From positions 88,184 through 152,183 of the forward strand of contig JBBRAE010000006.1 of the NCBI GenBank assembly GCA_038207085.1: a stretch of DNA of 64,000 bases, read 5' to 3'. The notes beneath the pieces were generated by a model, which was not told the DNA's origin, searched no databases, and saw only the letters and a list, made by a program, of their open reading frames with translations. Both the position numbers and the translations under genes were made by a program. Source of the DNA: Armatimonadota bacterium. GTDB taxonomy: Bacteria; Armatimonadota; UBA5829; DTLH01. Positions 1-64,000 of this stretch are shown one piece after another (the first letter of the stretch is position 1; each line of letters starts with the position of its first letter).

Positions 1-13
1 AGGGGCTAGTTAG

Positions 14-298
14 ATGAACATCCAGGGAATCGGAGCTAAGCTCCCGGCGCAGCCGACGGTCAAGATAGAAAAGCCCGGAGGCGACTTTGGTTCGACGATC
101 AAAGACGCGATCAACGATGTCAACAAAATGCAGGGCGACGCGGATCAGCTCGCAACCCGGCTCGCGACAGGCGACGCGGTGGAGGTCCACCAGGCCATGA
201 TCGCGATGCAAAAGGCGAGCCAGGCGCTCGGCCTTACTATTCAGGTTCGCAACAAGGTCATAGAGGCCTATCAGGAGATTATGAGAACGCAGGTGTAG
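14..298 (+). CDS. fliE: flagellar hook-basal body complex protein FliE
   Basis: C-terminal QVRNKVIEAYQEIMRTQV motif; precedes fliF. Confidence 0.95.
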   Translation: MNIQGIGAKLPAQPTVKIEKPGGDFGSTIKDAINDVNKMQGDADQLATRLATGDAVEVHQAMIAMQKASQALGLTIQVRNKVIEAYQEIMRTQV

Positions 299-302
299 GG
301 AG

Positions 303-333
303 AGTCGACAGTGGCTAGTTGCTAGTCGCCAGT
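303..333. repeat. degenerate 7-bp tandem repeat (AGTNGNN x4)
   Basis: agtcgac agtggct agttgct agtcgcc agt between fliE and fliF. Confidence 0.55.
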
Positions 334-368
334 AGAACCCAGCCAGAACAACACTTTGAGGACTTTGT

Positions 369-1928
369 ATGGACTTTTCTAAATTTGGACCACTACAGTC
401 GATAGCTAAGTTTATTTCGCAGCTTACAGGGACGCAGAAGTTTATCACTGCGCTTTTTGTGGCTACGAGCGTGGTTTTGCTCGTGGTTGTCTCTATGGTT
501 GCGACCAGGCCCAAGATGACGGTGCTCTTCTCTGGACTTCAGGGCGGGGACGCCGGGGCGATCATCGCCAAGCTCGAAGAGCAGAAGGTGGCGCATGAGA
601 TCGACGGAAACACGATCAAGGTGCCTGAGGCGCTCGTCGCCAAGACCCGTATGGAGCTTGCAAGCCAGGGGCTGCCTCAGAGCGGCAGCACTGGGTTTGA
701 GATATTCGACAAGGGCAACCAGTTCGGTATGACCGAGTTCAGCCAGAACTTGAACTACCAAAGGGCGCTTCAGGGCGAGCTGCAGAGGTCGATCGAAGGT
801 ATCGATTCTGTCGTGCAGTCCAGAGTGCTTTTGGCTATCCCCAAACAAGAGGTTTTTGACGACGGCAAGAAGAATCCGACCGCCTCGGTGCATTTGAAGC
901 TTCGGCCCGGCGCACAGTTGTCAAGCGATCAGGTGGCGGGAATCGTTCACCTCGTGAGCTCCGCAGTCGAGGGGATGGAGCCTAACGGCGTAACAGTGGT
1001 AGACACCGCAGGAAACCTGCTTTCTCAGGCAGTTGATAGCTCGACAGGGGTTGACCCGAGGATGACTTCCTCCCAGCTCAAACTCAAGAGTGACTATGAG
1101 CACGAGGTTGAGCGAAGCATCCAGACGATGCTGGAGCGGGTGCTTGGCCCCAACAAGGCGATTGTCAGAGTCTGCGCGGAGGTCGACTTTGACCGTCGTG
1201 AGACGGATCGAGAGACCTATCAGCCGGTTGGTGATCGTGGGCAGGGGGTCATCACGAGCGAAGAGAGGACCGAGGAAAGCTACGGAGGCGCAGGGGGAGC
1301 GCCTGGGCGGACCGGGGGAGTTGTCGGGATCGCAGCCAACACCGGGTCCGGTCGCAGGACTACAACCGCTGGCGCTCAGAACGGCTACCGCAGGGTTGAG
1401 TCGAGCGCGAAGTATCAAGTTTCAAAGACAGTTGAGCACGTAGTGAGCGCTCCTGGCAAGGTCGGAAGTATCTCGGTTGCGGTTATGGTCGACGGCAAAG
1501 TCGACTCGGCCAAGGTCACATCCATTCAGAACGTTGTCGCGACGGCGGCGGGGATAGATACCGAGCGCGGCGACAAGGTGACCGTCGAGAGTATGGCCTT
1601 TGATGACTCGACCTTCAAGAAAGAAGAGAAAGAGCTTGCGGCGGTCGCTTCCAAGTCGTCATATCTTTCGATGGGCAAGAGCGCACTTGGCGTGATTCTA
1701 TTGCTCGGGTTTTTGTTCTTCCTCAAGGGGATGTTCAAGAACGTTGGGTTTGCATCGGGAGTCGGGAGTAGTCAGACTACGGTGACGGAGATCGCGGCGA
1801 GCCCGGCGAGTATCGTTCAGGGCTACGACAGCACTTCACGCGGGATTGGCGGATCGGGGATGCCCGCGCCTCCTCAGGCCGCGCCCGAAGACGTGGCGAT
1901 GGCGCTTCGCAAATGGATGTCGGAATAG
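369..1928 (+). CDS. fliF: flagellar M-ring protein FliF
   Basis: N-terminal TM, GFEIFDK and NYQRALQGELQRSI motifs, C-terminal TM and ALRKWM. Confidence 0.97.
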   Translation: MDFSKFGPLQSIAKFISQLTGTQKFITALFVATSVVLLVVVSMVATRPKMTVLFSGLQGGDAGAIIAKLEEQKVAHEIDGNTIKVPEALVAKTRMELASQGLPQSGSTGFEIFDKGNQFGMTEFSQNLNYQRALQGELQRSIEGIDSVVQSRVLLAIPKQEVFDDGKKNPTASVHLKLRPGAQLSSDQVAGIVHLVSSAVEGMEPNGVTVVDTAGNLLSQAVDSSTGVDPRMTSSQLKLKSDYEHEVERSIQTMLERVLGPNKAIVRVCAEVDFDRRETDRETYQPVGDRGQGVITSEERTEESYGGAGGAPGRTGGVVGIAANTGSGRRTTTAGAQNGYRRVESSAKYQVSKTVEHVVSAPGKVGSISVAVMVDGKVDSAKVTSIQNVVATAAGIDTERGDKVTVESMAFDDSTFKKEEKELAAVASKSSYLSMGKSALGVILLLGFLFFLKGMFKNVGFASGVGSSQTTVTEIAASPASIVQGYDSTSRGIGGSGMPAPPQAAPEDVAMALRKWMSE

Positions 1929-1965
1929 TTGGCTGCCAGTTGCTGATAGTAAGTAGAGGATTTTA

Positions 1966-3111
1966 ATGTCAGGACAGGATGGGTTTGATCTTAGCGGCCT
2001 CGAAAAGGCCTGCATACTGCTGATGTCCTACGGGACAACTGTGGCGGCGGAGGTGTTCAAGCACCTGACCGAGCCTGAGATCGAGCAGATTTCAGGCGCG
2101 ATTGTCAGGATGCAGAACGTCGATGCGACCTTGATGGGGTCGGTGCTCTCAGAGTTCGATTCGATAACATCAGGGGCAAGCGGCAGCGTGAGCGGCAAGA
2201 ACTTCGCCGCGCAGGTGCTCGAACAGGCGATGGGCTCGGAGAAAGCAAGCCAGATGCTCGATCGCGCAAATACGCCGGGCAAGGGACGGCCGTTTGGGTC
2301 GCTCTGGGACTTGAACCCGACTCAGTTCTCTCGGGTATTAAGCGACGAGCACCCCCAGATCGCGGCGCTCGTGCTCACATACCTGCCCGCGGCCAAGTCG
2401 GCGGCTGTTCTGGCTGAACTTGAGCCAGGACTGCAGGCGGAGGTTGCCCACAGGATATGCACGCTTGAAGAGGCCGATCCGGAAGTCCTGGTGGCGATCG
2501 AAGAGACGCTTCAGGCGAAGCTAAACGCCACCTCTACCCAGCAGACGGCGTCGGGCGGCCCGAAGACGCTCGTTGACATTTTGAACAACGCAGAGCGTGC
2601 GACCGAACAGAACATCCTGAACTCGCTTGCCGAAAACGACCCCGAGGTCGGCGAGCAGGTGCGGGATCTTATGTTTACTTTTGAAGACCTTCCCAAGCTT
2701 GAGGATCGAACTGTTCAGCTCGTTCTAAGGGAAGTCGATCAGGAGGATCTGCGGCTTGCTCTGAAGGGCGCGAGCGATGAGATTCAGCAGCTTGTATTCA
2801 AAAACATGTCCGAGCGTGCGGCTGAAATGCTCCGCGAAGACCTGGAGCTTGTAGGAAACGCGCGGCAGAAGGATGTCGAGACGTCACAGCAGAAGCTAGT
2901 GCTCGTCGTCCGAAGGCTGATTGCAACCGGTGAGGCGTCGCTCAAAGAAGAAGGCGCGGAGACCAAAACAAGCGAAGAAGACGAACTTGCAGGGTGGGGC
3001 GAGCTTGGTGACTTTGCTATGGCCGCCGAAGCCGCTGAGTCGGGGGAAACCTCGGAAGGAGCAGGAGAGACTGATGAGCAGCCTGATCAAGAAGTCGACC
3101 TTGCTGCCTAG
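1966..3111 (+). CDS. fliG: flagellar motor switch protein FliG with acidic C-terminal extension
   Basis: EHPQIAALVL, GGPK, MFTFEDL and NMSERAA motifs. Confidence 0.96.
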   Translation: MSGQDGFDLSGLEKACILLMSYGTTVAAEVFKHLTEPEIEQISGAIVRMQNVDATLMGSVLSEFDSITSGASGSVSGKNFAAQVLEQAMGSEKASQMLDRANTPGKGRPFGSLWDLNPTQFSRVLSDEHPQIAALVLTYLPAAKSAAVLAELEPGLQAEVAHRICTLEEADPEVLVAIEETLQAKLNATSTQQTASGGPKTLVDILNNAERATEQNILNSLAENDPEVGEQVRDLMFTFEDLPKLEDRTVQLVLREVDQEDLRLALKGASDEIQQLVFKNMSERAAEMLREDLELVGNARQKDVETSQQKLVLVVRRLIATGEASLKEEGAETKTSEEDELAGWGELGDFAMAAEAAESGETSEGAGETDEQPDQEVDLAA

Positions 3112-3778
3112 TGGAGTGGCGGTCGGCGAGTGCCTGATCGACCCTTCACGAGCAAGAGTGAGAATAGAGAGTTCGAGGCTGTCATCGTCCACCTCACCTG
3201 AGGCGCAGGCGATTATGATTGTCGAGACTGCGCGTCAGCAGGCGGCGGCGATCATCTCTGAGGCAAGTGAGCAGGCAGAAACAATTCGTGCTGAAGCGGC
3301 GAGCCAGGGTTACGATGCCGGGCTCGTTGAGCTTGAGGCTGAGCGGCGCGTGATCGCCGAGAAGATGGCGGGTTTGGAGGGTGAGATTGCCCGGGAGCTT
3401 GATGCGTTCTGGGCCAAAACCGAGCCTGAGGTGCTTGGGCTTGCGCTTGAGATCGCAAAAAAGGTCGTCAAGCGCGAGATCGAGCAGACCCCTGAGTTTA
3501 TCCTGGGGATGGTGCGCGCGGCAATTCGGCAGCTTCGGGACAGAGCAGATTTGAAGATACGAGTGAACCCGAATGATTACACCGTTGTGCGGGAGCGAAA
3601 AGAAGAGATTATGAGCTCGTGTGACGGGATCAGAAACATCGAGGTTATCGAGGACAGGCGCGTCGGCGACGGCGGATGCCTGATCGAGTCAGCCGGTGGG
3701 ACGCTCGACGCGCGGGTCGAGGCGCAGTTTAGTGAAGTTGAACGAGCTCTATTGGAGGCGGCGGACAGTGCCAGTTGA
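3074..3778 (+). CDS. fliH: flagellar assembly protein FliH
   Basis: ATG 3074 after AGGAGA; GYDAG repeat region and GGCLIES..GTLDARVE motif; lies between fliG and fliI. Confidence 0.9.
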   Translation: MSSLIKKSTLLPSGVAVGECLIDPSRARVRIESSRLSSSTSPEAQAIMIVETARQQAAAIISEASEQAETIRAEAASQGYDAGLVELEAERRVIAEKMAGLEGEIARELDAFWAKTEPEVLGLALEIAKKVVKREIEQTPEFILGMVRAAIRQLRDRADLKIRVNPNDYTVVRERKEEIMSSCDGIRNIEVIEDRRVGDGGCLIESAGGTLDARVEAQFSEVERALLEAADSAS

Positions 3779-5105
3779 GATGCGACGACCTAGTCTTGAG
3801 AGATACCTGCCGATAGTCGAGCGCCTTAGCCCGATCAAGTTGATCGGCAAGGTCTCGCACGTGGTCGGGGTAGTGGTGGAAAGCCGCGGGCCCTCGGCGC
3901 ACCTGGGTGAGGTCTGTGAGATTCACTGCAAGAGGAACGTCCCTCCGATTCTCGCTGAAGTCGTCGGGTTTCGTGACAACACCGTGCTTTTGATGGCGCT
4001 TGGTGAGATGGACGAAATCGCACCGGAAAGCGATGTGGTCGCTACGGGGAGTTCGCTCAAAGTCGGCGTCGGGCCGGGACTTCTTGGCCGGGTGATCGAC
4101 GGGCTCGGGCGACCGATAGACGGCCTTGGGCCGATCGACTACGAGTGCCAGACGCTTGTCAGCCGGACACCTCCGGCTCCGATGGACCGGCGAAGGATCA
4201 CCGAGCCGCTTGCGATGGGAGTCCGGGCGATCGATGCGGCGCTTACCTGCGGCAAAGGCCAGAGGGTTGGTATTTTCGCCGGCAGCGGGGTCGGGAAAAG
4301 CACGCTTCTTGGTATGATCGCGCGGAACACGGCAGCTGACGTGAACGTGATTGCGCTCATTGGTGAGCGTGGCCGCGAGGTTCGGGACTTTATAGAAAAA
4401 GATTTGGGGCCGGAAGGCCTTGCGCGCTCGGTTGTGGTCGTGGCGACATCGGACCAGGTCGCAGTGGCCCGGCTTCGAGGGGCGATGGTCGCGACTTCGA
4501 TCGCGGAGTATTTCAGGGACCAGGGCGCGGACGTTATGCTGATGATGGACTCGGTTACACGAGTCGCATGGGCTCAGCGGGAGATGGGGCTTGCCGTCGG
4601 TGAACCGCCTACGACCAGGGGATACACCCCCTCGGTCTTCGCGATGCTTCCAAGGCTCCTTGAGCGGGCGGGAACATCGTCCAAGGGCTCGATTACGGGG
4701 CTTTACACAGTTTTGGTAGACGGAGACGATATGAACGAGCCGGTCGCGGACGCTGTGCGAAGTATCCTCGACGGGCACATCGTGCTCTCTCGCGAACTCG
4801 CGCACAGGAACCATTATCCGGCGATCGACATCCTTCAGAGCGTCAGCCGACTTATGCCGGAGGTCAGCTCACCTGAGCACAAAGCCGGCGCGTCGGAGCT
4901 TAGGGAAGTGCTAGCGACTTACAAGTCGGCGGAAGATTTGATCAATATCGGCGCTTATGTCGATGGGAGCAACGTGGGGATCGACCACGCGAAAGCGCAC
5001 ATCGAGGCGGTAAACGGGTTCTTAAAGCAGCCTGTGACCGACCGCGCACCCTTTGAAGAGACTGCTTCAGCGATTGGGTCGCTGTTTGGAGAGCAAAAGC
5101 CATGA
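3768..5105 (+). CDS. fliI: flagellar export ATPase FliI
   Basis: Walker A GSGVGKS, DSVTR and GEPPTTRGYTPS motifs; GTG start after GGAGG. Confidence 0.97.
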   Translation: MPVEMRRPSLERYLPIVERLSPIKLIGKVSHVVGVVVESRGPSAHLGEVCEIHCKRNVPPILAEVVGFRDNTVLLMALGEMDEIAPESDVVATGSSLKVGVGPGLLGRVIDGLGRPIDGLGPIDYECQTLVSRTPPAPMDRRRITEPLAMGVRAIDAALTCGKGQRVGIFAGSGVGKSTLLGMIARNTAADVNVIALIGERGREVRDFIEKDLGPEGLARSVVVVATSDQVAVARLRGAMVATSIAEYFRDQGADVMLMMDSVTRVAWAQREMGLAVGEPPTTRGYTPSVFAMLPRLLERAGTSSKGSITGLYTVLVDGDDMNEPVADAVRSILDGHIVLSRELAHRNHYPAIDILQSVSRLMPEVSSPEHKAGASELREVLATYKSAEDLINIGAYVDGSNVGIDHAKAHIEAVNGFLKQPVTDRAPFEETASAIGSLFGEQKP

Positions 5106-5557
5106 AGAAGTTTAGTTTCGGGCTGCAGAAGGTGCTCGATTATCGTCAGACGCTTGAAGATATCAGGCTTGCAGAGCTTGCAGGGCTTCAGGCAGAGCAC
5201 GAGTGTGAGTCCTCAAGGCTTACGCGCATGACCCAGGTCCGGGAGGAGTTCAAGTGCCAGATGCGCGAGATGCTCGCCTCAGGCGACCCGGAGTACATCA
5301 AGCAGGCGAACGCCTATCTCCATGACCTGACCGAGCGGGTGCTTCTTCAGAAGGCGAAGCACGACGAGGTCGCCGCGCGCAAAGATGCCAAGACCGATGA
5401 AGTGGTCGAAGCCGCCAAAGACCGTAAAGCGCTTGAACGACTGCGGGAGTACAAGGTTGTCGAGCACAGACACGACGGTTTTCGCGAGGAACAGAAGTTT
5501 TTGGACGAGATTGCATCGGTCCGGCACAACAGAACGAATGAGGCGAGGGCTTCTTAG
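5102..5557 (+). CDS. fliJ: flagellar export protein FliJ
   Basis: MKKFSFGLQKVLDYR N-terminus and EQKFLDEIA C-terminus; overlaps fliI stop. Confidence 0.93.
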   Translation: MKKFSFGLQKVLDYRQTLEDIRLAELAGLQAEHECESSRLTRMTQVREEFKCQMREMLASGDPEYIKQANAYLHDLTERVLLQKAKHDEVAARKDAKTDEVVEAAKDRKALERLREYKVVEHRHDGFREEQKFLDEIASVRHNRTNEARAS

Positions 5558-5558
5558 A

Positions 5559-6080
5559 ATGTTTGAGCATCTTCAGGCTGTGCAGGCGAGGATCGCTGAG
5601 ATCGAGCGCAAGTTCGGTTCGGTGCGCGGGGTAGTGGAAAGCCCGGGAGCATCGAGCTTCAAGCAGGTGATGAGGCGCACGTGCTCCCCTCCTGCCGCGC
5701 CGTGTCCGACCGATCTTGAGCCGGTGATACAGGCTGCGGCAGCGAAGTACGGAGTCGATGCCGCGGTCGTAAAAGGCGTCATTCAGGCCGAGTCGGGGTT
5801 CAACGCGAACGCGGTCTCTCCGGTCGGCGCTCGGGGACTTATGCAGCTTATGCCGGGGACGGCGCGAGCGCTTGGAGTGGACCCGAGCGATCCCGAGGAG
5901 TGCATCGACGGCGGAACGAAATATTTGAAACAGATGATCGACCGGTTCGGCAGTCTCGAAAGCGGCCTCGCGGCCTACAACGCGGGCCCTTCGGCGGTGA
6001 CTCGCTACGGCGGAGTGCCCCCGTACACAGAGACGCAGAACTATGTCCGAAAGGTCGTCGGATATATCGATCAGTATTGA
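5559..6080 (+). CDS. lytic transglycosylase (SLT domain)
   Basis: ES catalytic motif, GLMQLMP, AYNAG and ETQNYV; ATG 5559 right after the fliJ stop. Confidence 0.93.
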   Translation: MFEHLQAVQARIAEIERKFGSVRGVVESPGASSFKQVMRRTCSPPAAPCPTDLEPVIQAAAAKYGVDAAVVKGVIQAESGFNANAVSPVGARGLMQLMPGTARALGVDPSDPEECIDGGTKYLKQMIDRFGSLESGLAAYNAGPSAVTRYGGVPPYTETQNYVRKVVGYIDQY

Positions 6081-6192
6081 TCGTAAAAGAGTCAGGCTGT
6101 GGTAGATAGACAGAGCTGGGCGGCGGTCTACTTACCACAGCCTCTCAAACCAGAAAAGGAGGTGCGTTAACATAGCACAAATCACTAACCTG

Positions 6193-7656
6193 ATGCCTGA
6201 TGCGTCGGCGGCTGCGGGGATCCTGGCGACGGGAGCCGTGCAAGCCGGGGCAGCAGAAGGCGGAAACAGCGGAGGGTCCGAGTTTCAGGGGTTGGTCGAA
6301 AAGCTGATGCAGGGACTTCAAGAACATTCTGGAGTCGAGAAACAGGCCGGACAGCAGGTCGGAACTGAGACGCAGGAGAAACCGGAAACAACGGTCGATC
6401 CAGCGGCGCAGTTAGCCTTCCTGTTGGGGTCTATGGGAGTGGTTCAGCCGGTGACTGAAAAAGCGCCGGATGAAGTTACAGTCGCTCCCAGCGAGACAGT
6501 TCCAGTGGCAATCGAAGCCTTGACAACTCAGCAGATCGCGCCAACGCCGGGGACAGAGACCACGGAGCAGGCGGAGACGCCTGCAGAAGAATCGACCAGC
6601 ACGCCGCTTGAAACGGGTGCAACAGCAATACCCCAAAAGGGTGAGGCATTGGCGCAGCCGGGCGTCACTCAACCGGCGTACGCACAGGCCGTCGCGGCGG
6701 CAACTCAGGTGGCCGAACAGGCTCCCATCGTGGAGAACGAGAAGACCACCGACGCACAGCAAGTCGTCGCGCAGACGACCGAAACTGTGGCGCAACCCGA
6801 CGTGTCGGAGTCCGGCAAGACTGACGCCCAAAAGGCTGAAGACAAAGACACCGGTGCAGAACGAAAGGCGGAGGAACATCCTCTGTTTGACGCTGCGCGG
6901 GAAGGGCTCCTTGTCGGCGCTGCCCTGGAGAACAGGGTTGGAACCGTCGATGCCAAGGCCGCGCAGGCCAAGGCTGATGCGGCGGGCGTGAGTGGGGGGA
7001 TTGATTCGGCGCTTTCGAGCAACAAGACGGATGAGATTCCTGCAGTTGAGTCCAAGGCAGAAGGCCAAGATACGTCGTCGGCTGGTCAGCAACAGGCGGC
7101 GACCAATTTCGCCCCGACCTTTGAGATGAAACATACGGCTGAGAAGGTCGCTGAACCGACCGGAGTGGGGCAGAACGTCCCTCAGCCCGAACAAACTATG
7201 AGCGCGCGGATGATGAACCAGATCGTGCGCTCGGTGAAGACTCACACCTTTGAAGGTGGAGCTGAAATGACGCTTCGGCTCGATCCGCCGCACCTTGGGC
7301 AGATCCAGATGAACGTTGCAGTCGCAGACGGCGCGGTTACCGCGTCGCTCAAGACGAGCACGGAGTCGGCGCGCCAGATTCTTCAGTCGGACCTTGGAAG
7401 TCTGAAGCAGATGCTCGCAGACGCCGGGGTCAAAGTGGACCAGGTGGATGTCTCAGTAAGCACCAACCTGCATCAGCAGGCGTGGAACCCGTATTCGGGT
7501 TCACAGAACGACGCTGCGGGGCATGGGCAGGGTCGCTCGGCGGGTTGGAGCGGAGCGCGAGGGCTTGGCGCAAACGCGGGGCCTGAGCTTCTCGGGGCTG
7601 CGGCGGCGCAGGCTCAAACGAGCTACGCAAGCGGACAGATAAACTTCCTGGCCTAG
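6193..7656 (+). CDS. fliK: flagellar hook-length control protein FliK
   Basis: low-complexity A/T/E/Q N-region, LRLDPPHLG motif; precedes flgD. Confidence 0.92.
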   Translation: MPDASAAAGILATGAVQAGAAEGGNSGGSEFQGLVEKLMQGLQEHSGVEKQAGQQVGTETQEKPETTVDPAAQLAFLLGSMGVVQPVTEKAPDEVTVAPSETVPVAIEALTTQQIAPTPGTETTEQAETPAEESTSTPLETGATAIPQKGEALAQPGVTQPAYAQAVAAATQVAEQAPIVENEKTTDAQQVVAQTTETVAQPDVSESGKTDAQKAEDKDTGAERKAEEHPLFDAAREGLLVGAALENRVGTVDAKAAQAKADAAGVSGGIDSALSSNKTDEIPAVESKAEGQDTSSAGQQQAATNFAPTFEMKHTAEKVAEPTGVGQNVPQPEQTMSARMMNQIVRSVKTHTFEGGAEMTLRLDPPHLGQIQMNVAVADGAVTASLKTSTESARQILQSDLGSLKQMLADAGVKVDQVDVSVSTNLHQQAWNPYSGSQNDAAGHGQGRSAGWSGARGLGANAGPELLGAAAAQAQTSYASGQINFLA

Positions 7657-7817
7657 TGTCGGATCAGCTTGATTCTTGTGCATTGGCAACTGTTGCTACG
7701 AAGCATCGCACGCGGCAGATACCGATGGACAAAGCACAATATTCAAGATAAGCGTGCACTAGACTCAGGAAGCTTCTTTGGGGCGGACTCTTTTGGGTTC
7801 GCCCCACAAATGGAGGA

Positions 7818-8474
7818 ATGGATTTGAATACATCAGCAGTAAGCGGATCTTCGGGTTCTTTGATGTCGAGCACCGGCACGGGTGCGCTTGACAGAAACGC
7901 ATTCCTGAAGCTGCTCATAACCCAGATGTCCAACCAGGACCCAATGAAGCCTACGGATGACACGGAGTTCGTCTCGCAGCTTGCTCAGTTCTCAAGCCTG
8001 GAGCAGATGCAGAATATGAACACCAACCTGGACAAGTTCGTCGGTGTTCAGACGCTCACTCAGGCTACGGGGTGGATCGGCAAGGCTATTCAGTGGGTCG
8101 ATGCCGCCAGTGGCAAGAATGTCGCTGGGCAGGTAAAGAGTGTTACGTTTGAGGACGGGGTACCGAGTCTCGTTGTGCCGATGAACGTGAGCGTCAAGGG
8201 GAGCGACGGCAAATATACCCAGCAGATTCAGGAATACAACGTCCCGATGAGCTCGGTGAACAACGTCTTTACTGTCGAAGAGACACAGACCGTGTCTTCA
8301 GCTCTAAGCTGGATCGGTCGAAATGTTACCGGCACCGAACTTGGCGGGACGAAGACTATCACCGGCAAGGTCACGGGAGTTGAGTTCCGCAACGGGGTTA
8401 CAGTTCTTAACATGAAAGTCGGTGACACCGATAAGCAGATCGCACTTGCGACTGTGCAGAAGGTGGCTGAGTAG
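7818..8474 (+). CDS. flgD: flagellar hook capping protein FlgD
   Basis: FLKLLITQMSNQDPMKP and SQLAQFSSLEQM motifs. Confidence 0.95.
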   Translation: MDLNTSAVSGSSGSLMSSTGTGALDRNAFLKLLITQMSNQDPMKPTDDTEFVSQLAQFSSLEQMQNMNTNLDKFVGVQTLTQATGWIGKAIQWVDAASGKNVAGQVKSVTFEDGVPSLVVPMNVSVKGSDGKYTQQIQEYNVPMSSVNNVFTVEETQTVSSALSWIGRNVTGTELGGTKTITGKVTGVEFRNGVTVLNMKVGDTDKQIALATVQKVAE

Positions 8475-8504
8475 TCCGACAGTTTTACGTTAACTTGAAG
8501 CATG

Positions 8505-8541
8505 GGCCGGAGCAGACAATTTTGTTTGCTCCGGCCTTTTT
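8505..8541 (+). terminator. rho-independent terminator after flgD
   Basis: GGCCGGAGCAGACA/TGTTTGCTCCGGCC stem followed by TTTTT. Confidence 0.85.
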
Positions 8542-8791
8542 CTCGTTTGCTACTAAAGATACAGGCTGGGAATGTCATTATCTACATGTGGCGCAGCTTG
8601 CGTCGTCGATGGTGTTATCACGATTGGAAATGCAAGCGGCAAAGGCGCGATTTATTGAATGAGGATGAGACTGAGACTGAGACTAGTCCGGGGGATTACT
8701 TATGGCGGTTTAATGGGAGTTTGATGGCGGGCTACAGACCTGCAAAGATGGAACCGGGATTGCAATTTCGGGCAATCACATGGAGGTAGCT

Positions 8792-9328
8792 ATGAAAGTT
8801 GAACAGATGAGCGGTCCTCTTGCCGGAAATAATGTGGGGGAGGGGCCTCGGGTAATCGGAGGCAAGTTCCTCACATTTTTTCTGGCAGGAGAAGAATACG
8901 GACTTGAGATTCTAAAAGTCCAGGAGATTATCGGGATGATGGCGATTACGCCAGTGCCCAGGACGCCTGAGTTCGTGCGGGGGGTCGTCAACCTGCGGGG
9001 CAAGGTGATTCCTGTCGTCGACCTCAGGCTGAAGCTTGAAATGCCGAGCATTGATGCGACCGAAGAGACTTGCATCATCTTTGTCAGGGCGCAGGGGATC
9101 GAGATGGGGATCATCGTCGACTCGGTCTCGGAAGTGCTGCACATGCCGACTACGGACATCGACCCTGCGCCGTCCTTTGGCGCGTGCGTCCGGTCCGACT
9201 ATATTCTGGGGATCGGCAAAACCGACGGCAGCGTCAGGATTATCTTGGATGTGGACCGCGTGCTTACGGTGCAGGACGCAGCCGAGATCGTGGACGTGGC
9301 CGTTCCTGAAGAAGCATTGGCGGCGTAA
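8792..9328 (+). CDS. cheW: chemotaxis adaptor CheW
   Basis: FLTFFLAGEEYG, GVVNLRGKVIPVVDLR and IIVDSVSEV motifs; GGAGG RBS. Confidence 0.95.
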   Translation: MKVEQMSGPLAGNNVGEGPRVIGGKFLTFFLAGEEYGLEILKVQEIIGMMAITPVPRTPEFVRGVVNLRGKVIPVVDLRLKLEMPSIDATEETCIIFVRAQGIEMGIIVDSVSEVLHMPTTDIDPAPSFGACVRSDYILGIGKTDGSVRIILDVDRVLTVQDAAEIVDVAVPEEALAA

Positions 9329-9440
9329 ATGAAGTATTGGCCTTAACCTGATTCTTTGTAAGGCTCTTCTTTGTGCGGCAGTCCAAGAGGTCTGAAGATC
9401 ACAGCGATTCAATATCTCGACAGAGACGCAAAGGAGTGAG

Positions 9441-9944
9441 ATGTTAGTTCGTGAAAAGGGAGTAAAGCACGTCGTGGGGATCGCCGATATGAAGCTATCG
9501 GCCAGCGACGGTGACCAGATCATCACGCACGCTCTTGGCAGTTGCCTTGGAATTACGGTGTATGACCCGGTCGCGGGAGCTGGTGGCCTGCTTCATATCA
9601 TGCTGCCAATGTCCACGATAGATCCTGCCAAAGCGGCGGACAATCCGTTGATGTTTGTAGACACCGGAGTGCCGTTGCTCTTCAAAGAGTGTTACAAGCT
9701 CGGCGCGCGCAAGGAGCGCATGGTAGTCAAGGTGGCAGGCGGCGCATGCCTGCACGGCAATGAGGATACCGATTTCTTTGGCATCGGCAAACGAAACTTC
9801 ACGATGCTAAGGAAGCTGTTATGGAAAAACGGCGTGCTGCTCGAATCCTACGAGGTGGGAGGCGGCATATCTCGGACGATGTCCATGGATATCGGCTCGG
9901 GACAGGTGACGGTTCGGTCAAACAACGAAGTAAGACCGCTTTGA
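9441..9944 (+). CDS. cheD: chemoreceptor glutamine deamidase CheD
   Basis: LGSCLG, HIMLP, KVAGGA and IGKRN motifs. Confidence 0.95.
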   Translation: MLVREKGVKHVVGIADMKLSASDGDQIITHALGSCLGITVYDPVAGAGGLLHIMLPMSTIDPAKAADNPLMFVDTGVPLLFKECYKLGARKERMVVKVAGGACLHGNEDTDFFGIGKRNFTMLRKLLWKNGVLLESYEVGGGISRTMSMDIGSGQVTVRSNNEVRPL

Positions 9945-9975
9945 CTTTTGTGAAGTTGACATAAGGAGTTAAGAC

Positions 9976-10404
9976 GTGGCACTGAATGTCCTGGTGGTGG
10001 ACGACAGTCTGGTGATGAGATCGATGATAATCAAGACACTGCGCTTGAGCGGTATACCGCTTGGGGATGTGCTTCAGGCGTCAAATGGCGCTGAGGGGCT
10101 CGCGGTGCTTGATGAGAGCTGGATCGACCTGGCCCTGGTTGACATAAACATGCCCGTGATGAACGGGGAGGAGATGATCGACCGGGTGAGGCAGAACCCT
10201 GCGACGGCGGACCTGCCTGTGGTCGTAATCTCAACCGAAAGCAGCGAGACCCGCATTGAGCTGCTTCAAAGAAAAGGCGCGGGGTTTGTACACAAGCCCT
10301 TTACCCCCGAGATACTGCGGGAGAAGATAATTAACATAACTGGAGTCAGCGATGATTGCACATTCGGCGAAGGATCCGTGCAGAGCGACGGCTGCGACTT
10401 TTGA
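9976..10404 (+). CDS. CheY-like single-domain response regulator
   Basis: VVDDS, DINMP, ST and KPF receiver motifs. Confidence 0.92.
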   Translation: MALNVLVVDDSLVMRSMIIKTLRLSGIPLGDVLQASNGAEGLAVLDESWIDLALVDINMPVMNGEEMIDRVRQNPATADLPVVVISTESSETRIELLQRKGAGFVHKPFTPEILREKIINITGVSDDCTFGEGSVQSDGCDF

Positions 10405-10565
10405 GTAGCTTGGGTTTCTTTACCCAAGCCCCGATATAGACGCCGAGCCGATACCGACTGCGAGGCGGTCGCAGGAGTGACGTTTTCCGGCCCGGTGAGC
10501 CGGCGGCCTCTGTGCGGCTGTCGCTTGATGAGGGGCAGGCCGACGTGAAGCTCTGCGTAGAGCGT
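10352..10565 (+). pseudogene. cheX: degenerate CheX-like phosphatase gene
   Basis: ATG 10352 overlapping the receiver gene reads ...AATFE*LGFLYPSP (TAG at 10406); other frames give GVTFSGPVS and LDEGQADVKL; pieces resemble CheX-family proteins from memory, central part apparently missing. Confidence 0.6.
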
Positions 10566-10632
10566 CCGATCTATTTTCTTCACTTCGTAAAGGCCGGTGT
10601 TCGTCCCGGCCATTTTATTGTACGCCCCCGGA

Positions 10633-10658
10633 GGGCGGACACATTGGTCCGCCCCTAC
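10633..10658 (-). repeat. GTAG-type REP-like palindrome, copy 1
   Basis: minus strand GTAGGGGCGGACCAATGTGTCCGCCC; related copies at 16497 and 35267. Confidence 0.8.
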
Positions 10659-10673
10659 GTTCCCCAAACTAGC

Positions 10674-10693
10674 CTGGCACGGGAATTGCTGTA
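10674..10693 (+). promoter_or_regulatory. sigma-54 (-24/-12) promoter for the TIGR02530-like gene and flgE
   Basis: CTGGCACGGGAATTGCTGTA matches TGGCAC-N5-TTGC exactly. Confidence 0.85.
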
Positions 10694-10791
10694 ATAGACC
10701 CGAGGCGAATGGACCGCGTTTGTGATGCGAACAAGACAAGCATCAAACGCTCGATCAGACGGGCGAAATCTACTATGCGCGGTGGTGAGGC

Positions 10792-11169
10792 ATGATAAAC
10801 AGAGTTAACCTCACAAGTCCAATACGGAGCGTTCAAGGTGGGGCACAAACTCCCAACGGCACTTCCAAGCCGGGGAACTTTGCCGCAACACTTGCACGCG
10901 AGACAGAGCGGCAGCAGTCGCTCAAGATATCCTCTCACGCCCAAAAGCGCCTCAACTCGTCTCAGGTGACGCTTAGTGACCAGGACATGCAGCGGATCGA
11001 CGGAGCGGTTAGCCGGGCCGGTGAAAAGGGCTCAAACCAGTCGCTGATCATGCTCGACAACCTGGCGCTTGTAGTGAGCGTCAAGAACCGTGTCGTCATC
11101 ACGGCGGTCGACGAGGCGCGTCAAAGCGAGGGAGTATTCACAAATATCGACAGCGTGGTTATCGCTTAG
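10792..11169 (+). CDS. flagellar operon protein (TIGR02530-like)
   Basis: SSHAQKRL, ALVVSVKNRVVITA and VFTNIDSVVI motifs; precedes flgE. Confidence 0.88.
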   Translation: MINRVNLTSPIRSVQGGAQTPNGTSKPGNFAATLARETERQQSLKISSHAQKRLNSSQVTLSDQDMQRIDGAVSRAGEKGSNQSLIMLDNLALVVSVKNRVVITAVDEARQSEGVFTNIDSVVIA

Positions 11170-11236
11170 CGAGGAGGCAGTTCAAAAACAAATTTCTTGA
11201 CAACCAGCTCAGGGCAGGATGATCCCAGAGCCAGAT

Positions 11237-11319
11237 GAGCCGGACCTCGAACGAGGAGGCTCCGCGCATGGCCGCTACTCGGTCGGCGCAAAATGAGTAG
11301 GGTCTGATACTTCAGGCCC
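11237..11319 (+). promoter_or_regulatory. structured flgE leader (three hairpins)
   Basis: GAGCC-gga-CCTC-gaac-GAGG-a-GGCTC; CTACTC/GAGTAG; GGGTCTGA/TCAGGCCC just before the GGAGG RBS. Confidence 0.45.
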
Positions 11320-11343
11320 AAATCCATGGAGGTCAATTAACAA

Positions 11344-12606
11344 ATGATTCAGGCGATGTATAACAGCGTTTCCGGTCTGCGGGCGCATAAGCAGGAGATG
11401 GACGTTATCGCGAACAATATCGCGAACGTAAATACAGTCGGCTTCAAATCGAGCCGAGCTACATTCAAAGAAATGCTGAGTGAAACTCTAAGAGGCGCAA
11501 CAGCCCCTAAGGCAAACTCCGCAGGTGGCTCGGTCGGTGGAACCAACCCCGTGCAGGTTGGTCTTGGAACCACTATCGGTTCTATCGATTCCAACATGAC
11601 GCAGGGGTCGCTCCTGGCAACAGGCAAACCCACCGACGTCGCAATTGAAGGCAACGGCTTTCTGATGCTTGGAGACGGTGTTGGGAAATACTACACAAGA
11701 GACGGCGCGTTCCAGCTTGACGCAGAAGGCAACGTGGTCGCAGCGGGCTCGGGGCTTAAGGTTCTGGGGTGGAGCGCCGACCCGACAACGGGCATCATCG
11801 ATGATACCCAGCCGATCACCCCGAGCACGGGGCTCAAACTGCAGGTCGGACACCTTGCGATGGCAAGACAGACCTCGGAGATGGCATTCAGCGGAAACCT
11901 GAACTCTTCGACTCCTGCAGGTGAGATATACGCGACAGGCGCACAGATCTACGACTCGCTCGGCACGCGCCATAACCTGAACATCAAGTTTACCAAGCTC
12001 GGCGGGCCAGGCCAGTGGTTCTGGGAGGCGACAAGTCCCGACCAGGCCGTTGGGTCGACCGCAGGAAACGGCACCATTTCGTTTGGCGCCGACGGCCGCT
12101 GTCTTACCGGGAGTGGGTCGGCCGTTCTTACCCTCGCAAACGCCAACGGAGCGGTGAACCCGCTTCGCGTCGCTCTTGATTTTTCGCCGATGAAACAGCT
12201 TTCCGGTGACGCTACGGCAAGTCCTACTTCCCAGGATGGTTTGTCCCTGGGTGTTCTTGCGAGTTTTTCGGTTGGTAAGGACGGAGTCGTCTCCGGTATG
12301 TTTACCAACGGTCTTACACAGAAGCTGGCGAAAATCGCCCTTGCTCAGTTCAGCAACCCTGCAGGTCTCGCAAGGTCCGGTAACAACCAGCTCACAGAAA
12401 CAAGCAACTCCGGCCTGCCGCAGATAGGTCAGCCTGGAGCGGGAAGCCTTGGAGCCATAGCCGCAGGCTTCCTTGAGTCATCGAATGTCGACCTGCCAAC
12501 GGAGTTCGCCAACATGATCGTCGCACAGCGCGGCTTCCAGGCAAACTCACGAGTCATCACGACATCAGATGAACTCCTCCAGGAACTGGTTCAGCTGAAG
12601 CGGTAA
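11344..12606 (+). CDS. flgE: flagellar hook protein FlgE
   Basis: ANNIANVNTVGFK, YTRDGAF and LESSNVDL...AQRGFQANSR motifs. Confidence 0.97.
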   Translation: MIQAMYNSVSGLRAHKQEMDVIANNIANVNTVGFKSSRATFKEMLSETLRGATAPKANSAGGSVGGTNPVQVGLGTTIGSIDSNMTQGSLLATGKPTDVAIEGNGFLMLGDGVGKYYTRDGAFQLDAEGNVVAAGSGLKVLGWSADPTTGIIDDTQPITPSTGLKLQVGHLAMARQTSEMAFSGNLNSSTPAGEIYATGAQIYDSLGTRHNLNIKFTKLGGPGQWFWEATSPDQAVGSTAGNGTISFGADGRCLTGSGSAVLTLANANGAVNPLRVALDFSPMKQLSGDATASPTSQDGLSLGVLASFSVGKDGVVSGMFTNGLTQKLAKIALAQFSNPAGLARSGNNQLTETSNSGLPQIGQPGAGSLGAIAAGFLESSNVDLPTEFANMIVAQRGFQANSRVITTSDELLQELVQLKR

Positions 12607-12616
12607 TAGCCGCCTT

Positions 12617-12651
12617 GAGTAGCCCGCCTCGGGTGCGGGCTACTCTATTTT
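12617..12651 (+). terminator. hairpin/terminator after flgE
   Basis: GAGTAGCCCGC/GCGGGCTACTC stem followed by TATTTT. Confidence 0.7.
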
Positions 12652-12664
12652 AAAGGAATATCTG

Positions 12665-12883
12665 ATGATACATGTTCATCTACTCAACGATAACAAGATA
12701 GTGCTTAACTCCGACCTGATCGAGATGATCGAGGCGACGCCGGACACGGTAATATCGCTTTCGACTGGCAAAAAGGTGATAATTCGGGAGTCGGTGGAGG
12801 AGTTGATCTCTATGGTGGTCGAATATCGCAAAATGCTCACTCGGCCTATCGAGGAGCGCTGCCAAGAGAAGAAGGCCGCTTAA
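12665..12883 (+). CDS. flbD: flagellar protein FlbD (SwrD family)
   Basis: LNSDLIEMIEATPDTVISL motif; lies between flgE and motA. Confidence 0.92.
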   Translation: MIHVHLLNDNKIVLNSDLIEMIEATPDTVISLSTGKKVIIRESVEELISMVVEYRKMLTRPIEERCQEKKAA

Positions 12884-12888
12884 GACTT

Positions 12889-13677
12889 ATGGACTTCGCA
12901 ACAATAATCGGACTAATTCTTGCATGGGGCGCGCTTACCGTTGCGCTTGTGATGGAAGGTGGCAAGGCTGATACTCTGATCAATCCTTCGGCGCTCATTC
13001 TGGTGCTCGGTGGGACGGTCGGGGCTACGCTCGTGTCGTTCTCGATCAAGCAAGTCGGCAGCCTGCCCTCTATTGTGAGGAACGCGTTCTTCACCGAGGA
13101 CAGTGACCCGGCGCAGGTCATCAGGATGATGGTGGCCTTCGCAAGGCGCGCGCGGCGCGACGGGATCCTGGCCCTTGAAGAAGAGGTTCGCCGCGTCGAC
13201 AACCGTTTTCTTCGCAAAGGCGTGCGGCTGGTGATCGATGGGACCCCCTCTGAGATGGTGCGGGAGATCCTTGAGACCGAGATCGTGTCGCTTCAGGAAC
13301 GGCACAAAGTGGGCGAGCAGATGTTTTCTACAATGGGAGGCTTTGCGCCGACCCTTGGGATCATCGGCACTGTCATGGGCCTCATCCATATGCTTAACAA
13401 CCTGAACGAGCCTGCGAAAATGGGCCCGGCTATAGCGACCGCGTTTGTCGCGACGCTCTACGGTGTTGCGCTCGCGAACCTGGTATTTTTGCCTATATCA
13501 GCTAAGCTCAAAGTAAGGACGAGCGAGGAAATTCTTTCCTACGATATGATGCTTGAAGGGATTCTTTCGATCCAAGCCGGGGACAACCCCCGTATGGTCG
13601 AGACCAAGATGCTTGCTTATCTGCCGCCGAAGTTGCGATGGGAGATGGTGAGCAAGGACGTGGCAAAGGCGGCTTAG
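12889..13677 (+). CDS. motA: flagellar stator protein MotA
   Basis: ARRDGILALE, APTLGIIGTVMGLI and AFVATLYG motifs. Confidence 0.96.
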   Translation: MDFATIIGLILAWGALTVALVMEGGKADTLINPSALILVLGGTVGATLVSFSIKQVGSLPSIVRNAFFTEDSDPAQVIRMMVAFARRARRDGILALEEEVRRVDNRFLRKGVRLVIDGTPSEMVREILETEIVSLQERHKVGEQMFSTMGGFAPTLGIIGTVMGLIHMLNNLNEPAKMGPAIATAFVATLYGVALANLVFLPISAKLKVRTSEEILSYDMMLEGILSIQAGDNPRMVETKMLAYLPPKLRWEMVSKDVAKAA

Positions 13678-13678
13678 A

Positions 13679-14419
13679 TTGGCGCGGCGAGTGAGAGATT
13701 TCGGTGATACAGGAGGGCACGACGGTGGAGGATCACTTCGCTGGCTGCTCACTTACGCCGATATGATCACGCTTCTGATGGCGTTTTTTATAATGCTCTA
13801 CTCGATGTCGGTGATCAATATGAACAGGTTTCGGCAGGTCGCCGTATCGATCAAGAGCGGGTTCGGAGGCACCGGAAACGCTGAAGGCAAGTCGGGCAAG
13901 GCGAGTGGGTTCAAGCTCGATGGCCTGGAGATTCGTGACGGGGTCGCCGGAGTCCCCTGGAGTGTGGTCCGCAAGATACAGAAGCGGGTGGAAGCCAAGG
14001 GGCTCGAGAAATACGTGAAGTTCAGGGGCGACGAGCGCGGGCTGATAGTCAGTCTCGCGACGGACAAGGTGCTCTTTCCGAAGGGTCAGGCGGAGCTATC
14101 GCCAAAAGCTCTGCAGATCATAGATGCGGTCGCCGATGCGGTGCGCGGGATACCGAACACTATAAGCGTCGAGGGCCACACCTGCGATTTGCCGGTGGTA
14201 AGCGAGAAATACCCATCGAACTGGGAGCTTTCGACCTCGCGGGCGACCGCGGTGGTGCGCCACTTCGTGGAGGAAGCGTGGATATCGCCGGAGCGCCTCA
14301 GCGCCGCGGGATACGCCGACAGCAAACCGCTTGTGCCGAACACGTCGGAAAAGAATCGGTCTTTGAACCGAAGAGTAGACATAATAATTCTAAACTCCGG
14401 TTATCCGGGTGAAAGGTGA
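13679..14419 (+). CDS. motB: flagellar stator protein MotB
   Basis: WLLTYADMITLLMAFF TM segment; OmpA-like domain with NWELS and NRRVDI. Confidence 0.96.
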   Translation: MARRVRDFGDTGGHDGGGSLRWLLTYADMITLLMAFFIMLYSMSVINMNRFRQVAVSIKSGFGGTGNAEGKSGKASGFKLDGLEIRDGVAGVPWSVVRKIQKRVEAKGLEKYVKFRGDERGLIVSLATDKVLFPKGQAELSPKALQIIDAVADAVRGIPNTISVEGHTCDLPVVSEKYPSNWELSTSRATAVVRHFVEEAWISPERLSAAGYADSKPLVPNTSEKNRSLNRRVDIIILNSGYPGER

Positions 14420-14892
14420 ATACAGTGAATCTGCTGAGAAGTAGGTCAGGCAAATTGCCGATCTTGATCATCATTATCCTCGGCGTTGTGCTCGTCGGAG
14501 GGCTTGGGGTGGTTAAGGTGATGAAGGGCAAAAAGCACGGGAAGCCCGAGAAGAAGCCGGTTGAACTCACTCTTTGGAAGATGGAGGAGTTTACCGTAAA
14601 CCTAGCCGACAGTGACGAGCCCCACTACCTCAAGATCAACATGGTAGCAGAGATCGAGGGCAAGAAGGAAGAGGCAGCAAAGGGCGGCCACGGAGGAGAG
14701 AGTGAGGCCTCGCCGGTCGATATCAAGGCCAGCGATATCGTGATCTCTGTTCTTAGTGCAAAGTATTTTGAAGAACTGCTCACCGAAAAAGGCAAGGACA
14801 AGCTCAAAAGCGACTTGATCAAAAATCTGAACAAGTCAGTGCCGGGCGTCAAAGTGACGAACGTTTACTTTACATCATTTGCGATGCAATAA
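14416..14892 (+). CDS. fliL: flagellar basal body protein FliL
   Basis: N-terminal TM, FTVNLAD, C-terminal VYFTSFAMQ. Confidence 0.92.
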   Translation: MNTVNLLRSRSGKLPILIIIILGVVLVGGLGVVKVMKGKKHGKPEKKPVELTLWKMEEFTVNLADSDEPHYLKINMVAEIEGKKEEAAKGGHGGESEASPVDIKASDIVISVLSAKYFEELLTEKGKDKLKSDLIKNLNKSVPGVKVTNVYFTSFAMQ

Positions 14893-15000
14893 TCGCGATA
14901 TTCACCTCCGTGGTCCTAATGGGCCACTCCCAGAGGCTGGCGCAGTAGCGCCACCAGGTGATGGCGCTAACTGCGCCGTTGGACTGATAGGTTGTATATT

Positions 15001-16023
15001 ATGTCAACTGCAGAAAACCTGTCGCAAGAAGAGATTATAGAGCTGGAGCAAGCCTTCGTGGCTAATGCGGCCCAGGCGAGCGACCGCACGGAGCGGGAAG
15101 TGCGTTCTTACGACTTCCTGCATCCGGACAAGCTGTCGAAGTCGCACCAGAGGGTGCTGCAATATATTCTATCCGGCCTTGATAAGTCGTGGAGCTCCAC
15201 ATTGTCTTCGTCGCTTCGCAAAGAGGTGATCGTGGAGCTGAGGTCGATCGAGCAGGCCAGCTTTTCGAGCTACTCGGAGTCATGCCAGAGTCCTGGAATG
15301 ACGGTTGCGGTCAAGATTGAGCCACTCTCGGTGACGGCGCTCTTTGATTATCCTGCGGCGTTTGCCCTTGGGATGGTCGATCGGTTGAGCGGCGGCAAAG
15401 GGAAGTGGCCCGGAGATCCGCGGTCGCTCACAGCGATGGAGGAGAAAATCCTCAAGAAGCTCGTTGGGCGAATGACCGAAGACTTTGCCAGGGTGTGGCG
15501 TCCGGTAGTGAGCATCGAATGCGAGGTGTCGGCTTTTCACCGTTCTCATGAGGACGTTGGGCTTGGTGAGGAGACTATGGTGCTTGTTGCGGGGTTTTCA
15601 GTCGGGATCGGCTACAACGAGCACAGGGTGAACCTCGCGATTCCGATGAGCGGTTTTGACTCGATTCGTGACAATCTGACGCCCGAGAACTGGGCAAGAA
15701 GCGAGATTGCTGCGGCGTCGTCGACTCCGACGGTTGTGCCCGGCGCGCCGATTTCGAATTTGCTTGGGCCGATCTCCATGCAGGCGGAGGTGGAGCTTGG
15801 CCGGGCCACTGTGACGATGCAGGACTTGCTCGGGATTGCCGTAGGCGATGTGATCCGTCTGGACCGCGGGGTGGAAGACCACCTGGAGGTGCGGGTCGGC
15901 AGGCAGCACAAGTTTTGGGGAGTTCCGGGGATGTCGGGCGCGAAAATGGCGATCCGAATCACCGAAACCGTGCGCGATGAAGATGCCCGCGCAGACCTGG
16001 TGCAGAGTTTGGTTAGTGAATAG
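15001..16023 (+). CDS. fliM: flagellar motor switch protein FliM
   Basis: LSQEEI CheY-binding motif, YDFLHPDKLSK, C-terminal SpoA domain. Confidence 0.93.
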   Translation: MSTAENLSQEEIIELEQAFVANAAQASDRTEREVRSYDFLHPDKLSKSHQRVLQYILSGLDKSWSSTLSSSLRKEVIVELRSIEQASFSSYSESCQSPGMTVAVKIEPLSVTALFDYPAAFALGMVDRLSGGKGKWPGDPRSLTAMEEKILKKLVGRMTEDFARVWRPVVSIECEVSAFHRSHEDVGLGEETMVLVAGFSVGIGYNEHRVNLAIPMSGFDSIRDNLTPENWARSEIAAASSTPTVVPGAPISNLLGPISMQAEVELGRATVTMQDLLGIAVGDVIRLDRGVEDHLEVRVGRQHKFWGVPGMSGAKMAIRITETVRDEDARADLVQSLVSE

Positions 16024-16051
16024 TTTTTTAACCGAAAGGAAGTTGCAACAC

Positions 16052-16453
16052 ATGAGACGCTCTTCAAGTGAAGCGGAAACGCCCGATATGGATACGATGG
16101 AACACGTCGACCTGACCGCGGTAGACGGTGGACAGGCCCCAGCAGTGAAAACGGCGAAGTTTGCACAGATGGATACCCCTGTAGCTTCTACGTCGTCGAA
16201 CACGATGGACCTGTTGCTTGATGTTCAGCTCGAACTAAGCGTCGAGCTTGGACGTGCGGCGCTGTCTGTCAAAGATGTGCTTGGGATGGGGCCGGGGTCT
16301 GTAATCGAGCTCGATAAGCTCGGGGGCGAGCCGGTAGATATTCTCGTGAACGGCAAGATGATCGGGCGGGGCGAAGTAGTCGTTGTAGACGAAAACTTCG
16401 GGGTGCGCGTGACCGAGATTGTGAGCAAAGGCGGCGCGTCTGTGGCAGAGTAG
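16052..16453 (+). CDS. fliN: flagellar motor switch protein FliN
   Basis: LLLDVQLELSVELGR and GEVVVVDENFGVRVTEI motifs; start codon uncertain. Confidence 0.93.
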   Translation: MRRSSSEAETPDMDTMEHVDLTAVDGGQAPAVKTAKFAQMDTPVASTSSNTMDLLLDVQLELSVELGRAALSVKDVLGMGPGSVIELDKLGGEPVDILVNGKMIGRGEVVVVDENFGVRVTEIVSKGGASVAE

Positions 16454-16496
16454 GTAGCGTTACTGAACATCGATTCTTGGGTGGTGTGCCGGAGAA

Positions 16497-16522
16497 GGGC
16501 AGACACATTGGTCTGCCCCTAC
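16497..16522 (-). repeat. GTAG-type REP-like palindrome, copy 2
   Basis: GGGCAGACACATTGGTCTGCCCCTAC on the plus strand; compensatory stem change relative to copy 1. Confidence 0.8.
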
Positions 16523-16640
16523 GGAGACACTCGCATTGTCTGAATATCGGTAGAACAACTGAATAATGGATCCAGTCCGACGGTGCTACGTAGCGCCGTC
16601 TGCATAGCTGCGTAAGTTTCGACTGACGTGGCGCGGAAGG

Positions 16641-16660
16641 CTGGCACGGTAATTGCTGTA
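16641..16660 (+). promoter_or_regulatory. sigma-54 (-24/-12) promoter for the fliO-fliA block
   Basis: CTGGCACGGTAATTGCTGTA; 19/20 identical to the site at 10674. Confidence 0.85.
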
Positions 16661-16722
16661 TAAAGCGCGTCCGTGCCCTTTCGGCGCATCGGACATCATT
16701 TGAGTTGGAAGAGGAACTACTG

Positions 16723-17700
16723 ATGTCGAGACGAATTACAGCAGCTATGGGTGCAATTGCCGTCGCTCTGGCGGCAAGCGCAGCGGTTGCCCAGAACCCC
16801 GGTGGGGGATGGATCTCAGCCGTTTCAGGGAAGGCCAAAGTCGCCTCGCCCGTGCAGCCAACACCTGTCAAGTCCGACAGAATAGTGAAAGAGCAGGCAA
16901 AGCCCGCTCCCAAGGTGGAAAGCGTCGCTACTTCAACCCAGCCGGCGCGAGCGATTGAGCCAGCCGAAAAAGAAGCAACTACACCCTCACCAATCCATGC
17001 GCGCGTGGGGAAAAAGACCACACCTGTGGCCAAAACTCCCCACATCCGCCGCGCGGAGCCTCAGAAGAGACTTCAAGTTTCGGGTCCGGTCGAGAAAATC
17101 GAGCATAGCGCCCAAGTCGCCCAGATCACTGAGACCGCGCCCAAGCCTTCCGCCAAACTTGCCGCTCCCTCCTACAACAGGGGAGACCGGCCTGACATGA
17201 TGGTTGCCGTTGCCCGGGAAGAAAACCTCGCCAAATCAGCCAAGAGCGAAAAACAGAGCGTCACAGCTATGGCGCTTTCGATGATCGCCAAGCTCGCCGT
17301 GGTCCTTGCGCTTGCGTATCTCACGGTGAGGGTGATCAAATGGTTCTCCGACCGCAAAGACGCCGTCCCAAGTGTGCGCCGCGACATGAAGATCGTCGAC
17401 ACCATCAAGCTCTCGAACACCAACAGCGTCCACATGATAAGCGTCAAGGGCAAGACGATTCTCGTTGGTTGCTCATCGGGGCAGGTCAGCCTGCTCGGTG
17501 AGTTTGAAGGCGAGGAAGTCCCCGAAATCCAAGAATCGGGCGACAACAGGTTTGCCGATTATCTTCTGAAATACTCCGGCGGAAGCGCAGAGAAGACCCC
17601 GGCGGGCCGGATGGCCGGATTGCTCAGGGACTGCAGCACCTATCTTCGCACCAGAGGCCTCGACGGCAGGACAGGCGAGGAGGCCCTCGATGAGGCCTAA
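16723..17700 (+). CDS. fliO: flagellar biosynthesis protein FliO with long N-terminal extension
   Basis: signal peptide, P/A/K-rich region, TM segment, then MKIVDTIKL...ILVGCS FliO-like core; overlaps fliP. Confidence 0.8.
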
Positions 17701-18436
17701 GCTCACTCTTTTCGCTGGAGCATTCCTTGCGCTCTCTTGCGCGGCTGCCAACGCTCAGAACGGGATACCGAAGCTGAACATCGGGATTGAGGGCGGTAAG
17801 GGGACGGGGGACGTATCTTCGAGCCTTCAGATCCTGCTTGTACTGACGGTGCTTTCGCTTGCTCCGGCTATTTTGATGATGCTGACCTCGTTTACGAGGA
17901 TCATCATCGTGCTCTCGTTCACCCGAAGCGCGCTAGGCACCCAGCAGGTTCCACCGAACTCGGTGCTGATCGGACTTGCGCTGTTTCTCACGTTTTTTAC
18001 GATGGCGCCGGTGTTCAACTCGGTCAACGAGCGGGCGCTGCAGCCCTATATGCACAAGCAGGCCACCTTCGACCAGGCCATCGAGCGGGCATCGGCCCCG
18101 ATCAGGGACTTTATGTTCAGACAGGTGAAAGAGAAAGACGTCGCACTCTTCATCAGCCTCGCGAAGATCGAGCGGCCGACGTCCGAGGCCGGAGTTCCGA
18201 CCTACGTGCTCGTGCCGGCGTTTCTTGTTAGTGAGATGAGGACCGCTTTTACCATAGGGTTTTTGATATTTATACCGTTTTTGATAATCGATATGGTCGT
18301 CGCCGTTTCCCTGATGAGCATGGGAATGATGATGCTCCCGCCTGCGATGATCGCGCTGCCGTTCAAGATCCTGCTTTTTGTGCTGGTGGACGGCTGGCAT
18401 TTGATATTCAAGTCGCTGGCGCTTAGTTTTAAGTAG
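17690..18436 (+). CDS. fliP: flagellar export gate protein FliP
   Basis: [22 protein letters not shown] and FVLVDGW motifs. Confidence 0.97.
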
Positions 18437-18458
18437 CTGGCATTAGGAAGTTAGAGAG

Positions 18459-18728
18459 ATGACAGATACAACAGTTATCGATATTGGGCAGAAGGCGCTG
18501 ATTGTCACACTGACGGTCTGCGCGCCGATTCTTGGAGTTGGGTTGGTGATTGGGCTTGTAATCAGCGTGTTTCAGGCGGCGACGCAGATTCACGAGGCGA
18601 GCCTTACGTTTATCCCCAAGATGGTCGGCATTGCCGTTGCCCTCATATTTTTCGGGCCCTGGATGATCCAGCAGATAGTCTCTTACACGACGAACCTGCT
18701 GCAGAGCATCCCGACACTGGTGCGTTAA
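18459..18728 (+). CDS. fliQ: flagellar export gate protein FliQ
   Basis: FQAATQIHEASLTFIPK motif. Confidence 0.97.
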   Translation: MTDTTVIDIGQKALIVTLTVCAPILGVGLVIGLVISVFQAATQIHEASLTFIPKMVGIAVALIFFGPWMIQQIVSYTTNLLQSIPTLVR

Positions 18729-19520
18729 ATGGATATCGCCTACTTCGGAATAGCAAAGCTTGAGGTGCTGCTCCTAGTGTTCGTCCGAACAGCGGGAATA
18801 TTCACCCTTGCGCCGATATTCGGCGCCCACCAGGTGCCTTCGCAGGTGCGAGTCGGGATCGCGCTTGGGCTTGCACTTGTCTTTGTGCCGCTTGCTATGC
18901 CTGCGGCGGGTGCGGCTCCGCTTGCTTCGGATATTCCGACGATGGCGCTGTTGATCGTCAAAGAGGCGATGGTTGGGCTTGTGATAGGGTTTGTGACGAT
19001 ACTTGTGTTCTTCGCGATCGAGGCCGCGGGCGAGTTTGTCGACCTGCAGTCGGGCTTTAGCTTTGCAAGTACGGTCGACCCGGCGTTCAGCCACAATACG
19101 GCAGTGTGCGGCAGGTTCTACAATATCCTCGCCGGGCTGCTCTTCTTTGTCACAAACGCGCACTACGTGCTCCTGAGCGGTCTGGCCGACAGCTTCAGGG
19201 CGGTGCCCGTCGGAGCTTTTGAACTTAACCCCGCGGTTGTCGGTGGCGCGCTCGACCTGTTTACGGGGCTTTTTGCGATCGCGCTTCGGATAGCCGCTCC
19301 GGTGATCGCCGCGGTGTTTCTTACTGATGTTGCGATGGCGATCATCTCCCGCGCGGTGCCGCAGATGAACATTTTGATGGTCGGAATGCCCGTCAAGCTC
19401 GGCGTCGGGCTGGTCGGGATGATGATTGCGCTGCCGATCGCCGTTGCTCTAAGCCGCGACACACTCGGCAACATTCATCTATATACCAGTGGCCTGCTCA
19501 GGCTGCTTGTGGCGAGTTAG
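18729..19520 (+). CDS. fliR: flagellar export gate protein FliR
   Basis: hydrophobic; AGEFVDLQSG and RAVPQMNI motifs. Confidence 0.95.
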   Translation: MDIAYFGIAKLEVLLLVFVRTAGIFTLAPIFGAHQVPSQVRVGIALGLALVFVPLAMPAAGAAPLASDIPTMALLIVKEAMVGLVIGFVTILVFFAIEAAGEFVDLQSGFSFASTVDPAFSHNTAVCGRFYNILAGLLFFVTNAHYVLLSGLADSFRAVPVGAFELNPAVVGGALDLFTGLFAIALRIAAPVIAAVFLTDVAMAIISRAVPQMNILMVGMPVKLGVGLVGMMIALPIAVALSRDTLGNIHLYTSGLLRLLVAS

Positions 19521-19532
19521 GGAGGCCCCAAG

Positions 19533-20594
19533 TTGGCGATGCAGGAAAAATCGGAGAAGGCAACCGGGAAACGTCGGACAGAAGTCCGAAAAGATGGGCG
19601 AGTCGCCAAAAGCAACGATGTGACCCAGGCCATCGTGATGCTATTTGCGCTGATCGTTCTCAGGTCTGCTGGTGTGCGGATGTTTTCCGGGATGAAAGAG
19701 CTCGTTGCGGGGTCGCTTTCATCGCTGCATTCGACGAGCATAAGCCCGGAGAACCTCGGGCACCTGGCGACGCTTTACGGGATGAAGTTTGTTTCGATCT
19801 GTATGCCGCTTGCGGTTACAGTGGGCTGCGTCGGGGTTGCGGCAAACGTGATGCAGGTGGGCTTCAAGGTGACGCCAAAGGCGATCGCGCCGAAGCTGAG
19901 CAACTTGAACCCGATATCGGGGATTCAAAAGCTTGTGACGATGCGCGGCCTGGTCGAGCTTTTGAAGTCGATCGCAAAGATCATGGTCGTCGGCTGGTTT
20001 GCTTACACTTTTGTAAAGAAAGAGTTTCCTGCGCTTCTTGATCTTACGTCTATGCCGCTTCCACAGATGGGAAGTGTGATCGCTGGAATGGCCTGGCGGC
20101 TTATGATGCGCGGTACGATCGCGATGCTTATCATCGGGACCATCGACTATGTCTATCAGAAGCGGTCTTTTGAAAACAGTATCAAGATGACCAAGCAAGA
20201 GGTCTTCGATGAGATGAAACAGTCCGAAGGAGACCCGGCGGTCAAGGGCCAGATCAAGGCAAAGCAGCGTGAGATGGCGAGGCGGCGGATGATCCGGGAC
20301 GTTCCCAAGGCTGATGTGATCATCACCAACCCGACCCACTTCGCAATCGCGATCAAGTATGACCCGGCGACGATGTCCGCGCCGGTCGTTATAGCCAAAG
20401 GGCAGCGCCTGATGGCTCTTAAAATTAGATCGATAGCCGAGGCAAACGGGATTCCAATCGTTGAGAACCCGCCCGTCGCCCGGCTTCTTTATAAGACAGT
20501 TGAGATTGGGGAGCATATCCCCGAAGAGCTCTTCCAGACCGTAGCCGAGATCCTCGCCTACGTGTTCCAGATGAGCAAAAAGTCGGTGGCGTGA
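19533..20594 (+). CDS. flhB: flagellar biosynthesis protein FlhB
   Basis: NPTH autocleavage motif, EGDP and IPIVENPP. Confidence 0.97.
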   Translation: MAMQEKSEKATGKRRTEVRKDGRVAKSNDVTQAIVMLFALIVLRSAGVRMFSGMKELVAGSLSSLHSTSISPENLGHLATLYGMKFVSICMPLAVTVGCVGVAANVMQVGFKVTPKAIAPKLSNLNPISGIQKLVTMRGLVELLKSIAKIMVVGWFAYTFVKKEFPALLDLTSMPLPQMGSVIAGMAWRLMMRGTIAMLIIGTIDYVYQKRSFENSIKMTKQEVFDEMKQSEGDPAVKGQIKAKQREMARRRMIRDVPKADVIITNPTHFAIAIKYDPATMSAPVVIAKGQRLMALKIRSIAEANGIPIVENPPVARLLYKTVEIGEHIPEELFQTVAEILAYVFQMSKKSVA

Positions 20595-20597
20595 GAG

Positions 20598-20628
20598 GCT
20601 GACAGCTGATAGCTGACAGCTGATAGCT
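20598..20628. repeat. 7-bp tandem repeat (GCTGAYA x4)
   Basis: gctgaca gctgata gctgaca gctgata gct between flhB and flhA. Confidence 0.85.
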
Positions 20629-20642
20629 ACAAGGAGTTTTCC

Positions 20643-22757
20643 GTGGCAGTTAGCACAACACAAAAGAAGCAGTCCAGTGGGCTGATGGATTTGGTTAAGC
20701 ATAGCGACATAACGGTCGCGATCGGCGCGGTGATGATCATCGGGATGATGATCATGCCGATGCCGCACTGGTTGCTCGACATCATGCTCGTTTGCAACAT
20801 CACAGCGGCGCTTACCATGCTGCTCGTGACGGTGTATACGGTCCACCCGCTTGAGTTCGCGTCGTTTCCGGCGATGCTCCTGATCACGACGCTTTTCAGG
20901 CTTGCGCTCAACATTTCGGCTACGAGGCTGATTCTGCTGCACGGGAGCGCGGGGGCGGTGATCTCGGCCTTTGGGTCGGTGGTCGTCGGAGGAAACTACG
21001 TCGTAGGCGTCGTTGTGTTTATCATCTTGATTATAGTTCAGTTTGTAGTCATCACCAACGGCACGGGACGCGTCGCGGAAGTTGCCGCAAGGTTCACCCT
21101 GGACGCGATGCCCGGCAAGCAGATGGCGATCGACGCCGACCTAAACGCAGGCATCATCGACGAAAACGAGGCCAGGGAACGGCGAAAGAACGTCGGTCGC
21201 GAAGCGGACTTCTACGGAGCGATGGACGGAGCCAGCAAGTTCGTCAAAGGCGACGCCACAGCGGCGGTCATTATGATCGTCGTCAATATTCTTGGCGGCT
21301 TCGCAGTCGGAATCTTCCAGCGCCACATGGACCTGATGTCCGCGCTTCAGCATTATACGCTTCTTACCATAGGTGAAGGGCTTGTGACCCAGATTCCCGC
21401 GCTTATCGTTTCGACGACGACCGGTCTTATGGTCACGAAATCGGCGACAGAGAACAACATGGGCAAGGATATCGCCACCCAGTTCCTCTCGCAGCCCAAG
21501 GCCCTAATGGTCGCAGGGAGCGTCTGCGGGGTGCTCGCACTTGTCCCTGGGATCCCAAAGGTTCCGTTTCTTATGGTCGCCGCGATCATCGGGGCACTTG
21601 GCTACATGCTGAAGAATAAGCCCGCCGATGTTAAAGATGAGTCAGGCGAGGCGTCGGCAGCCGACGCGCCCAAGGGGCCGGAGTCGATGACCGAACTTCT
21701 CAGCGTTGACCCGCTCGAGGTCGAGCTCGGTTACGGGCTGATCTCCCTAGCCGATCCGAAGCAGGGTGGGGACCTTCTTGAGAGAATTACAGCAGTTAGA
21801 AGACATGCGGCGATCGACCTCGGACTGCTCGTTCCTGCTATCCGAGTAAGAGACAATTTGCAGCTAAGGCCAAACGAGTACTGCGTGAAACTGCGCGGGC
21901 TTGAGATCGCTTCAGGCGATATTTACCCCGGTCAGCTCCTTGCGATGAACCCGGGCACGGCGGTTGCGCCACTTCGGGGAATGGAGACCGTCGAGCCCGC
22001 GTTTGGGCTGCCGGCGATCTGGATCAGCGATATGCAGCAGGCTGAGGCCGAGATGAACGGCTACACCGTCGTCGACCCGCTTACGGTGACGATCACGCAC
22101 CTGACTGAGCTCATCCGAAAGCACGCGCCGGAGATTCTGACGCGCCAGGACACTCAGACCTTGATCGATGCCGTGAAAGAGCAGTCGCCTTCAGTAGTCG
22201 ACGAGCTTATTCCGGGGATGCTGACCACTGGTGACGTCCAGAAGGTGCTCCAGAACCTGCTTGCTGAGCGGGTGTCGGTGAAGGACCTCGCATCCGTCCT
22301 TGAGGCGCTATCTGATGCGGCCAGGATGACTCGGGATATCGACCTGCTCTCTGACTATGTGCGACAGGCGCTTGCGAGGCAGATCACCAAGCAGTATCAG
22401 GGTCCTGACGGCACGGTGCACGTGTTTACGCTCGACCCGTCCATAGAGCAGGCGATGGCCGATGGCCTCAGGCAGACCGATGTAGGCACACAGCTCGTGC
22501 TCGACCCAATGACGGTCCACAGGGTGCTTGAGTCGACCCGCTTGCAGGTCGAGAGGATGGGTGCGCTCGGTCATCAGCCGGTCGCGCTTTGCTCTCCTAG
22601 AATCAGAATACATTTCCGCAGGCTCGCGGAGCGGATGGTTCCGAGCCTTGCGGTGCTTTCTTACAATGAACTGGCCTCAGGCGCTAAGCTTGAGACGGTT
22701 GGAATGGTGACGATTGCAGATGAAAGTGCTGAAAATAAGATCCCGCAGTATGCGTGA
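20643..22757 (+). CDS. flhA: flagellar biosynthesis protein FlhA
   Basis: EVAARFTLDAMPGKQMAIDADL and FYGAMDGASKFVKGD motifs. Confidence 0.98.
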   Translation: MAVSTTQKKQSSGLMDLVKHSDITVAIGAVMIIGMMIMPMPHWLLDIMLVCNITAALTMLLVTVYTVHPLEFASFPAMLLITTLFRLALNISATRLILLHGSAGAVISAFGSVVVGGNYVVGVVVFIILIIVQFVVITNGTGRVAEVAARFTLDAMPGKQMAIDADLNAGIIDENEARERRKNVGREADFYGAMDGASKFVKGDATAAVIMIVVNILGGFAVGIFQRHMDLMSALQHYTLLTIGEGLVTQIPALIVSTTTGLMVTKSATENNMGKDIATQFLSQPKALMVAGSVCGVLALVPGIPKVPFLMVAAIIGALGYMLKNKPADVKDESGEASAADAPKGPESMTELLSVDPLEVELGYGLISLADPKQGGDLLERITAVRRHAAIDLGLLVPAIRVRDNLQLRPNEYCVKLRGLEIASGDIYPGQLLAMNPGTAVAPLRGMETVEPAFGLPAIWISDMQQAEAEMNGYTVVDPLTVTITHLTELIRKHAPEILTRQDTQTLIDAVKEQSPSVVDELIPGMLTTGDVQKVLQNLLAERVSVKDLASVLEALSDAARMTRDIDLLSDYVRQALARQITKQYQGPDGTVHVFTLDPSIEQAMADGLRQTDVGTQLVLDPMTVHRVLESTRLQVERMGALGHQPVALCSPRIRIHFRRLAERMVPSLAVLSYNELASGAKLETVGMVTIADESAENKIPQYA

Positions 22758-23775
22758 AGCGCTTGACCGGGCTCATCAGGAGCTCGGGGCAAACGCTACC
22801 ATACTCCATACGAAGCTATTTGAGGAGCCTGCGCTATTTGGCTTTTCCAGGAACCGTGGCGTTGAGATTCTCGCCGCTGTGGACTCGCCTGCGCCTGCCG
22901 GTGGTGTTCCGGTGATCACAAGCGCGACTCCTGTAAGCCAGGTCGAAAGCATGACCGCTCAGATATCTGACATGAAGCACATTCTGGCACGGATGGCCCC
23001 GTCACCGGCCCCCGAGCCAGAGAAGCCTAAGTCGGTTGTCTTCGAGCGCCTGCTGAAGAATGGAGTTAGCCACTCGGTTGCAGAATCAGTCGCAGCCCTG
23101 CTTAACTCTGAGCAGGATAACGAACAAATATTAAACAAGCTTGCACAGCGCGTGCCCTGCTCGGGGCCAGTGAAGTGCGACAAACGCCAGGCCCGAATCG
23201 CACTCGTTGGCCCGACCGGAGTCGGCAAAACAACGACTGCGGCCAAGCTTGCGGCGCACTACGCGATCGTTGAGAAGAAGAAAGTCGCGCTGCTCACGCT
23301 TGATACCTACAGAGTAGGCGCAGTCGAGCAGCTTTCTACCTACGCTAGAATCTTGAACGTGCCGATCGAGGTCGCCCTTTGCCCCGAAGACGTCGATGCG
23401 ATGATCCAGAAACACAAGGACAAAGATGTGATCGTGATCGACACCGTCGGGCGAAGCCAGCGCAACAGCTCGCAGCTCTCAGAGCTTGCGAACTTCGTGC
23501 GAGCGGCTAACCCGACCGAGGTGCATCTGGTGATCTCTGCGTCGTCGAGCCAAGCGGTCCAGACTGAGGCGGTCGACAACTTCAGGAAGATGTCCGCAGA
23601 CAGGCTGATCCTGACCAAGCTCGACGAGTCTCCGCTTTCGGGGTGCATACTCGACCTTGCAGTGACTACACTGCTGCCGTTCTCCTACATCACTTACGGT
23701 CAAGAAGTTCCCGACGATATCTCAGTCGCCGAAAAGGGACGGCTGGCCCGACTTGTGTGGGAGGGGATGCCCTGA
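22720..23775 (+). CDS. flhF: flagellar GTPase FlhF
   Basis: GPTGVGKTTT, DTYRVGAVEQL, TKLDE and GQEVPDD motifs. Confidence 0.95.
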   Translation: MKVLKIRSRSMREALDRAHQELGANATILHTKLFEEPALFGFSRNRGVEILAAVDSPAPAGGVPVITSATPVSQVESMTAQISDMKHILARMAPSPAPEPEKPKSVVFERLLKNGVSHSVAESVAALLNSEQDNEQILNKLAQRVPCSGPVKCDKRQARIALVGPTGVGKTTTAAKLAAHYAIVEKKKVALLTLDTYRVGAVEQLSTYARILNVPIEVALCPEDVDAMIQKHKDKDVIVIDTVGRSQRNSSQLSELANFVRAANPTEVHLVISASSSQAVQTEAVDNFRKMSADRLILTKLDESPLSGCILDLAVTTLLPFSYITYGQEVPDDISVAEKGRLARLVWEGMP

Positions 23776-24587
23776 TGGACCAGGCGGCAAGGCTTCGCGC
23801 ATTAATATCTGGAGATGACAGGGCAAGCGCCACTGCGACAATCGAGCGCCCCGAAGGGCTCGGACATATCATTGCGGTCACAAGCGGCAAGGGTGGGGTG
23901 GGCAAGACGACCGTTGCGGTCAACCTCGCGACCCTGATCGCGGAGACTGGGAAAAGCGTGCTGCTCGTAGACGCTGACCTCGGGCTTGCAAACGTCGACG
24001 TGATGCTGGGGATCGACGCTACCCGTCACCTCGGGCATCTCTTGACCGGCGCGTTTTCGGCCGAAGAGATTGCCGTGGACGGCCCTAGAGGCATGCGCGT
24101 GATCTCCGGGGGCTCGGGACTAAGAGAACTTGCAGATGCAAATGCAAATGACCGAAAGATTATACTGGAGAAATTACTAGGTTACTGCCGACAATATGAT
24201 TGTACGATAATCGATACTAGCCCCGGCATAAGTGGGGACGTGACCGATTTCCTGCAAAGCGCAAGCGAAATACTCGTTGTCACGACTCCCGAGCCGACGG
24301 CTCTTCGCGATACCTACGCGGCCCTGAAGACGATCTCGATTAGGCTGCCGGAGACACCGGTAAGGATCGTAGTCAACTCGGCCTCGGCCCGCCAGGCGGC
24401 TGACTCGGTAGCCGCGGTGAACGCTGTGGCGAGTAAGTTTTTAGGGAAAAATTATACAAACTATAACAATATCGAACCAGATGAGCTTGTGCGCAGGTCT
24501 GTAAGAGAGCGGCGGGTGCTTGTCGATAGTTTCCCAAGGTCGCATGCTTCGGACTGTATCCGAAAACTTGCGAAATCGATTTGTTAG
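23775..24587 (+). CDS. flhG: MinD-like flagellar number regulator FlhG
   Basis: MDQAARLR N-terminus, SGKGGVGKT, DADLGLANVD and TTPEP. Confidence 0.94.
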   Translation: MDQAARLRALISGDDRASATATIERPEGLGHIIAVTSGKGGVGKTTVAVNLATLIAETGKSVLLVDADLGLANVDVMLGIDATRHLGHLLTGAFSAEEIAVDGPRGMRVISGGSGLRELADANANDRKIILEKLLGYCRQYDCTIIDTSPGISGDVTDFLQSASEILVVTTPEPTALRDTYAALKTISIRLPETPVRIVVNSASARQAADSVAAVNAVASKFLGKNYTNYNNIEPDELVRRSVRERRVLVDSFPRSHASDCIRKLAKSIC

Positions 24588-24600
24588 AAGTTCTTAGCCC

Positions 24601-24666
24601 GCTTTATTCGTCAAGCGAATAAAGCTTTCGCTAACAGAGCATTATTCACGCTACTCGTGAATAATG
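24601..24666. other. twin related palindromes
   Basis: GCTTTATTCG-N5-CGAATAAAGC and CATTATTCACG-N5-CGTGAATAATG. Confidence 0.6.
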
Positions 24667-24751
24667 TGGATTAGTGAGCAGTCGGAGATCATCGCGTCCC
24701 GCAGGCATGCAGCCTGGCGATCGGAGTGGTCTCATTGGAGGACAAAACTAT

Positions 24752-25804
24752 ATGCTGTGGCCGATGCACAAGAACAAACAGCAGAGCAAAGAGCAAGAGG
24801 AAGGGATATTCGGACTGGTCCGCATCAATGACCGGATCGGTATCGATCATCAGGGCAGTTCATACGTTACCAGAATCGAGGACATTCGTCCCGATGAGAT
24901 AGATGTGGCGGCTCCGGCAGGATCAAGCGGCGCTGGGCTTAGGCTCGGACGCAAGGTGGTGCTTTGTCTCTACCTGCAGCGTGGACTGAGACGCTATTCC
25001 GCGACGATCAAGGCGGTTACGACCGACAGAGTGCCGCTGCTCGTGCTGAACAATTTTGCGGATATGGGAACAGTTGAGCAGCGCAACTTCGAGCGCGTGA
25101 AAGACCAGCTTCAGCTGCATTATCGCTCTGAGATCGGTATGGGGAGCACCGCGCCGTGGTGCACGGGGACGACCCGGGACATAAGCGGTGTCGGCGCGCA
25201 CCTGATGACCGATGAGGCCGATGGCCTTAGTGGTGGCGCGTTCATCGAAGTGGAGCTGTTTTTGCCGGTGGACAAGCCTGTCCGCGCACTTGCCCGAGTG
25301 GTAAGAGTAGGCAAGGCGCACAGCGGATCGTTCAAGTATTCGCTCGCTCTACGGTTTGCTCAGATCAAGGATGTCGACCGCACAAGAATCGTGAAACACG
25401 TTCGATCACGGGCCGCGGCGCTTGAATCGGACCGACGGGGCGTCGTCAGGTGCAAGCAGCAGGTGCCGATGAAGTATCGGCCCAATATGGGCGGCAAGGT
25501 AGTTAACTGGATGAACGGCGGGATCCAGGATGTGAGCACAGGCGGGCTGAGAATCGTCGTCGGAGAGGCCTCCGGGCTTGCCATCGGTACCGCTCTCGAT
25601 ATCAAGCTCGAGCTTCCTGGTAAGAAAGATGTCATCATCCAGTGCGAGGCAGTCTGGGTTCGCCCAAACGCCAACGTCAAGGACGGTGGGTTCCAGATCG
25701 GCGCCAAATACGCCAAGATTTCACCTCAGGCGCAGGCCGAGATAGCGGCGTTTGTCGCAAACTCTCAGGTTGATGACCGCTCCGAATGGAAGGACGCTGC
25801 GTAA
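24752..25804 (+). CDS. YcgR/MotI-like flagellar brake protein with two PilZ domains
   Basis: N-terminal YVTRIED region; RNFER + DISGVG and RGVVR + DVSTGG c-di-GMP motifs; GGAGG RBS. Confidence 0.85.
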   Translation: MLWPMHKNKQQSKEQEEGIFGLVRINDRIGIDHQGSSYVTRIEDIRPDEIDVAAPAGSSGAGLRLGRKVVLCLYLQRGLRRYSATIKAVTTDRVPLLVLNNFADMGTVEQRNFERVKDQLQLHYRSEIGMGSTAPWCTGTTRDISGVGAHLMTDEADGLSGGAFIEVELFLPVDKPVRALARVVRVGKAHSGSFKYSLALRFAQIKDVDRTRIVKHVRSRAAALESDRRGVVRCKQQVPMKYRPNMGGKVVNWMNGGIQDVSTGGLRIVVGEASGLAIGTALDIKLELPGKKDVIIQCEAVWVRPNANVKDGGFQIGAKYAKISPQAQAEIAAFVANSQVDDRSEWKDAA

Positions 25805-25817
25805 GCGTTGTGTCAAA

Positions 25818-26036
25818 GTGAACGAGTTCTGGTGGTTTGTCAGCTTTGTAATATCGGTCACCGGCTTTATGATAGCCGGCGCGGTATCGTTTCTGGGCGG
25901 CGAGGACATGTTCTACGTCGCGCTGAAGTCGATCGGCGCATTTGTTATTCTGTGGATAGCGCAGTCGTTTCTGCGAGGACTTCTGGCCGTTGCCGGAAGC
26001 GCGGTTGAACCCGGGCAGCTTCCGGAGAAGGAATAG
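25818..26036 (+). CDS. small two-TM membrane protein
   Basis: two hydrophobic segments filling the gap before fliA; start uncertain. Confidence 0.65.
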   Translation: MNEFWWFVSFVISVTGFMIAGAVSFLGGEDMFYVALKSIGAFVILWIAQSFLRGLLAVAGSAVEPGQLPEKE

Positions 26037-26050
26037 AGGACCATTGAGCC

Positions 26051-26812
26051 ATGAATGACCTCTGGCAAAAACTGAAAACAGGCGACGAAAACGCCCGTGA
26101 GGAGCTTATTCTCAAATATGCTCACCTGACGCGCTACGTCGTCGATCGTATGAACATCAAGACGACACCCGTTTTCGGCTACGATGATCTGCTAAGCCAT
26201 GCGATTATGGGCTTGATAGACGCGGTAGAGAAGTTCGACTGCACAAAAGATGTGAAGTTCGAGACCTACGCAAGTGTGCGGATCAGGGGCTCGGTGCTTG
26301 ATGCCCTGAAGTCGCTGGACTGGATGCCCCGCTCGCTTCGTGCGACCGAAACCGAGCTTAGACGCGCCTTTGCCCGCCTTGAGGCGGAGCTCGGTCGCCC
26401 TGCGACTGATGATGAGGTCGCCCGCTCGATGGGGATCAGCATCGATGAGTTGAACAATACTCTCGCAAGCTGCGCGCATTCTGCTGTGCAGTCGCTTGAG
26501 GAGATGATGTACTACGGTGAAGAAGGCCCCGAGCTTGCCGCAACCGGCGACAAGGCAAGGCCCGATGAGGATCCGCTCTCCGCGACTGAGCTTAGTGAGC
26601 GTCGGAGGATGTTGGCCTCGGCGATAGATGTGCTTCCCGAGCGCGAAAAGCTTGTCGTGAGCCTTTACTACAAGGATGGGCTGACACTGAGAGAAATCGC
26701 GGCAGTGCTTGGAGTCACCGAATCCAGAGCCTGCCAGCTTCATTCCAAGGCCGTAGTCCGGATGCAGGGGAAGCTCGCAAGGCACGCGGACCTGTTTGTG
26801 ATGGCCGCGTAG
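26051..26812 (+). CDS. fliA: RNA polymerase sigma-28 factor FliA/WhiG
   Basis: KFETYASVRIRG..LD.L...DWMPRSLR; region 4 LREIAAVLGVTESRACQLHSKA. Confidence 0.96.
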   Translation: MNDLWQKLKTGDENAREELILKYAHLTRYVVDRMNIKTTPVFGYDDLLSHAIMGLIDAVEKFDCTKDVKFETYASVRIRGSVLDALKSLDWMPRSLRATETELRRAFARLEAELGRPATDDEVARSMGISIDELNNTLASCAHSAVQSLEEMMYYGEEGPELAATGDKARPDEDPLSATELSERRRMLASAIDVLPEREKLVVSLYYKDGLTLREIAAVLGVTESRACQLHSKAVVRMQGKLARHADLFVMAA

Positions 26813-26834
26813 ATATCCCTGGGAGGGCTGTGCT

Positions 26835-27137
26835 ATGGACGTTCGCTGGCTTGATACGTCCGCACTTGAAGTGAAGCGAATCGAGATGGAAAGGGTCCGT
26901 GCCGTCCAAAGCAAAGACGAAAGCGGGACAGACCATCGCGTCGGCGCGCGTAAGGCCGACAAAGACGGCAAAAAGAACAACCCACACAAAGAAGAACCCG
27001 ACGAACCCGACGATGAGACCCCGGTTGCAGAGCAACACGCCGAAGAAACCCCACTTTATGAGTCACATGGTATAAGTACGGGGTCGGAATCAACCGACAA
27101 TCATGGAGAAGGCCACCTGTTTGATGCGTTGGCCTGA
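26835..27137 (+). CDS. hypothetical acidic protein downstream of fliA
   Basis: GGAGG RBS; charged low-complexity sequence ending GHLFDALA. Confidence 0.7.
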   Translation: MDVRWLDTSALEVKRIEMERVRAVQSKDESGTDHRVGARKADKDGKKNNPHKEEPDEPDDETPVAEQHAEETPLYESHGISTGSESTDNHGEGHLFDALA

Positions 27138-27152
27138 TTGGTTGGAGGAACG

Positions 27153-27620
27153 ATGGGTAGCGGTTGGTTTGTCTTTGGAGTAGTAGCGTGTGTGGTGGTG
27201 TGCAGCGGGTTTGTGATCGCTGTTACGATTATGCGCGCGGCCTGGGCACAGCGCGAGCGCGACGCCCTGAGCTCAAACGACCTTCGCGCGCTTGAAGAGT
27301 CGGCGGTGCTTCTGATTGACCAGCTAAAAAGCGAGGCCGACGCCGCCATCACCGAGATCGACAAACGCCGGAAAGCCCTCTCCAAGCTGATCAAAGAAGC
27401 CGACGTGAAGCTCGCCGAGCTTAAAGACGCCGAAGCCAAAGTCGCAAGCGCGCCCGCGCAGGTGACAGAAGACGAGTCCTCAGTAGAATCAAGCCCCGCG
27501 GTAAGAATACTCGAGTTCGCCGGAGCCGGGATGGACGCAGCCGACATCGCCAAGGTGACGGGAATAGACTGCGCCGAAGTGAACCTTGTGCTTAGCCTCC
27601 ATAAGAAACTTGCGGCCTGA
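27153..27620 (+). CDS. membrane-anchored coiled-coil protein with C-terminal HTH-like segment (DUF2802-like)
   Basis: N-terminal TM, coiled coil, GMDAADIAKVTGIDCAEVNLVL. Confidence 0.7.
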   Translation: MGSGWFVFGVVACVVVCSGFVIAVTIMRAAWAQRERDALSSNDLRALEESAVLLIDQLKSEADAAITEIDKRRKALSKLIKEADVKLAELKDAEAKVASAPAQVTEDESSVESSPAVRILEFAGAGMDAADIAKVTGIDCAEVNLVLSLHKKLAA

Positions 27621-27917
27621 GTTACTACTGTTGCTAATAAATCTCTTCCATTACAGTTGACAGCCGACCAATTTCCAGCAATAATACTGGTAGATGCCTG
27701 TGCAGTATGTGGACATCGATTCCGCCTTGTTGCGGAGAGAGGGGCGCTTCTATGCGCTGGTTGGTCCATTGTTTCTGTAACTCCGCTTGGGTGGCATGCG
27801 CTACCAACACAGTCTTGTACCCCCCCGTCAAACTCGTCCTCCCTGAGTCAGCAGTAAATAGCAAATCAGCGATTTGACTCAGTTCTTATGATGTGGAAAC
27901 ACACGAGGAGGAACCAA

Positions 27918-29732
27918 TTGAAGAAACGGATTGTTGCGTCTATTCTTTTCGGGGCGGCACTGCTTGGAGCGTCATGCTCAAGCTGTCTTGCCTTCACGAT
28001 GGACGATCTCGCGCAAGCGAAGCTGCTGATAGGCAAGACCGAGACATACGACGAGGGGATGGCCTTAGTCTCGGGGATATTTTGGGATGACGTTTTTGTT
28101 GCTGAACATCCGGCTGAGGTGGCTTGGGTCTACACCATGCAGGCTCGGCAGTTGCGCAACAAAAAGCAGATCACGAATGCTGCAGTCAAGATGAAGAAGG
28201 CGCTCGCTGTCGCGCCGAAGGGCTCGGGCATCGCCGGGCTGGTTATGAGTGAGCTTGCGAGTCTGCAAATGGAATTACCTGATAAAGCGGCGGCCGCAGT
28301 ACTCTACCAGCGGCTTATCACCGAATATCCCAAAGGCGATGTCGCTGGTTGGAAGCTTGCTATGAGTAAGAGCTACTACTACACGAGGCGCTATGACGCA
28401 TCCATTGTCATATGCGCCGAAGTGATCAGAGATTGTCCCGCAAATGGTAGGGTAAGCGAAGCCATGACAAGGACTGCGGCTTGCTATCACAAACAGGGCA
28501 AGTATCAGATGGAGGCAGCGACGCTTCGCCAGATTATCTCGCAGTTTCCAGACACTCGCGCAGCAAATAATGCGGCGGTCGTAGTTGACGCTCTAAGTGT
28601 ACTGCACCTTGGCTCGGCGGACCGAAACTCGATTGTCCAAGATCACAAGGATCAGGCAGCACAGTCCCTATGCACGTATGCCAAGGGTGGTATTGAGTAT
28701 TTTGCACCGACTGAAGATGAGGAAACTGCGGCGGCATATCAAGCTGGCTTGGACATGTCTCCAACGGACAATAATATACTTGCGGAGATTGAGTTTCAGT
28801 ATGGCGCATGGTGCAGAAGCCGAAAGCGCCATCAGCAGGCCGTTGACCTCGGCCAGCGGCTTCTCGCAGACTGCAAAGGGCTGGACGATGAGAAGAATCT
28901 GGAGTTCAACGCCCTGATGCTGATCGGTTACGGATATCAGTGCATGGGGCAATATGACAAGGCCATCCCAGCACTGCGGGATGTGGTGGAGCGGTTGAAG
29001 TCGGAACATCCGGGAGGGATCCACAATTTGGCTACTTGTTACCGGCTATCCGGCAACACTGTTATGGCTGATGCATTGTTTGACAGACTGATAGCTAATG
29101 GGCCTCAGACAGGAATGGCCCAGCAAGCATTTTTGGAAAAGGCGCTTATGCGGCTCGGGAATGCCAACAAGACCGAAGAGGGCATCAGCCTGTTTAGGCA
29201 GATATTTGCGATCGAGGTGGATGATCCATCGGGCGACAAGTCTTTCGAGTTTATGACTGCCCTGCAGACGGCACGTCCGAGTGTGGCTGCGGTCGATACT
29301 CTGCTCTCCGGATCGGAAAGTATGCCTTTGGAGGATAGAAAGAGAATGCTTGCAAGCATCGGCGGCGCGTTGCGCGTCAAGATGGGCAAGCCTAAACAGG
29401 CAAGAGACGTCTATGCGACACTTGCCTCCATTTTGGAGGGAGATGCTAAGTCAGAAGTAGTATTCCAGATGGCAGACTGTGATTATTCTGCGGGCGAATG
29501 GGCTACTGGAGTATCGGACTGTCGTGACCTCTATCAAATGGGCCGCGAAGGAAAGTTTGCCGCGCGTTCAAAGGTGCTGGAGGCCAGTTGTCTGATACAA
29601 TCGGGTGATTATGCTGGAGCAAAGAAGGCGTTTCAGGAGGTGCTCGCGGCTTTTCCTGACAGCGTAGATGCAGAGGTTGCCACACAGTATATAGCTGTGC
29701 TTTCCGCAGGCGAGCAGGGAGGTGTACGATGA
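27918..29732 (+). CDS. exported tetratricopeptide-repeat protein
   Basis: TTG start after AGGAGG; signal peptide MKKRIVASILFGAALL; repeated TPR-like units ending in YP/FP. Confidence 0.82.
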   Translation: MKKRIVASILFGAALLGASCSSCLAFTMDDLAQAKLLIGKTETYDEGMALVSGIFWDDVFVAEHPAEVAWVYTMQARQLRNKKQITNAAVKMKKALAVAPKGSGIAGLVMSELASLQMELPDKAAAAVLYQRLITEYPKGDVAGWKLAMSKSYYYTRRYDASIVICAEVIRDCPANGRVSEAMTRTAACYHKQGKYQMEAATLRQIISQFPDTRAANNAAVVVDALSVLHLGSADRNSIVQDHKDQAAQSLCTYAKGGIEYFAPTEDEETAAAYQAGLDMSPTDNNILAEIEFQYGAWCRSRKRHQQAVDLGQRLLADCKGLDDEKNLEFNALMLIGYGYQCMGQYDKAIPALRDVVERLKSEHPGGIHNLATCYRLSGNTVMADALFDRLIANGPQTGMAQQAFLEKALMRLGNANKTEEGISLFRQIFAIEVDDPSGDKSFEFMTALQTARPSVAAVDTLLSGSESMPLEDRKRMLASIGGALRVKMGKPKQARDVYATLASILEGDAKSEVVFQMADCDYSAGEWATGVSDCRDLYQMGREGKFAARSKVLEASCLIQSGDYAGAKKAFQEVLAAFPDSVDAEVATQYIAVLSAGEQGGVR

Positions 29733-31068
29733 TGAACTGCAATATCAGGCGTATCTTGGTCGTTTGTGTGGCTGTTCTGGCGTCCTGTGGGCACGTTTGG
29801 GGGTGTTTTATGAGGGCTACAACTATACGTCTTGGCCGCCAATCGTGGTGGTGGTCAATCCGCCATCGGCTGGTCAGCTTGCAGGGGCTGGCGAGAGTGT
29901 CGCTTGTGCTGCAACTGCTACGGATTCTGACTATTATACCTATCAGTGGGGGTATGGCTATGCTGCCGACGCTATCGATCCCAACTCGTATAGCTGGAGC
30001 AAGTCAGGCGGAACTATAGGACCTGATCCACAGGATCCGAGCAACAAGGCTAAGGCACGCTGGGTTACCCCCACAAATGGAGGGAGTGCCACAGTGTCCT
30101 GTTACGCCGATGATGTCTACAGCCAGTGCCCGTTGCCCTGGCCTGATCAGGGCTGTAGGGATGACCCAAGGAATTACGGTTCACAATCTATAAGTGTTGT
30201 TGTTGTGGACATCAAGCAGGATAGCTTTGTGATCACTGATCAGATGAAGAACACCGTCGTTGGCAAACAAGTAAGTCTGACAGGTGAGGTCACTGGTGGT
30301 ACGCCAACATACCATACTTGGAGCATTCCAAGCTATTGCGTTAAGAATTACGTACATACATTAACCACTGGTGCTCCAGTAAGTCTTGATCCGACCGACT
30401 TACATTCATCTGGAGTAAGCTACTACTGGGTGGATGGCGGTAATAAGCCTGTTACTTATTCGGCAACAGTGGGAGGACGGGTCTTCACTGCAAGCACGAA
30501 TTTTAGCGTGGCACGCCCTACTGCTGAGGTGAAGACTAAGACAGGTACTGTTGGACTCTACAACCTCACTGGTGGATTGATGTTAAGTTACGGCAATCCT
30601 ACCACACGCGGCATCGAGTTTACACGGACGTGGAGTGAACCGGCTGGCTATACTGAAGGCTGCGTGAAATGGGTGCAAGTGATTAACTCCACTCTGATCC
30701 GGAGACAGGCTAACGGTGGCAACTGGGGTAGTATTCAGGGAGCGGGGTTATTAGATACCCAGTATCCTTATGAAGCAGGGGACAGCACTGAGGATTCGCC
30801 GTATTGCGGAGCGCTCACCAACAGCCATTCCAAATATGAGCGGTCGGACAGTTTCTCTATGTATCTGATGTATGCGCCGTCTGGTGGCATTGACGTTCCG
30901 TTGATCAAGGTGGACTGGTCGTGGTCTGGAAATGCCACTAGGACTGGATCCCAGTGGACTTTGGATTCCTCGAGCAATATTCCATCGAACAGTACTCCAA
31001 CGGTTAGCGGTTCAGACTGTACGTCTTTCCCATTGTGGTCTGGCAATACGTCAGGGCTGCAATGGTGA
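29729..31068 (+). CDS. secreted beta-rich S/T/G/W protein, frameshifted near 29799-29810
   Basis: ATG 29729 (GGAGG RBS, overlaps TPR stop) encodes a signal peptide; the long body is in the -1 frame after GGGGGTGTTTTA. Confidence 0.7.
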
Positions 31069-31145
31069 TTAGTATCAGGAGGATTGTGTTGGATATTGTG
31101 GTAGTTGATTATTGCGTTGTGTATATGAATCGAGGTGTGTAACTG

Positions 31146-32006
31146 ATGTTTGCAAGAGCCAATCCTGAATTTGTCTTTCTCGTTCTATCAGTTGTCTTTG
31201 CCGGACTTTGCTGCGTGTGCGATACCTCGCATGCGGCAAACAAGGACGACGTACCACAGTTGGAGAACCGAATGGGCGTAGTGTCAGAAGGTTTTGTGCT
31301 GACCGCTGAGCTGGAATCAGCGTCTGTAGTGGTCGGGAATCCGGTGATGCTCAAATTGGTGCTGTGGAATGCTAGCAAGAAGAAGCTTGTAATCGACGAT
31401 AGCAATCCTACAGCAGATTACAGCTTGCATTTCTTTGGCGCGACACCACCTGTGGTAGTTGGATCGGCAACCGATAGGATTACCTGGAGGAACGTTGATA
31501 TGGACGTCGAGCCAGGCCAAAAAATAGCCGCTTCGTTTGCTATCGACAAGAAGTTCCAACTCACACCTGGCATCTACAAGTTCGTGGCAACCAGAGCTGT
31601 TCGTCGACTTGATGGCAATGGCTATGCTGATGTCGTCTCAAATTCCGTTGAGCTGACCATATTGCCTAAGAGTTCCCAGATTGCGAAACCTGCATCTGCG
31701 CCATCCGGGTCTCGGCAGGCGAGTTCACACAGTTCGCGTGGGAAACAGGCCAAAGATCCAATGATTAACATCAGGGGCATCTTGGAACGCGAGGGGTTCG
31801 TAGTGCATTGGGATAGCGAAGCTAAGATGGTTACTGCTGCCGCAGCTCACGGGTGTGCTGCCTCCATTGTGGCGGGTAGTAGGAAGATGGTTCTTCGTGG
31901 TGAGAGTGTTCAGATGGGTAGGAGTGCACGAATTGACAAAGGAAGAATATATGTTCCAAAGTCAGACGTTTCACGTATCATAGCCTCGTGCTCATCTGAG
32001 GAATAG
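31146..32006 (+). CDS. exported protein, Ig-like N-region plus copper-amine-oxidase-N (stalk)-like C-domain
   Basis: signal peptide; C-terminal GFVVHWD...ARIDKGRIYVP pattern. Confidence 0.7.
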   Translation: MFARANPEFVFLVLSVVFAGLCCVCDTSHAANKDDVPQLENRMGVVSEGFVLTAELESASVVVGNPVMLKLVLWNASKKKLVIDDSNPTADYSLHFFGATPPVVVGSATDRITWRNVDMDVEPGQKIAASFAIDKKFQLTPGIYKFVATRAVRRLDGNGYADVVSNSVELTILPKSSQIAKPASAPSGSRQASSHSSRGKQAKDPMINIRGILEREGFVVHWDSEAKMVTAAAAHGCAASIVAGSRKMVLRGESVQMGRSARIDKGRIYVPKSDVSRIIASCSSEE

Positions 32007-32055
32007 CGCGGTTAGGATGCTTCGGGCTGGTCCTTCTGTCCCGAAGCATCCCACA

Positions 32056-33330
32056 TCAACGGCCATTCTCATACACCACCCGCACAGCTTTCCCTTCCTG
32101 TCTCGGAAGAGTGCCGGGTTTGAAGATATCTCCTTTGGGGCTGAAGCCGAGTCGCTCTTTCAGGTGTTTCTCGACTATGAACCCCGTTACGCCTGCCTCT
32201 GCCTCAACGTTGATTCGCACGTCGCGGACGCCGTCGATCTCCTCGATGATGATCTGGTAGTGGCTGAGCACTCCGGGGATCTCCATCAGGGCCTGCTCCA
32301 CTTGCCTCGGGAAGAAGTTCACGCCCTTGACAATTAGCATGTCGTCGATGCGGCCGGTGATTCGGTCGATTCTAAGGCTTGTTCGTCCGCACTCGCACTT
32401 CTTTCGGGTGAGGACGCGGGTGAGGTCGCCTGTCCTAAATCGAATAATCGGGATCGCCTTGCGGTTGAGCGAGGTGAAGACGATCTCACCGACCTCGCCG
32501 TCCTCGACGGGTTTGCCGGTTGCGGGGTCGATCACCTCGACGATGTACTGGTCCTCCCACACGTGGATTCCGCAGTGGAAGGGGCAGTCCATACCCGTTG
32601 TGCCGACGCCGCCGGTCTCGGTCATCCCGTAGATATCGAACGCCTCGATGCCAAGGCCGTTTTGGATCTTCTCTCGCATGCTGTCGGAGAACGTTTCAGC
32701 GCCGAAGATGCCGACTTTCAGGCTCGGTACCTCTCTGCCCTGCTCGGCGAGCACTTCCATGATCCTGATGCCGTAGGAGACGACGCCCATCAGGCCCTTG
32801 ACCTGGAAGTCGTTCATCAGCTTGATCTGGCGAGAGGTGTTGCCGCTTCCCGCGGGGATGATGAACATACCCGACTTGCGCGCGCCGTGGTAAAACCCGA
32901 ACCCGCCGTTGAAAAGCCCGAAAGAGGGCGTAATCTGCACCGTGTCACCCGGTGTGAGCCCCGCCATCACGTAGCAGCGCGACATACACTCGGCCCACTG
33001 GTCGAGGTCGTCGTTTGTATACGCCATGACGACGGGAGTGCCGGTCGAGCCCGAGCTCATATGCATCTCTGCAAGCTCGCCACGCTCAACGCAGAGCATC
33101 TCAAGCGGGTAGCCCAGGCGGAAGTCCTCTTTGCTGACGAACGGGATGTTCCGAATGTCCTCGGGCATCTCGATATCTGACGGCTTGACACCTGCTTTGT
33201 CCATTTTGGCGCGGTAGTAGCTGTTGCGCTCGTAGGCGTGCTTGACGGTCGACTTCAGCCTGTCAAACTGAAGCGCCGCGATCTCGTCGCGCGACATGGT
33301 CTCCGCTTTTTCGTTCCAGAATCGGGTCAT
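32056..33330 (-). CDS. paaK: phenylacetate-CoA ligase family protein
   Basis: SSGSTGTP, DIYGMTE, RFRTGDLT and GRIDDMLIVKGVNFFP motifs. Confidence 0.92.
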   Translation of the reverse strand: MTRFWNEKAETMSRDEIAALQFDRLKSTVKHAYERNSYYRAKMDKAGVKPSDIEMPEDIRNIPFVSKEDFRLGYPLEMLCVERGELAEMHMSSGSTGTPVVMAYTNDDLDQWAECMSRCYVMAGLTPGDTVQITPSFGLFNGGFGFYHGARKSGMFIIPAGSGNTSRQIKLMNDFQVKGLMGVVSYGIRIMEVLAEQGREVPSLKVGIFGAETFSDSMREKIQNGLGIEAFDIYGMTETGGVGTTGMDCPFHCGIHVWEDQYIVEVIDPATGKPVEDGEVGEIVFTSLNRKAIPIIRFRTGDLTRVLTRKKCECGRTSLRIDRITGRIDDMLIVKGVNFFPRQVEQALMEIPGVLSHYQIIIEEIDGVRDVRINVEAEAGVTGFIVEKHLKERLGFSPKGDIFKPGTLPRQEGKAVRVVYENGR

Positions 33331-33509
33331 CTCAACCTCTCCTCACCAGTTCACGTCAGAATGCATGAGCTTTCCGGCTCTATTGTACGACACGGAGCGC
33401 GTCGAGGGCAAGCTGTGTTGACAAGCAAGCAATCGGAGCGTATGCCGTGTCCATAAATAGGTTAGGAGGATGTCAAGTTTGAAGAAACTGCTACTGGCGC
33501 GGCTATCCG

Positions 33510-33710
33510 TTAGTCGACTTCTATTCCTGCCGACTTGAGAATAAATGCTTGGATGCCAGGCTTCAATGGTTTGTTACCGTGGATAGGAACAGACAAACGT
33601 TCCCGCCTGCCTTCTTTTGCGTAGATGTGATGGCTGCCGTGGATTCGTGTGAGTTGCCAACTGTTAGTTTCAAATATGCGTGCGAGATCTTTGCCCGTAA
33701 GCGGCTTCAT
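33510..33710 (-). CDS. hicA: HicA family toxin
   Basis: GSHHIY and VPIHGNK motifs, 66 aa. Confidence 0.93.
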   Translation of the reverse strand: MKPLTGKDLARIFETNSWQLTRIHGSHHIYAKEGRRERLSVPIHGNKPLKPGIQAFILKSAGIEVD

Positions 33711-33910
33711 ACCGCAATTTCCATCACTCTGGTATGCTCATTCATACGGCCGACTGTTTCCATATCTACAGTCAGGCAGCCCTCGATTGCCTCTTGAATG
33801 TTTTGCAGTAGTTCTTCCATAGTATCGCCCTGGCTTGCGCATCCAGGGATTGCGGGAACTTCAGCCCAGTATCCCTGTTCTTCTTCATGCACGATGATTT
33901 TCAGTTTCAT
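33707..33910 (-). CDS. hicB: HicB family antitoxin (short form)
   Basis: GYWAEVPAIPGCASQGDT.EE...NIQEAI motif; overlaps hicA start. Confidence 0.93.
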   Translation of the reverse strand: MKLKIIVHEEEQGYWAEVPAIPGCASQGDTMEELLQNIQEAIEGCLTVDMETVGRMNEHTRVMEIAV

Positions 33911-34079
33911 TGTTGTTGTCCTCGGAGGAATAGGTATCTAACCTATTATATCCCGAATCTCTTGTGTGTTTTTGGCAGCAGACTGCTCCGAATGTAGTTT
34001 CTTTATCAGCTTCCCCAGGCTCCCAATAGGTTCTCCTTCTCGAAGAATGGGAGGAGGCCACAAATCTCCTCCTCCCCAA

Positions 34080-34110
34080 GCTAACAGCTAACTGCTAATA
34101 GCTAAAAGCT
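34080..34110. repeat. 7-bp tandem repeat (GCTAANN x4)
   Basis: gctaaca gctaact gctaata gctaaaa gct at the stop of the binding-protein gene. Confidence 0.75.
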
Positions 34111-35245
34111 ACTTCGCCATCACATATTTGCCGTTGACGACTTTGACCATCACCATCGAGCTGAAGCCGAGGCCGCAGTGGTCGACTTTGGTCATGTTGT
34201 AAACGCCGCTTACGCCGACGTAACCCTTGGTGCCTTCGATCGCATTGCGGAGCTTGGCCGGGTCGGTGCCGGCTTTCTTGATGCCGAGCGCGACGATCTG
34301 CACCGCGTCCCAGGCATACCCCGAGTGCGTGCCGATCTCACCGAGCTTGCGGGCCTTGAACTCCTTGATGAAAGACAGCACGACCGGCTTCTGCGGGTCG
34401 CTCTTCGGGAGCTGGTTCGCGGCCATCAGCTTGGTCGCGGGCATCATCGTGCCGTTTGCAGCGGCTCCGGCGAGCTTGAGGTAGTTCGCATCGGGCTGGC
34501 CGTGGCACTGGAATAGCGGGATGTTGATCCCCGCCTGCTTGGCGTTCTTGGCGATGATCGCGCCTGCGGGTCCGATCGTCCAAACGACAATCGCCTTCGG
34601 CTTGGCAGCGGCGACTTTCGAGAGCTGAACGGTCATGTTCGAGTCGGTCGGCGCAAACGACTCCTGAGCGACGATCCTGATTCCGTACTTCGACGCCATC
34701 TCTTTCAGGACGTTTTCGCCCTCCTGCCCGAACTTGTCACCGGCGACGAGCAGCGCGACATCGTTCAGTTTGTGCTGTCGCAGGTAGTTGAAGAGCACCA
34801 TAACGGCAGTGCTTGTCTTCTGAGGGGTCTTAAATACCAGAGGGCGAGCTGGCTTGACGGGTGCATCGCCGCCGACTGTCGCGACGACGGGGATCTTCGC
34901 GTCCTCGATCGCGCTCATACAAGCCATCGCCGCGCCTGTGGTGGTCGGGCCGATCACGGCGACGACGTTATCGCGGTCGACAAGCCTCTTGAACTTGACG
35001 ACGGCCTGCGAAGGCTCGCTTTCGGTGTCGGCGATAATGAGCTGGATCTTACGTCCGTTGATCCCGCCCTTCTTGTTGATCTGGTCGACAGCCATCTGCG
35101 CCACATCTCTGCTGGCGACGCCGATGTTCTGCGCCTTGCCGGTAAGGTCAAAGAGCCCACCGATCCTGATCGGCTCTGCGGCCATCGCGGCTGTCGATAT
35201 CGCAAAGACAACGACCAGTGCGAGGGCGAAAAACTTGAAATTCAT
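34109..35245 (-). CDS. Liv-type ABC transporter substrate-binding protein
   Basis: signal peptide; GGINGRKIQLIIAD and VIGPTTTG motifs; ATG 35245 after AGGAGA. Confidence 0.92.
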   Translation of the reverse strand: MNFKFFALALVVVFAISTAAMAAEPIRIGGLFDLTGKAQNIGVASRDVAQMAVDQINKKGGINGRKIQLIIADTESEPSQAVVKFKRLVDRDNVVAVIGPTTTGAAMACMSAIEDAKIPVVATVGGDAPVKPARPLVFKTPQKTSTAVMVLFNYLRQHKLNDVALLVAGDKFGQEGENVLKEMASKYGIRIVAQESFAPTDSNMTVQLSKVAAAKPKAIVVWTIGPAGAIIAKNAKQAGINIPLFQCHGQPDANYLKLAGAAANGTMMPATKLMAANQLPKSDPQKPVVLSFIKEFKARKLGEIGTHSGYAWDAVQIVALGIKKAGTDPAKLRNAIEGTKGYVGVSGVYNMTKVDHCGLGFSSMVMVKVVNGKYVMAK

Positions 35246-35266
35246 AACGGTCTCCTCTCCAATCAT

Positions 35267-35291
35267 GGGCAGACCATTGGTCCACCCCTAC
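35267..35291 (-). repeat. GTAG-type REP-like palindrome, degenerate copy 3
   Basis: GGGCAGACCATTGGTCCACCCCTAC on the plus strand. Confidence 0.7.
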
Positions 35292-35387
35292 AGGGTTAAG
35301 ATATACTTAAGCAAAAGCGCGTGGATACCTTCATTTTGCGCCTGTGAATTAGCTATCGGAGTCTATAGTACGTCGATAGATTCGTCT

Positions 35388-35582
35388 AGCGCACCCTTCG
35401 AGAGCCTCAGGGTGAGGGGTTTGGGTTGGGTGAAATGTGAGAGATCGTACCTATGCTCTGAGTCTACAGACCCACCATCGCTAAACTATAGACAAATCCA
35501 AAACCAATCACGTTGAGGCTCTCGAAGGGTGCGCTCCACCCAAAGAATCGCCAAAGGCCAATCCCTCGAAGCTAATCCCAAA
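35388..35582. repeat. REPIN/MITE-like element A
   Basis: internal 28-bp inverted repeats at 35388-35415 and 35508-35535; the whole element is an inverted copy of 38983-39234. Confidence 0.85.
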
Positions 35583-35585
35583 CCT

Positions 35586-36286
35586 CTATATCCCCAGATA
35601 CGCCCGCTTAACGTCCTCGCTCTCCATCACGACCGACGACGGCCCCTCAAGCACGATGCGGCCGTTTTCGAGCACGTAGGCACGGTCGGCGACTTCGAGC
35701 GCCTGCTGGACGTTCTGCTCGGCGAGGAGGATCGTCATTCCCGAGGCTTTCAGTTGCTTGATCTTCTCGAAGACTTCGGCGACCAAGAGCGGCGCGAGGC
35801 CTGTTGATGGTTCATCGAGCAACAAAATATCGGGGGAGCCTACGAGCGCTTTGGCGATGGCGAGCATCTGTTGCTGACCGCCGGAGAGGTTCCCCGCACG
35901 GTCGCCCAGTCTGTCTTTTAAGGCTGGGAAAAGCTCGAAGGTCTTCTCTATCGCGCCGGAGAGCTTGCTTCCTCGAAGCCTGCGCGAGTAGCCGCCCATA
36001 CGGAGGTTGTCGAGAATACTCATCCCGGGGAAGAGCCCCCGGCCCTCGGGGACGAACGCAAGGCCCTTCGAGGCGATCTTCTCAGCCGGTGCGCCGCCGA
36101 TGCTCTTGCCACCGAGGAGTATGCGGCCCTCTCGCGGAGAAATCAGGCCCGATGCAGTCCGCTGAAGCGTGCTTTTGCCCGCGCCGTTTGCGCCAAGGAG
36201 TGCGACGACCTCGCCCTGGCCCACTCGAAGCGAAACGCCGTGGAGGACCATCAGGTCTTCGTACCCGGACTCGATGTTGATCATCT

Positions 36287-36293
<7 letters not shown>
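35586..36293 (-). CDS. livF: Liv-type ABC transporter ATPase (LivF-like)
   Basis: GANGAGKST, VPEGR, LSGGQQQML, DEPS.GLAP and KRAYLG motifs. Confidence 0.93.
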
Positions 36294-37035
<742 letters not shown>

Positions 37036-37039
<4 letters not shown>

Positions 37040-38052
37040 TGTCGGTCTCCGATCAGTCTCGTGACCCGTCCGAAGCTGCGCCTTATGCCAGGAAGCAGGC
37101 CGTCTCGGGAGAATATCATTATGAGAACGAGGATCAGACCGAAGGCGAGTTCTTCGTAGCGCGCGGTGTCGATTCCGACGTTGGCCCCGAGCGTGTTGAT
37201 CGCCTCGCGCAGCCCGAGCATCACAAGCACGCCCGCAATGCCTCCCCAGACGCTTCCCATTCCGCCGATCACGACCATAGTCACAAGCGTAACTGAAACC
37301 TTGAGCTCAAGCGGCTCTGTCGTAAGCGACCCACCGGAGCAGACAAAAGCGTAGAGAAACCCGGCAAAGGCGGCGAGGATTCCACTTGCGACGAACACCT
37401 TCAGCTTCACCCCAAACGCACTGATGCCGAGCGACTCGGCTGCGTCCTCGTCTCCGTGGACTGCTTTTAGCGCGCGCCCGGCGGGGCTTTCGGTAAGGTG
37501 AACGGCCCACGTGACTGCGATGATCGCGAAGAACCAGACGAGGTAGACCCCCGCGAGGTCGCCGCCTCGGCTGAGCAGGCCAAAGGGGTCCATTTGCGGC
37601 ATTCCGTATATCTCTGCTGTCCCTTCGGCAAAGCTCAGGCTGTTGATGATCTCGTGGGTGATGATCCCAATACAGAGCGTCGCAAGGGCGAGGTAGTGGC
37701 CCTTTAGCCGCAGTATCCAGAACCCCGTGATGAACGCAAGGAGCCCGCCTGAGGCGATCGAAAGAACGAGCCCAAGCCACATCGGCAGGTGGAATTGCGA
37801 GACCGCTATCGCTGACGCGTACGCGCCGAGCCCGTAGAACGCGGCGTGCCCGAGCGACACCTGGCCCGTGAACCCCATCAGAAGCGTCAGGCCGACGACG
37901 ATGATCGCGTAGACCCCGGCAAGTTGGGCGAGCGGCAGCAGATACTCGAACTGGCCTCGCATCAGAAGAGGCAGCGCTGCGACCATAATCGCAAGAACGA
38001 GCGGGCCTCGGTAGAGCCTGGCGTAGGACATCGGCTGGGGGAACTTTTTCAT
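37036..38052 (-). CDS. livM: Liv-type ABC transporter permease (LivM-like)
   Basis: GQVSLGHAAF.G.GAY and LRLKGHYLALATL motifs. Confidence 0.92.
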
Positions 38053-38900
38053 TTGGACAAGAGCCCCCTTGGTCTGACGAGCAGGATCACAACAACAATC
38101 GCAAGCGCGAGCGCGTCTTTATACTCCGACCACCGCCAGCTTGTGAAGACCTCAAGGATGCCCAGAAGAAGCCCGCCGATCACCCCTCCGATGGGGTTTC
38201 CGAGCCCACCGAGGATCGCCGCGGCGAAGCCCTTCAGACCGAGCATCGTGCCGCGTGAGAAGTCCATTGAGGTGCTTGGTGTTATCAATACACCGGCGAC
38301 TCCGGCTAAGAGGGCGCTAAGGGAAAACGCGGCGCTCGACATCCGCCCGATGGGGACACCTGAGAGCTTCGCTCCTTCGGGGTTGTCGGCGCAGGCGCGC
38401 ATGGCGCGTCCGGTCGTGGTAAATCTGAAAAAGCCGGACAGAGCGAGCATGCAAGCCGCCGCTACGGCGACACCGAGCAGGTCGTTATAGTTTACGACCG
38501 TTTTCCCGAGCTTGGTCGAGCCATCGACGGCGGCGGCAAGCGACTGGGGATCGGTGATCTTGAGCGAGACAAGCGCCTTGATGACGATCGATGCGCCTAT
38601 CGTGATAATAATATGTGTGACCGGGCTTGCTTTGCGGACCGGCCTGATCGCGAGCACATCGAGCAATAGCCCGACGAGCCCGGCCGCCGCAATTCCAACG
38701 AGCATAGCGACCGCAAGCGGCCAGTGGAGCATCCCCCATGCGACGCCCGCAGTGACACCGCCGACCATCACAAACTCCCCTTGCGCGAAGTTGATGATCC
38801 CCGTCGTCTTGTAGATAACGTTAAACCCAAGCGAGATCAACGCATATACGCTGCCGATTATGATTCCCTGTATAAGGAATAGTGTTACAAAGTCGCCCAA
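38049..38900 (-). CDS. livH: Liv-type ABC transporter permease (LivH-like)
   Basis: INFAQGEF, GRAMRA, AILGGLGN and RPRGL motifs. Confidence 0.92.
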   Translation of the reverse strand: MGDFVTLFLIQGIIIGSVYALISLGFNVIYKTTGIINFAQGEFVMVGGVTAGVAWGMLHWPLAVAMLVGIAAAGLVGLLLDVLAIRPVRKASPVTHIIITIGASIVIKALVSLKITDPQSLAAAVDGSTKLGKTVVNYNDLLGVAVAAACMLALSGFFRFTTTGRAMRACADNPEGAKLSGVPIGRMSSAAFSLSALLAGVAGVLITPSTSMDFSRGTMLGLKGFAAAILGGLGNPIGGVIGGLLLGILEVFTSWRWSEYKDALALAIVVVILLVRPRGLLSK

Positions 38901-38982
38901 TACTCGCGTGTTTCCTCTTTAACTCAACAGTCATGATTATATGACATTTCCGATGATCTGCCAAACGGTTTGTGATGGATGA

Positions 38983-39234
38983 TTGGGATTAGCTCCGGGA
39001 ATTGGCTTGTGTCGGCTATTTGGGTGGAGCGCACGTTTCGAGAGCCTCAACGTGATTGGCTTTAGGTTGATCAAGTATGAGAGATGGTGGTCGCTCATCC
39101 TTCGTGCTTCGAGAGCCTCAGCATGACGCTTCGCTGTTCTGGATGGCAGGTGTGTAGGCTCAGAGTATAGGCACAATCTCTCACATTTCACTCAAACCCA
39201 AACCCCTCACCCTGAGGCTCTCGAAGGGTGCGCT
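38983..39234. repeat. REPIN/MITE-like element B
   Basis: inverted repeats at 39028-39055 and 39207-39234, plus an extra core CTTCGAGAGCCTCAGCATGAC at 39107-39127. Confidence 0.85.
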
Positions 39235-39499
39235 CCACAAATCAAAGAGCGTACTACAACAAATGGAGGCTAACAGAATCCCCAACCCGCGCCAGTCCGG
39301 CTACTAACTCTATGCCCCGTGCCCCGTTTGGCATCCTGCCAGAAGGGTAAATTTATAATCAGCTCATGCAGAGCTAAACAAATAATCGAAAATATTCGCC
39401 AGACAAGCACATGCATTCAGATTGTGGTATAATCCGGTTACTACCGATATACGACTACTTACTTGCGGCGGAAATGCCGGGGGAAGGGGGTCTACCGAA

Positions 39500-39799
39500 A
39501 TGCCGGTTGAAGATGCTGAAATGACCCGACAGGTGCGCAGGGAGATATCCAGGCGCTACGTAGATGCTACTAACGTGGATGTTCGAGTTATCCACGGCGT
39601 GGTGTACTTGCGGGGGTTTATGGATCACCTCGCGACCCACCAGGGGCTTAGTCTTGGCAATGAACTAGAGATCATTACGCGTGTTCTTCGCAGTAGGCCA
39701 GGTATCAGGGACGTTGTAAGTGAGGTGAACCTCGGCAAACCAGGTCTGCGCGAAAACGTCCGTGCTGCTGAGAAAAGAGGGTATCACGGTCTTGGTTGA
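39500..39799 (+). CDS. small BON-domain-like protein
   Basis: DATNVDVRVIHGVVYLRG and PGIRDVVSEV; upstream extended -10 TGGTATAAT. Confidence 0.7.
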   Translation: MPVEDAEMTRQVRREISRRYVDATNVDVRVIHGVVYLRGFMDHLATHQGLSLGNELEIITRVLRSRPGIRDVVSEVNLGKPGLRENVRAAEKRGYHGLG

Positions 39800-39970
39800 C
39801 GAGCTGAAGCCGGCCGTCTTCCGGTCGCACTCCTGCACGACTTATCCATACTTCAAGTTTTGGTTGCCACAGCGATTCATGTAAAGCTATTCCCAAGGTG
39901 AGTCGCTGTGTGTGCCTCCTCATTGGCGTTGCACTTCTTTTATAACACTGCCCACACACTCCTCAATGGT

Positions 39971-40813
39971 TCAGAAGACAACGCTTCCTTTGGTTTGCAG
40001 GTCGATCGCGGTGCCGCCGCGCACTGCTGATGGGCAGCATCCGAACCGCGCTTTGAACGCTCTGCTGAAGTGAAATGGGCTTGAGTAACCGAGGCGTTCG
40101 GCGACCTGGTTGACGGGGCAGGCGTCGTGCTGGAGCATTTGGAGCGCCAGACGCATCCTGATTTCGGTGTAATAGACCTTGGGTGACTTGCCTGTCACAA
40201 CGAGGAACGACTGTCGCATCCACCTTGCGCTGATACCGAGTTCGCGCGCGAGCATTTCTACAGATATTGGATTTGTGATCTCCCGCTGCATCCGTTTTGC
40301 CGCGTAGGCGACGATCTCGCGCATGGGGTCGTGTTTCTCGCCGTTTCGTCGCCAGCGGGTTGCCCACTCGTGCACGAGCATGTTGCAAAGCGCGGAGGCG
40401 GCGGAGCGCGAAGCTTCGTCCTCTTGGCTGAGCAGGTAAAAGCTGTGGTCGATGAGGTCCGGCTCCCAGGTGCTCGGTTCGACGGTCAGAACTTCATGCC
40501 AAGGGTAGGGGACCATCCCTTCCCGGGCGCAGACCATCCACGAAAACTGCCAGCGTGGGCCCAGCGTCTCATATCGGCTGATCATCAGATCGTCTGCGAG
40601 AAACACCGTGTTCTCGGTGAGTATAGACGTGCCGTGCCCGTCGATATCGATCCTGCCGCAGCCCGCAGTCGTTCGGATTACTATTACGAGTGCGCTGTCG
40701 CGAGACTTTCGGACTACCTGGTAGCTTTCGTCCTGGTCTACGAGCCACATTGTCCGAAGGGCTACCCCGAGGCAGTCGCTTGGCCCGGTGCTCATCGCTG
40801 AAATGCTTTTCAT
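39971..40813 (-). CDS. AraC family transcriptional regulator
   Basis: VAERLGYSSPFHFSRAFKARFGCCPS C-terminal HTH. Confidence 0.93.
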   Translation of the reverse strand: MKSISAMSTGPSDCLGVALRTMWLVDQDESYQVVRKSRDSALVIVIRTTAGCGRIDIDGHGTSILTENTVFLADDLMISRYETLGPRWQFSWMVCAREGMVPYPWHEVLTVEPSTWEPDLIDHSFYLLSQEDEASRSAASALCNMLVHEWATRWRRNGEKHDPMREIVAYAAKRMQREITNPISVEMLARELGISARWMRQSFLVVTGKSPKVYYTEIRMRLALQMLQHDACPVNQVAERLGYSSPFHFSRAFKARFGCCPSAVRGGTAIDLQTKGSVVF

Positions 40814-40946
40814 TCTGTGTTACTTCCGATTTTGGCAGGTGTCTGAGACTACTATGGTATGGCATTGCATGCTGTATTGCTATAATATTTCCGTAAATAG
40901 CAGGCTGATTCCTTCCTGCTTGATAACCTTGAGAGGATACTTGTTG

Positions 40947-42107
40947 ATGGAAACTCCAGTTACAGACGGCATCCACGCGCTCCTTCCGCGCGAGCTGATG
41001 ACTCCGTCGGCTCGGAAGCTTCGCGATATCTATGCAATCACCCCCGATGCCCCAATCCTCCACCGCGAGTTCGGCTTCTACTGCCTTGATCGGTGGTACA
41101 ACGAAGGCCTGGGCCGAAGCGCTGACCTTGCCGAGGTGTTTGGTTACGACGCTCCCGGCGACCATGACCTGGGCGGCCTCGGCTGGTGCGAAGGCGGCTT
41201 CGTCCCTATCTTTGAAGACAAGATATTGGAGGACCGGGGAGAGCATGAGGTGATCCAAGACTTTGCGGGGAGAGGTGTGCTTGTCTTCAAAGGCAGGCGA
41301 AGCGGGTTTATGCCCGAGTATATAGATCATCCCGTGAAAGACATGGCAAGCTGGGTTGAGAAGTGCAAGTGGAGGCTTCAGCCCGACACTTCCGAGCGAT
41401 GGGACGGCTTCGACGGCCGAATGGCCACGGCAAAAGCCAATGCAGCCGACGGGATGATGATCGTCCAAGGGCTAGTCGGCGGCTACATGTATCTTCGGAG
41501 CCTCATTGGCCCAGAGCAGATCATGTACGCCTTCTACGATATGCCAGAGGTCGTCCACGACTGTATGAAGACCTGGTTTGAGCTCGCCGATGCCGTGAGC
41601 GCCCGCCATCAGGAGCATGTGACGGTCGACACTTTCTTCCTCGCCGAGGATATATGCTACAACCACGGCCTGCTTTGTTCCCCTGACACTATGAAGGAGT
41701 TTCTGCTGCCCTACTACCAGCAGCTCGTCGCCAACATCAAGAGCCGACAGATCGACAAAGCCCGCCACCTCTATGTACAGATAGACACCGACGGCCACGC
41801 TCATCCCGCTATCCCGATATACCAGGAGGCGATCGGAATGGACGCAATGGTCCCATTTGAAGTGGCATCGGGGTGTGACGTGGTCGAGATAGGCAGGGAG
41901 TATCCATCGCTGTTCATGGCTGGCGGGATCGACAAGAGAGTGCTCGCCCAGGGCAAAGATGAGATAGACCGAATGGTTGAGCGCATCATCCCGACACTGC
42001 GAAAGCGCGGCGGATTTATCCCCACATGCGATCACGGAGTGCCCGAAGAGGTCTCACTTGAGAACTATATGCATTATCGCAAGCGGTGTCTGGAGCTTGG
42101 TGGATAG
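40947..42107 (+). CDS. uroporphyrinogen decarboxylase (URO-D/MtaA-like) family protein
   Basis: AEDICYN, DTDG, GGIDKR and GGFIPTCDHGVP motifs; ATG after AGAGGA. Confidence 0.85.
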   Translation: METPVTDGIHALLPRELMTPSARKLRDIYAITPDAPILHREFGFYCLDRWYNEGLGRSADLAEVFGYDAPGDHDLGGLGWCEGGFVPIFEDKILEDRGEHEVIQDFAGRGVLVFKGRRSGFMPEYIDHPVKDMASWVEKCKWRLQPDTSERWDGFDGRMATAKANAADGMMIVQGLVGGYMYLRSLIGPEQIMYAFYDMPEVVHDCMKTWFELADAVSARHQEHVTVDTFFLAEDICYNHGLLCSPDTMKEFLLPYYQQLVANIKSRQIDKARHLYVQIDTDGHAHPAIPIYQEAIGMDAMVPFEVASGCDVVEIGREYPSLFMAGGIDKRVLAQGKDEIDRMVERIIPTLRKRGGFIPTCDHGVPEEVSLENYMHYRKRCLELGG

Positions 42108-42118
42108 CAAGAGTTGAG

Positions 42119-42148
42119 AAATGGGCGGACACCTTTGTTCGCCCATTT
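42119..42148. terminator. bidirectional hairpin between convergent genes
   Basis: AAATGGGCGGACA-cctt-TGTTCGCCCATTT. Confidence 0.7.
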
Positions 42149-42172
42149 TGCTTGGTCGCGCTATTTCAAGAG

Positions 42173-44035
42173 CTACTCGTCTACGAAGTAACGAACATTT
42201 GTGACGACGATATCGCGCCGGGTCATCATCGCAAGCTTGATCAGAAGCGACGACTGGTTGTGTAGCATCTTGTGCCACCACTTGCCGACAACGAACTCGG
42301 GCAAAACGACCGTGATTGTGTGATTGGGCCGATCTTTCTTTGCCTCGTCGACATACCTCAAGAGCTGATCGGTAATCGTCCGGTACGGCGACTCAAGGAT
42401 GACGAGCGGTATATCCAGCCCGAACTTAGGCCAGCGCTCTTTCAACATGGTCGACTCTATATCATCGACTTCGATGTAGAGCGCGCGGCAGTCGTCGGAG
42501 AGGCTCCGGGCATACTGCAGAGCCGGCAATATCCCCTTATGGATGCTTGAGACGAGCACAATGGAGGTCGACATCACCGGCTCGGGCTCCTCGAACTCTT
42601 CTTCTGTCAAGCGAAGCTTCTTGCCAAGCTCGATGTAGTGCCCGTGGATCCTGTAAAACACCCACACGAGAAACGGGATCACCAGGATGACGATAAACGC
42701 GCCATGGATAAACTTGGTTACAGCGATCACGAGAGCGACGACGCATGTGACCGATCCTCCAAAGAAGCTCAGCCCTGCTCGGGCGCGCCATCCCTTGTGC
42801 CTCGCGTTCGTCTGGCGCACACCCATACCGAACTGCGACAGGGTGAACGACACAAACACTCCAACGGCGTAGAGCGGGATCAGGCGGGTGGTGTCGCCGT
42901 GGAATATGACGATCAGAAGCGCCGCCACGAGTGCTAGCATCAGGATGCCGTTGGAGAAGGCGAGCTTGTCGCCCCGGTTCGCAAGCTGTCTCGGCGCGAA
43001 CCTGTCGCCCGCGAGTATGTAAGCGAGCCTAGGGAAGTCCTGGAACGCCGTATTAGCTGCTAGAATCAAGATTGCGGCGGTCGCGATCTGGATCGTATAC
43101 CAGAACCACCCGCGGCCAAACACCGTGCGCGCAAGCTGCGAGATCACCGTCTCATGCTCGGCTGGGAAGACGTGATATGCGTGGGCGAGGTAGGTGATAC
43201 CAAGCACGAGCACCGCGAGAATCGCGGCCATCCATGTCATGGTCGTCGCGGCGTTTTTCGACTCCGGCGGCCTGAACGCTGGGATTCCGTTTGCAATGGC
43301 TTCGATTCCGGTCAGCGCGGAACAACCACTTGCGAAGGCCCGCAGTATAAGAAACATACCCACGGTCTGAATCCCGCCGAAGTGGTGTCCTTCCGATTCG
43401 GCGAACCCCTTGGCCCAACCTGCCGGGTCGGCTACGACCGGAGTCACGTGCCCCGAAAACACCTTCATAAGCCCAACGACGATCAGTGTGCAAAGTGTTG
43501 CAACAAATACATACGTCGGCGGCGCAAATAGCGCGCCCGACTCTCTTACCCCTCGCAGGTTGATGAACGCTACGAAAAGCACGGCAAGCACACCCATCGC
43601 CGTGACGTGCTGCGCAAGCCCCGGGTCCAGTGATATAATAGCGGCGACCCCAGCGGCTACGGAAACCGAAACCGTCAGGGTATAGTCGGTGAGAAGCGAA
43701 GCAGCCGCGATCAATCCGTAGATAGTGCCGAGGTTCTCCTTGGCAACGGTGTAGCTGCCGCCGCCGCTTGGGTAGGCGAAGATCGTCTGACGGTAGGATG
43801 TCGCCACAATCGCGATCAAAATCGCAATCGCGCCTGCTATTGGAAGGGAGACTCCCCACGCGGCGCTTCCAATGACCATCAATGTCAGGAGAATTTCTTC
43901 GGTTGCGTATGCTACTGAGGATACCGCATCCGATGCGAAAACGGGCAGAGCCAAAAACTTGGGCAGCCGCTCGTGCATCTGCCGCGCGGTTGGCAGAGGC
44001 TTGCCGAGCAGCAGCCGCCTTATTCTTGCAAACAA
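42173..44035 (-). CDS. APC-family permease, KimA/YdaO-like potassium transporter
   Basis: SDAVSSVAYATEEIL, YPSGGGSY, ALTGIEAI.NG, SPYR and LHNQ motifs. Confidence 0.9.
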   Translation of the reverse strand: MFARIRRLLLGKPLPTARQMHERLPKFLALPVFASDAVSSVAYATEEILLTLMVIGSAAWGVSLPIAGAIAILIAIVATSYRQTIFAYPSGGGSYTVAKENLGTIYGLIAAASLLTDYTLTVSVSVAAGVAAIISLDPGLAQHVTAMGVLAVLFVAFINLRGVRESGALFAPPTYVFVATLCTLIVVGLMKVFSGHVTPVVADPAGWAKGFAESEGHHFGGIQTVGMFLILRAFASGCSALTGIEAIANGIPAFRPPESKNAATTMTWMAAILAVLVLGITYLAHAYHVFPAEHETVISQLARTVFGRGWFWYTIQIATAAILILAANTAFQDFPRLAYILAGDRFAPRQLANRGDKLAFSNGILMLALVAALLIVIFHGDTTRLIPLYAVGVFVSFTLSQFGMGVRQTNARHKGWRARAGLSFFGGSVTCVVALVIAVTKFIHGAFIVILVIPFLVWVFYRIHGHYIELGKKLRLTEEEFEEPEPVMSTSIVLVSSIHKGILPALQYARSLSDDCRALYIEVDDIESTMLKERWPKFGLDIPLVILESPYRTITDQLLRYVDEAKKDRPNHTITVVLPEFVVGKWWHKMLHNQSSLLIKLAMMTRRDIVVTNVRYFVDE

Positions 44036-44121
44036 AACTGTAGACCTCCGAGTCGTTCCACGAAATACCGAGCACCATCATCGCCGCGCAGTTATTTTCG
44101 CATTAAATATCGCTTGCGCTT

Positions 44122-44175
44122 AATGTAGCACAGGGGGTGTTAAGGGGTGCTAAACGTGGGAAGCTCGGGTGTTAA
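44122..44175 (-). promoter_or_regulatory. promoter with three phased direct repeats (putative KdpE boxes)
   Basis: TTAACACCC / TTAGCACCC / TTAACACCC at 44167, 44145 and 44135; extended -10 TGCTACATT. Confidence 0.65.
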
Positions 44176-44198
44176 GAAACTGTGTAGTTGGGAGATTT

Positions 44199-44897
44199 CT
44201 ACGAGGTTGCGAACCGGAAGCCGACCCCAGGTTCAGTCAGAATATACTTCGGGACTGACGGGTGAGGCTCGATTTTCTTCCTGAGGTGGCTGATGTGGAC
44301 GCGAAGTGTTTGGGTGTCGTCCCCATATTCCGGCCCCCAGACTGTCTGAAGTATCATCCTCGACGTGACGACGCAGTCGGGGTTTTGCGCAAGGAACGCG
44401 AGGATATCAAACTCGATCCGTGTGAGATCGAGTTCTTCTCCGGCTCTGGTGACTTTGCGCCGGGCGAAGTCGATCTCGATATCGTCTATGGCCAAAGTGG
44501 GGGTCGCCATTATGGTCGATGCTGAGCGCCTGAGCTGTGCCCGTACGCGAGCAAGGAGTTCACCGGCGGAAAACGGCTTGGTCAGGTAGTCGTCGGCTCC
44601 CGTATCGAGCGCAGTGATCTTGTCTGAGTCTCCGGCCCTTACGCTAAGCACCATGATCGGGCCGGTGTACCAGGTGCGAAGCTCGCGACAGACTTCGATG
44701 CCGCCAAGACCGGGCATAGCGATATCGAGAATCACCAGGTCAGGGCTGTGGTCTATTGCAAGGTCGATCGCCTTCTCGCCGTTTTCCGCGAGGATTACAT
44801 CGTATTTCCTGGTCGAGAGAATAGACTTGAGCGCGCGCCTGATCTGCTCTTCGTCATCGACCACAAGAATCTTTGCCGTTTTTTCTGGCGCGGTCAT
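44199..44897 (-). CDS. kdpE: KdpE-like OmpR-family response regulator
   Basis: receiver domain plus winged helix; VWGPEY...LRVHI..LRKKIE..PS.P.YILTEPGVGFRF. Confidence 0.88.
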   Translation of the reverse strand: MTAPEKTAKILVVDDEEQIRRALKSILSTRKYDVILAENGEKAIDLAIDHSPDLVILDIAMPGLGGIEVCRELRTWYTGPIMVLSVRAGDSDKITALDTGADDYLTKPFSAGELLARVRAQLRRSASTIMATPTLAIDDIEIDFARRKVTRAGEELDLTRIEFDILAFLAQNPDCVVTSRMILQTVWGPEYGDDTQTLRVHISHLRKKIEPHPSVPKYILTEPGVGFRFATS

Positions 44898-44901
44898 AAG
44901 C

Positions 44902-46482
44902 TTACACCTGCTCCTTTGGTAGAGATATTACCATTATTGCGCCGTGCGGAACAACGTCCTCCACCCAAATCCTGCCGCCGTGGAACCGGACGATCTCACG
45001 GGTGACGGCAAGACCGAGCCCTGTGCCGGACGGAACGCTGCCGGATGTGCTTCCGCGATAGAACTTCTCGAAAATGTGCTGCCTGTCCTGTGGAAGAATC
45101 CCAGGGCCTTGATCCTCCACCCAGATTCTGACTTCGGAAGGCGTCTGGCTGGCTCCGACCGTCACAGGGCTCCCCTCCGGGCTGTATGAAAGAGCGTTTT
45201 CGAGCAGGTTCTGGAGCGCGCGAGCCCATTGGGGGAAGTCCACGGCGATCATCGGCAGATCGTCGGGTAGATTATATAAAATCCTTCCCCGCAGTTTTTT
45301 GGGGAGTTTTGAAACGGCGGTCCCAAGAATCTCTCCAAACTCGTAGGGCTCTTTCTTTGGTTCCCAGGCCGATGCCTCAAGTCTTGAGAGGTCGAGAAGC
45401 GCGCCGATGCTGCTGTTTAGCCTGTGGAGGTCCTCTTCGATTGCGGAGAGTTCGCCCCGCACGTGAGTCTCGTCCCAGTCGACGTCCTGCTCAAGGAGGT
45501 TGCTCACAGTTGCTGTCACAGAGGCAAGAGGGGTCTTCAACTCGTGAGAGACCGACGACACCAGTGTTGACTTTAGCTTGTCCCCTTCACGCAGAGCTTC
45601 TGCCTGGACTGCAAGCGCCTCCAGCTGCTTTCTTTCAAGAAAAGCAGCCGATTGGTTCGCCACAGCTACCAAAAGCTGCGTGTCGCGAAGCGAATACGCC
45701 CGGCCGTTCACTCTCGCGCCGACATGCAGCACTCCCTCCTGCCTGGACGCTGTCTGAAGCGGAATAAAGATATCATCTTCGGCGATATCCAGCCCGGTGC
45801 TCCTCGGCAAGACGGATACCGGCCAGCCTCCGCGGTCGATGTCCGACTTTACGGAGGGAGTCGGCAGCCCGATCGCTTTTGATTCGCGGTGTGCCCACTG
45901 TGCGGCGTCTCGTGTCTGCTGCGGCTCCTGATCTTCGCGAATCGACCCCGTTTTGTCTGCAAGGAACAGTGTGACCTGTGAAGCGCCGGTTGTTCGTTTG
46001 ACTTCCCGGATCAAAAGGTCCGCCATAGCGGTAACGGTAGTGTCGGAAACGAGGTGAGCGCTGAACTCGTTTAGCAGGGCTGTCTCTCTCTGTCTGGCGA
46101 GGGCCTCCGCCTCCCGTTCCCGCATGCGTCCGGTCTGCATCCCCATGGAAATTCCTACTATGAGAAATGCAAGCAGGGATATCCAGTCTTTGGGGTCCTC
46201 GACGATAAACGTGTGAAAAGGCGGCAGAAAGAAGTAATTCCAGAAAAAGAATGCGAGCACCGCCGCAAGTAGCGCAGGTCGAACTCCGCTCAGGCCTGCC
46301 ACAAGCCCGATCAGGAGCAGATACAGAAGCGTCCACTGTCCCTTGGCGAAATACGCCCGGCCGGGGTAGAAAAGCGCGGTCGCCGCAGTGATGCAAAGCA
46401 CGGCAAATATGTAACCGTTGCGTTCAATTGTCGGTCGTAGTGATTTCAATATGCGCCAACTCGAAATGACATTAGATTCCAC
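44902..46482 (-). CDS. KdpD-like sensor kinase lacking the N-terminal KdpD/USP domains
   Basis: DUF4118-like TM region (WNYFFLPPFHTF), GAF-like region, SHELKTPL, HATPase GTGLGL. Confidence 0.85.
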   Translation of the reverse strand: MESNVISSWRILKSLRPTIERNGYIFAVLCITAATALFYPGRAYFAKGQWTLLYLLLIGLVAGLSGVRPALLAAVLAFFFWNYFFLPPFHTFIVEDPKDWISLLAFLIVGISMGMQTGRMREREAEALARQRETALLNEFSAHLVSDTTVTAMADLLIREVKRTTGASQVTLFLADKTGSIREDQEPQQTRDAAQWAHRESKAIGLPTPSVKSDIDRGGWPVSVLPRSTGLDIAEDDIFIPLQTASRQEGVLHVGARVNGRAYSLRDTQLLVAVANQSAAFLERKQLEALAVQAEALREGDKLKSTLVSSVSHELKTPLASVTATVSNLLEQDVDWDETHVRGELSAIEEDLHRLNSSIGALLDLSRLEASAWEPKKEPYEFGEILGTAVSKLPKKLRGRILYNLPDDLPMIAVDFPQWARALQNLLENALSYSPEGSPVTVGASQTPSEVRIWVEDQGPGILPQDRQHIFEKFYRGSTSGSVPSGTGLGLAVTREIVRFHGGRIWVEDVVPHGAIMVISLPKEQV

Positions 46483-46558
46483 ATCATACCGCTATATACT
46501 ACGCTTCGCAAGCCGAAATCTGCGTCCGGGGCAACGCTCACCCGTTGGCTAGTTGTTG

Positions 46559-46648
46559 TTGGGGTGGCGATTTCCGAATCACCACCCCAAAGCTAAGACG
46601 GGATTTCCGAATCCCGATTGGCGTAATGCAAGGCAATTGACCCACTAG
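46559..46648. repeat. double-hairpin repeat element, copy 1
   Basis: two hairpins sharing GATTTCCGAATC plus a 30-bp tail also found at 52422. Confidence 0.75.
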
Positions 46649-46878
46649 ATAAGAGTAAACTGGTAAGCTGCAGCCAAATGCGTAATCTATTGCTCCAATT
46701 TTGTGGATTAAGCAGGTGATGCACATTATTAATGTGAATAATAGTACCGATGACCGATTGACTAGTGGGCTCACAATTGAGAACATTAAGACAGTGTGTA
46801 GGAAGAGCGTTGGCACTCTGTAATGGAAGATTGTATGGCTGCAGATTATGAGGACGGCCAATCAACGGGAGGCGGGCG

Positions 46879-47568
46879 TTGGGTCAGTTTAGGAATAATC
46901 ACATCCGTATCGCGCTGGTCGGACACAGCGCGATGGTCAGGGAGTTGCTTGCTCACAATATCAATGAGCAGGAAGATATGTCCGTCGTCAGAGAAATGGG
47001 CGAGGTTGATGCCGCAAGCGTGGCTACTTTGGATGCCGAGATGGTGATCGTTGATCCGGCATCAATGGATGGTTCGGTTCTCCACGCTATAGCACTTGTC
47101 AAGTTGCTCAAGCCTCGGGTAAAGGTGGTCGCGCTCAGTGCGCAGAACGATCCGGATTCGTTCTTGTCCACAGTCCAAGCGGGGGTTGACGCCTATATCA
47201 TCAAGGATCGTCCGCTCGACCAGCTTATGCAGTCTCTTCGGGCTGTGCAAAGTGGGTTCTGCATATTCGACTGCGCCCTGTTCACAAGCGCGGTGAAACG
47301 AATGTTTGGGAAATCCTCAACTGACTGCAATGCCGACATATCCCAAAGACTCGATGTCGCGGGCCTCTCTGCACGTGAACGGGATGTGGCGCATCTATTG
47401 GCCAAAGGGCTAAGCAACAAGGATATCGCCACGGCTCTCGGCATAAGCATCAGCACCACCAAGACCCACGTCAGCAGGGTGTTTGAGCGCCTGGGGGTGT
47501 CCTCGCGGCGCGAGATGCTGCCCAAACTCTACAGGTTATCTGACAGTCCGGGTTTTGGCGACGACTGA
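46879..47568 (+). CDS. NarL/LuxR-family response regulator with atypical receiver
   Basis: LSARERDV...GLSNKDIA..L.ISISTTKTHV HTH; N-terminal acidic pair absent. Confidence 0.88.
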   Translation: MGQFRNNHIRIALVGHSAMVRELLAHNINEQEDMSVVREMGEVDAASVATLDAEMVIVDPASMDGSVLHAIALVKLLKPRVKVVALSAQNDPDSFLSTVQAGVDAYIIKDRPLDQLMQSLRAVQSGFCIFDCALFTSAVKRMFGKSSTDCNADISQRLDVAGLSARERDVAHLLAKGLSNKDIATALGISISTTKTHVSRVFERLGVSSRREMLPKLYRLSDSPGFGDD

Positions 47569-47594
47569 CGTTTTTTTTGTTACGTCAGTCGTCG
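47559..47594. terminator. hairpin between convergent genes
   Basis: CGACGACTGACGT/ACGTCAGTCGTCG stem. Confidence 0.65.
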
Positions 47595-47705
47595 TGTCAC
47601 TTCTGTATCGCTGTTGTCGTCCGTCTATCAGCCCAACCGTTTCGTCCGCAGGAAAATCTGCCCCTCACGCTCAGTGGCAAGCCAGTCGCAGACGCCGCCG
47701 CCTGG

Positions 47706-49343
47706 TTACTTCAGGCGGGTGATTGCTACGTTTGTTATGCTGTTCCCCTTGATCTGGTTCTTGAGATCGATTATCGGCATCGAGTTGGCATACTGATCAG
47801 AAGCAAGCTTGGTCTGCTGCATCCATGCGAAGTTCGGCGTCGGTTGGCTGTTTGGAACGCCGTCCAGGTCCACGTGGCCTATGTTCACGCCGATGAAGTC
47901 GCGCCCGGACAGGCTTGAGTCGGTGTTCTCATCGAACTTTCCGTTTAGCAGCATTCTGATATTGTAGCCGGTAGGGGTCTTTTCTCCCGTGACGGAGGCA
48001 GCTTTTGCCATGCCCTGTCCGAGCCAGGGGATGAGATCGACTTTGAATTCTGGGTTATCTGTGACCGTGATGCAGGTCTGGTGAACTTCTGAGTCGACCC
48101 CGATGTCCCCGAAGCGCTCAGTCGGCCTAAAGTCGAGCCAAAACGTTATTCCGTCCCGTCCCCAAGGCCAGATGTAGTCGCTCCTGATCTCTGAATCTGT
48201 GACCTGTGCCTCGAACAGGAGCCCATTGCCCTGCCTCGATATCTGCCACTTGGCTTCGGTTTTGCCTTCAGGGCGGTTTGTCGGTGAGGTGATCACTCCT
48301 GCGATCTTGTTGTGCTCAAAGTGCATCACGCGGGTCCTGCAGAGGTCGACGACATAGATCGAGCGTGATACGCCGTCTGTGAGATCTATAATTACGTCGT
48401 CTGATTCGCCGTTCTCGAGGGTCGCAATTTCTTTTGGCAAGCTAATCGCCCAGGTGTCGCTTCCGTTGAGTTTGAGAGTCTCCTGCCCGCGCATACTTCT
48501 GCAACTCCAGGTTGCTATGACGGTTGTCGGGTGGGGGCTCGTGACGCGAAGCGTGAGCTTTCTTTCATCTGGTGCAAGGGTCTTTGATGCAAGGGTGATG
48601 TCTATAGGAAGACTTGGCTCGGGGTTGGTGCTTACCTGCCTTTGTCCGCTCGGCTCATCCCAAAGGTTCAGGTGCTTAAAAAAAGTGCTCGCAATCTGGT
48701 ACTCGCCGAGGGAAGAAGGGTGGATTCCATCCCGGCGGTACACTTGGGTCGCAGGGAGCTTCTCTTGCGCTGCTTCCATCTCCTCTGACACCGGCAGATA
48801 GAGCACGCCTTCCTGTTCTGAAAGCTTGATGATTTCCTCTGTGCAGCGGGTGAGGAATGCCCGGGTGCCGGCGAGGTCGGCGTGGTTGCGCTCGTCAGTC
48901 AGGGTGGGGGACATCACAATGACTGTCATGCCCCTTTCTTTGGTGGAGCGAACCATCTTGCGCAGACTGCTGATGTAATCGGCAATATACGGCTCCGCCT
49001 GCTCTCCGACTCTGCAGGGCGCGTGGGTGGAGTGGTTCATCGCCGACATAATGCTCACGACCGTGGGGCGATCGGTCTTTGCGGCTTTTTCAAACTCAGA
49101 GGCGGTCGCTCCGATCAGCGCGCCGGATATGCCGATGTTAATCACCCTGACCCCTGATTCGGGATGGAAATGTCGTATGACTCGATCAAGGGTCCGCCGA
49201 TAGGTGTCGGCGTTGGTTATGCTGTCCCCTGTGCAGACCCACACGTCACCTTTCTTCAAAAAGCCGGGTGCTGTGTCTGAGTGGGCTGCTACGGTGAGTG
49301 TTATGGCCATAAGGGTGAGTGCTGTTATTAGTAAACCAGTCAA
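47706..49343 (-). CDS. secreted SGNH/GDSL hydrolase with C-terminal CBM9-like domain
   Basis: signal peptide; GDSIT, N.GISG and DGIHP motifs; C-terminal VTD...W.RDG...LD pattern. Confidence 0.82.
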   Translation of the reverse strand: MTGLLITALTLMAITLTVAAHSDTAPGFLKKGDVWVCTGDSITNADTYRRTLDRVIRHFHPESGVRVINIGISGALIGATASEFEKAAKTDRPTVVSIMSAMNHSTHAPCRVGEQAEPYIADYISSLRKMVRSTKERGMTVIVMSPTLTDERNHADLAGTRAFLTRCTEEIIKLSEQEGVLYLPVSEEMEAAQEKLPATQVYRRDGIHPSSLGEYQIASTFFKHLNLWDEPSGQRQVSTNPEPSLPIDITLASKTLAPDERKLTLRVTSPHPTTVIATWSCRSMRGQETLKLNGSDTWAISLPKEIATLENGESDDVIIDLTDGVSRSIYVVDLCRTRVMHFEHNKIAGVITSPTNRPEGKTEAKWQISRQGNGLLFEAQVTDSEIRSDYIWPWGRDGITFWLDFRPTERFGDIGVDSEVHQTCITVTDNPEFKVDLIPWLGQGMAKAASVTGEKTPTGYNIRMLLNGKFDENTDSSLSGRDFIGVNIGHVDLDGVPNSQPTPNFAWMQQTKLASDQYANSMPIIDLKNQIKGNSITNVAITRLK

Positions 49344-49676
49344 TTGAGTTTCCTTTCCAACTCTTTATATGGTGTACACTTCGAGAAGTCCTGTGATTTC
49401 CCTTCTTCTGAACTCCAGTGAGTCCTGAGACAGTGGCTAGGTTCGGTGTCCATTTCGTCGCCTCTCCTCGCGATGGGGCGACAGATCCCCAAACTGCCCA
49501 TTAGTGGGCGAAGGTGCCTGCTGAGGGAAGCAATTTCTTTGGGTATCAACGAAGGATATTCCATTGGTCGGGGATAACTCCTCCTAGGATGGCCGGATGC
49601 TAAATGTTTCAAAGCTCAGGTCCCATACCGGAGCTTCTGATGCAAGGAGCAGTCACGCAGTCACAAGGAGTAGGAC

Positions 49677-51647
49677 ATGATATTTGGCGCAGATTATTAT
49701 CCCGAACACTGGCCCAAGGAACGCTGGCCGATCGACGCGAAGTTGATGCGTGAGGCCGGTATGAACACCGTCCGGCTGGCCGAGTTTGCCTGGGCTCAGT
49801 TGGAGCCCGCTGAGGGACAGTTCGACTTTACTTGGCTTGATGAGGCCATCGACGTGCTGGCTGCGGAGGGCATAAGTGTTGTCCTCGGAACGCCCACCGC
49901 GTCCTATCCCCCGTGGCTTGGGCAGCAGTATCCAAGCATCCGCCAGGTAAATCAGAGCAGGCAGGTTATCAACTACGGAGGCAGGGTCAACGCCTGCATC
50001 AACGCTCCAGACTTCTGGAAAGCAAGCGACCGGATCGTCCGGGCGATGGCTGAGCATTATGCAACTAACCCCAATGTCTACGGCTGGCAGCTCGACAATG
50101 AGTTTGGATCGCACTGCTACTGCGAGATCTGCCAAGTGTCGTTCCAAGAGTGGCTGGAGGCCAAACACGGATCGCTTGAGGCACTGAACGCGGCTTGGGG
50201 CACGGCTTTCTGGGGGCACATCTACTCAAGTTGGAGCCAGATTCCGCTTCCTTGGACACCTCCGGGCCACCACAATCCCGGGCTTGAGCTCGACTACCGC
50301 CGGTTTATGGCAGATAGTCTTACCGACTACGCGGAAATGCAGGCAGATATTATCCGCGAGCACACGGACAGGCCGATCACCCACAACTTTATGGGGTTCT
50401 GGCCGGAATCGTTTGACTACCGGGCAGTCGCCGAGACGCTCGACTGGGTAAGTTGGGACAACTATCCCATGTTTGGCGCCGGAGCCTCAGCTCCTGCACT
50501 TGGGATTGCCCACGACCTAACCCGTGGCCTTCTCCACAAGAACTTCTGGATGATGGAGCAACAGAGCGGTCCGGGAGGATGGGGAGTGCTGGGTCCCTCA
50601 CCGCGACCGGGGCAGGTGCGGCTGTACACTTATCAGTCTATCGCTCACGGTGCAGACGGTATGATCTATTTTCGCTGGAGGACCTGCCGAAGCGGCATAG
50701 AGCAGTACTGGCACGGTATACTCGACCATGACGGCAGCACCAACCGGCGCTATGAGGAGATAAAGGGCATCGGAGGCGAGGTTGCAAAGCTTTGGCCGCT
50801 GCTCAAGGAGACGAGAATCCACTCCGAGGCCGCGATCCTCAACGACTACACAAGTCGCTGGGTTTGGCAGTCGCAGAAGACTAACTCTGAGTTCAGCTAC
50901 CACGATGAAGCTCAGCTCTACTACAATTCTCTGTTTGGGCGCGGAGCCTCGGTGGACATTCCGCAGATGGGCGACGATCTTTCCAGCTACAAGCTTGTGA
51001 TCGTTCCGGCTATGTATATAGTCACCCCAGAGCGCGCGGCGCAGCTCAAGAAATATGTGGAGGACGGCGGCACGCTCGTGGTCACCTACAGGACAGCTGC
51101 CAAGACCGATACAGGCGTGATGATCAACGAGCCGCTTCCTGGCATGCTGCGCGACTTGTTCGGGGTTCGCGTCGCCGAGTATCACAGCCCTCACAAAGAT
51201 GAGCAGAACTTCATCAAGGGGGTAGGGAAGAACCTTCCGGAAGAAGCCTCGCGCGTGAAGGTGTTCCTCGACGTGTTGGAGCTTGAAGGAGCAGAGGTGC
51301 TGGCCGAATACACCCAGGGCTTCGCCGCAGGCCGACCTGCAATCACTATGAATTCCTGGGGCAAGGGGCTTGCGGTATATGTTGGAACGCACCCCGAGCA
51401 GGAGTTCGTGGACACGCTCATCGAGATGCTTGCCGAAAAGTCCGGTGTGGCAATCGGCCCCAAGCTTCCCAAGGACGTGGAAGTCGCCGTCCGCCGTTCG
51501 CCTGAGCGCGAACTCATCTTCGTGATGAACTACTCCGGTGAGCCCCAGAAGGTAACTCTTCCTGAGGGTGGCCGAAGCGTCATCGGCCCGGACGAGTCCG
51601 GTGAAATAGAGCTCGAACCCTATGGCGTCAGGGTGATCGAGCGATAA
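49677..51647 (+). CDS. beta-galactosidase, GH42
   Basis: GADYYPEHW, AEFAWAQLEP, WQLDNE, MMEQQ and YFRWR motifs. Confidence 0.95.
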   Translation: MIFGADYYPEHWPKERWPIDAKLMREAGMNTVRLAEFAWAQLEPAEGQFDFTWLDEAIDVLAAEGISVVLGTPTASYPPWLGQQYPSIRQVNQSRQVINYGGRVNACINAPDFWKASDRIVRAMAEHYATNPNVYGWQLDNEFGSHCYCEICQVSFQEWLEAKHGSLEALNAAWGTAFWGHIYSSWSQIPLPWTPPGHHNPGLELDYRRFMADSLTDYAEMQADIIREHTDRPITHNFMGFWPESFDYRAVAETLDWVSWDNYPMFGAGASAPALGIAHDLTRGLLHKNFWMMEQQSGPGGWGVLGPSPRPGQVRLYTYQSIAHGADGMIYFRWRTCRSGIEQYWHGILDHDGSTNRRYEEIKGIGGEVAKLWPLLKETRIHSEAAILNDYTSRWVWQSQKTNSEFSYHDEAQLYYNSLFGRGASVDIPQMGDDLSSYKLVIVPAMYIVTPERAAQLKKYVEDGGTLVVTYRTAAKTDTGVMINEPLPGMLRDLFGVRVAEYHSPHKDEQNFIKGVGKNLPEEASRVKVFLDVLELEGAEVLAEYTQGFAAGRPAITMNSWGKGLAVYVGTHPEQEFVDTLIEMLAEKSGVAIGPKLPKDVEVAVRRSPERELIFVMNYSGEPQKVTLPEGGRSVIGPDESGEIELEPYGVRVIER

Positions 51648-51653
51648 TACGTC

Positions 51654-51683
51654 AGCAGGCCGGAGGAGACTCCGGCCTGCTTT
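51654..51683. terminator. terminator hairpin
   Basis: AGCAGGCCGGAG/CTCCGGCCTGCT stem followed by T. Confidence 0.75.
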
Positions 51684-51700
51684 CTATGACCAATGCCGAT

Positions 51701-52351
51701 TCACTCGAACCTGAACGTTCCGAACCCATATATGTTGTGGAACTCGCTGCGGGTATCCGGGCACCACTCCCAGTGGCTTATCTCGGGGCTTCTGTCGTGA
51801 TCCATTCTGTAAATATTGCCGCGCCATAACGTCCCTGAAGCCGGGGGCATGTTGCCCAGGCCAGTGAGCAGCGAAAAAGGTATATGGCACTCGCATGTCC
51901 ACCCCGCGACCTCGGCCATCGACACCTTGTCCCCGCCTCGCACAGTGGTAGCCCTTTGCACGCGGTCCGCTCCGGTGTAGTGCCACGGCAGCCATCCCCT
52001 GTATGTTCCGTGGTTGTTGTTGACCATAAGCACGAGTTCGTGGTTGAGCGGGGATATCTCATACTCGAAATAGACGGGATGAGCCTCGTCTGGCCACAAG
52101 AATATCTCCACAACGTCCTCGGTCCAGAGGTCGAGTTGGTCCTCTGTGAATGAACACGTCAGGCGTTTGTCTTCGCAGTCGACGAGGAAGTACATCCCGG
52201 TCTCTGAGTAGAGCGTTTTTGCTCGGGTTTCATAAAGAAGCGTCCCGTCGCCCGTACGGGTCAGCTTCTGCCAGTCGGCTATGTCCCACGCTGCGTGAGT
52301 GCCGTCACCCGTAATCTCGAAATCTTTGACTTTAGGTATGAAGAGTTCCAA
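51701..52351 (-). CDS. carbohydrate-binding family 9-like protein
   Basis: LWTEDVVEIFL, YFEYEISPLN, WRGNIYRMD and FH..GFG motifs. Confidence 0.85.
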   Translation of the reverse strand: MELFIPKVKDFEITGDGTHAAWDIADWQKLTRTGDGTLLYETRAKTLYSETGMYFLVDCEDKRLTCSFTEDQLDLWTEDVVEIFLWPDEAHPVYFEYEISPLNHELVLMVNNNHGTYRGWLPWHYTGADRVQRATTVRGGDKVSMAEVAGWTCECHIPFSLLTGLGNMPPASGTLWRGNIYRMDHDRSPEISHWEWCPDTRSEFHNIYGFGTFRFE

Positions 52352-52398
52352 CTCGATCTCCCTAGACGCTCATAACTTCATCATGCGCATAATTGTTA

Positions 52399-52451
52399 GG
52401 TGGCGATTTCCGAATCCCTAATGGCGTAATGCATGGCAATTGACCCACTAG
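52399..52451. repeat. double-hairpin repeat element, shortened copy 2
   Basis: GGTGGCGATTTCCGAATCCC...TGGCGTAATGCATGGCAATTGACCCACTAG. Confidence 0.75.
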
Positions 52452-52567
52452 CCATAGCTCAATTCGTGAAGCAAATAAAGCTCTCGCTAGCCTTTGAATG
52501 GCCGAAAAGCTTATAATGGAGCGTCAAATATGATTATACACCAGCGCGCAGGCAGCTGGATACACTT

Positions 52568-55500
52568 TTGTTGGAGGACATGTTATTGAGTTCTGATGAA
52601 CAGATGAATGCCGTGCTCCGTGCGTGGCGCGAAGGCGTGCGGGGCAAGGAACGGCGGGTTTTTCGGCTGGAGGAACGCATCGAGCTTAGGATGAATGCCA
52701 TCGAGCGCTGCATGTATACCATACGTATACAGCTTGACGACTGGGAGATTCGCCGGTTTCACTATCGAATGCCCGGTGATATCGATTTTATAGACCCGGA
52801 TTGGCAGCCGTTCAAGCTCGGTGACAGGTGGGGAGGCGAGGGCATCAGCGCCTACTTCCGAAAGAGCATTGCAGTCCCCAAGGAGTTCGACGGCAAGCCG
52901 ATCACGGTTCGTATGTTTCTTGGGGGAGACTCGCTCGTCAGCATAAACGGCGTCCCTCACCACGGCATGGACATCTTCAGAAACGAGTTCTTGCTCACTC
53001 CCAGCGCAAAAGCGGGCGAGGTATTTAATATTGATATCGAGTCCTACGTCTACTGGCATGGGCACGGTGGAGAACCCGACACGCACCCATTTGAAGTCTG
53101 TGAGATGGTCCACGTTGACCCGGATATCCATGGGGCATACTGGGACTTCCGGGCCGCTGCAAAGCTCTTCTCCCTGAATGACCTTGATGTGAGCATGCGG
53201 GCGTTTCTTGAGTCCACCGTCTGGAAAGCTCTCAAAGAAGTCCCTGTAGACGAGCCGGATATGTCAGTATTCAAAAGCAAGCTTAAAAGCGCGCAAGAGC
53301 AGTTGAGAGCCAACTTCTACGCATCTGAAAGGTTCAAAGACGAGGGGCTTATGCACATGGTCGGCCACTCCCACCTCGATCTCGTCTTCCTGTGGACCTA
53401 TGGCGAGTACATACGAAAAGTCGGGCGCACGCATGCGACGATGCTGCGTCTTATGGAACAGTATCCCGAGTTCAAGTTTGCCCAAAGCCAGGCGAAGATC
53501 TACGCCGACATGAAGGAGCACTATCCTGCGCTCTTCGAGCAGGTGAAAGAGCGCGTCAGGGAAGGCCGCTGGGAGCCATTAGGCGCCTTCTGGGTAGAGC
53601 CCGACTGCAACCTCGTATCAGGAGAGTCGTTCGTCAGGCAGATCATGCAGGGTCAGCAGTTCTGGCAGAAGGAGTTCGGGATGACCTCGCGCATCTGCTG
53701 GCAGCCCGACGTGTTCGGGGTCAGCTGGGCGCTTCCTCAGATCATGAAGCGAAGCGGCGTCGACTACTTTATGACCAACAAAATGTTTGTATGGAACGAC
53801 ACCAACCGTTGGACCAAGAGCACCTTCTGGTGGGAAGGCCCGGACGGCTCCCGAGTGCTATGCGCCGTGCCCCCGGGCCACTTCATAGGCACAGTAGACC
53901 CCGACCAGATGGCCGACCAGTGGGACAGTTTTACAGACAAAGTAACGATCGGTGAGAGCCTGTACTGCTACGGTTGGGGAGACGGTGGGGGTGGGGTAGA
54001 CCCCGAGATGCTGGAGTGCGCCCGCAGATACCCACATGCGCCGGGACTGGTCAAGACCGTTATGACGACGGCGCTTGAGGCGTTTGAAAGCATCGAACGA
54101 AAAGCCAAAGAGAACCAGATGCCGGTCGTGAACGACGAGCTCTATCTCGAAGCACATCGAGGCACGTTCACCAGTCGGGGACGTCTGAAGAAGATCAATA
54201 GACAGGGCGAGTTCCTGCTTCGTGAGACCGAGATGGTGTCGGCCCTGGCCTGGATGGACGGGTTTGCCTATCCGCAGGAGAAGCTTACGGAAGTGTGGCA
54301 GGAGTTTTTGACAAACCAGTTCCACGACGCACTCCCGGGTACGCACATCCCGCAGGTCTATATAGACCTGCTCGCAAGCTACGACAGCATATTCGGGCAG
54401 CTCGGCGAACTGAGAAACGCCGCCACGCGGGAGATTCTCGGCACTGGCGGCGCGGCGCAGTCGCTCGTAGCCTTCAACTCGTTCCTGCACACCCGCCATG
54501 ACTTGCTTTCGATACCATTTGAGCAGATAGGCAGCCGGTCGCTCTTGGACCAGTCCGGTCGGCGTCTTGTTTCCCAGGAGGTGACGGCGCTTGACGGAAC
54601 CAAGTTCGTGCTCGCCGAGAACCCCGGAGTCCCACCCGTTGGAAGCTGCAGCCTGAGTCTCGACGATCAGCCAGAGTCGGCGACCGAGTCTGGCGTCAAA
54701 GTGGGCAACAACCAGCTGGAGAACGAGTACCTCCGCGCGCGGTTCAGCAAGAACGGCGAGCTCATCTCACTGTGGGACAAGGAGTCCGGTCGCGAGGTCA
54801 TAGCTGAAGGCAGCCGCGCGAACGTCTTTCAGATGTACCAGGACACCCCCGGCAGATACGACGCTTGGGACATTGTCGCCTCCTACATGGAGCATGAGAT
54901 CGAGCTTGGGGAAGAGGGTAGCTTGACTATCGATGAAGAGGGGCCGCTTCGCGCATCGCTTTTGCTTGAACGCCCGCTTCGCCGCTCAAAGCTCACCCAG
55001 CGCATCAGCCTTGAGGCAGGCTCCAGGTGTCTTAAGTTCGAAACCAAGATCGATTGGGTCGAGCGTCAGACACTGCTGAAAGTCGCCTTCCCGGTGGAGA
55101 TCAGGACCCGCGAGGCGACATACGACATGCCCTACGGCAATATCACCCGGCCAACCCACCGCAACACCTCATTCGATGAGGCAAGGTTCGAGGTGCCCGC
55201 GCACAAGTGGATGGATATCTCAGAGGAAGGCTACGGCGTCTCGGTCATAAACGACTGCAAATATGGCCACGAGGTCAACGCAAATGTGATGCGTCTCACG
55301 CTTCTAAAAGGCCCGATCTTCCCCGATGCCCAGTCGGACGTGGAGGATCACTTCTTTACGTATTGCCTGTATCCTCATCAGGGTGACTGGAAGGACGCCG
55401 GGACTGAGCAGGTGGCGCTTGATCTCAATCAGCCGTGCATGATATCGGCGACGGACAAACCCACGGAGCCCGCAAGGTCGTGGATGTCGGCGAGCAGTGA

Positions 55501-55738
55501 TCACGTCACGCTTGAGGCGCTGAAGTGCTCCGAGGACGGGGAGAACGTCATCGTGCGCCTTGCCGAGCGGTATGGCTCGCGCGAGCCGGTCGAGCTTGTG
55601 TTCGACCGCCCGATCAAAGAGGCTTGGAAGTGCAACCTGATGGAGACCCCTGAGCAGGAGATAGCTGTGCAGGGAAGCAAAGTCAGCCTTGGAATCAAGC
55701 CGTTCGAGGTGGTGACGATTCGCCTGCAGCCTGAGTAG
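52568..55738 (+). CDS. alpha-mannosidase, GH38
   Basis: GHSHLD...LW, W.PDVFG, G.GDGGGG, ELYLEAHRG and NQFHDALPG motifs; true start probably downstream of 52568. Confidence 0.94.
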   Translation: MLEDMLLSSDEQMNAVLRAWREGVRGKERRVFRLEERIELRMNAIERCMYTIRIQLDDWEIRRFHYRMPGDIDFIDPDWQPFKLGDRWGGEGISAYFRKSIAVPKEFDGKPITVRMFLGGDSLVSINGVPHHGMDIFRNEFLLTPSAKAGEVFNIDIESYVYWHGHGGEPDTHPFEVCEMVHVDPDIHGAYWDFRAAAKLFSLNDLDVSMRAFLESTVWKALKEVPVDEPDMSVFKSKLKSAQEQLRANFYASERFKDEGLMHMVGHSHLDLVFLWTYGEYIRKVGRTHATMLRLMEQYPEFKFAQSQAKIYADMKEHYPALFEQVKERVREGRWEPLGAFWVEPDCNLVSGESFVRQIMQGQQFWQKEFGMTSRICWQPDVFGVSWALPQIMKRSGVDYFMTNKMFVWNDTNRWTKSTFWWEGPDGSRVLCAVPPGHFIGTVDPDQMADQWDSFTDKVTIGESLYCYGWGDGGGGVDPEMLECARRYPHAPGLVKTVMTTALEAFESIERKAKENQMPVVNDELYLEAHRGTFTSRGRLKKINRQGEFLLRETEMVSALAWMDGFAYPQEKLTEVWQEFLTNQFHDALPGTHIPQVYIDLLASYDSIFGQLGELRNAATREILGTGGAAQSLVAFNSFLHTRHDLLSIPFEQIGSRSLLDQSGRRLVSQEVTALDGTKFVLAENPGVPPVGSCSLSLDDQPESATESGVKVGNNQLENEYLRARFSKNGELISLWDKESGREVIAEGSRANVFQMYQDTPGRYDAWDIVASYMEHEIELGEEGSLTIDEEGPLRASLLLERPLRRSKLTQRISLEAGSRCLKFETKIDWVERQTLLKVAFPVEIRTREATYDMPYGNITRPTHRNTSFDEARFEVPAHKWMDISEEGYGVSVINDCKYGHEVNANVMRLTLLKGPIFPDAQSDVEDHFFTYCLYPHQGDWKDAGTEQVALDLNQPCMISATDKPTEPARSWMSASSDHVTLEALKCSEDGENVIVRLAERYGSREPVELVFDRPIKEAWKCNLMETPEQEIAVQGSKVSLGIKPFEVVTIRLQPE

Positions 55739-55773
55739 TCAGGCGAATCGCAAACTGCAAAAGTGCCAAAGTC

Positions 55774-55810
55774 AACAAAGCCCCCGGGTTCAGAACCCGG
55801 GGGCTTTGTT
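55774..55810. terminator. perfect 18-bp inverted repeat, probable terminator
   Basis: AACAAAGCCCCCGGGTTC-a-GAACCCGGGGGCTTTGTT. Confidence 0.8.
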
Positions 55811-55927
55811 CATGCTTCTTGGTACGGTCCACTCTCGGGTCTGGTAGAACAGAAAAGTGCGCAAAAAATAATCTCCTGATTCGCTCACAGGTAAGCTCCA
55901 TTCAGGCATTTAGATGCGTTAGCCCTT
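55811..55927 (-). mobile_element. ISAs1-family insertion sequence remnant (left end)
   Basis: encodes HFSVLPDPRVDRTKKH, like the ISAs1 transposase N-terminus; preceded by AGGGCTAACGCATCTAAA, resembling an ISAs1 terminal repeat. Confidence 0.75.
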
Positions 55928-55979
55928 TGGGTACAGGGGTTCAGCGTGCGATTATTGGATATAACCTGCTACAATATAT

Positions 55980-57131
55980 GTGAGGAGCCAATCGACTATG
56001 CTGCCGTTTCATCTGATGATCAAGCCTGCTGGACCTAAGTGTAACCTGGACTGCAAATATTGCTACTACACTGGCAAGGTCGAATACTATCCCGAAAGCG
56101 CCTGCAGGATGGACCTTGAGACGCTCGAACGCGTTACTGAGGCGTATATCGTCAATAACCCATCGACTGAGGTTGTCTTTGGATGGCAGGGAGGGGAGCC
56201 GCTCTTGATGGGGGTCGATTTCTTCAGGCGGGCGGTCGAGCTTCAGAAGAAGTATCTCAGGCCGGGGCAGTCGGCATCAAACGCTATGCAGACCAATGCT
56301 ACTTTGATCGATGACCAGTGGGCCGAGTTCTATAGAGAGAACAACTTCCTGCTCGGCGTCAGCATCGACGGGCCACCTGATCTGCACAACGCCTACAGGG
56401 TGGACAGACTGGGGAAGAACACGCACACCAAGGTGGTCAAAGGCATCGAAACGCTGAAGCGCCACGGTGTGGAGCATAACGCGCTTGTTACGGTGAACCG
56501 GGCGAACTCGCGTCGGCCTCAGAAGGTGTACAACTACCTGAAAGGCCTCGGAATCGAGCACATGCAGTTTATCCCCATCGTCGAGACTACGGAGTTGGGC
56601 GGCAGAGAGATCACCGAGTGGAGCGTCAAGCCCGAAGCGTTCGGCGAGTTCCTGTGCGCGGTCTTTGATGAGTGGGGGTCGGACGATATCGGTCGGATAT
56701 TCGTGCAGATGTTCGAGTGCGCGCTTGGGGTGCTTGTGATGGGCTGGCCTTCGGTCTGCGTGTTTCAGAAAACCTGTGGGCGCGCTCTTGTCGTCGAACA
56801 CAATGGCGACCTCTATGCCTGCGACCACTACGTCTATCCGAGCGAGCTGAGGGGCAGGATCGAAAGTGTCGAGGGCCTCGCAGAGATGATCGACGGGCCA
56901 GATCAGCACACGTTTGGAGCGGCCAAAGCGGACGTGTCAGGCGATTGTCGGGAGTGCCGATGGCTCGCCTACTGCGGCGGCGATTGCCCTAAACACCGGG
57001 TGGCGTTCGCCTCCGACGGAAAGCCGATAAGCTACCTTTGCCCGTCGTATAAACGCTTCTTCTCGCATATCAACCCCGAACTCCAAAGGATTGCCGCACA
57101 GCTCAGATTGTCTAACTCTCGCGGGGTGTGA
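55980..57131 (+). CDS. anaerobic sulfatase maturase (radical SAM, SPASM)
   Basis: KP.G..CNLDCKYCYY, WQGGEP, GVSIDGP, YACDHYV and C.GDCPKHR motifs. Confidence 0.93.
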   Translation: MRSQSTMLPFHLMIKPAGPKCNLDCKYCYYTGKVEYYPESACRMDLETLERVTEAYIVNNPSTEVVFGWQGGEPLLMGVDFFRRAVELQKKYLRPGQSASNAMQTNATLIDDQWAEFYRENNFLLGVSIDGPPDLHNAYRVDRLGKNTHTKVVKGIETLKRHGVEHNALVTVNRANSRRPQKVYNYLKGLGIEHMQFIPIVETTELGGREITEWSVKPEAFGEFLCAVFDEWGSDDIGRIFVQMFECALGVLVMGWPSVCVFQKTCGRALVVEHNGDLYACDHYVYPSELRGRIESVEGLAEMIDGPDQHTFGAAKADVSGDCRECRWLAYCGGDCPKHRVAFASDGKPISYLCPSYKRFFSHINPELQRIAAQLRLSNSRGV

Positions 57132-57382
57132 CAGGGGGCGCAGAGTAATAGCCCTGCGTGAAACTTGGCACAGTCGTTAAGTCGGTGAAGCTGGCACGGC
57201 GCAATTATGGCGAAAATCGGCCTATGACGGCGGTCAGGCCAAGTATACTTAAATATGTCTGTTTTTGCTTGAATAATGCCTGAAAACCGTGTATTCTGAA
57301 TCAACCACGCTTGCTTGCTTCTGGGTATATGTATCCATATCACTCTCCCCAGCAGCAGCATTGTGCTTGATGGAGTAATAAG

Positions 57383-58033
57383 TTGGCTATCAGGATTGTT
57401 GTTGCGGCGAGTCATCAACTGGTTCGACAGGGCGTAGGCTCTCTGTTTGGCACACAGCAGGACGTTCAGATCGTCGGTGAGGCTAAGAACGGGGCCGAAG
57501 CCGTGGAGCTTGTTCGGGAACTCCGCCCGGATGTCGTGCTGCTCGATACTGACTTGCCTGTGATGAACGGCTTTGAGGCCACTCGCAACATCCATGCGAT
57601 GCATCCCGAGGTCAAGGTGATAGGTCTTTCGTCGCATACTGCTGAAAGGCACGTGATTGAGATGCTGAAGGCGGGGGCCAGCGGCTACGTCACCCTGAAC
57701 AACAGCTTTGCTGAGCTTGTCGAGGCGATCAAGCAGGTCCAGTCCGGGCATATGCACCTCAGCTCATCGATTGTTGGCTCTGTCATTCGGCAGTTGTGCG
57801 ATGGTGACGCAAACCTCCAGGAGGTCTCGACTCACGCGCTTACGGGCCGCGAAAAAGAGGTGCTCCAGCTGATTGCCGAGGGCAAACGCACCAAAGATAT
57901 CGCCCTGTTTTTGCATGTAAGTGACAACACCGTCATCCGCCATCGCCAAAATATCGGCCTCAAGCTCGGTCTTCATACCACCGCCGAGCTTACCCGCTAT
58001 GCGATCCGAGAGGGTCTGACCTCATTGGACTAA
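57383..58033 (+). CDS. NarL-family response regulator
   Basis: receiver domain plus LTGREKEVLQLIAEG...HRQNI..KL HTH. Confidence 0.92.
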   Translation: MAIRIVVAASHQLVRQGVGSLFGTQQDVQIVGEAKNGAEAVELVRELRPDVVLLDTDLPVMNGFEATRNIHAMHPEVKVIGLSSHTAERHVIEMLKAGASGYVTLNNSFAELVEAIKQVQSGHMHLSSSIVGSVIRQLCDGDANLQEVSTHALTGREKEVLQLIAEGKRTKDIALFLHVSDNTVIRHRQNIGLKLGLHTTAELTRYAIREGLTSLD

Positions 58034-58243
58034 CCCCTGTCAGTCGCCCATAACACCCCTGATGACACCATTATCACGCTCGCACTGGCATTACCTGTCA
58101 ATTGTGCGGGTGAACGACCCTCACCCCGCTCACCCGTGTGCATAGCATCGTTACCTCACTCGATATCCCAACATATTGCCATAACACTCGAAGCGCCTTG
58201 TGTCGACAATCCTGAATGAAGTACGGGGAAACGCCGTCATTAT

Positions 58244-60139
58244 ATGCGCTTTGCATTGACAATAGTGATGGGGTTAAAGATGTATTTCAAGAGCTTATCG
58301 CGTGAGGTCGTATCATCTGACATGGAAGTCTTGACTACGGTTGGACAGTCTATATCTATATCGGAACTTCTTTCGGCGCTTTCAGCGCTGACGGAGGCGC
58401 TTGAGTCGATCAACCAGGGTGTTGAGCCCAGGTTCATAGAGGTTGGCGAGAGTCTTCAAAGCGTCTACTCGCAGGCCGCGGGACTTGAGCGCGAGGTGGC
58501 AGGTGTTGCCAGCACCATCAACCGGGACAACAGCGCCAGTTTTCTGTGTGTTACCGGGGACCTCGCGGCCAGGTCGGTTTCGACCCTCCAAACGAACCAG
58601 GAAGAGATCGCAGACCGGCTCGCCAACGTCGGGACGATCGCAGCCGAGCTTCGAGAGCTGAGAAGCCATAGCACCGTGCTCGAGCGAATCGCAAGGCAGC
58701 TTAGAGTAGTCAGCGTGCAGTTTGCAGTGGAAGTATCCCGAACATGCGACTCGACTACCTCGTTTACAGCCTTCACAAAAGAACTCCGCAGGCTGGCCGA
58801 CAACGTCTCCGAGCTGTCAGAAAGCATCGCAGATGACTCATCGGCAAGCGAAAAGAGACAGCGGGCGGCGTACACACTGCTTACCGACGGTTGGGCTAAG
58901 CTGAACAGACTTACATCCGAGGCCGAGCGCGCGCTTCGAGCGGCGATCGAGAACATCGACCGGATGTGTGGAATGTCGGTGAAAGCGCTCGACAGCATCG
59001 CCGGGCACTCGGGGGTGGTCTCCAAGTGCATAAGCAGCATGGTGACCTCCATTCAGTTTCACGACATCACCCGTCAGCAGGTGGAGCATATCGTTCAGGC
59101 AGTCCGGGACGTGGAAGCGGAATGCAAAGATGGCCAGGACGAAGCGCAGTCTGACCTGGTGCTTGGCCGGACCCACACTATGCTCAGACTCCAGCGCGCG
59201 CAGCTAGAGCACGTGATCTCGATGATCAGGGACGCTCACGACTCTCTTGAGTCCTCGTTCAACCAAGTCGGGCGCGAGTCGACGGACATCGCTTCGAGCC
59301 TTTCGCAGCTTGCTCGTGGAGAGCAGGATTCAAGCGTCGATAACGACACCTTTGAAGGCCTCAGGCGGACGCTGAAGTCGCTCTTGTCGCTTCTTGGGAG
59401 CGGTCGAGATCTCGGTGTGCAGACCGGGAACGTGGCATTGCAGGCCGCTGAAACCTCAGCGCAGCTTTCATTATATCTGGCGAAGGTCAGGACTATCAAC
59501 TACGATTTGAAACTCAAGGCACTAAACGCCATAGTGAAGTCGATCAGTCTGGATGAGCAGGGCAGATCGCTTTCGGTGCTGGCGGGAGAGGTAATGAGGC
59601 TATCAAAGGACTGCGATGATCACGTTGTGAGCATGGTGCAGGGCATAGAGTCGATTCTGGGGCTCTCGGAGGGAAGCCGGTCAGGGCAGATCTCCGAAAG
59701 CGGCGAAGAGGACCCGGCGGGTGCTCTAGCCTCAGGGATCGACGACATGGACCAGTGCTATGCGGGACTGGTGCAGTCTTCTAAAACGGCCCGGGGACGG
59801 GCAGAGGACATGGGGGAGACGATCGAGCAGATAGAGCAGGGGCTTGTGTTCCTGCTGGAGCTGATTGAAGACCTCTCGGGGTGCACCAGCGAGTTCGACA
59901 CGGTTATCGAGATGCTTGAGCCCTGGGCACGCACAGGAGCAGACGCGGCTGGTGACCTTGCCGGCCGACACGCGCAGAGATACACGATGGACAAAGAGCG
60001 GGAGATTCATCTCACCGCCCTTGGCCTATTTCCTGAGGAGGTAGACTCGATGGACGAGCAATCTACCGGCCGGGATGACACCTTGCCTGGGGCAGAGGCA
60101 AACGATTCTGAGTTCGGAGACAACATTGAACTCTTCTGA
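58244..60139 (+). CDS. soluble MCP-like chemotaxis protein
   Basis: no TM; ALNA.VKS...EQGR.L.VLA.EV hairpin-like motif, IQFHDITRQQVEH, C-terminal GDNIELF; start uncertain. Confidence 0.78.
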   Translation: MRFALTIVMGLKMYFKSLSREVVSSDMEVLTTVGQSISISELLSALSALTEALESINQGVEPRFIEVGESLQSVYSQAAGLEREVAGVASTINRDNSASFLCVTGDLAARSVSTLQTNQEEIADRLANVGTIAAELRELRSHSTVLERIARQLRVVSVQFAVEVSRTCDSTTSFTAFTKELRRLADNVSELSESIADDSSASEKRQRAAYTLLTDGWAKLNRLTSEAERALRAAIENIDRMCGMSVKALDSIAGHSGVVSKCISSMVTSIQFHDITRQQVEHIVQAVRDVEAECKDGQDEAQSDLVLGRTHTMLRLQRAQLEHVISMIRDAHDSLESSFNQVGRESTDIASSLSQLARGEQDSSVDNDTFEGLRRTLKSLLSLLGSGRDLGVQTGNVALQAAETSAQLSLYLAKVRTINYDLKLKALNAIVKSISLDEQGRSLSVLAGEVMRLSKDCDDHVVSMVQGIESILGLSEGSRSGQISESGEEDPAGALASGIDDMDQCYAGLVQSSKTARGRAEDMGETIEQIEQGLVFLLELIEDLSGCTSEFDTVIEMLEPWARTGADAAGDLAGRHAQRYTMDKEREIHLTALGLFPEEVDSMDEQSTGRDDTLPGAEANDSEFGDNIELF

Positions 60140-60475
60140 ATGGAGCAAGCAATGGAACTGACACACACTGATGAATCCGGGAACACGGTAATGAAGTTCG
60201 AGGGGGCTTTGTTGGTCAGCGAGCTGGCTGGTATCAGCGCGGAGCTGTCCGAGAGCGTCGGAGGAAGCGGCGACTTGGTAATGGACATCGCGCTGGTGAC
60301 CGATTGCGATACTGCCGGGGCTCAGGCTCTCTGCACGGTGGCGAAAACGGCGCGGGGCGCCGGGCGCCGCGTAGCTGTCACTGGTGCAAGTGCATCTATC
60401 GTGGAGAGCATGAAACGGGTCGGCATACTCCTTGAGGATGTGGTAGACAGCCTGGAGGTGTCCGTCGATGGCTAA
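60140..60475 (+). CDS. STAS domain protein
   Basis: D...V..CDTAGAQ.L motif; precedes cheY. Confidence 0.85.
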   Translation: MEQAMELTHTDESGNTVMKFEGALLVSELAGISAELSESVGGSGDLVMDIALVTDCDTAGAQALCTVAKTARGAGRRVAVTGASASIVESMKRVGILLEDVVDSLEVSVDG

Positions 60476-60836
60476 GACTATCATGACCGCGGATGATTCG
60501 GCAAGCATCAGGCAGATGGTCGGTTTTACGCTTCGTGAGGCCGGCTACAGCGTGATTGAAGCTATCGACGGGGCTGATGCGATCGGCAAGTGTGCGGGGA
60601 CGTCGCCGGACATGGTCATAACCGACCTCAACATGCCAAACGTCGACGGCATAGGGCTTATCCGTGAGCTTCGGGCGATGCCGCAGTGCAAGTTCATTCC
60701 TATCATTATGTTAACTACTGAGTCGGCTGACGATAAGAAACAGGCCGGCAAAGCTGCAGGGGCGACGGGGTGGATAATCAAGCCATTCCAGCCCGAGCAG
60801 CTTCTCGCGGTCGTCCGAAAGGTGCTCCGCGATTAG
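60468..60836 (+). CDS. cheY: chemotaxis response regulator CheY
   Basis: DDSASIRQMV, TDLNMP, LTTES and GATGWIIKPF; precedes cheA. Confidence 0.92.
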   Translation: MAKTIMTADDSASIRQMVGFTLREAGYSVIEAIDGADAIGKCAGTSPDMVITDLNMPNVDGIGLIRELRAMPQCKFIPIIMLTTESADDKKQAGKAAGATGWIIKPFQPEQLLAVVRKVLRD

Positions 60837-60849
60837 GGAGAATATGTAA

Positions 60850-62973
60850 ATGGGCGAGACCGACAGGTATATAGAAACTTTTCGCATGGAGGCCGATGAA
60901 CTGCTCGCGGACGTTGAAGATATCGTGCTTGCGATAGAGGACGATCCAAGCAACCGGAGCAACATCGACCGACTGTTCAGGGCGATGCACACTATCAAAG
61001 GATCTGGAGCTATGTTCGGCTTCGACGACGTGGCGGCGTTTACGCACCACGTTGAAACGACGCTTGACGTGGTGCGTTCCGGGGGAATCGGGATCGGACG
61101 TGAGCTGATCGACTTGATTCTCGCAGCCCGGGACCAGATAACTGCGATGATGGCGGCTGCGGGTGGTGGGCCTGTGGTCGACGAAGGGGAAAGCAGGCGC
61201 ATAGTTGAGGGGCTGGGTGCACTGCTGCCGAAGGGGGATAGCCTAAAAGCCGAGGAGGCAGGGGGTTCCAGCTCGGGAGGGGACGCGGGCGTCGTGGGGG
61301 ACGCAAGCGCCGAGATGGCAAGTTACAAGATCGTCTTTGCGCCGGACCCGGGGATATTTCTCACGGGGATGGACCCGTCGCTTCTCCTGGAGGAGCTTCG
61401 GGAGCTTGGTGAGTGTCAGATTATCGCGCTTACCGAGAACCTTCCGGCGCTTGAGATGGTCGATCCGGAGAAGTGCTACCTCGCGTGGCAGATCAACCTG
61501 CGCACCGACAAAGGGGTCGATGCGATCAGGGACGTCTTTATATTCGTCGAGGACACGAGCCGGATTGAGATCGAACAGCTTCCAGAGTTACAGGTGTCTG
61601 CTTCGGATGATGAGCCGAAGAAGCTTGGACAGATTCTGGTTGAGAAGGGTCTCGCGACCGAGGCCCAGGTCCGAGGGGCGCTCGGCAAGCAGAAAATGCT
61701 TGGCGATATTCTCGTTGGGTCCGGGGTAGTCGGCGCGGAAACCCTAAACTCAGCCCTGGCCGAGCAGAAGACGCAAGAAAAGGCGAAAGGGGCCGAGAAG
61801 TCCGAGACGCTCAGGGTAGCATCGGACAAGCTCGACGTATTGGTAAACCTCGTCGGCGAGCTGGTTATCAACCAGGCGAGGCTTTCACAGGTGTCGGGTG
61901 CAGTTGAAAACTCGGAGTTGCTTGCAGCTGTCGAGGAAGTCGAGAGGCTCACAGGCGAGCTTCGAGACGTAGTTCTTAACATAAGGATGATGCCGATCGG
62001 CACAACGTTCGGCAGGTTCAAGCGGCTAGTGCGGGATACTTCGGTGGAACTCGGTAAAGAGATCGATCTTGTCACAGAGGGGGCTGAGACCGAGATCGAC
62101 AAGACCGTGATCGACCGGCTCGCGGACCCGCTTGTTCATCTCATCCGCAATAGCATCGACCACGCAATAGAGTCTCCTGAGGCCCGGTTGGGGATGGGCA
62201 AGCCGAGGAAGGGCACCATTCTTCTTTCGGCTGCGCACAGAGGGACAAACGTGGTTATCACCGTCAAAGACGACGGCAAGGGCCTCGATGCAGAGGTCAT
62301 AAAGGCTAAAGCCATTGAACGTGGACTGATCTCCGCCGACCAGGACTTGAGCGAAAAAGAGATATTCGCACTGATCTTTGCGCCTGGTTTTTCTACGGCG
62401 CAAAATGTGACCAGTATGTCCGGACGAGGTGTAGGGATGGATGTGGTCAGGCGAGAGATCGACGCGCTTCGTGGGAACGTCAGCGTCACAAGCGAAAAGG
62501 GGAAGGGCACGACAGTAGATCTGTCCCTGCCTCTCACGCTTGCGATCATCGACGGGCTGCTCGTGGCGGTAAATAATGAGCGGTTCGTCATTCCACTTTC
62601 AACAGTGGAGGAGTGTCTGGAACTGACAGGCGCAAGGTTCGCAATGAGCAGAGAACGCAACGTTATACAGGTCAGGGGGGAACCGGTACCGTTTGTGCGA
62701 CTGCGCGAGATGTTCGGGATCGAGGGAACCGAGCCGGACCTTGAAGAGACGATCGTGGTGGGGGTAGGAGAATCCCGCATCGGAATAGTTGTCGATCACG
62801 TAATCGGCGACCACCAGACCGTCATCAAGTCGCTTGGAAAAGCCTATCGGCATGTCGAGGGGCTGTCAGGGGCTACGATAATGGGGGACGGGAGCGTGGC
62901 ACTGATACTTGACGTGCCCGGGCTCGTAGACTGCGCGCTGCAAGCTGAGGATGCGGCGCTAAAGGCAGCATAG
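60850..62973 (+). CDS. cheA: chemotaxis histidine kinase CheA
   Basis: HPt FRAMHTIKG, HLIRNSIDH, GFSTA...SGRGVGMDVV, LPLTLAII and a CheW-like domain. Confidence 0.97.
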   Translation: MGETDRYIETFRMEADELLADVEDIVLAIEDDPSNRSNIDRLFRAMHTIKGSGAMFGFDDVAAFTHHVETTLDVVRSGGIGIGRELIDLILAARDQITAMMAAAGGGPVVDEGESRRIVEGLGALLPKGDSLKAEEAGGSSSGGDAGVVGDASAEMASYKIVFAPDPGIFLTGMDPSLLLEELRELGECQIIALTENLPALEMVDPEKCYLAWQINLRTDKGVDAIRDVFIFVEDTSRIEIEQLPELQVSASDDEPKKLGQILVEKGLATEAQVRGALGKQKMLGDILVGSGVVGAETLNSALAEQKTQEKAKGAEKSETLRVASDKLDVLVNLVGELVINQARLSQVSGAVENSELLAAVEEVERLTGELRDVVLNIRMMPIGTTFGRFKRLVRDTSVELGKEIDLVTEGAETEIDKTVIDRLADPLVHLIRNSIDHAIESPEARLGMGKPRKGTILLSAAHRGTNVVITVKDDGKGLDAEVIKAKAIERGLISADQDLSEKEIFALIFAPGFSTAQNVTSMSGRGVGMDVVRREIDALRGNVSVTSEKGKGTTVDLSLPLTLAIIDGLLVAVNNERFVIPLSTVEECLELTGARFAMSRERNVIQVRGEPVPFVRLREMFGIEGTEPDLEETIVVGVGESRIGIVVDHVIGDHQTVIKSLGKAYRHVEGLSGATIMGDGSVALILDVPGLVDCALQAEDAALKAA

Positions 62974-63049
62974 TTAACATAACAAACCTGTTCAATAAGA
63001 ACTGGGGCAACGGCCGCGCACAGCGTGGCAACCATGTCAGGAGGTTAGA

Positions 63050-64000
63050 TTGAAACGATTTAGTGATCTGAAAATTAGGGCCAAACTGCTCTCAGGGTTC
63101 ATGCTTGTAACTCTGATAGCCGCCGCGATCGGCATAATGGGCATCCAGCGCATCAAGCAAGTCGACAACAGCATGAATGAGCTATACGCTTCTTATACAG
63201 TACCGATTGCGCAGATGGGGCAGATTGCCAGGGACTTCCTAAATGTGCGCATTGTGGTTCGTGACGCCGTCACGGAGAAAGAGCCGGCTGCCATGCGCCA
63301 GTCAGTTGAGAAGGTCAGGGCACTCACTGCTAACATCGACAAAGTGAGCACTGAGTTTGAAAAGACGATCCGGTCCGACCGCATGAAGGACGCTTTCAAA
63401 AAGTTCATGGAGACAAGGGCCGAATATGGGCCCCAGAGAGACAGGATCCTTGAGCTTACCCTCGCGAACAATAACTCTGAGGCAGTCAAGGTGATGACTG
63501 GGCCAGGCGCACGCGCTGCCAAGGCTGAGCAGGAAGCGATCGACAAGATCTGTGAGATGAAGATCGAAGACGGAAGCAAGATGTCCGATGACACATCAGC
63601 GATGGTAGCGAGCTCAGTTCGTTCGATGATAGCTCTTTTGATCGCAGGTATCATCGTGGCTATTGGCGCGGGGCTCTTCGTCTCAAAGATGATCGGCGAC
63701 CCTATGAAGCTTATGGCTGAAGCTGCAAACAAGATTGCAATCGGCGACTTGAACCTCGACGTCAAGGCCGAAAGCAAGGACGAAATCGGCGACGTTATGC
63801 GCTCGATGGAGAAGATGGTCCAGAACTTGACCCGTTTTGCCACCGATGTCCAGACAGCGGCCAACATGGTCGCAACCGGATCTGAGCAGGTGAACTCCAC
63901 GGCTCAGTCTCTTGCTCAAGGCTCAACGGAGCAGGCATCAAGCATAGAAGAGGTCTCATCTTCGATGGAAGAGATGAACTCAACTGTGAAGCAGAACGCC
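63050..64000 (+). CDS. methyl-accepting chemotaxis protein (runs off the window end)
   Basis: TTG after AGGAGG; reads KRFSDLKIRAKLLSGF, TM, sensor domain, TM, HAMP (SKDEIG), QGSTEQASSIEE..SSMEEM; absent from the ORF track because it has no stop in the window. Confidence 0.93.
   Translation, partial: MKRFSDLKIRAKLLSGFMLVTLIAAAIGIMGIQRIKQVDNSMNELYASYTVPIAQMGQIARDFLNVRIVVRDAVTEKEPAAMRQSVEKVRALTANIDKVSTEFEKTIRSDRMKDAFKKFMETRAEYGPQRDRILELTLANNNSEAVKVMTGPGARAAKAEQEAIDKICEMKIEDGSKMSDDTSAMVASSVRSMIALLIAGIIVAIGAGLFVSKMIGDPMKLMAEAANKIAIGDLNLDVKAESKDEIGDVMRSMEKMVQNLTRFATDVQTAANMVATGSEQVNSTAQSLAQGSTEQASSIEEVSSSMEEMNSTVKQNA

Follow-up and report, generated by a model that had tools for sequence, protein, structure and literature searches.

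The window, a stretch of 64,000 nucleotides, contains a flagellar operon that runs from fliE to fliA and is closed by a gene for a TPR protein, and a chemotaxis cluster whose last MCP gene is interrupted, the end of the window being the end of the contig (C6). Eight proteins encoded at these loci terminate in Ala-Ala (AA; Table 1). The 5´ end of flbD is uncertain because its Pfam match begins at profile position 13.

Table 1. Features of the window. Positions count from its first nucleotide.
Feature	Position	Strand	Pfam match or remark	C-terminus	AA codons
Flagellar operon, fliE to fliA	14..27620	+	Source of the untagged comparison set		
fliG	1966..3111	+	FliG_N/M/C	DLAA	3103-3108
cheW, inside flagellar operon	8780..9328	+	CheW, residues 29-163 of 182	ALAA	9320-9325
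flbD	about 12701..12883	+	FlbD; 5´ end uncertain	KKAA	
motA (stator)	12889..13677	+	MotA_N + MotA_ExbB	AKAA	
YcgR-like PilZ protein	24752..25804	+	PilZNR + PilZ	KDAA	
fliA (sigma-28)	26051..26812	+	Sigma70 r2/r3/r4	VMAA	
DUF6115/DUF2802 protein, end of flagellar operon	27153..27620	+	Weak Pfam matches	KLAA	
TPR protein closing flagellar operon	27999-29732		Pfam		
Chemotaxis cluster	58322..64000	+	MCP-like protein, STAS protein, CheY, CheA, MCP (Pfam)		
cheA	60850..62973	+	Hpt, H-kinase_dim, HATPase_c, CheW	LKAA	

Gene calls and Pfam matches place all eight proteins named by the original prediction where it had put them, each with its AA end, and the eight ends are encoded by eight different codon pairs, exactly as listed there. 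The accompanying claim that non-motility proteins of the window lack this end is borne out between 27999 and 58033, where neither the 20 called genes nor 4 additional ORFs have it. The proteins of the flagellar operon that are exported or have periplasmic ends (FliE, FliK, FlgD, FlgE, MotB, FliL and the SLT lytic enzyme) also lack an AA end. The window proportion of 8/37 compares with a rate of 1.29% for non-motility proteins (binomial p = 2e-8) and with 60/2576 for the whole genome (binomial p = 2e-6). In the tagged window proteins, the last Pfam domain lies 4 to 57 residues from the C-terminus. Beyond the conserved FliG_C domain, which ends at residue 324, lies an acidic tail (57 residues here, variable in length) that ends in LAA.

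Genes were called throughout the genome with our own crude Markov caller (82% coding), which makes the genome-wide denominators approximate. Which start codon is chosen for an ORF has no bearing on its C-terminus. AA outnumbers every other terminal dipeptide of the genome (61/2524 and 60/2576 in the first and second gene sets). It terminates 16 of 70 flagellar and chemotaxis proteins (Fisher p = 1.9e-14 against the other called proteins of the whole genome) and 12 of 18 c-di-GMP proteins (p = 2.9e-18, same comparison), and the excess sits almost wholly in these two classes. The original prediction of a special end presupposes a low background, and the proportion in all other called proteins is indeed 1.3% (32/2488), not near 20%. 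The programme is wider than originally predicted, because nearly all c-di-GMP enzymes are included. By family, AA is found in this genome on 11/13 GGDEF, 3/3 EAL and 8/11 HD_5 proteins, 5/5 CheW-domain proteins, both CheA proteins, 2/2 FliW and 2/2 MotA, the second MotA being encoded on another contig (C21). The other PilZ protein (contig C22) is untagged.

The marking is selective within protein families. The genome encodes 13 sigma-70-family proteins, and AA is confined to FliA and a sigma-GGDEF fusion (0/11 for the others); HATPase histidine kinases apart from CheA have none (0/13 in the whole genome), and no enrichment is seen in ABC ATPases (1/31) or in REC proteins outside the tagged classes (1/28). 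Within the motility set, AA alone among terminal dipeptides is enriched; AS ranks second (p = 0.006). Across the genome, AA ends use many different codon pairs and are followed by the three stop codons at background proportions, which indicates that the AA end is not a DNA motif. Among the remaining proteins, AA is not depleted (32 observed versus about 18 expected from single-residue frequencies), and so it cannot act as a strong, unconditional degron wherever it occurs.

The AA end on motility and c-di-GMP proteins is kept across the whole order and occurs patchily elsewhere in the phylum. Among relatives of the order, it terminates 51 of 71 GGDEF proteins, 24 of the 27 complete CheW and CheA proteins, 24/26 FliW and 17/25 MCPs. 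The eight window proteins of the original prediction divide on this point: FliG, FliA, CheW and CheA keep AA in their orthologues, while FlbD, MotA and the DUF6115 protein do not and the PilZ protein does so in one of two relatives. In the alignment, the terminal LAA of FliG is invariant in all five family members (4/4 relatives) despite large tail indels, and is absent from six order-level relatives; FliA retains AA in 3/3 family orthologues. The end is found in none of the four family orthologues of FlbD, in none of the four of the window MotA and is not kept in three of the DUF6115 protein. The orthologue of the YcgR-like protein ends in KAA in one relative (G001) and is untagged in the other (G002). 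Tagged motor proteins vary by lineage, with FlhB and FliN in relatives; in a genome of another family (G013), 10/600 proteins encoded in two 400-kb stretches picked arbitrarily (800 kb in all) are AA-ended, including an HD-GYP-type protein, one MotA, FliN and FlhA. Homologues of a GGDEF-EAL protein carry AA in 23/27 cases at 48% identity or more and in 9/93 below, and one GGDEF orthogroup is untagged here and in all 7 relatives. Across reciprocal-best orthologue pairs, AA is kept in 36/40, and the six residues before it are identical at 32/240 positions (13%). In these comparisons, the two terminal residues are shown to be under purifying selection.

It is highly improbable that the pattern is a by-product without function, generated by chance, composition, paralogue inheritance, or stop-codon or termination context. 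The GGDEF-HD-GYP paralogues could share one inherited ancestral end, the pattern was picked post hoc by a pattern-scanning reader, and three window tags (FlbD, MotA, DUF6115) are lineage-specific. However, the p values against the rest of the proteome range from 1e-14 to 1e-18 with no other dipeptide enriched, and the tag is common to the unrelated folds of FliG, CheW, FliW, MotA, FliA, GGDEF and EAL. The end persists in 36/40 orthologue pairs while its flanking residues are 13% identical, it is written in many codon pairs with stop codons at background proportions, and the enrichment is replicated in the 800 kb of G013.

To relate the tag to topology, the flagellar proteins of the window operon and of a second flagellar cluster were sorted by the location of their C-terminal ends, following textbook assignments. 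AA is present on 0/21 proteins with an exported or periplasmic end and on 16/49 with a cytoplasmic end (Fisher p = 0.0013). The genome also has machinery that could read such an end. The clpP gene adjoins clpX (contig C2), and ClpX contains GYVG at residue 147, RKH at residue 229 and a pore-2 stretch, the loop stretches being identical to those of the solved ClpX chain 9ndj_F. In E. coli ClpX, the GYVG, pore-2 and RKH loops contact Ala-Ala-COO- (sections of PMC7652416). In 8 relatives from three families, all the tmRNA tags terminate in AA (YALAA, FALAA, YAHAA or AMAA), and an RqcH-type NFACT_N protein is encoded in the genome; a tmRNA was not found in this assembly, nor was an SspB-type adaptor (PF04386) in a search of this genome. 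An AA tag exists, is class-specific and is restricted to cytoplasmic ends, and the machinery is present.

Our preferred reading, to which we assign a probability of roughly 0.6, is that the genome itself encodes an ssrA-like C-terminal degron in the form of the terminal Ala-Ala, which selection keeps on a defined cytoplasmic set of proteins and which is most likely read by ClpXP. From sequence evidence, we infer ClpXP as the reader, degradation as the effect and the purpose that degradation serves. The set consists of nearly all c-di-GMP synthases and phosphodiesterases (GGDEF, EAL and HD-GYP-type), the chemosensory core (MCPs, CheW, CheA and one CheB), FliW, and proteins of the flagellar motor and its regulation that vary between lineages, in this genome FliG, MotA, FlbD, the YcgR-like brake and FliA. 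In these proteins, AA lies at the end of a poorly conserved, putatively exposed tail. Its most likely reader would be ClpXP, which recognizes tmRNA tags and RqcH alanine tails by their free Ala-Ala carboxy-termini; the membrane-bound targets may be read by FtsH or another AAA+ protease as well. Tagged proteins would be short-lived, or their copies outside arrays and motors would be destroyed, which could allow a fast, joint reset of the motility and c-di-GMP network. The originally proposed destruction of these proteins together, as in a change from motile to sessile life, is likewise conjectural. Destroying FliG, an abundant structural protein, would be costly unless assembly hides its tail.

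The residue preceding AA is K in 13, L in 11 and R in 8 of the 60 AA-ended proteins of this genome; by hand count, this position in the relatives' AA-ended GGDEF tails is occupied by Lys or Arg in 25/51, an acidic residue in 9/51 and Leu in 4/51. Leu before Ala-Ala, as in ssrA-like C-motif 1, is thus not the rule in either set, and the prevalence of Lys or Arg is a counterpoint to an ssrA-like degron. In a random-tag screen in E. coli, as far as described in portions of PMC10862746, terminal Ala-Ala is the dominant ClpXP degron; it is required but does not suffice, since 39% of the random tags with an AA end were weak, and a Leu ahead of AA helps.

The end may instead be a degron read mainly by an AAA+ protease other than ClpXP, which we regard as unlikely: by FtsH on the membrane-anchored HAMP-GGDEF-HD-GYP proteins, the MCPs and MotA, or alternatively by Lon or ClpCP. 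Many tagged proteins are membrane-bound with cytoplasmic ends (HAMP and CHASE4 architectures, MCPs and MotA), and LpxC is AA-ended in this genome; in E. coli, LpxC is degraded by FtsH by way of its C-terminal tail. Of the five ATP-dependent proteases of E. coli, four can recognize the ssrA tag, but the strong C-terminal degrons in the same screen depended on ClpXP alone (both from parts of PMC10862746). The soluble CheW, FliW, FliA and CheB bear the same tag as the membrane proteins, and the ClpX recognition loops are conserved, which favors ClpXP.

Equally improbable, in our assessment, is that AA is a docking or address tag by which a non-proteolytic TPR- or PDZ-type reader gathers c-di-GMP enzymes, arrays and motors at one site. 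The tagged proteins do form one functional module, other proteins show no depletion of AA ends, the flagellar operon is closed by a TPR protein, and a small TPR_11 protein that is itself AA-ended occurs in this genome and in G013. Chemoreceptors of other bacteria are moreover tethered through a C-terminal pentapeptide of the NWETF type, which resembles the present case as a short C-terminal motif on MCPs and has a function apart from signalling, and the untagged MCPs of the order form a separate class with a conserved ..LQEF-like end. In contrast, the AA-ended MCPs have RKKAA-like tails without the aromatic-x-x-x-Phe-type motif, and the same end is also found on many non-receptor proteins. Two alanines with freely varying neighbors would confer little binding specificity, no reader was identified, and the small TPR gene has a housekeeping neighborhood. 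To our knowledge, proteases are the only readers of a free Ala-Ala end that are well established.

The putative degron shares with the ssrA tag, ClpX C-motif 1 and RqcH tails a free C-terminal Ala-Ala on a tail, in an order whose own tmRNA tags are AA-ended; as in the ssrA and C-motif 1 systems, the recognition loops of ClpX are conserved, and an RqcH-like protein is present. Unlike the tmRNA tag, it is not added after ribosome stalling: the alanine codons lie in the gene itself, directly before the stop. Dozens of native proteins of one functional class are marked, in contrast to the ssrA tag, and AA is mostly preceded by Lys, Arg, Gln, Glu or Asp instead of the Leu of ssrA and C-motif 1. In Caulobacter, ClpXP substrates include McpA, McpB, PdeA, TipF and FliF, and chemoreceptors, a c-di-GMP phosphodiesterase and flagellar proteins are likewise proteolysed at the motile-to-sessile (swarmer-to-stalked) change (Table 1 and text of PMC8973945). 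The substrates of that programme (CtrA, McpA, McpB, PdeA, TipF, FliF) carry heterogeneous signals and employ the adaptors CpdR, RcdA and PopA, and McpA, for example, carries its signal AAL 15 residues from an end reading GWEEF (excerpts of PMC10782952), whereas here a uniform two-residue end is present on most GGDEF, EAL and HD-GYP enzymes, CheA, CheW, MCPs and FliW. Motility and c-di-GMP regulators are also unstable proteins in the E. coli flagellar/c-di-GMP cascade, where PdeH and FlhDC are degraded by ClpXP and FliZ and CsgD by Lon (part of PMC12974527); that cascade differs in involving few regulators with differing degrons, the PdeH signal being N-terminal, and no C-terminal tag common to enzymes, receptors and motor parts.

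More tentatively, and with rather less than even odds, at least about 30 proteins per genome (the c-di-GMP enzymes as a whole, chemosensory arrays, FliW and motor parts) may constitute one 'proteolytic regulon' that competes with quality-control tags for a single reader. Such competition with tmRNA and RqcH tags would cause the stabilities of the tagged proteins to rise and fall together with free protease capacity or with a single adaptor, so that the swim-or-settle network could be switched as one unit by translation stress or growth arrest, with no transcriptional control involved.

The shared AA end suggests that one built-in tag controls the machinery by which these bacteria swim or settle. 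Proteolysis of single motility or c-di-GMP regulators, each with its own signal, is known from Caulobacter and E. coli; here, a single minimal tag that can be read from sequence marks most c-di-GMP enzymes and the chemotaxis core of a whole order. The open-access literature searched yielded no account of an Ala-Ala end common to GGDEF, EAL, HD-GYP, CheW, CheA or FliW proteins. If the tag is a degron, it would define a natural regulon post-translationally by a common C-terminus, protease substrates would become predictable from the genomes of uncultured bacteria, and the coordination of many parallel c-di-GMP enzymes, a long-standing question, would become directly testable.

Genes were called with a purpose-written periodic-Markov caller; a C-terminus is set by the reading frame and the stop codon alone, so the choice of start is irrelevant here. 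All eight motility proteins named in the original prediction (FliG, CheW, FlbD, MotA, the PilZ protein, FliA, the DUF6115 protein and CheA) end in Ala-Ala (AA) at the predicted positions in the called genes, and their eight AA codon pairs match the predicted list exactly. These ends sit 4 to 57 residues beyond the last Pfam domain. The non-motility part of the window, from which such ends were said to be absent, contains none in 20 called genes or in four further ORFs.

The inserted cheW, cheD and receiver genes are located between flgD and flgE. Because they have no match in the syntenic operons of four genomes of the same family (family relatives), the segment looks like a lineage-specific insertion. 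The three ORFs after the flagellar operon have low coding scores and lie where G+C content within the window is at its minimum (0.50); just one of them has a weak Pfam match (Cu_amine_oxidN1), and the stretch may be foreign or fast-evolving DNA. The last MCP gene is truncated by the end of contig C6. Contig C8 starts with an MCP tail that adjoins a complete MCP sharing this end, and the C6 break probably falls within repeated MCP paralogues.

Coordinates of the features discussed in the text (G000, the assembly under study; G013, a genome of another family; C, contig; L, locus read for its C-terminus)
Feature	Position or locus	Strand	Remark
Flagellar operon, fliE to fliA	window 14-27620	+	Pfam
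cheW, cheD, receiver gene, set into the flagellar operon	window 8780-10404		Pfam
Three ORFs	window 29722-32337		448, 286 and 106 aa
Non-motility genes	window, about 32-58 kb		
HicA toxin gene	window 33513-33710	-	
Chemotaxis cluster: MCP-like, STAS, CheY, CheA, MCP	window 58322-64000		Pfam
Truncated MCP gene	window 63050-64000		contig ends at window 64000
MCP tail	G000:C8:2-271		ends ERAA
RecA, first paralogue	G000:C4:87485-88513 (L008)		
RecA, second paralogue	G000:C5:128454-129473		
Sigma-70 (r2/r3/r4)-GGDEF fusion	G000:C34:12848-14191 (L037)		
Orthologues of the fusion	L103, L104, L123, L124, L138, L143, L149		
Second-class MCPs	L229, L230, L231, L233, L235, L242, G000:C58:8802-10055		
ORF without Pfam match	G000:C70:1-459		ends ERTIAA
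Serine recombinase (Recombinase, Zn_ribbon_recom)	G000:C82:2488-3495		ends ERTIAA
HicB-like antitoxins	G000:C23:21404-21643; G000:C26:18675-18890		end AA
Small TPR_11 protein, 131-135 residues	G000:C5:137966-138361 (L014); G013:C1:2156266-2156673		both end AA

The window corresponds to G000:C6:88184-152183. G000 is a 3.35-Mb draft genome of 57% G+C in 83 contigs, with a flagellar gene set that appears complete and lies in two clusters. AA is its commonest terminal dipeptide, found at 61 of 2524 ends in a first gene set versus 0.9% expected from single-position frequencies, and at 60 of 2576 ends in a second. Outside the window 52 proteins end in AA, and a Pfam scan of these revealed eight proteins of the flagellum or of chemotaxis (two FliW, an MCP and its CheW, a CheW and its CheA, a second MotA and a CheB), 12 proteins of c-di-GMP turnover (seven GGDEF-HD_5, one REC-HD_5, three PAS-GGDEF-EAL and the sigma-70-GGDEF fusion) and one PilM. 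The proteome-wide Fisher test proposed with the original prediction supports a class-specific tag: AA ends occur in 16/70 motility and chemotaxis proteins (one-sided p = 1.9e-14), a list built partly from AA-ended genes, so that untagged chemotaxis-like genes may be missing from the denominator, and in 12/18 c-di-GMP proteins (p = 2.9e-18), versus 32/2488 (1.29%) of the remaining called proteins; the two classes pooled give p = 4e-27. No other terminal dipeptide is enriched in the motility set. The two ERTIAA ORFs, both on short contigs, are probably two copies of a single mobile element; the pair contributes two of the 32 AA ends outside the tagged classes. The ends of the two HicB-like proteins fit labile antitoxins.

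AA-ended proteins by family in G000 and in relatives, which are genomes of the same order (three families)
Family	Genomes	AA-ended	Loci read
GGDEF	G000	11/13	
EAL	G000	3/3	
HD_5	G000	8/11	
CheW-domain	G000	5/5	
FliW	G000	2/2	
MotA	G000	2/2	
MCP	G000	2/3	
CheB-like	G000	1/4	
GGDEF	four family relatives	31/45	all matches
GGDEF	other two families of the order	20/26	all 24 matches in three genomes, best match in two more
CheW/CheA	relatives	24/27 complete	28 among 64 matches listed; 1 cut by contig
MCP	relatives	17/25 complete	28 among 42 matches; 3 cut
FliW	relatives	24/26	26 among 38 matches; own copy and three fragmentary matches left out

Further protein classes of G000 were counted as controls. 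AA ends are found in 2/15 histidine kinases, both of which are CheA, in 2/13 members of the sigma-70 family (FliA and the GGDEF fusion), in 1/31 ABC ATPases and in 4/31 receiver proteins, three of which are CheB, a REC-GGDEF-HD_5 and a REC-HD_5 protein. The AA tag is therefore not general to signalling proteins. RecA, tried as a negative control, has two paralogues in G000. The C4 copy ends in AA, as do all four copies of relatives with at least 75% identity to it, and this paralogue may itself be part of the tagged set. The remaining RecA copies of relatives have acidic ends and none in 20 is AA, so the control works for that group.

The C-termini of flagellar proteins can be assigned to the cytoplasm or to the exported or periplasmic side from textbook knowledge. 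On this basis, AA is present in 16/49 motility proteins with a cytoplasmic end versus 0/21 with an exported or periplasmic end (rod, hook, filament, rings, MotB, FliL and the lytic enzyme; Fisher p = 0.0013). A periplasmic tail-specific protease was rejected as the reader, as the tagged ends are all cytoplasmic. A DNA-level motif and the stop-codon context were likewise rejected as sources of the AA ends.

To follow the tag in relatives, each family match was read in its exact frame. The collection holds no further genome of the genus, and the family relatives are 56-59% identical in FliG. Among the window proteins with a syntenic flagellar operon, conservation in orthologues holds for FliG, which ends in LAA in 4/4 family relatives and is without it in the other two families, and for FliA (AA in 3/3 relatives). 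It holds in part for the PilZ protein (1/2) and for none of the relatives examined in FlbD, MotA and DUF6115. In the FliG alignment the extension is variable, acidic and indel-rich, while the terminal LAA is invariant. FlhB ends in AA in three relatives and FliN in one; neither does so in G000. The untagged MCPs of the order form a second class with a conserved end, in which an acidic stretch and ..LQEF, ..LGEF or ..LESF replace AA; by its sequence this end resembles a CheR/CheB tether peptide.

Selection was examined with the AA-ended GGDEF proteins of G000 and their reciprocal best hits in seven relatives. AA is kept in 36/40 orthologue pairs (the exceptions being VA three times and AQ once), and just 32/240 positions are identical over the six residues upstream. 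Judged from these pairs, selection is restricted to the two alanines. One GGDEF orthogroup is untagged in G000 and in 7/7 relatives; another ends in VAS in G000 and is tagged in four relatives. The sigma-70-GGDEF fusion has orthologues in 7/7 relatives at 55-68% identity, invariably AA-ended, and its G000 gene sits directly after a type IV pilus cluster (pilM-N-O, secretin, ATPases).

Beyond the order, other families of the phylum were sampled at the single top-scoring locus of each genome, and AA ends were found in 4/26 GGDEF and 10/26 CheW proteins. The counts from the order and the phylum together indicate that the tag is near-universal in the order, whereas its distribution over the rest of the phylum is patchy. 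Among the best 120 of 7854 PAS-GGDEF-EAL homologues, AA ends 23/27 proteins at 48% identity or more versus 9/93 below. As a rough outside baseline, 10/150 representative matches to the window CheW end in AA, most of this set being multi-CheW-domain proteins of unknown origin. Two arbitrary 400-kb stretches of G013 (800 kb) contain 10 AA ends in 600 called genes; nine were scanned with Pfam and comprise HD_5, MotA, FliN, FlhA, a small TPR protein, YebC, a lyase and two proteins with no assigned family.

The best explanation of the AA tag is a putative C-terminal degron with ClpXP as its likely reader, to which we assign a probability of roughly 60%. When random C-terminal tags were screened in E. 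coli, Ala-Ala ended 91% of the 100 best tags, and every consistently strong tag, restoring near-normal growth, needed ClpXP strains (PMC10862746). The E. coli ClpX loop residues Tyr153, Val154, Thr199, Val202, Arg228 and His230 touch the Ala-Ala-COO- of ssrA (PMC7652416). In G000, clpP adjoins clpX on contig C2, and the 420-residue ClpX carries GYVG at residue 147 and RKH at residue 229 in addition to its zinc finger. A degron with a different protease as its reader is a less probable variant of this explanation. The SspB adaptor was not found in G000, and on C5 the small TPR gene with an AA end is surrounded by housekeeping genes, none of them a candidate reader. ARAGORN and RF00023 gave tRNA-sized matches alone and no tmRNA in G000; the gene is present in 11/12 relatives, and its absence here probably reflects a gap in the assembly. 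The tmRNA tags of eight relatives, covering all three families, end in YALAA (five genomes), YAHAA, FALAA or AMAA. The CheW at L303 in G086, a genome from another family of the phylum, ends in ..DYALAA, the last five residues of which are the tag end of those five relatives. G000 also encodes an RqcH-type NFACT_N protein.

Several observations speak against a simple degron. Terminal AA is necessary and not sufficient in the E. coli screen, where Leu is preferred ahead of it (PMC10862746), whereas Lys or Arg precedes AA in 25/51 AA-ended GGDEF tails of relatives by hand count, and the preceding residue in G000 is K in 13, L in 11 and R in 8 of 60. The remaining proteome shows no depletion of AA ends (32 observed, about 18 expected), and of the eight tags in the window three are specific to this lineage. 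The degron is therefore expected to be weak or conditional, and a strong constitutive one is less likely; it may be masked in assembled complexes, or may require an adaptor or a particular level of protease load.

The theme is shared with known systems. In Caulobacter, ClpXP degrades McpA, McpB, PdeA, TipF, FliF and CtrA through an adaptor hierarchy (PMC8973945), and McpA carries its signal, AAL, internally, at a distance of 15 residues from a GWEEF terminus (PMC10782952); the architecture differs, as no single C-terminal dipeptide is described there on the majority of c-di-GMP enzymes together with the chemosensory core. In E. coli, ClpXP degrades FlhDC and, via the N-terminus, PdeH, and Lon degrades FliZ and CsgD (PMC12974527), again an architecture described with no common C-terminal dipeptide. 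An open-access literature search returned no account of such a common Ala-Ala end, which does not prove its absence. The observation of AA-ended motility proteins is confirmed and much extended.
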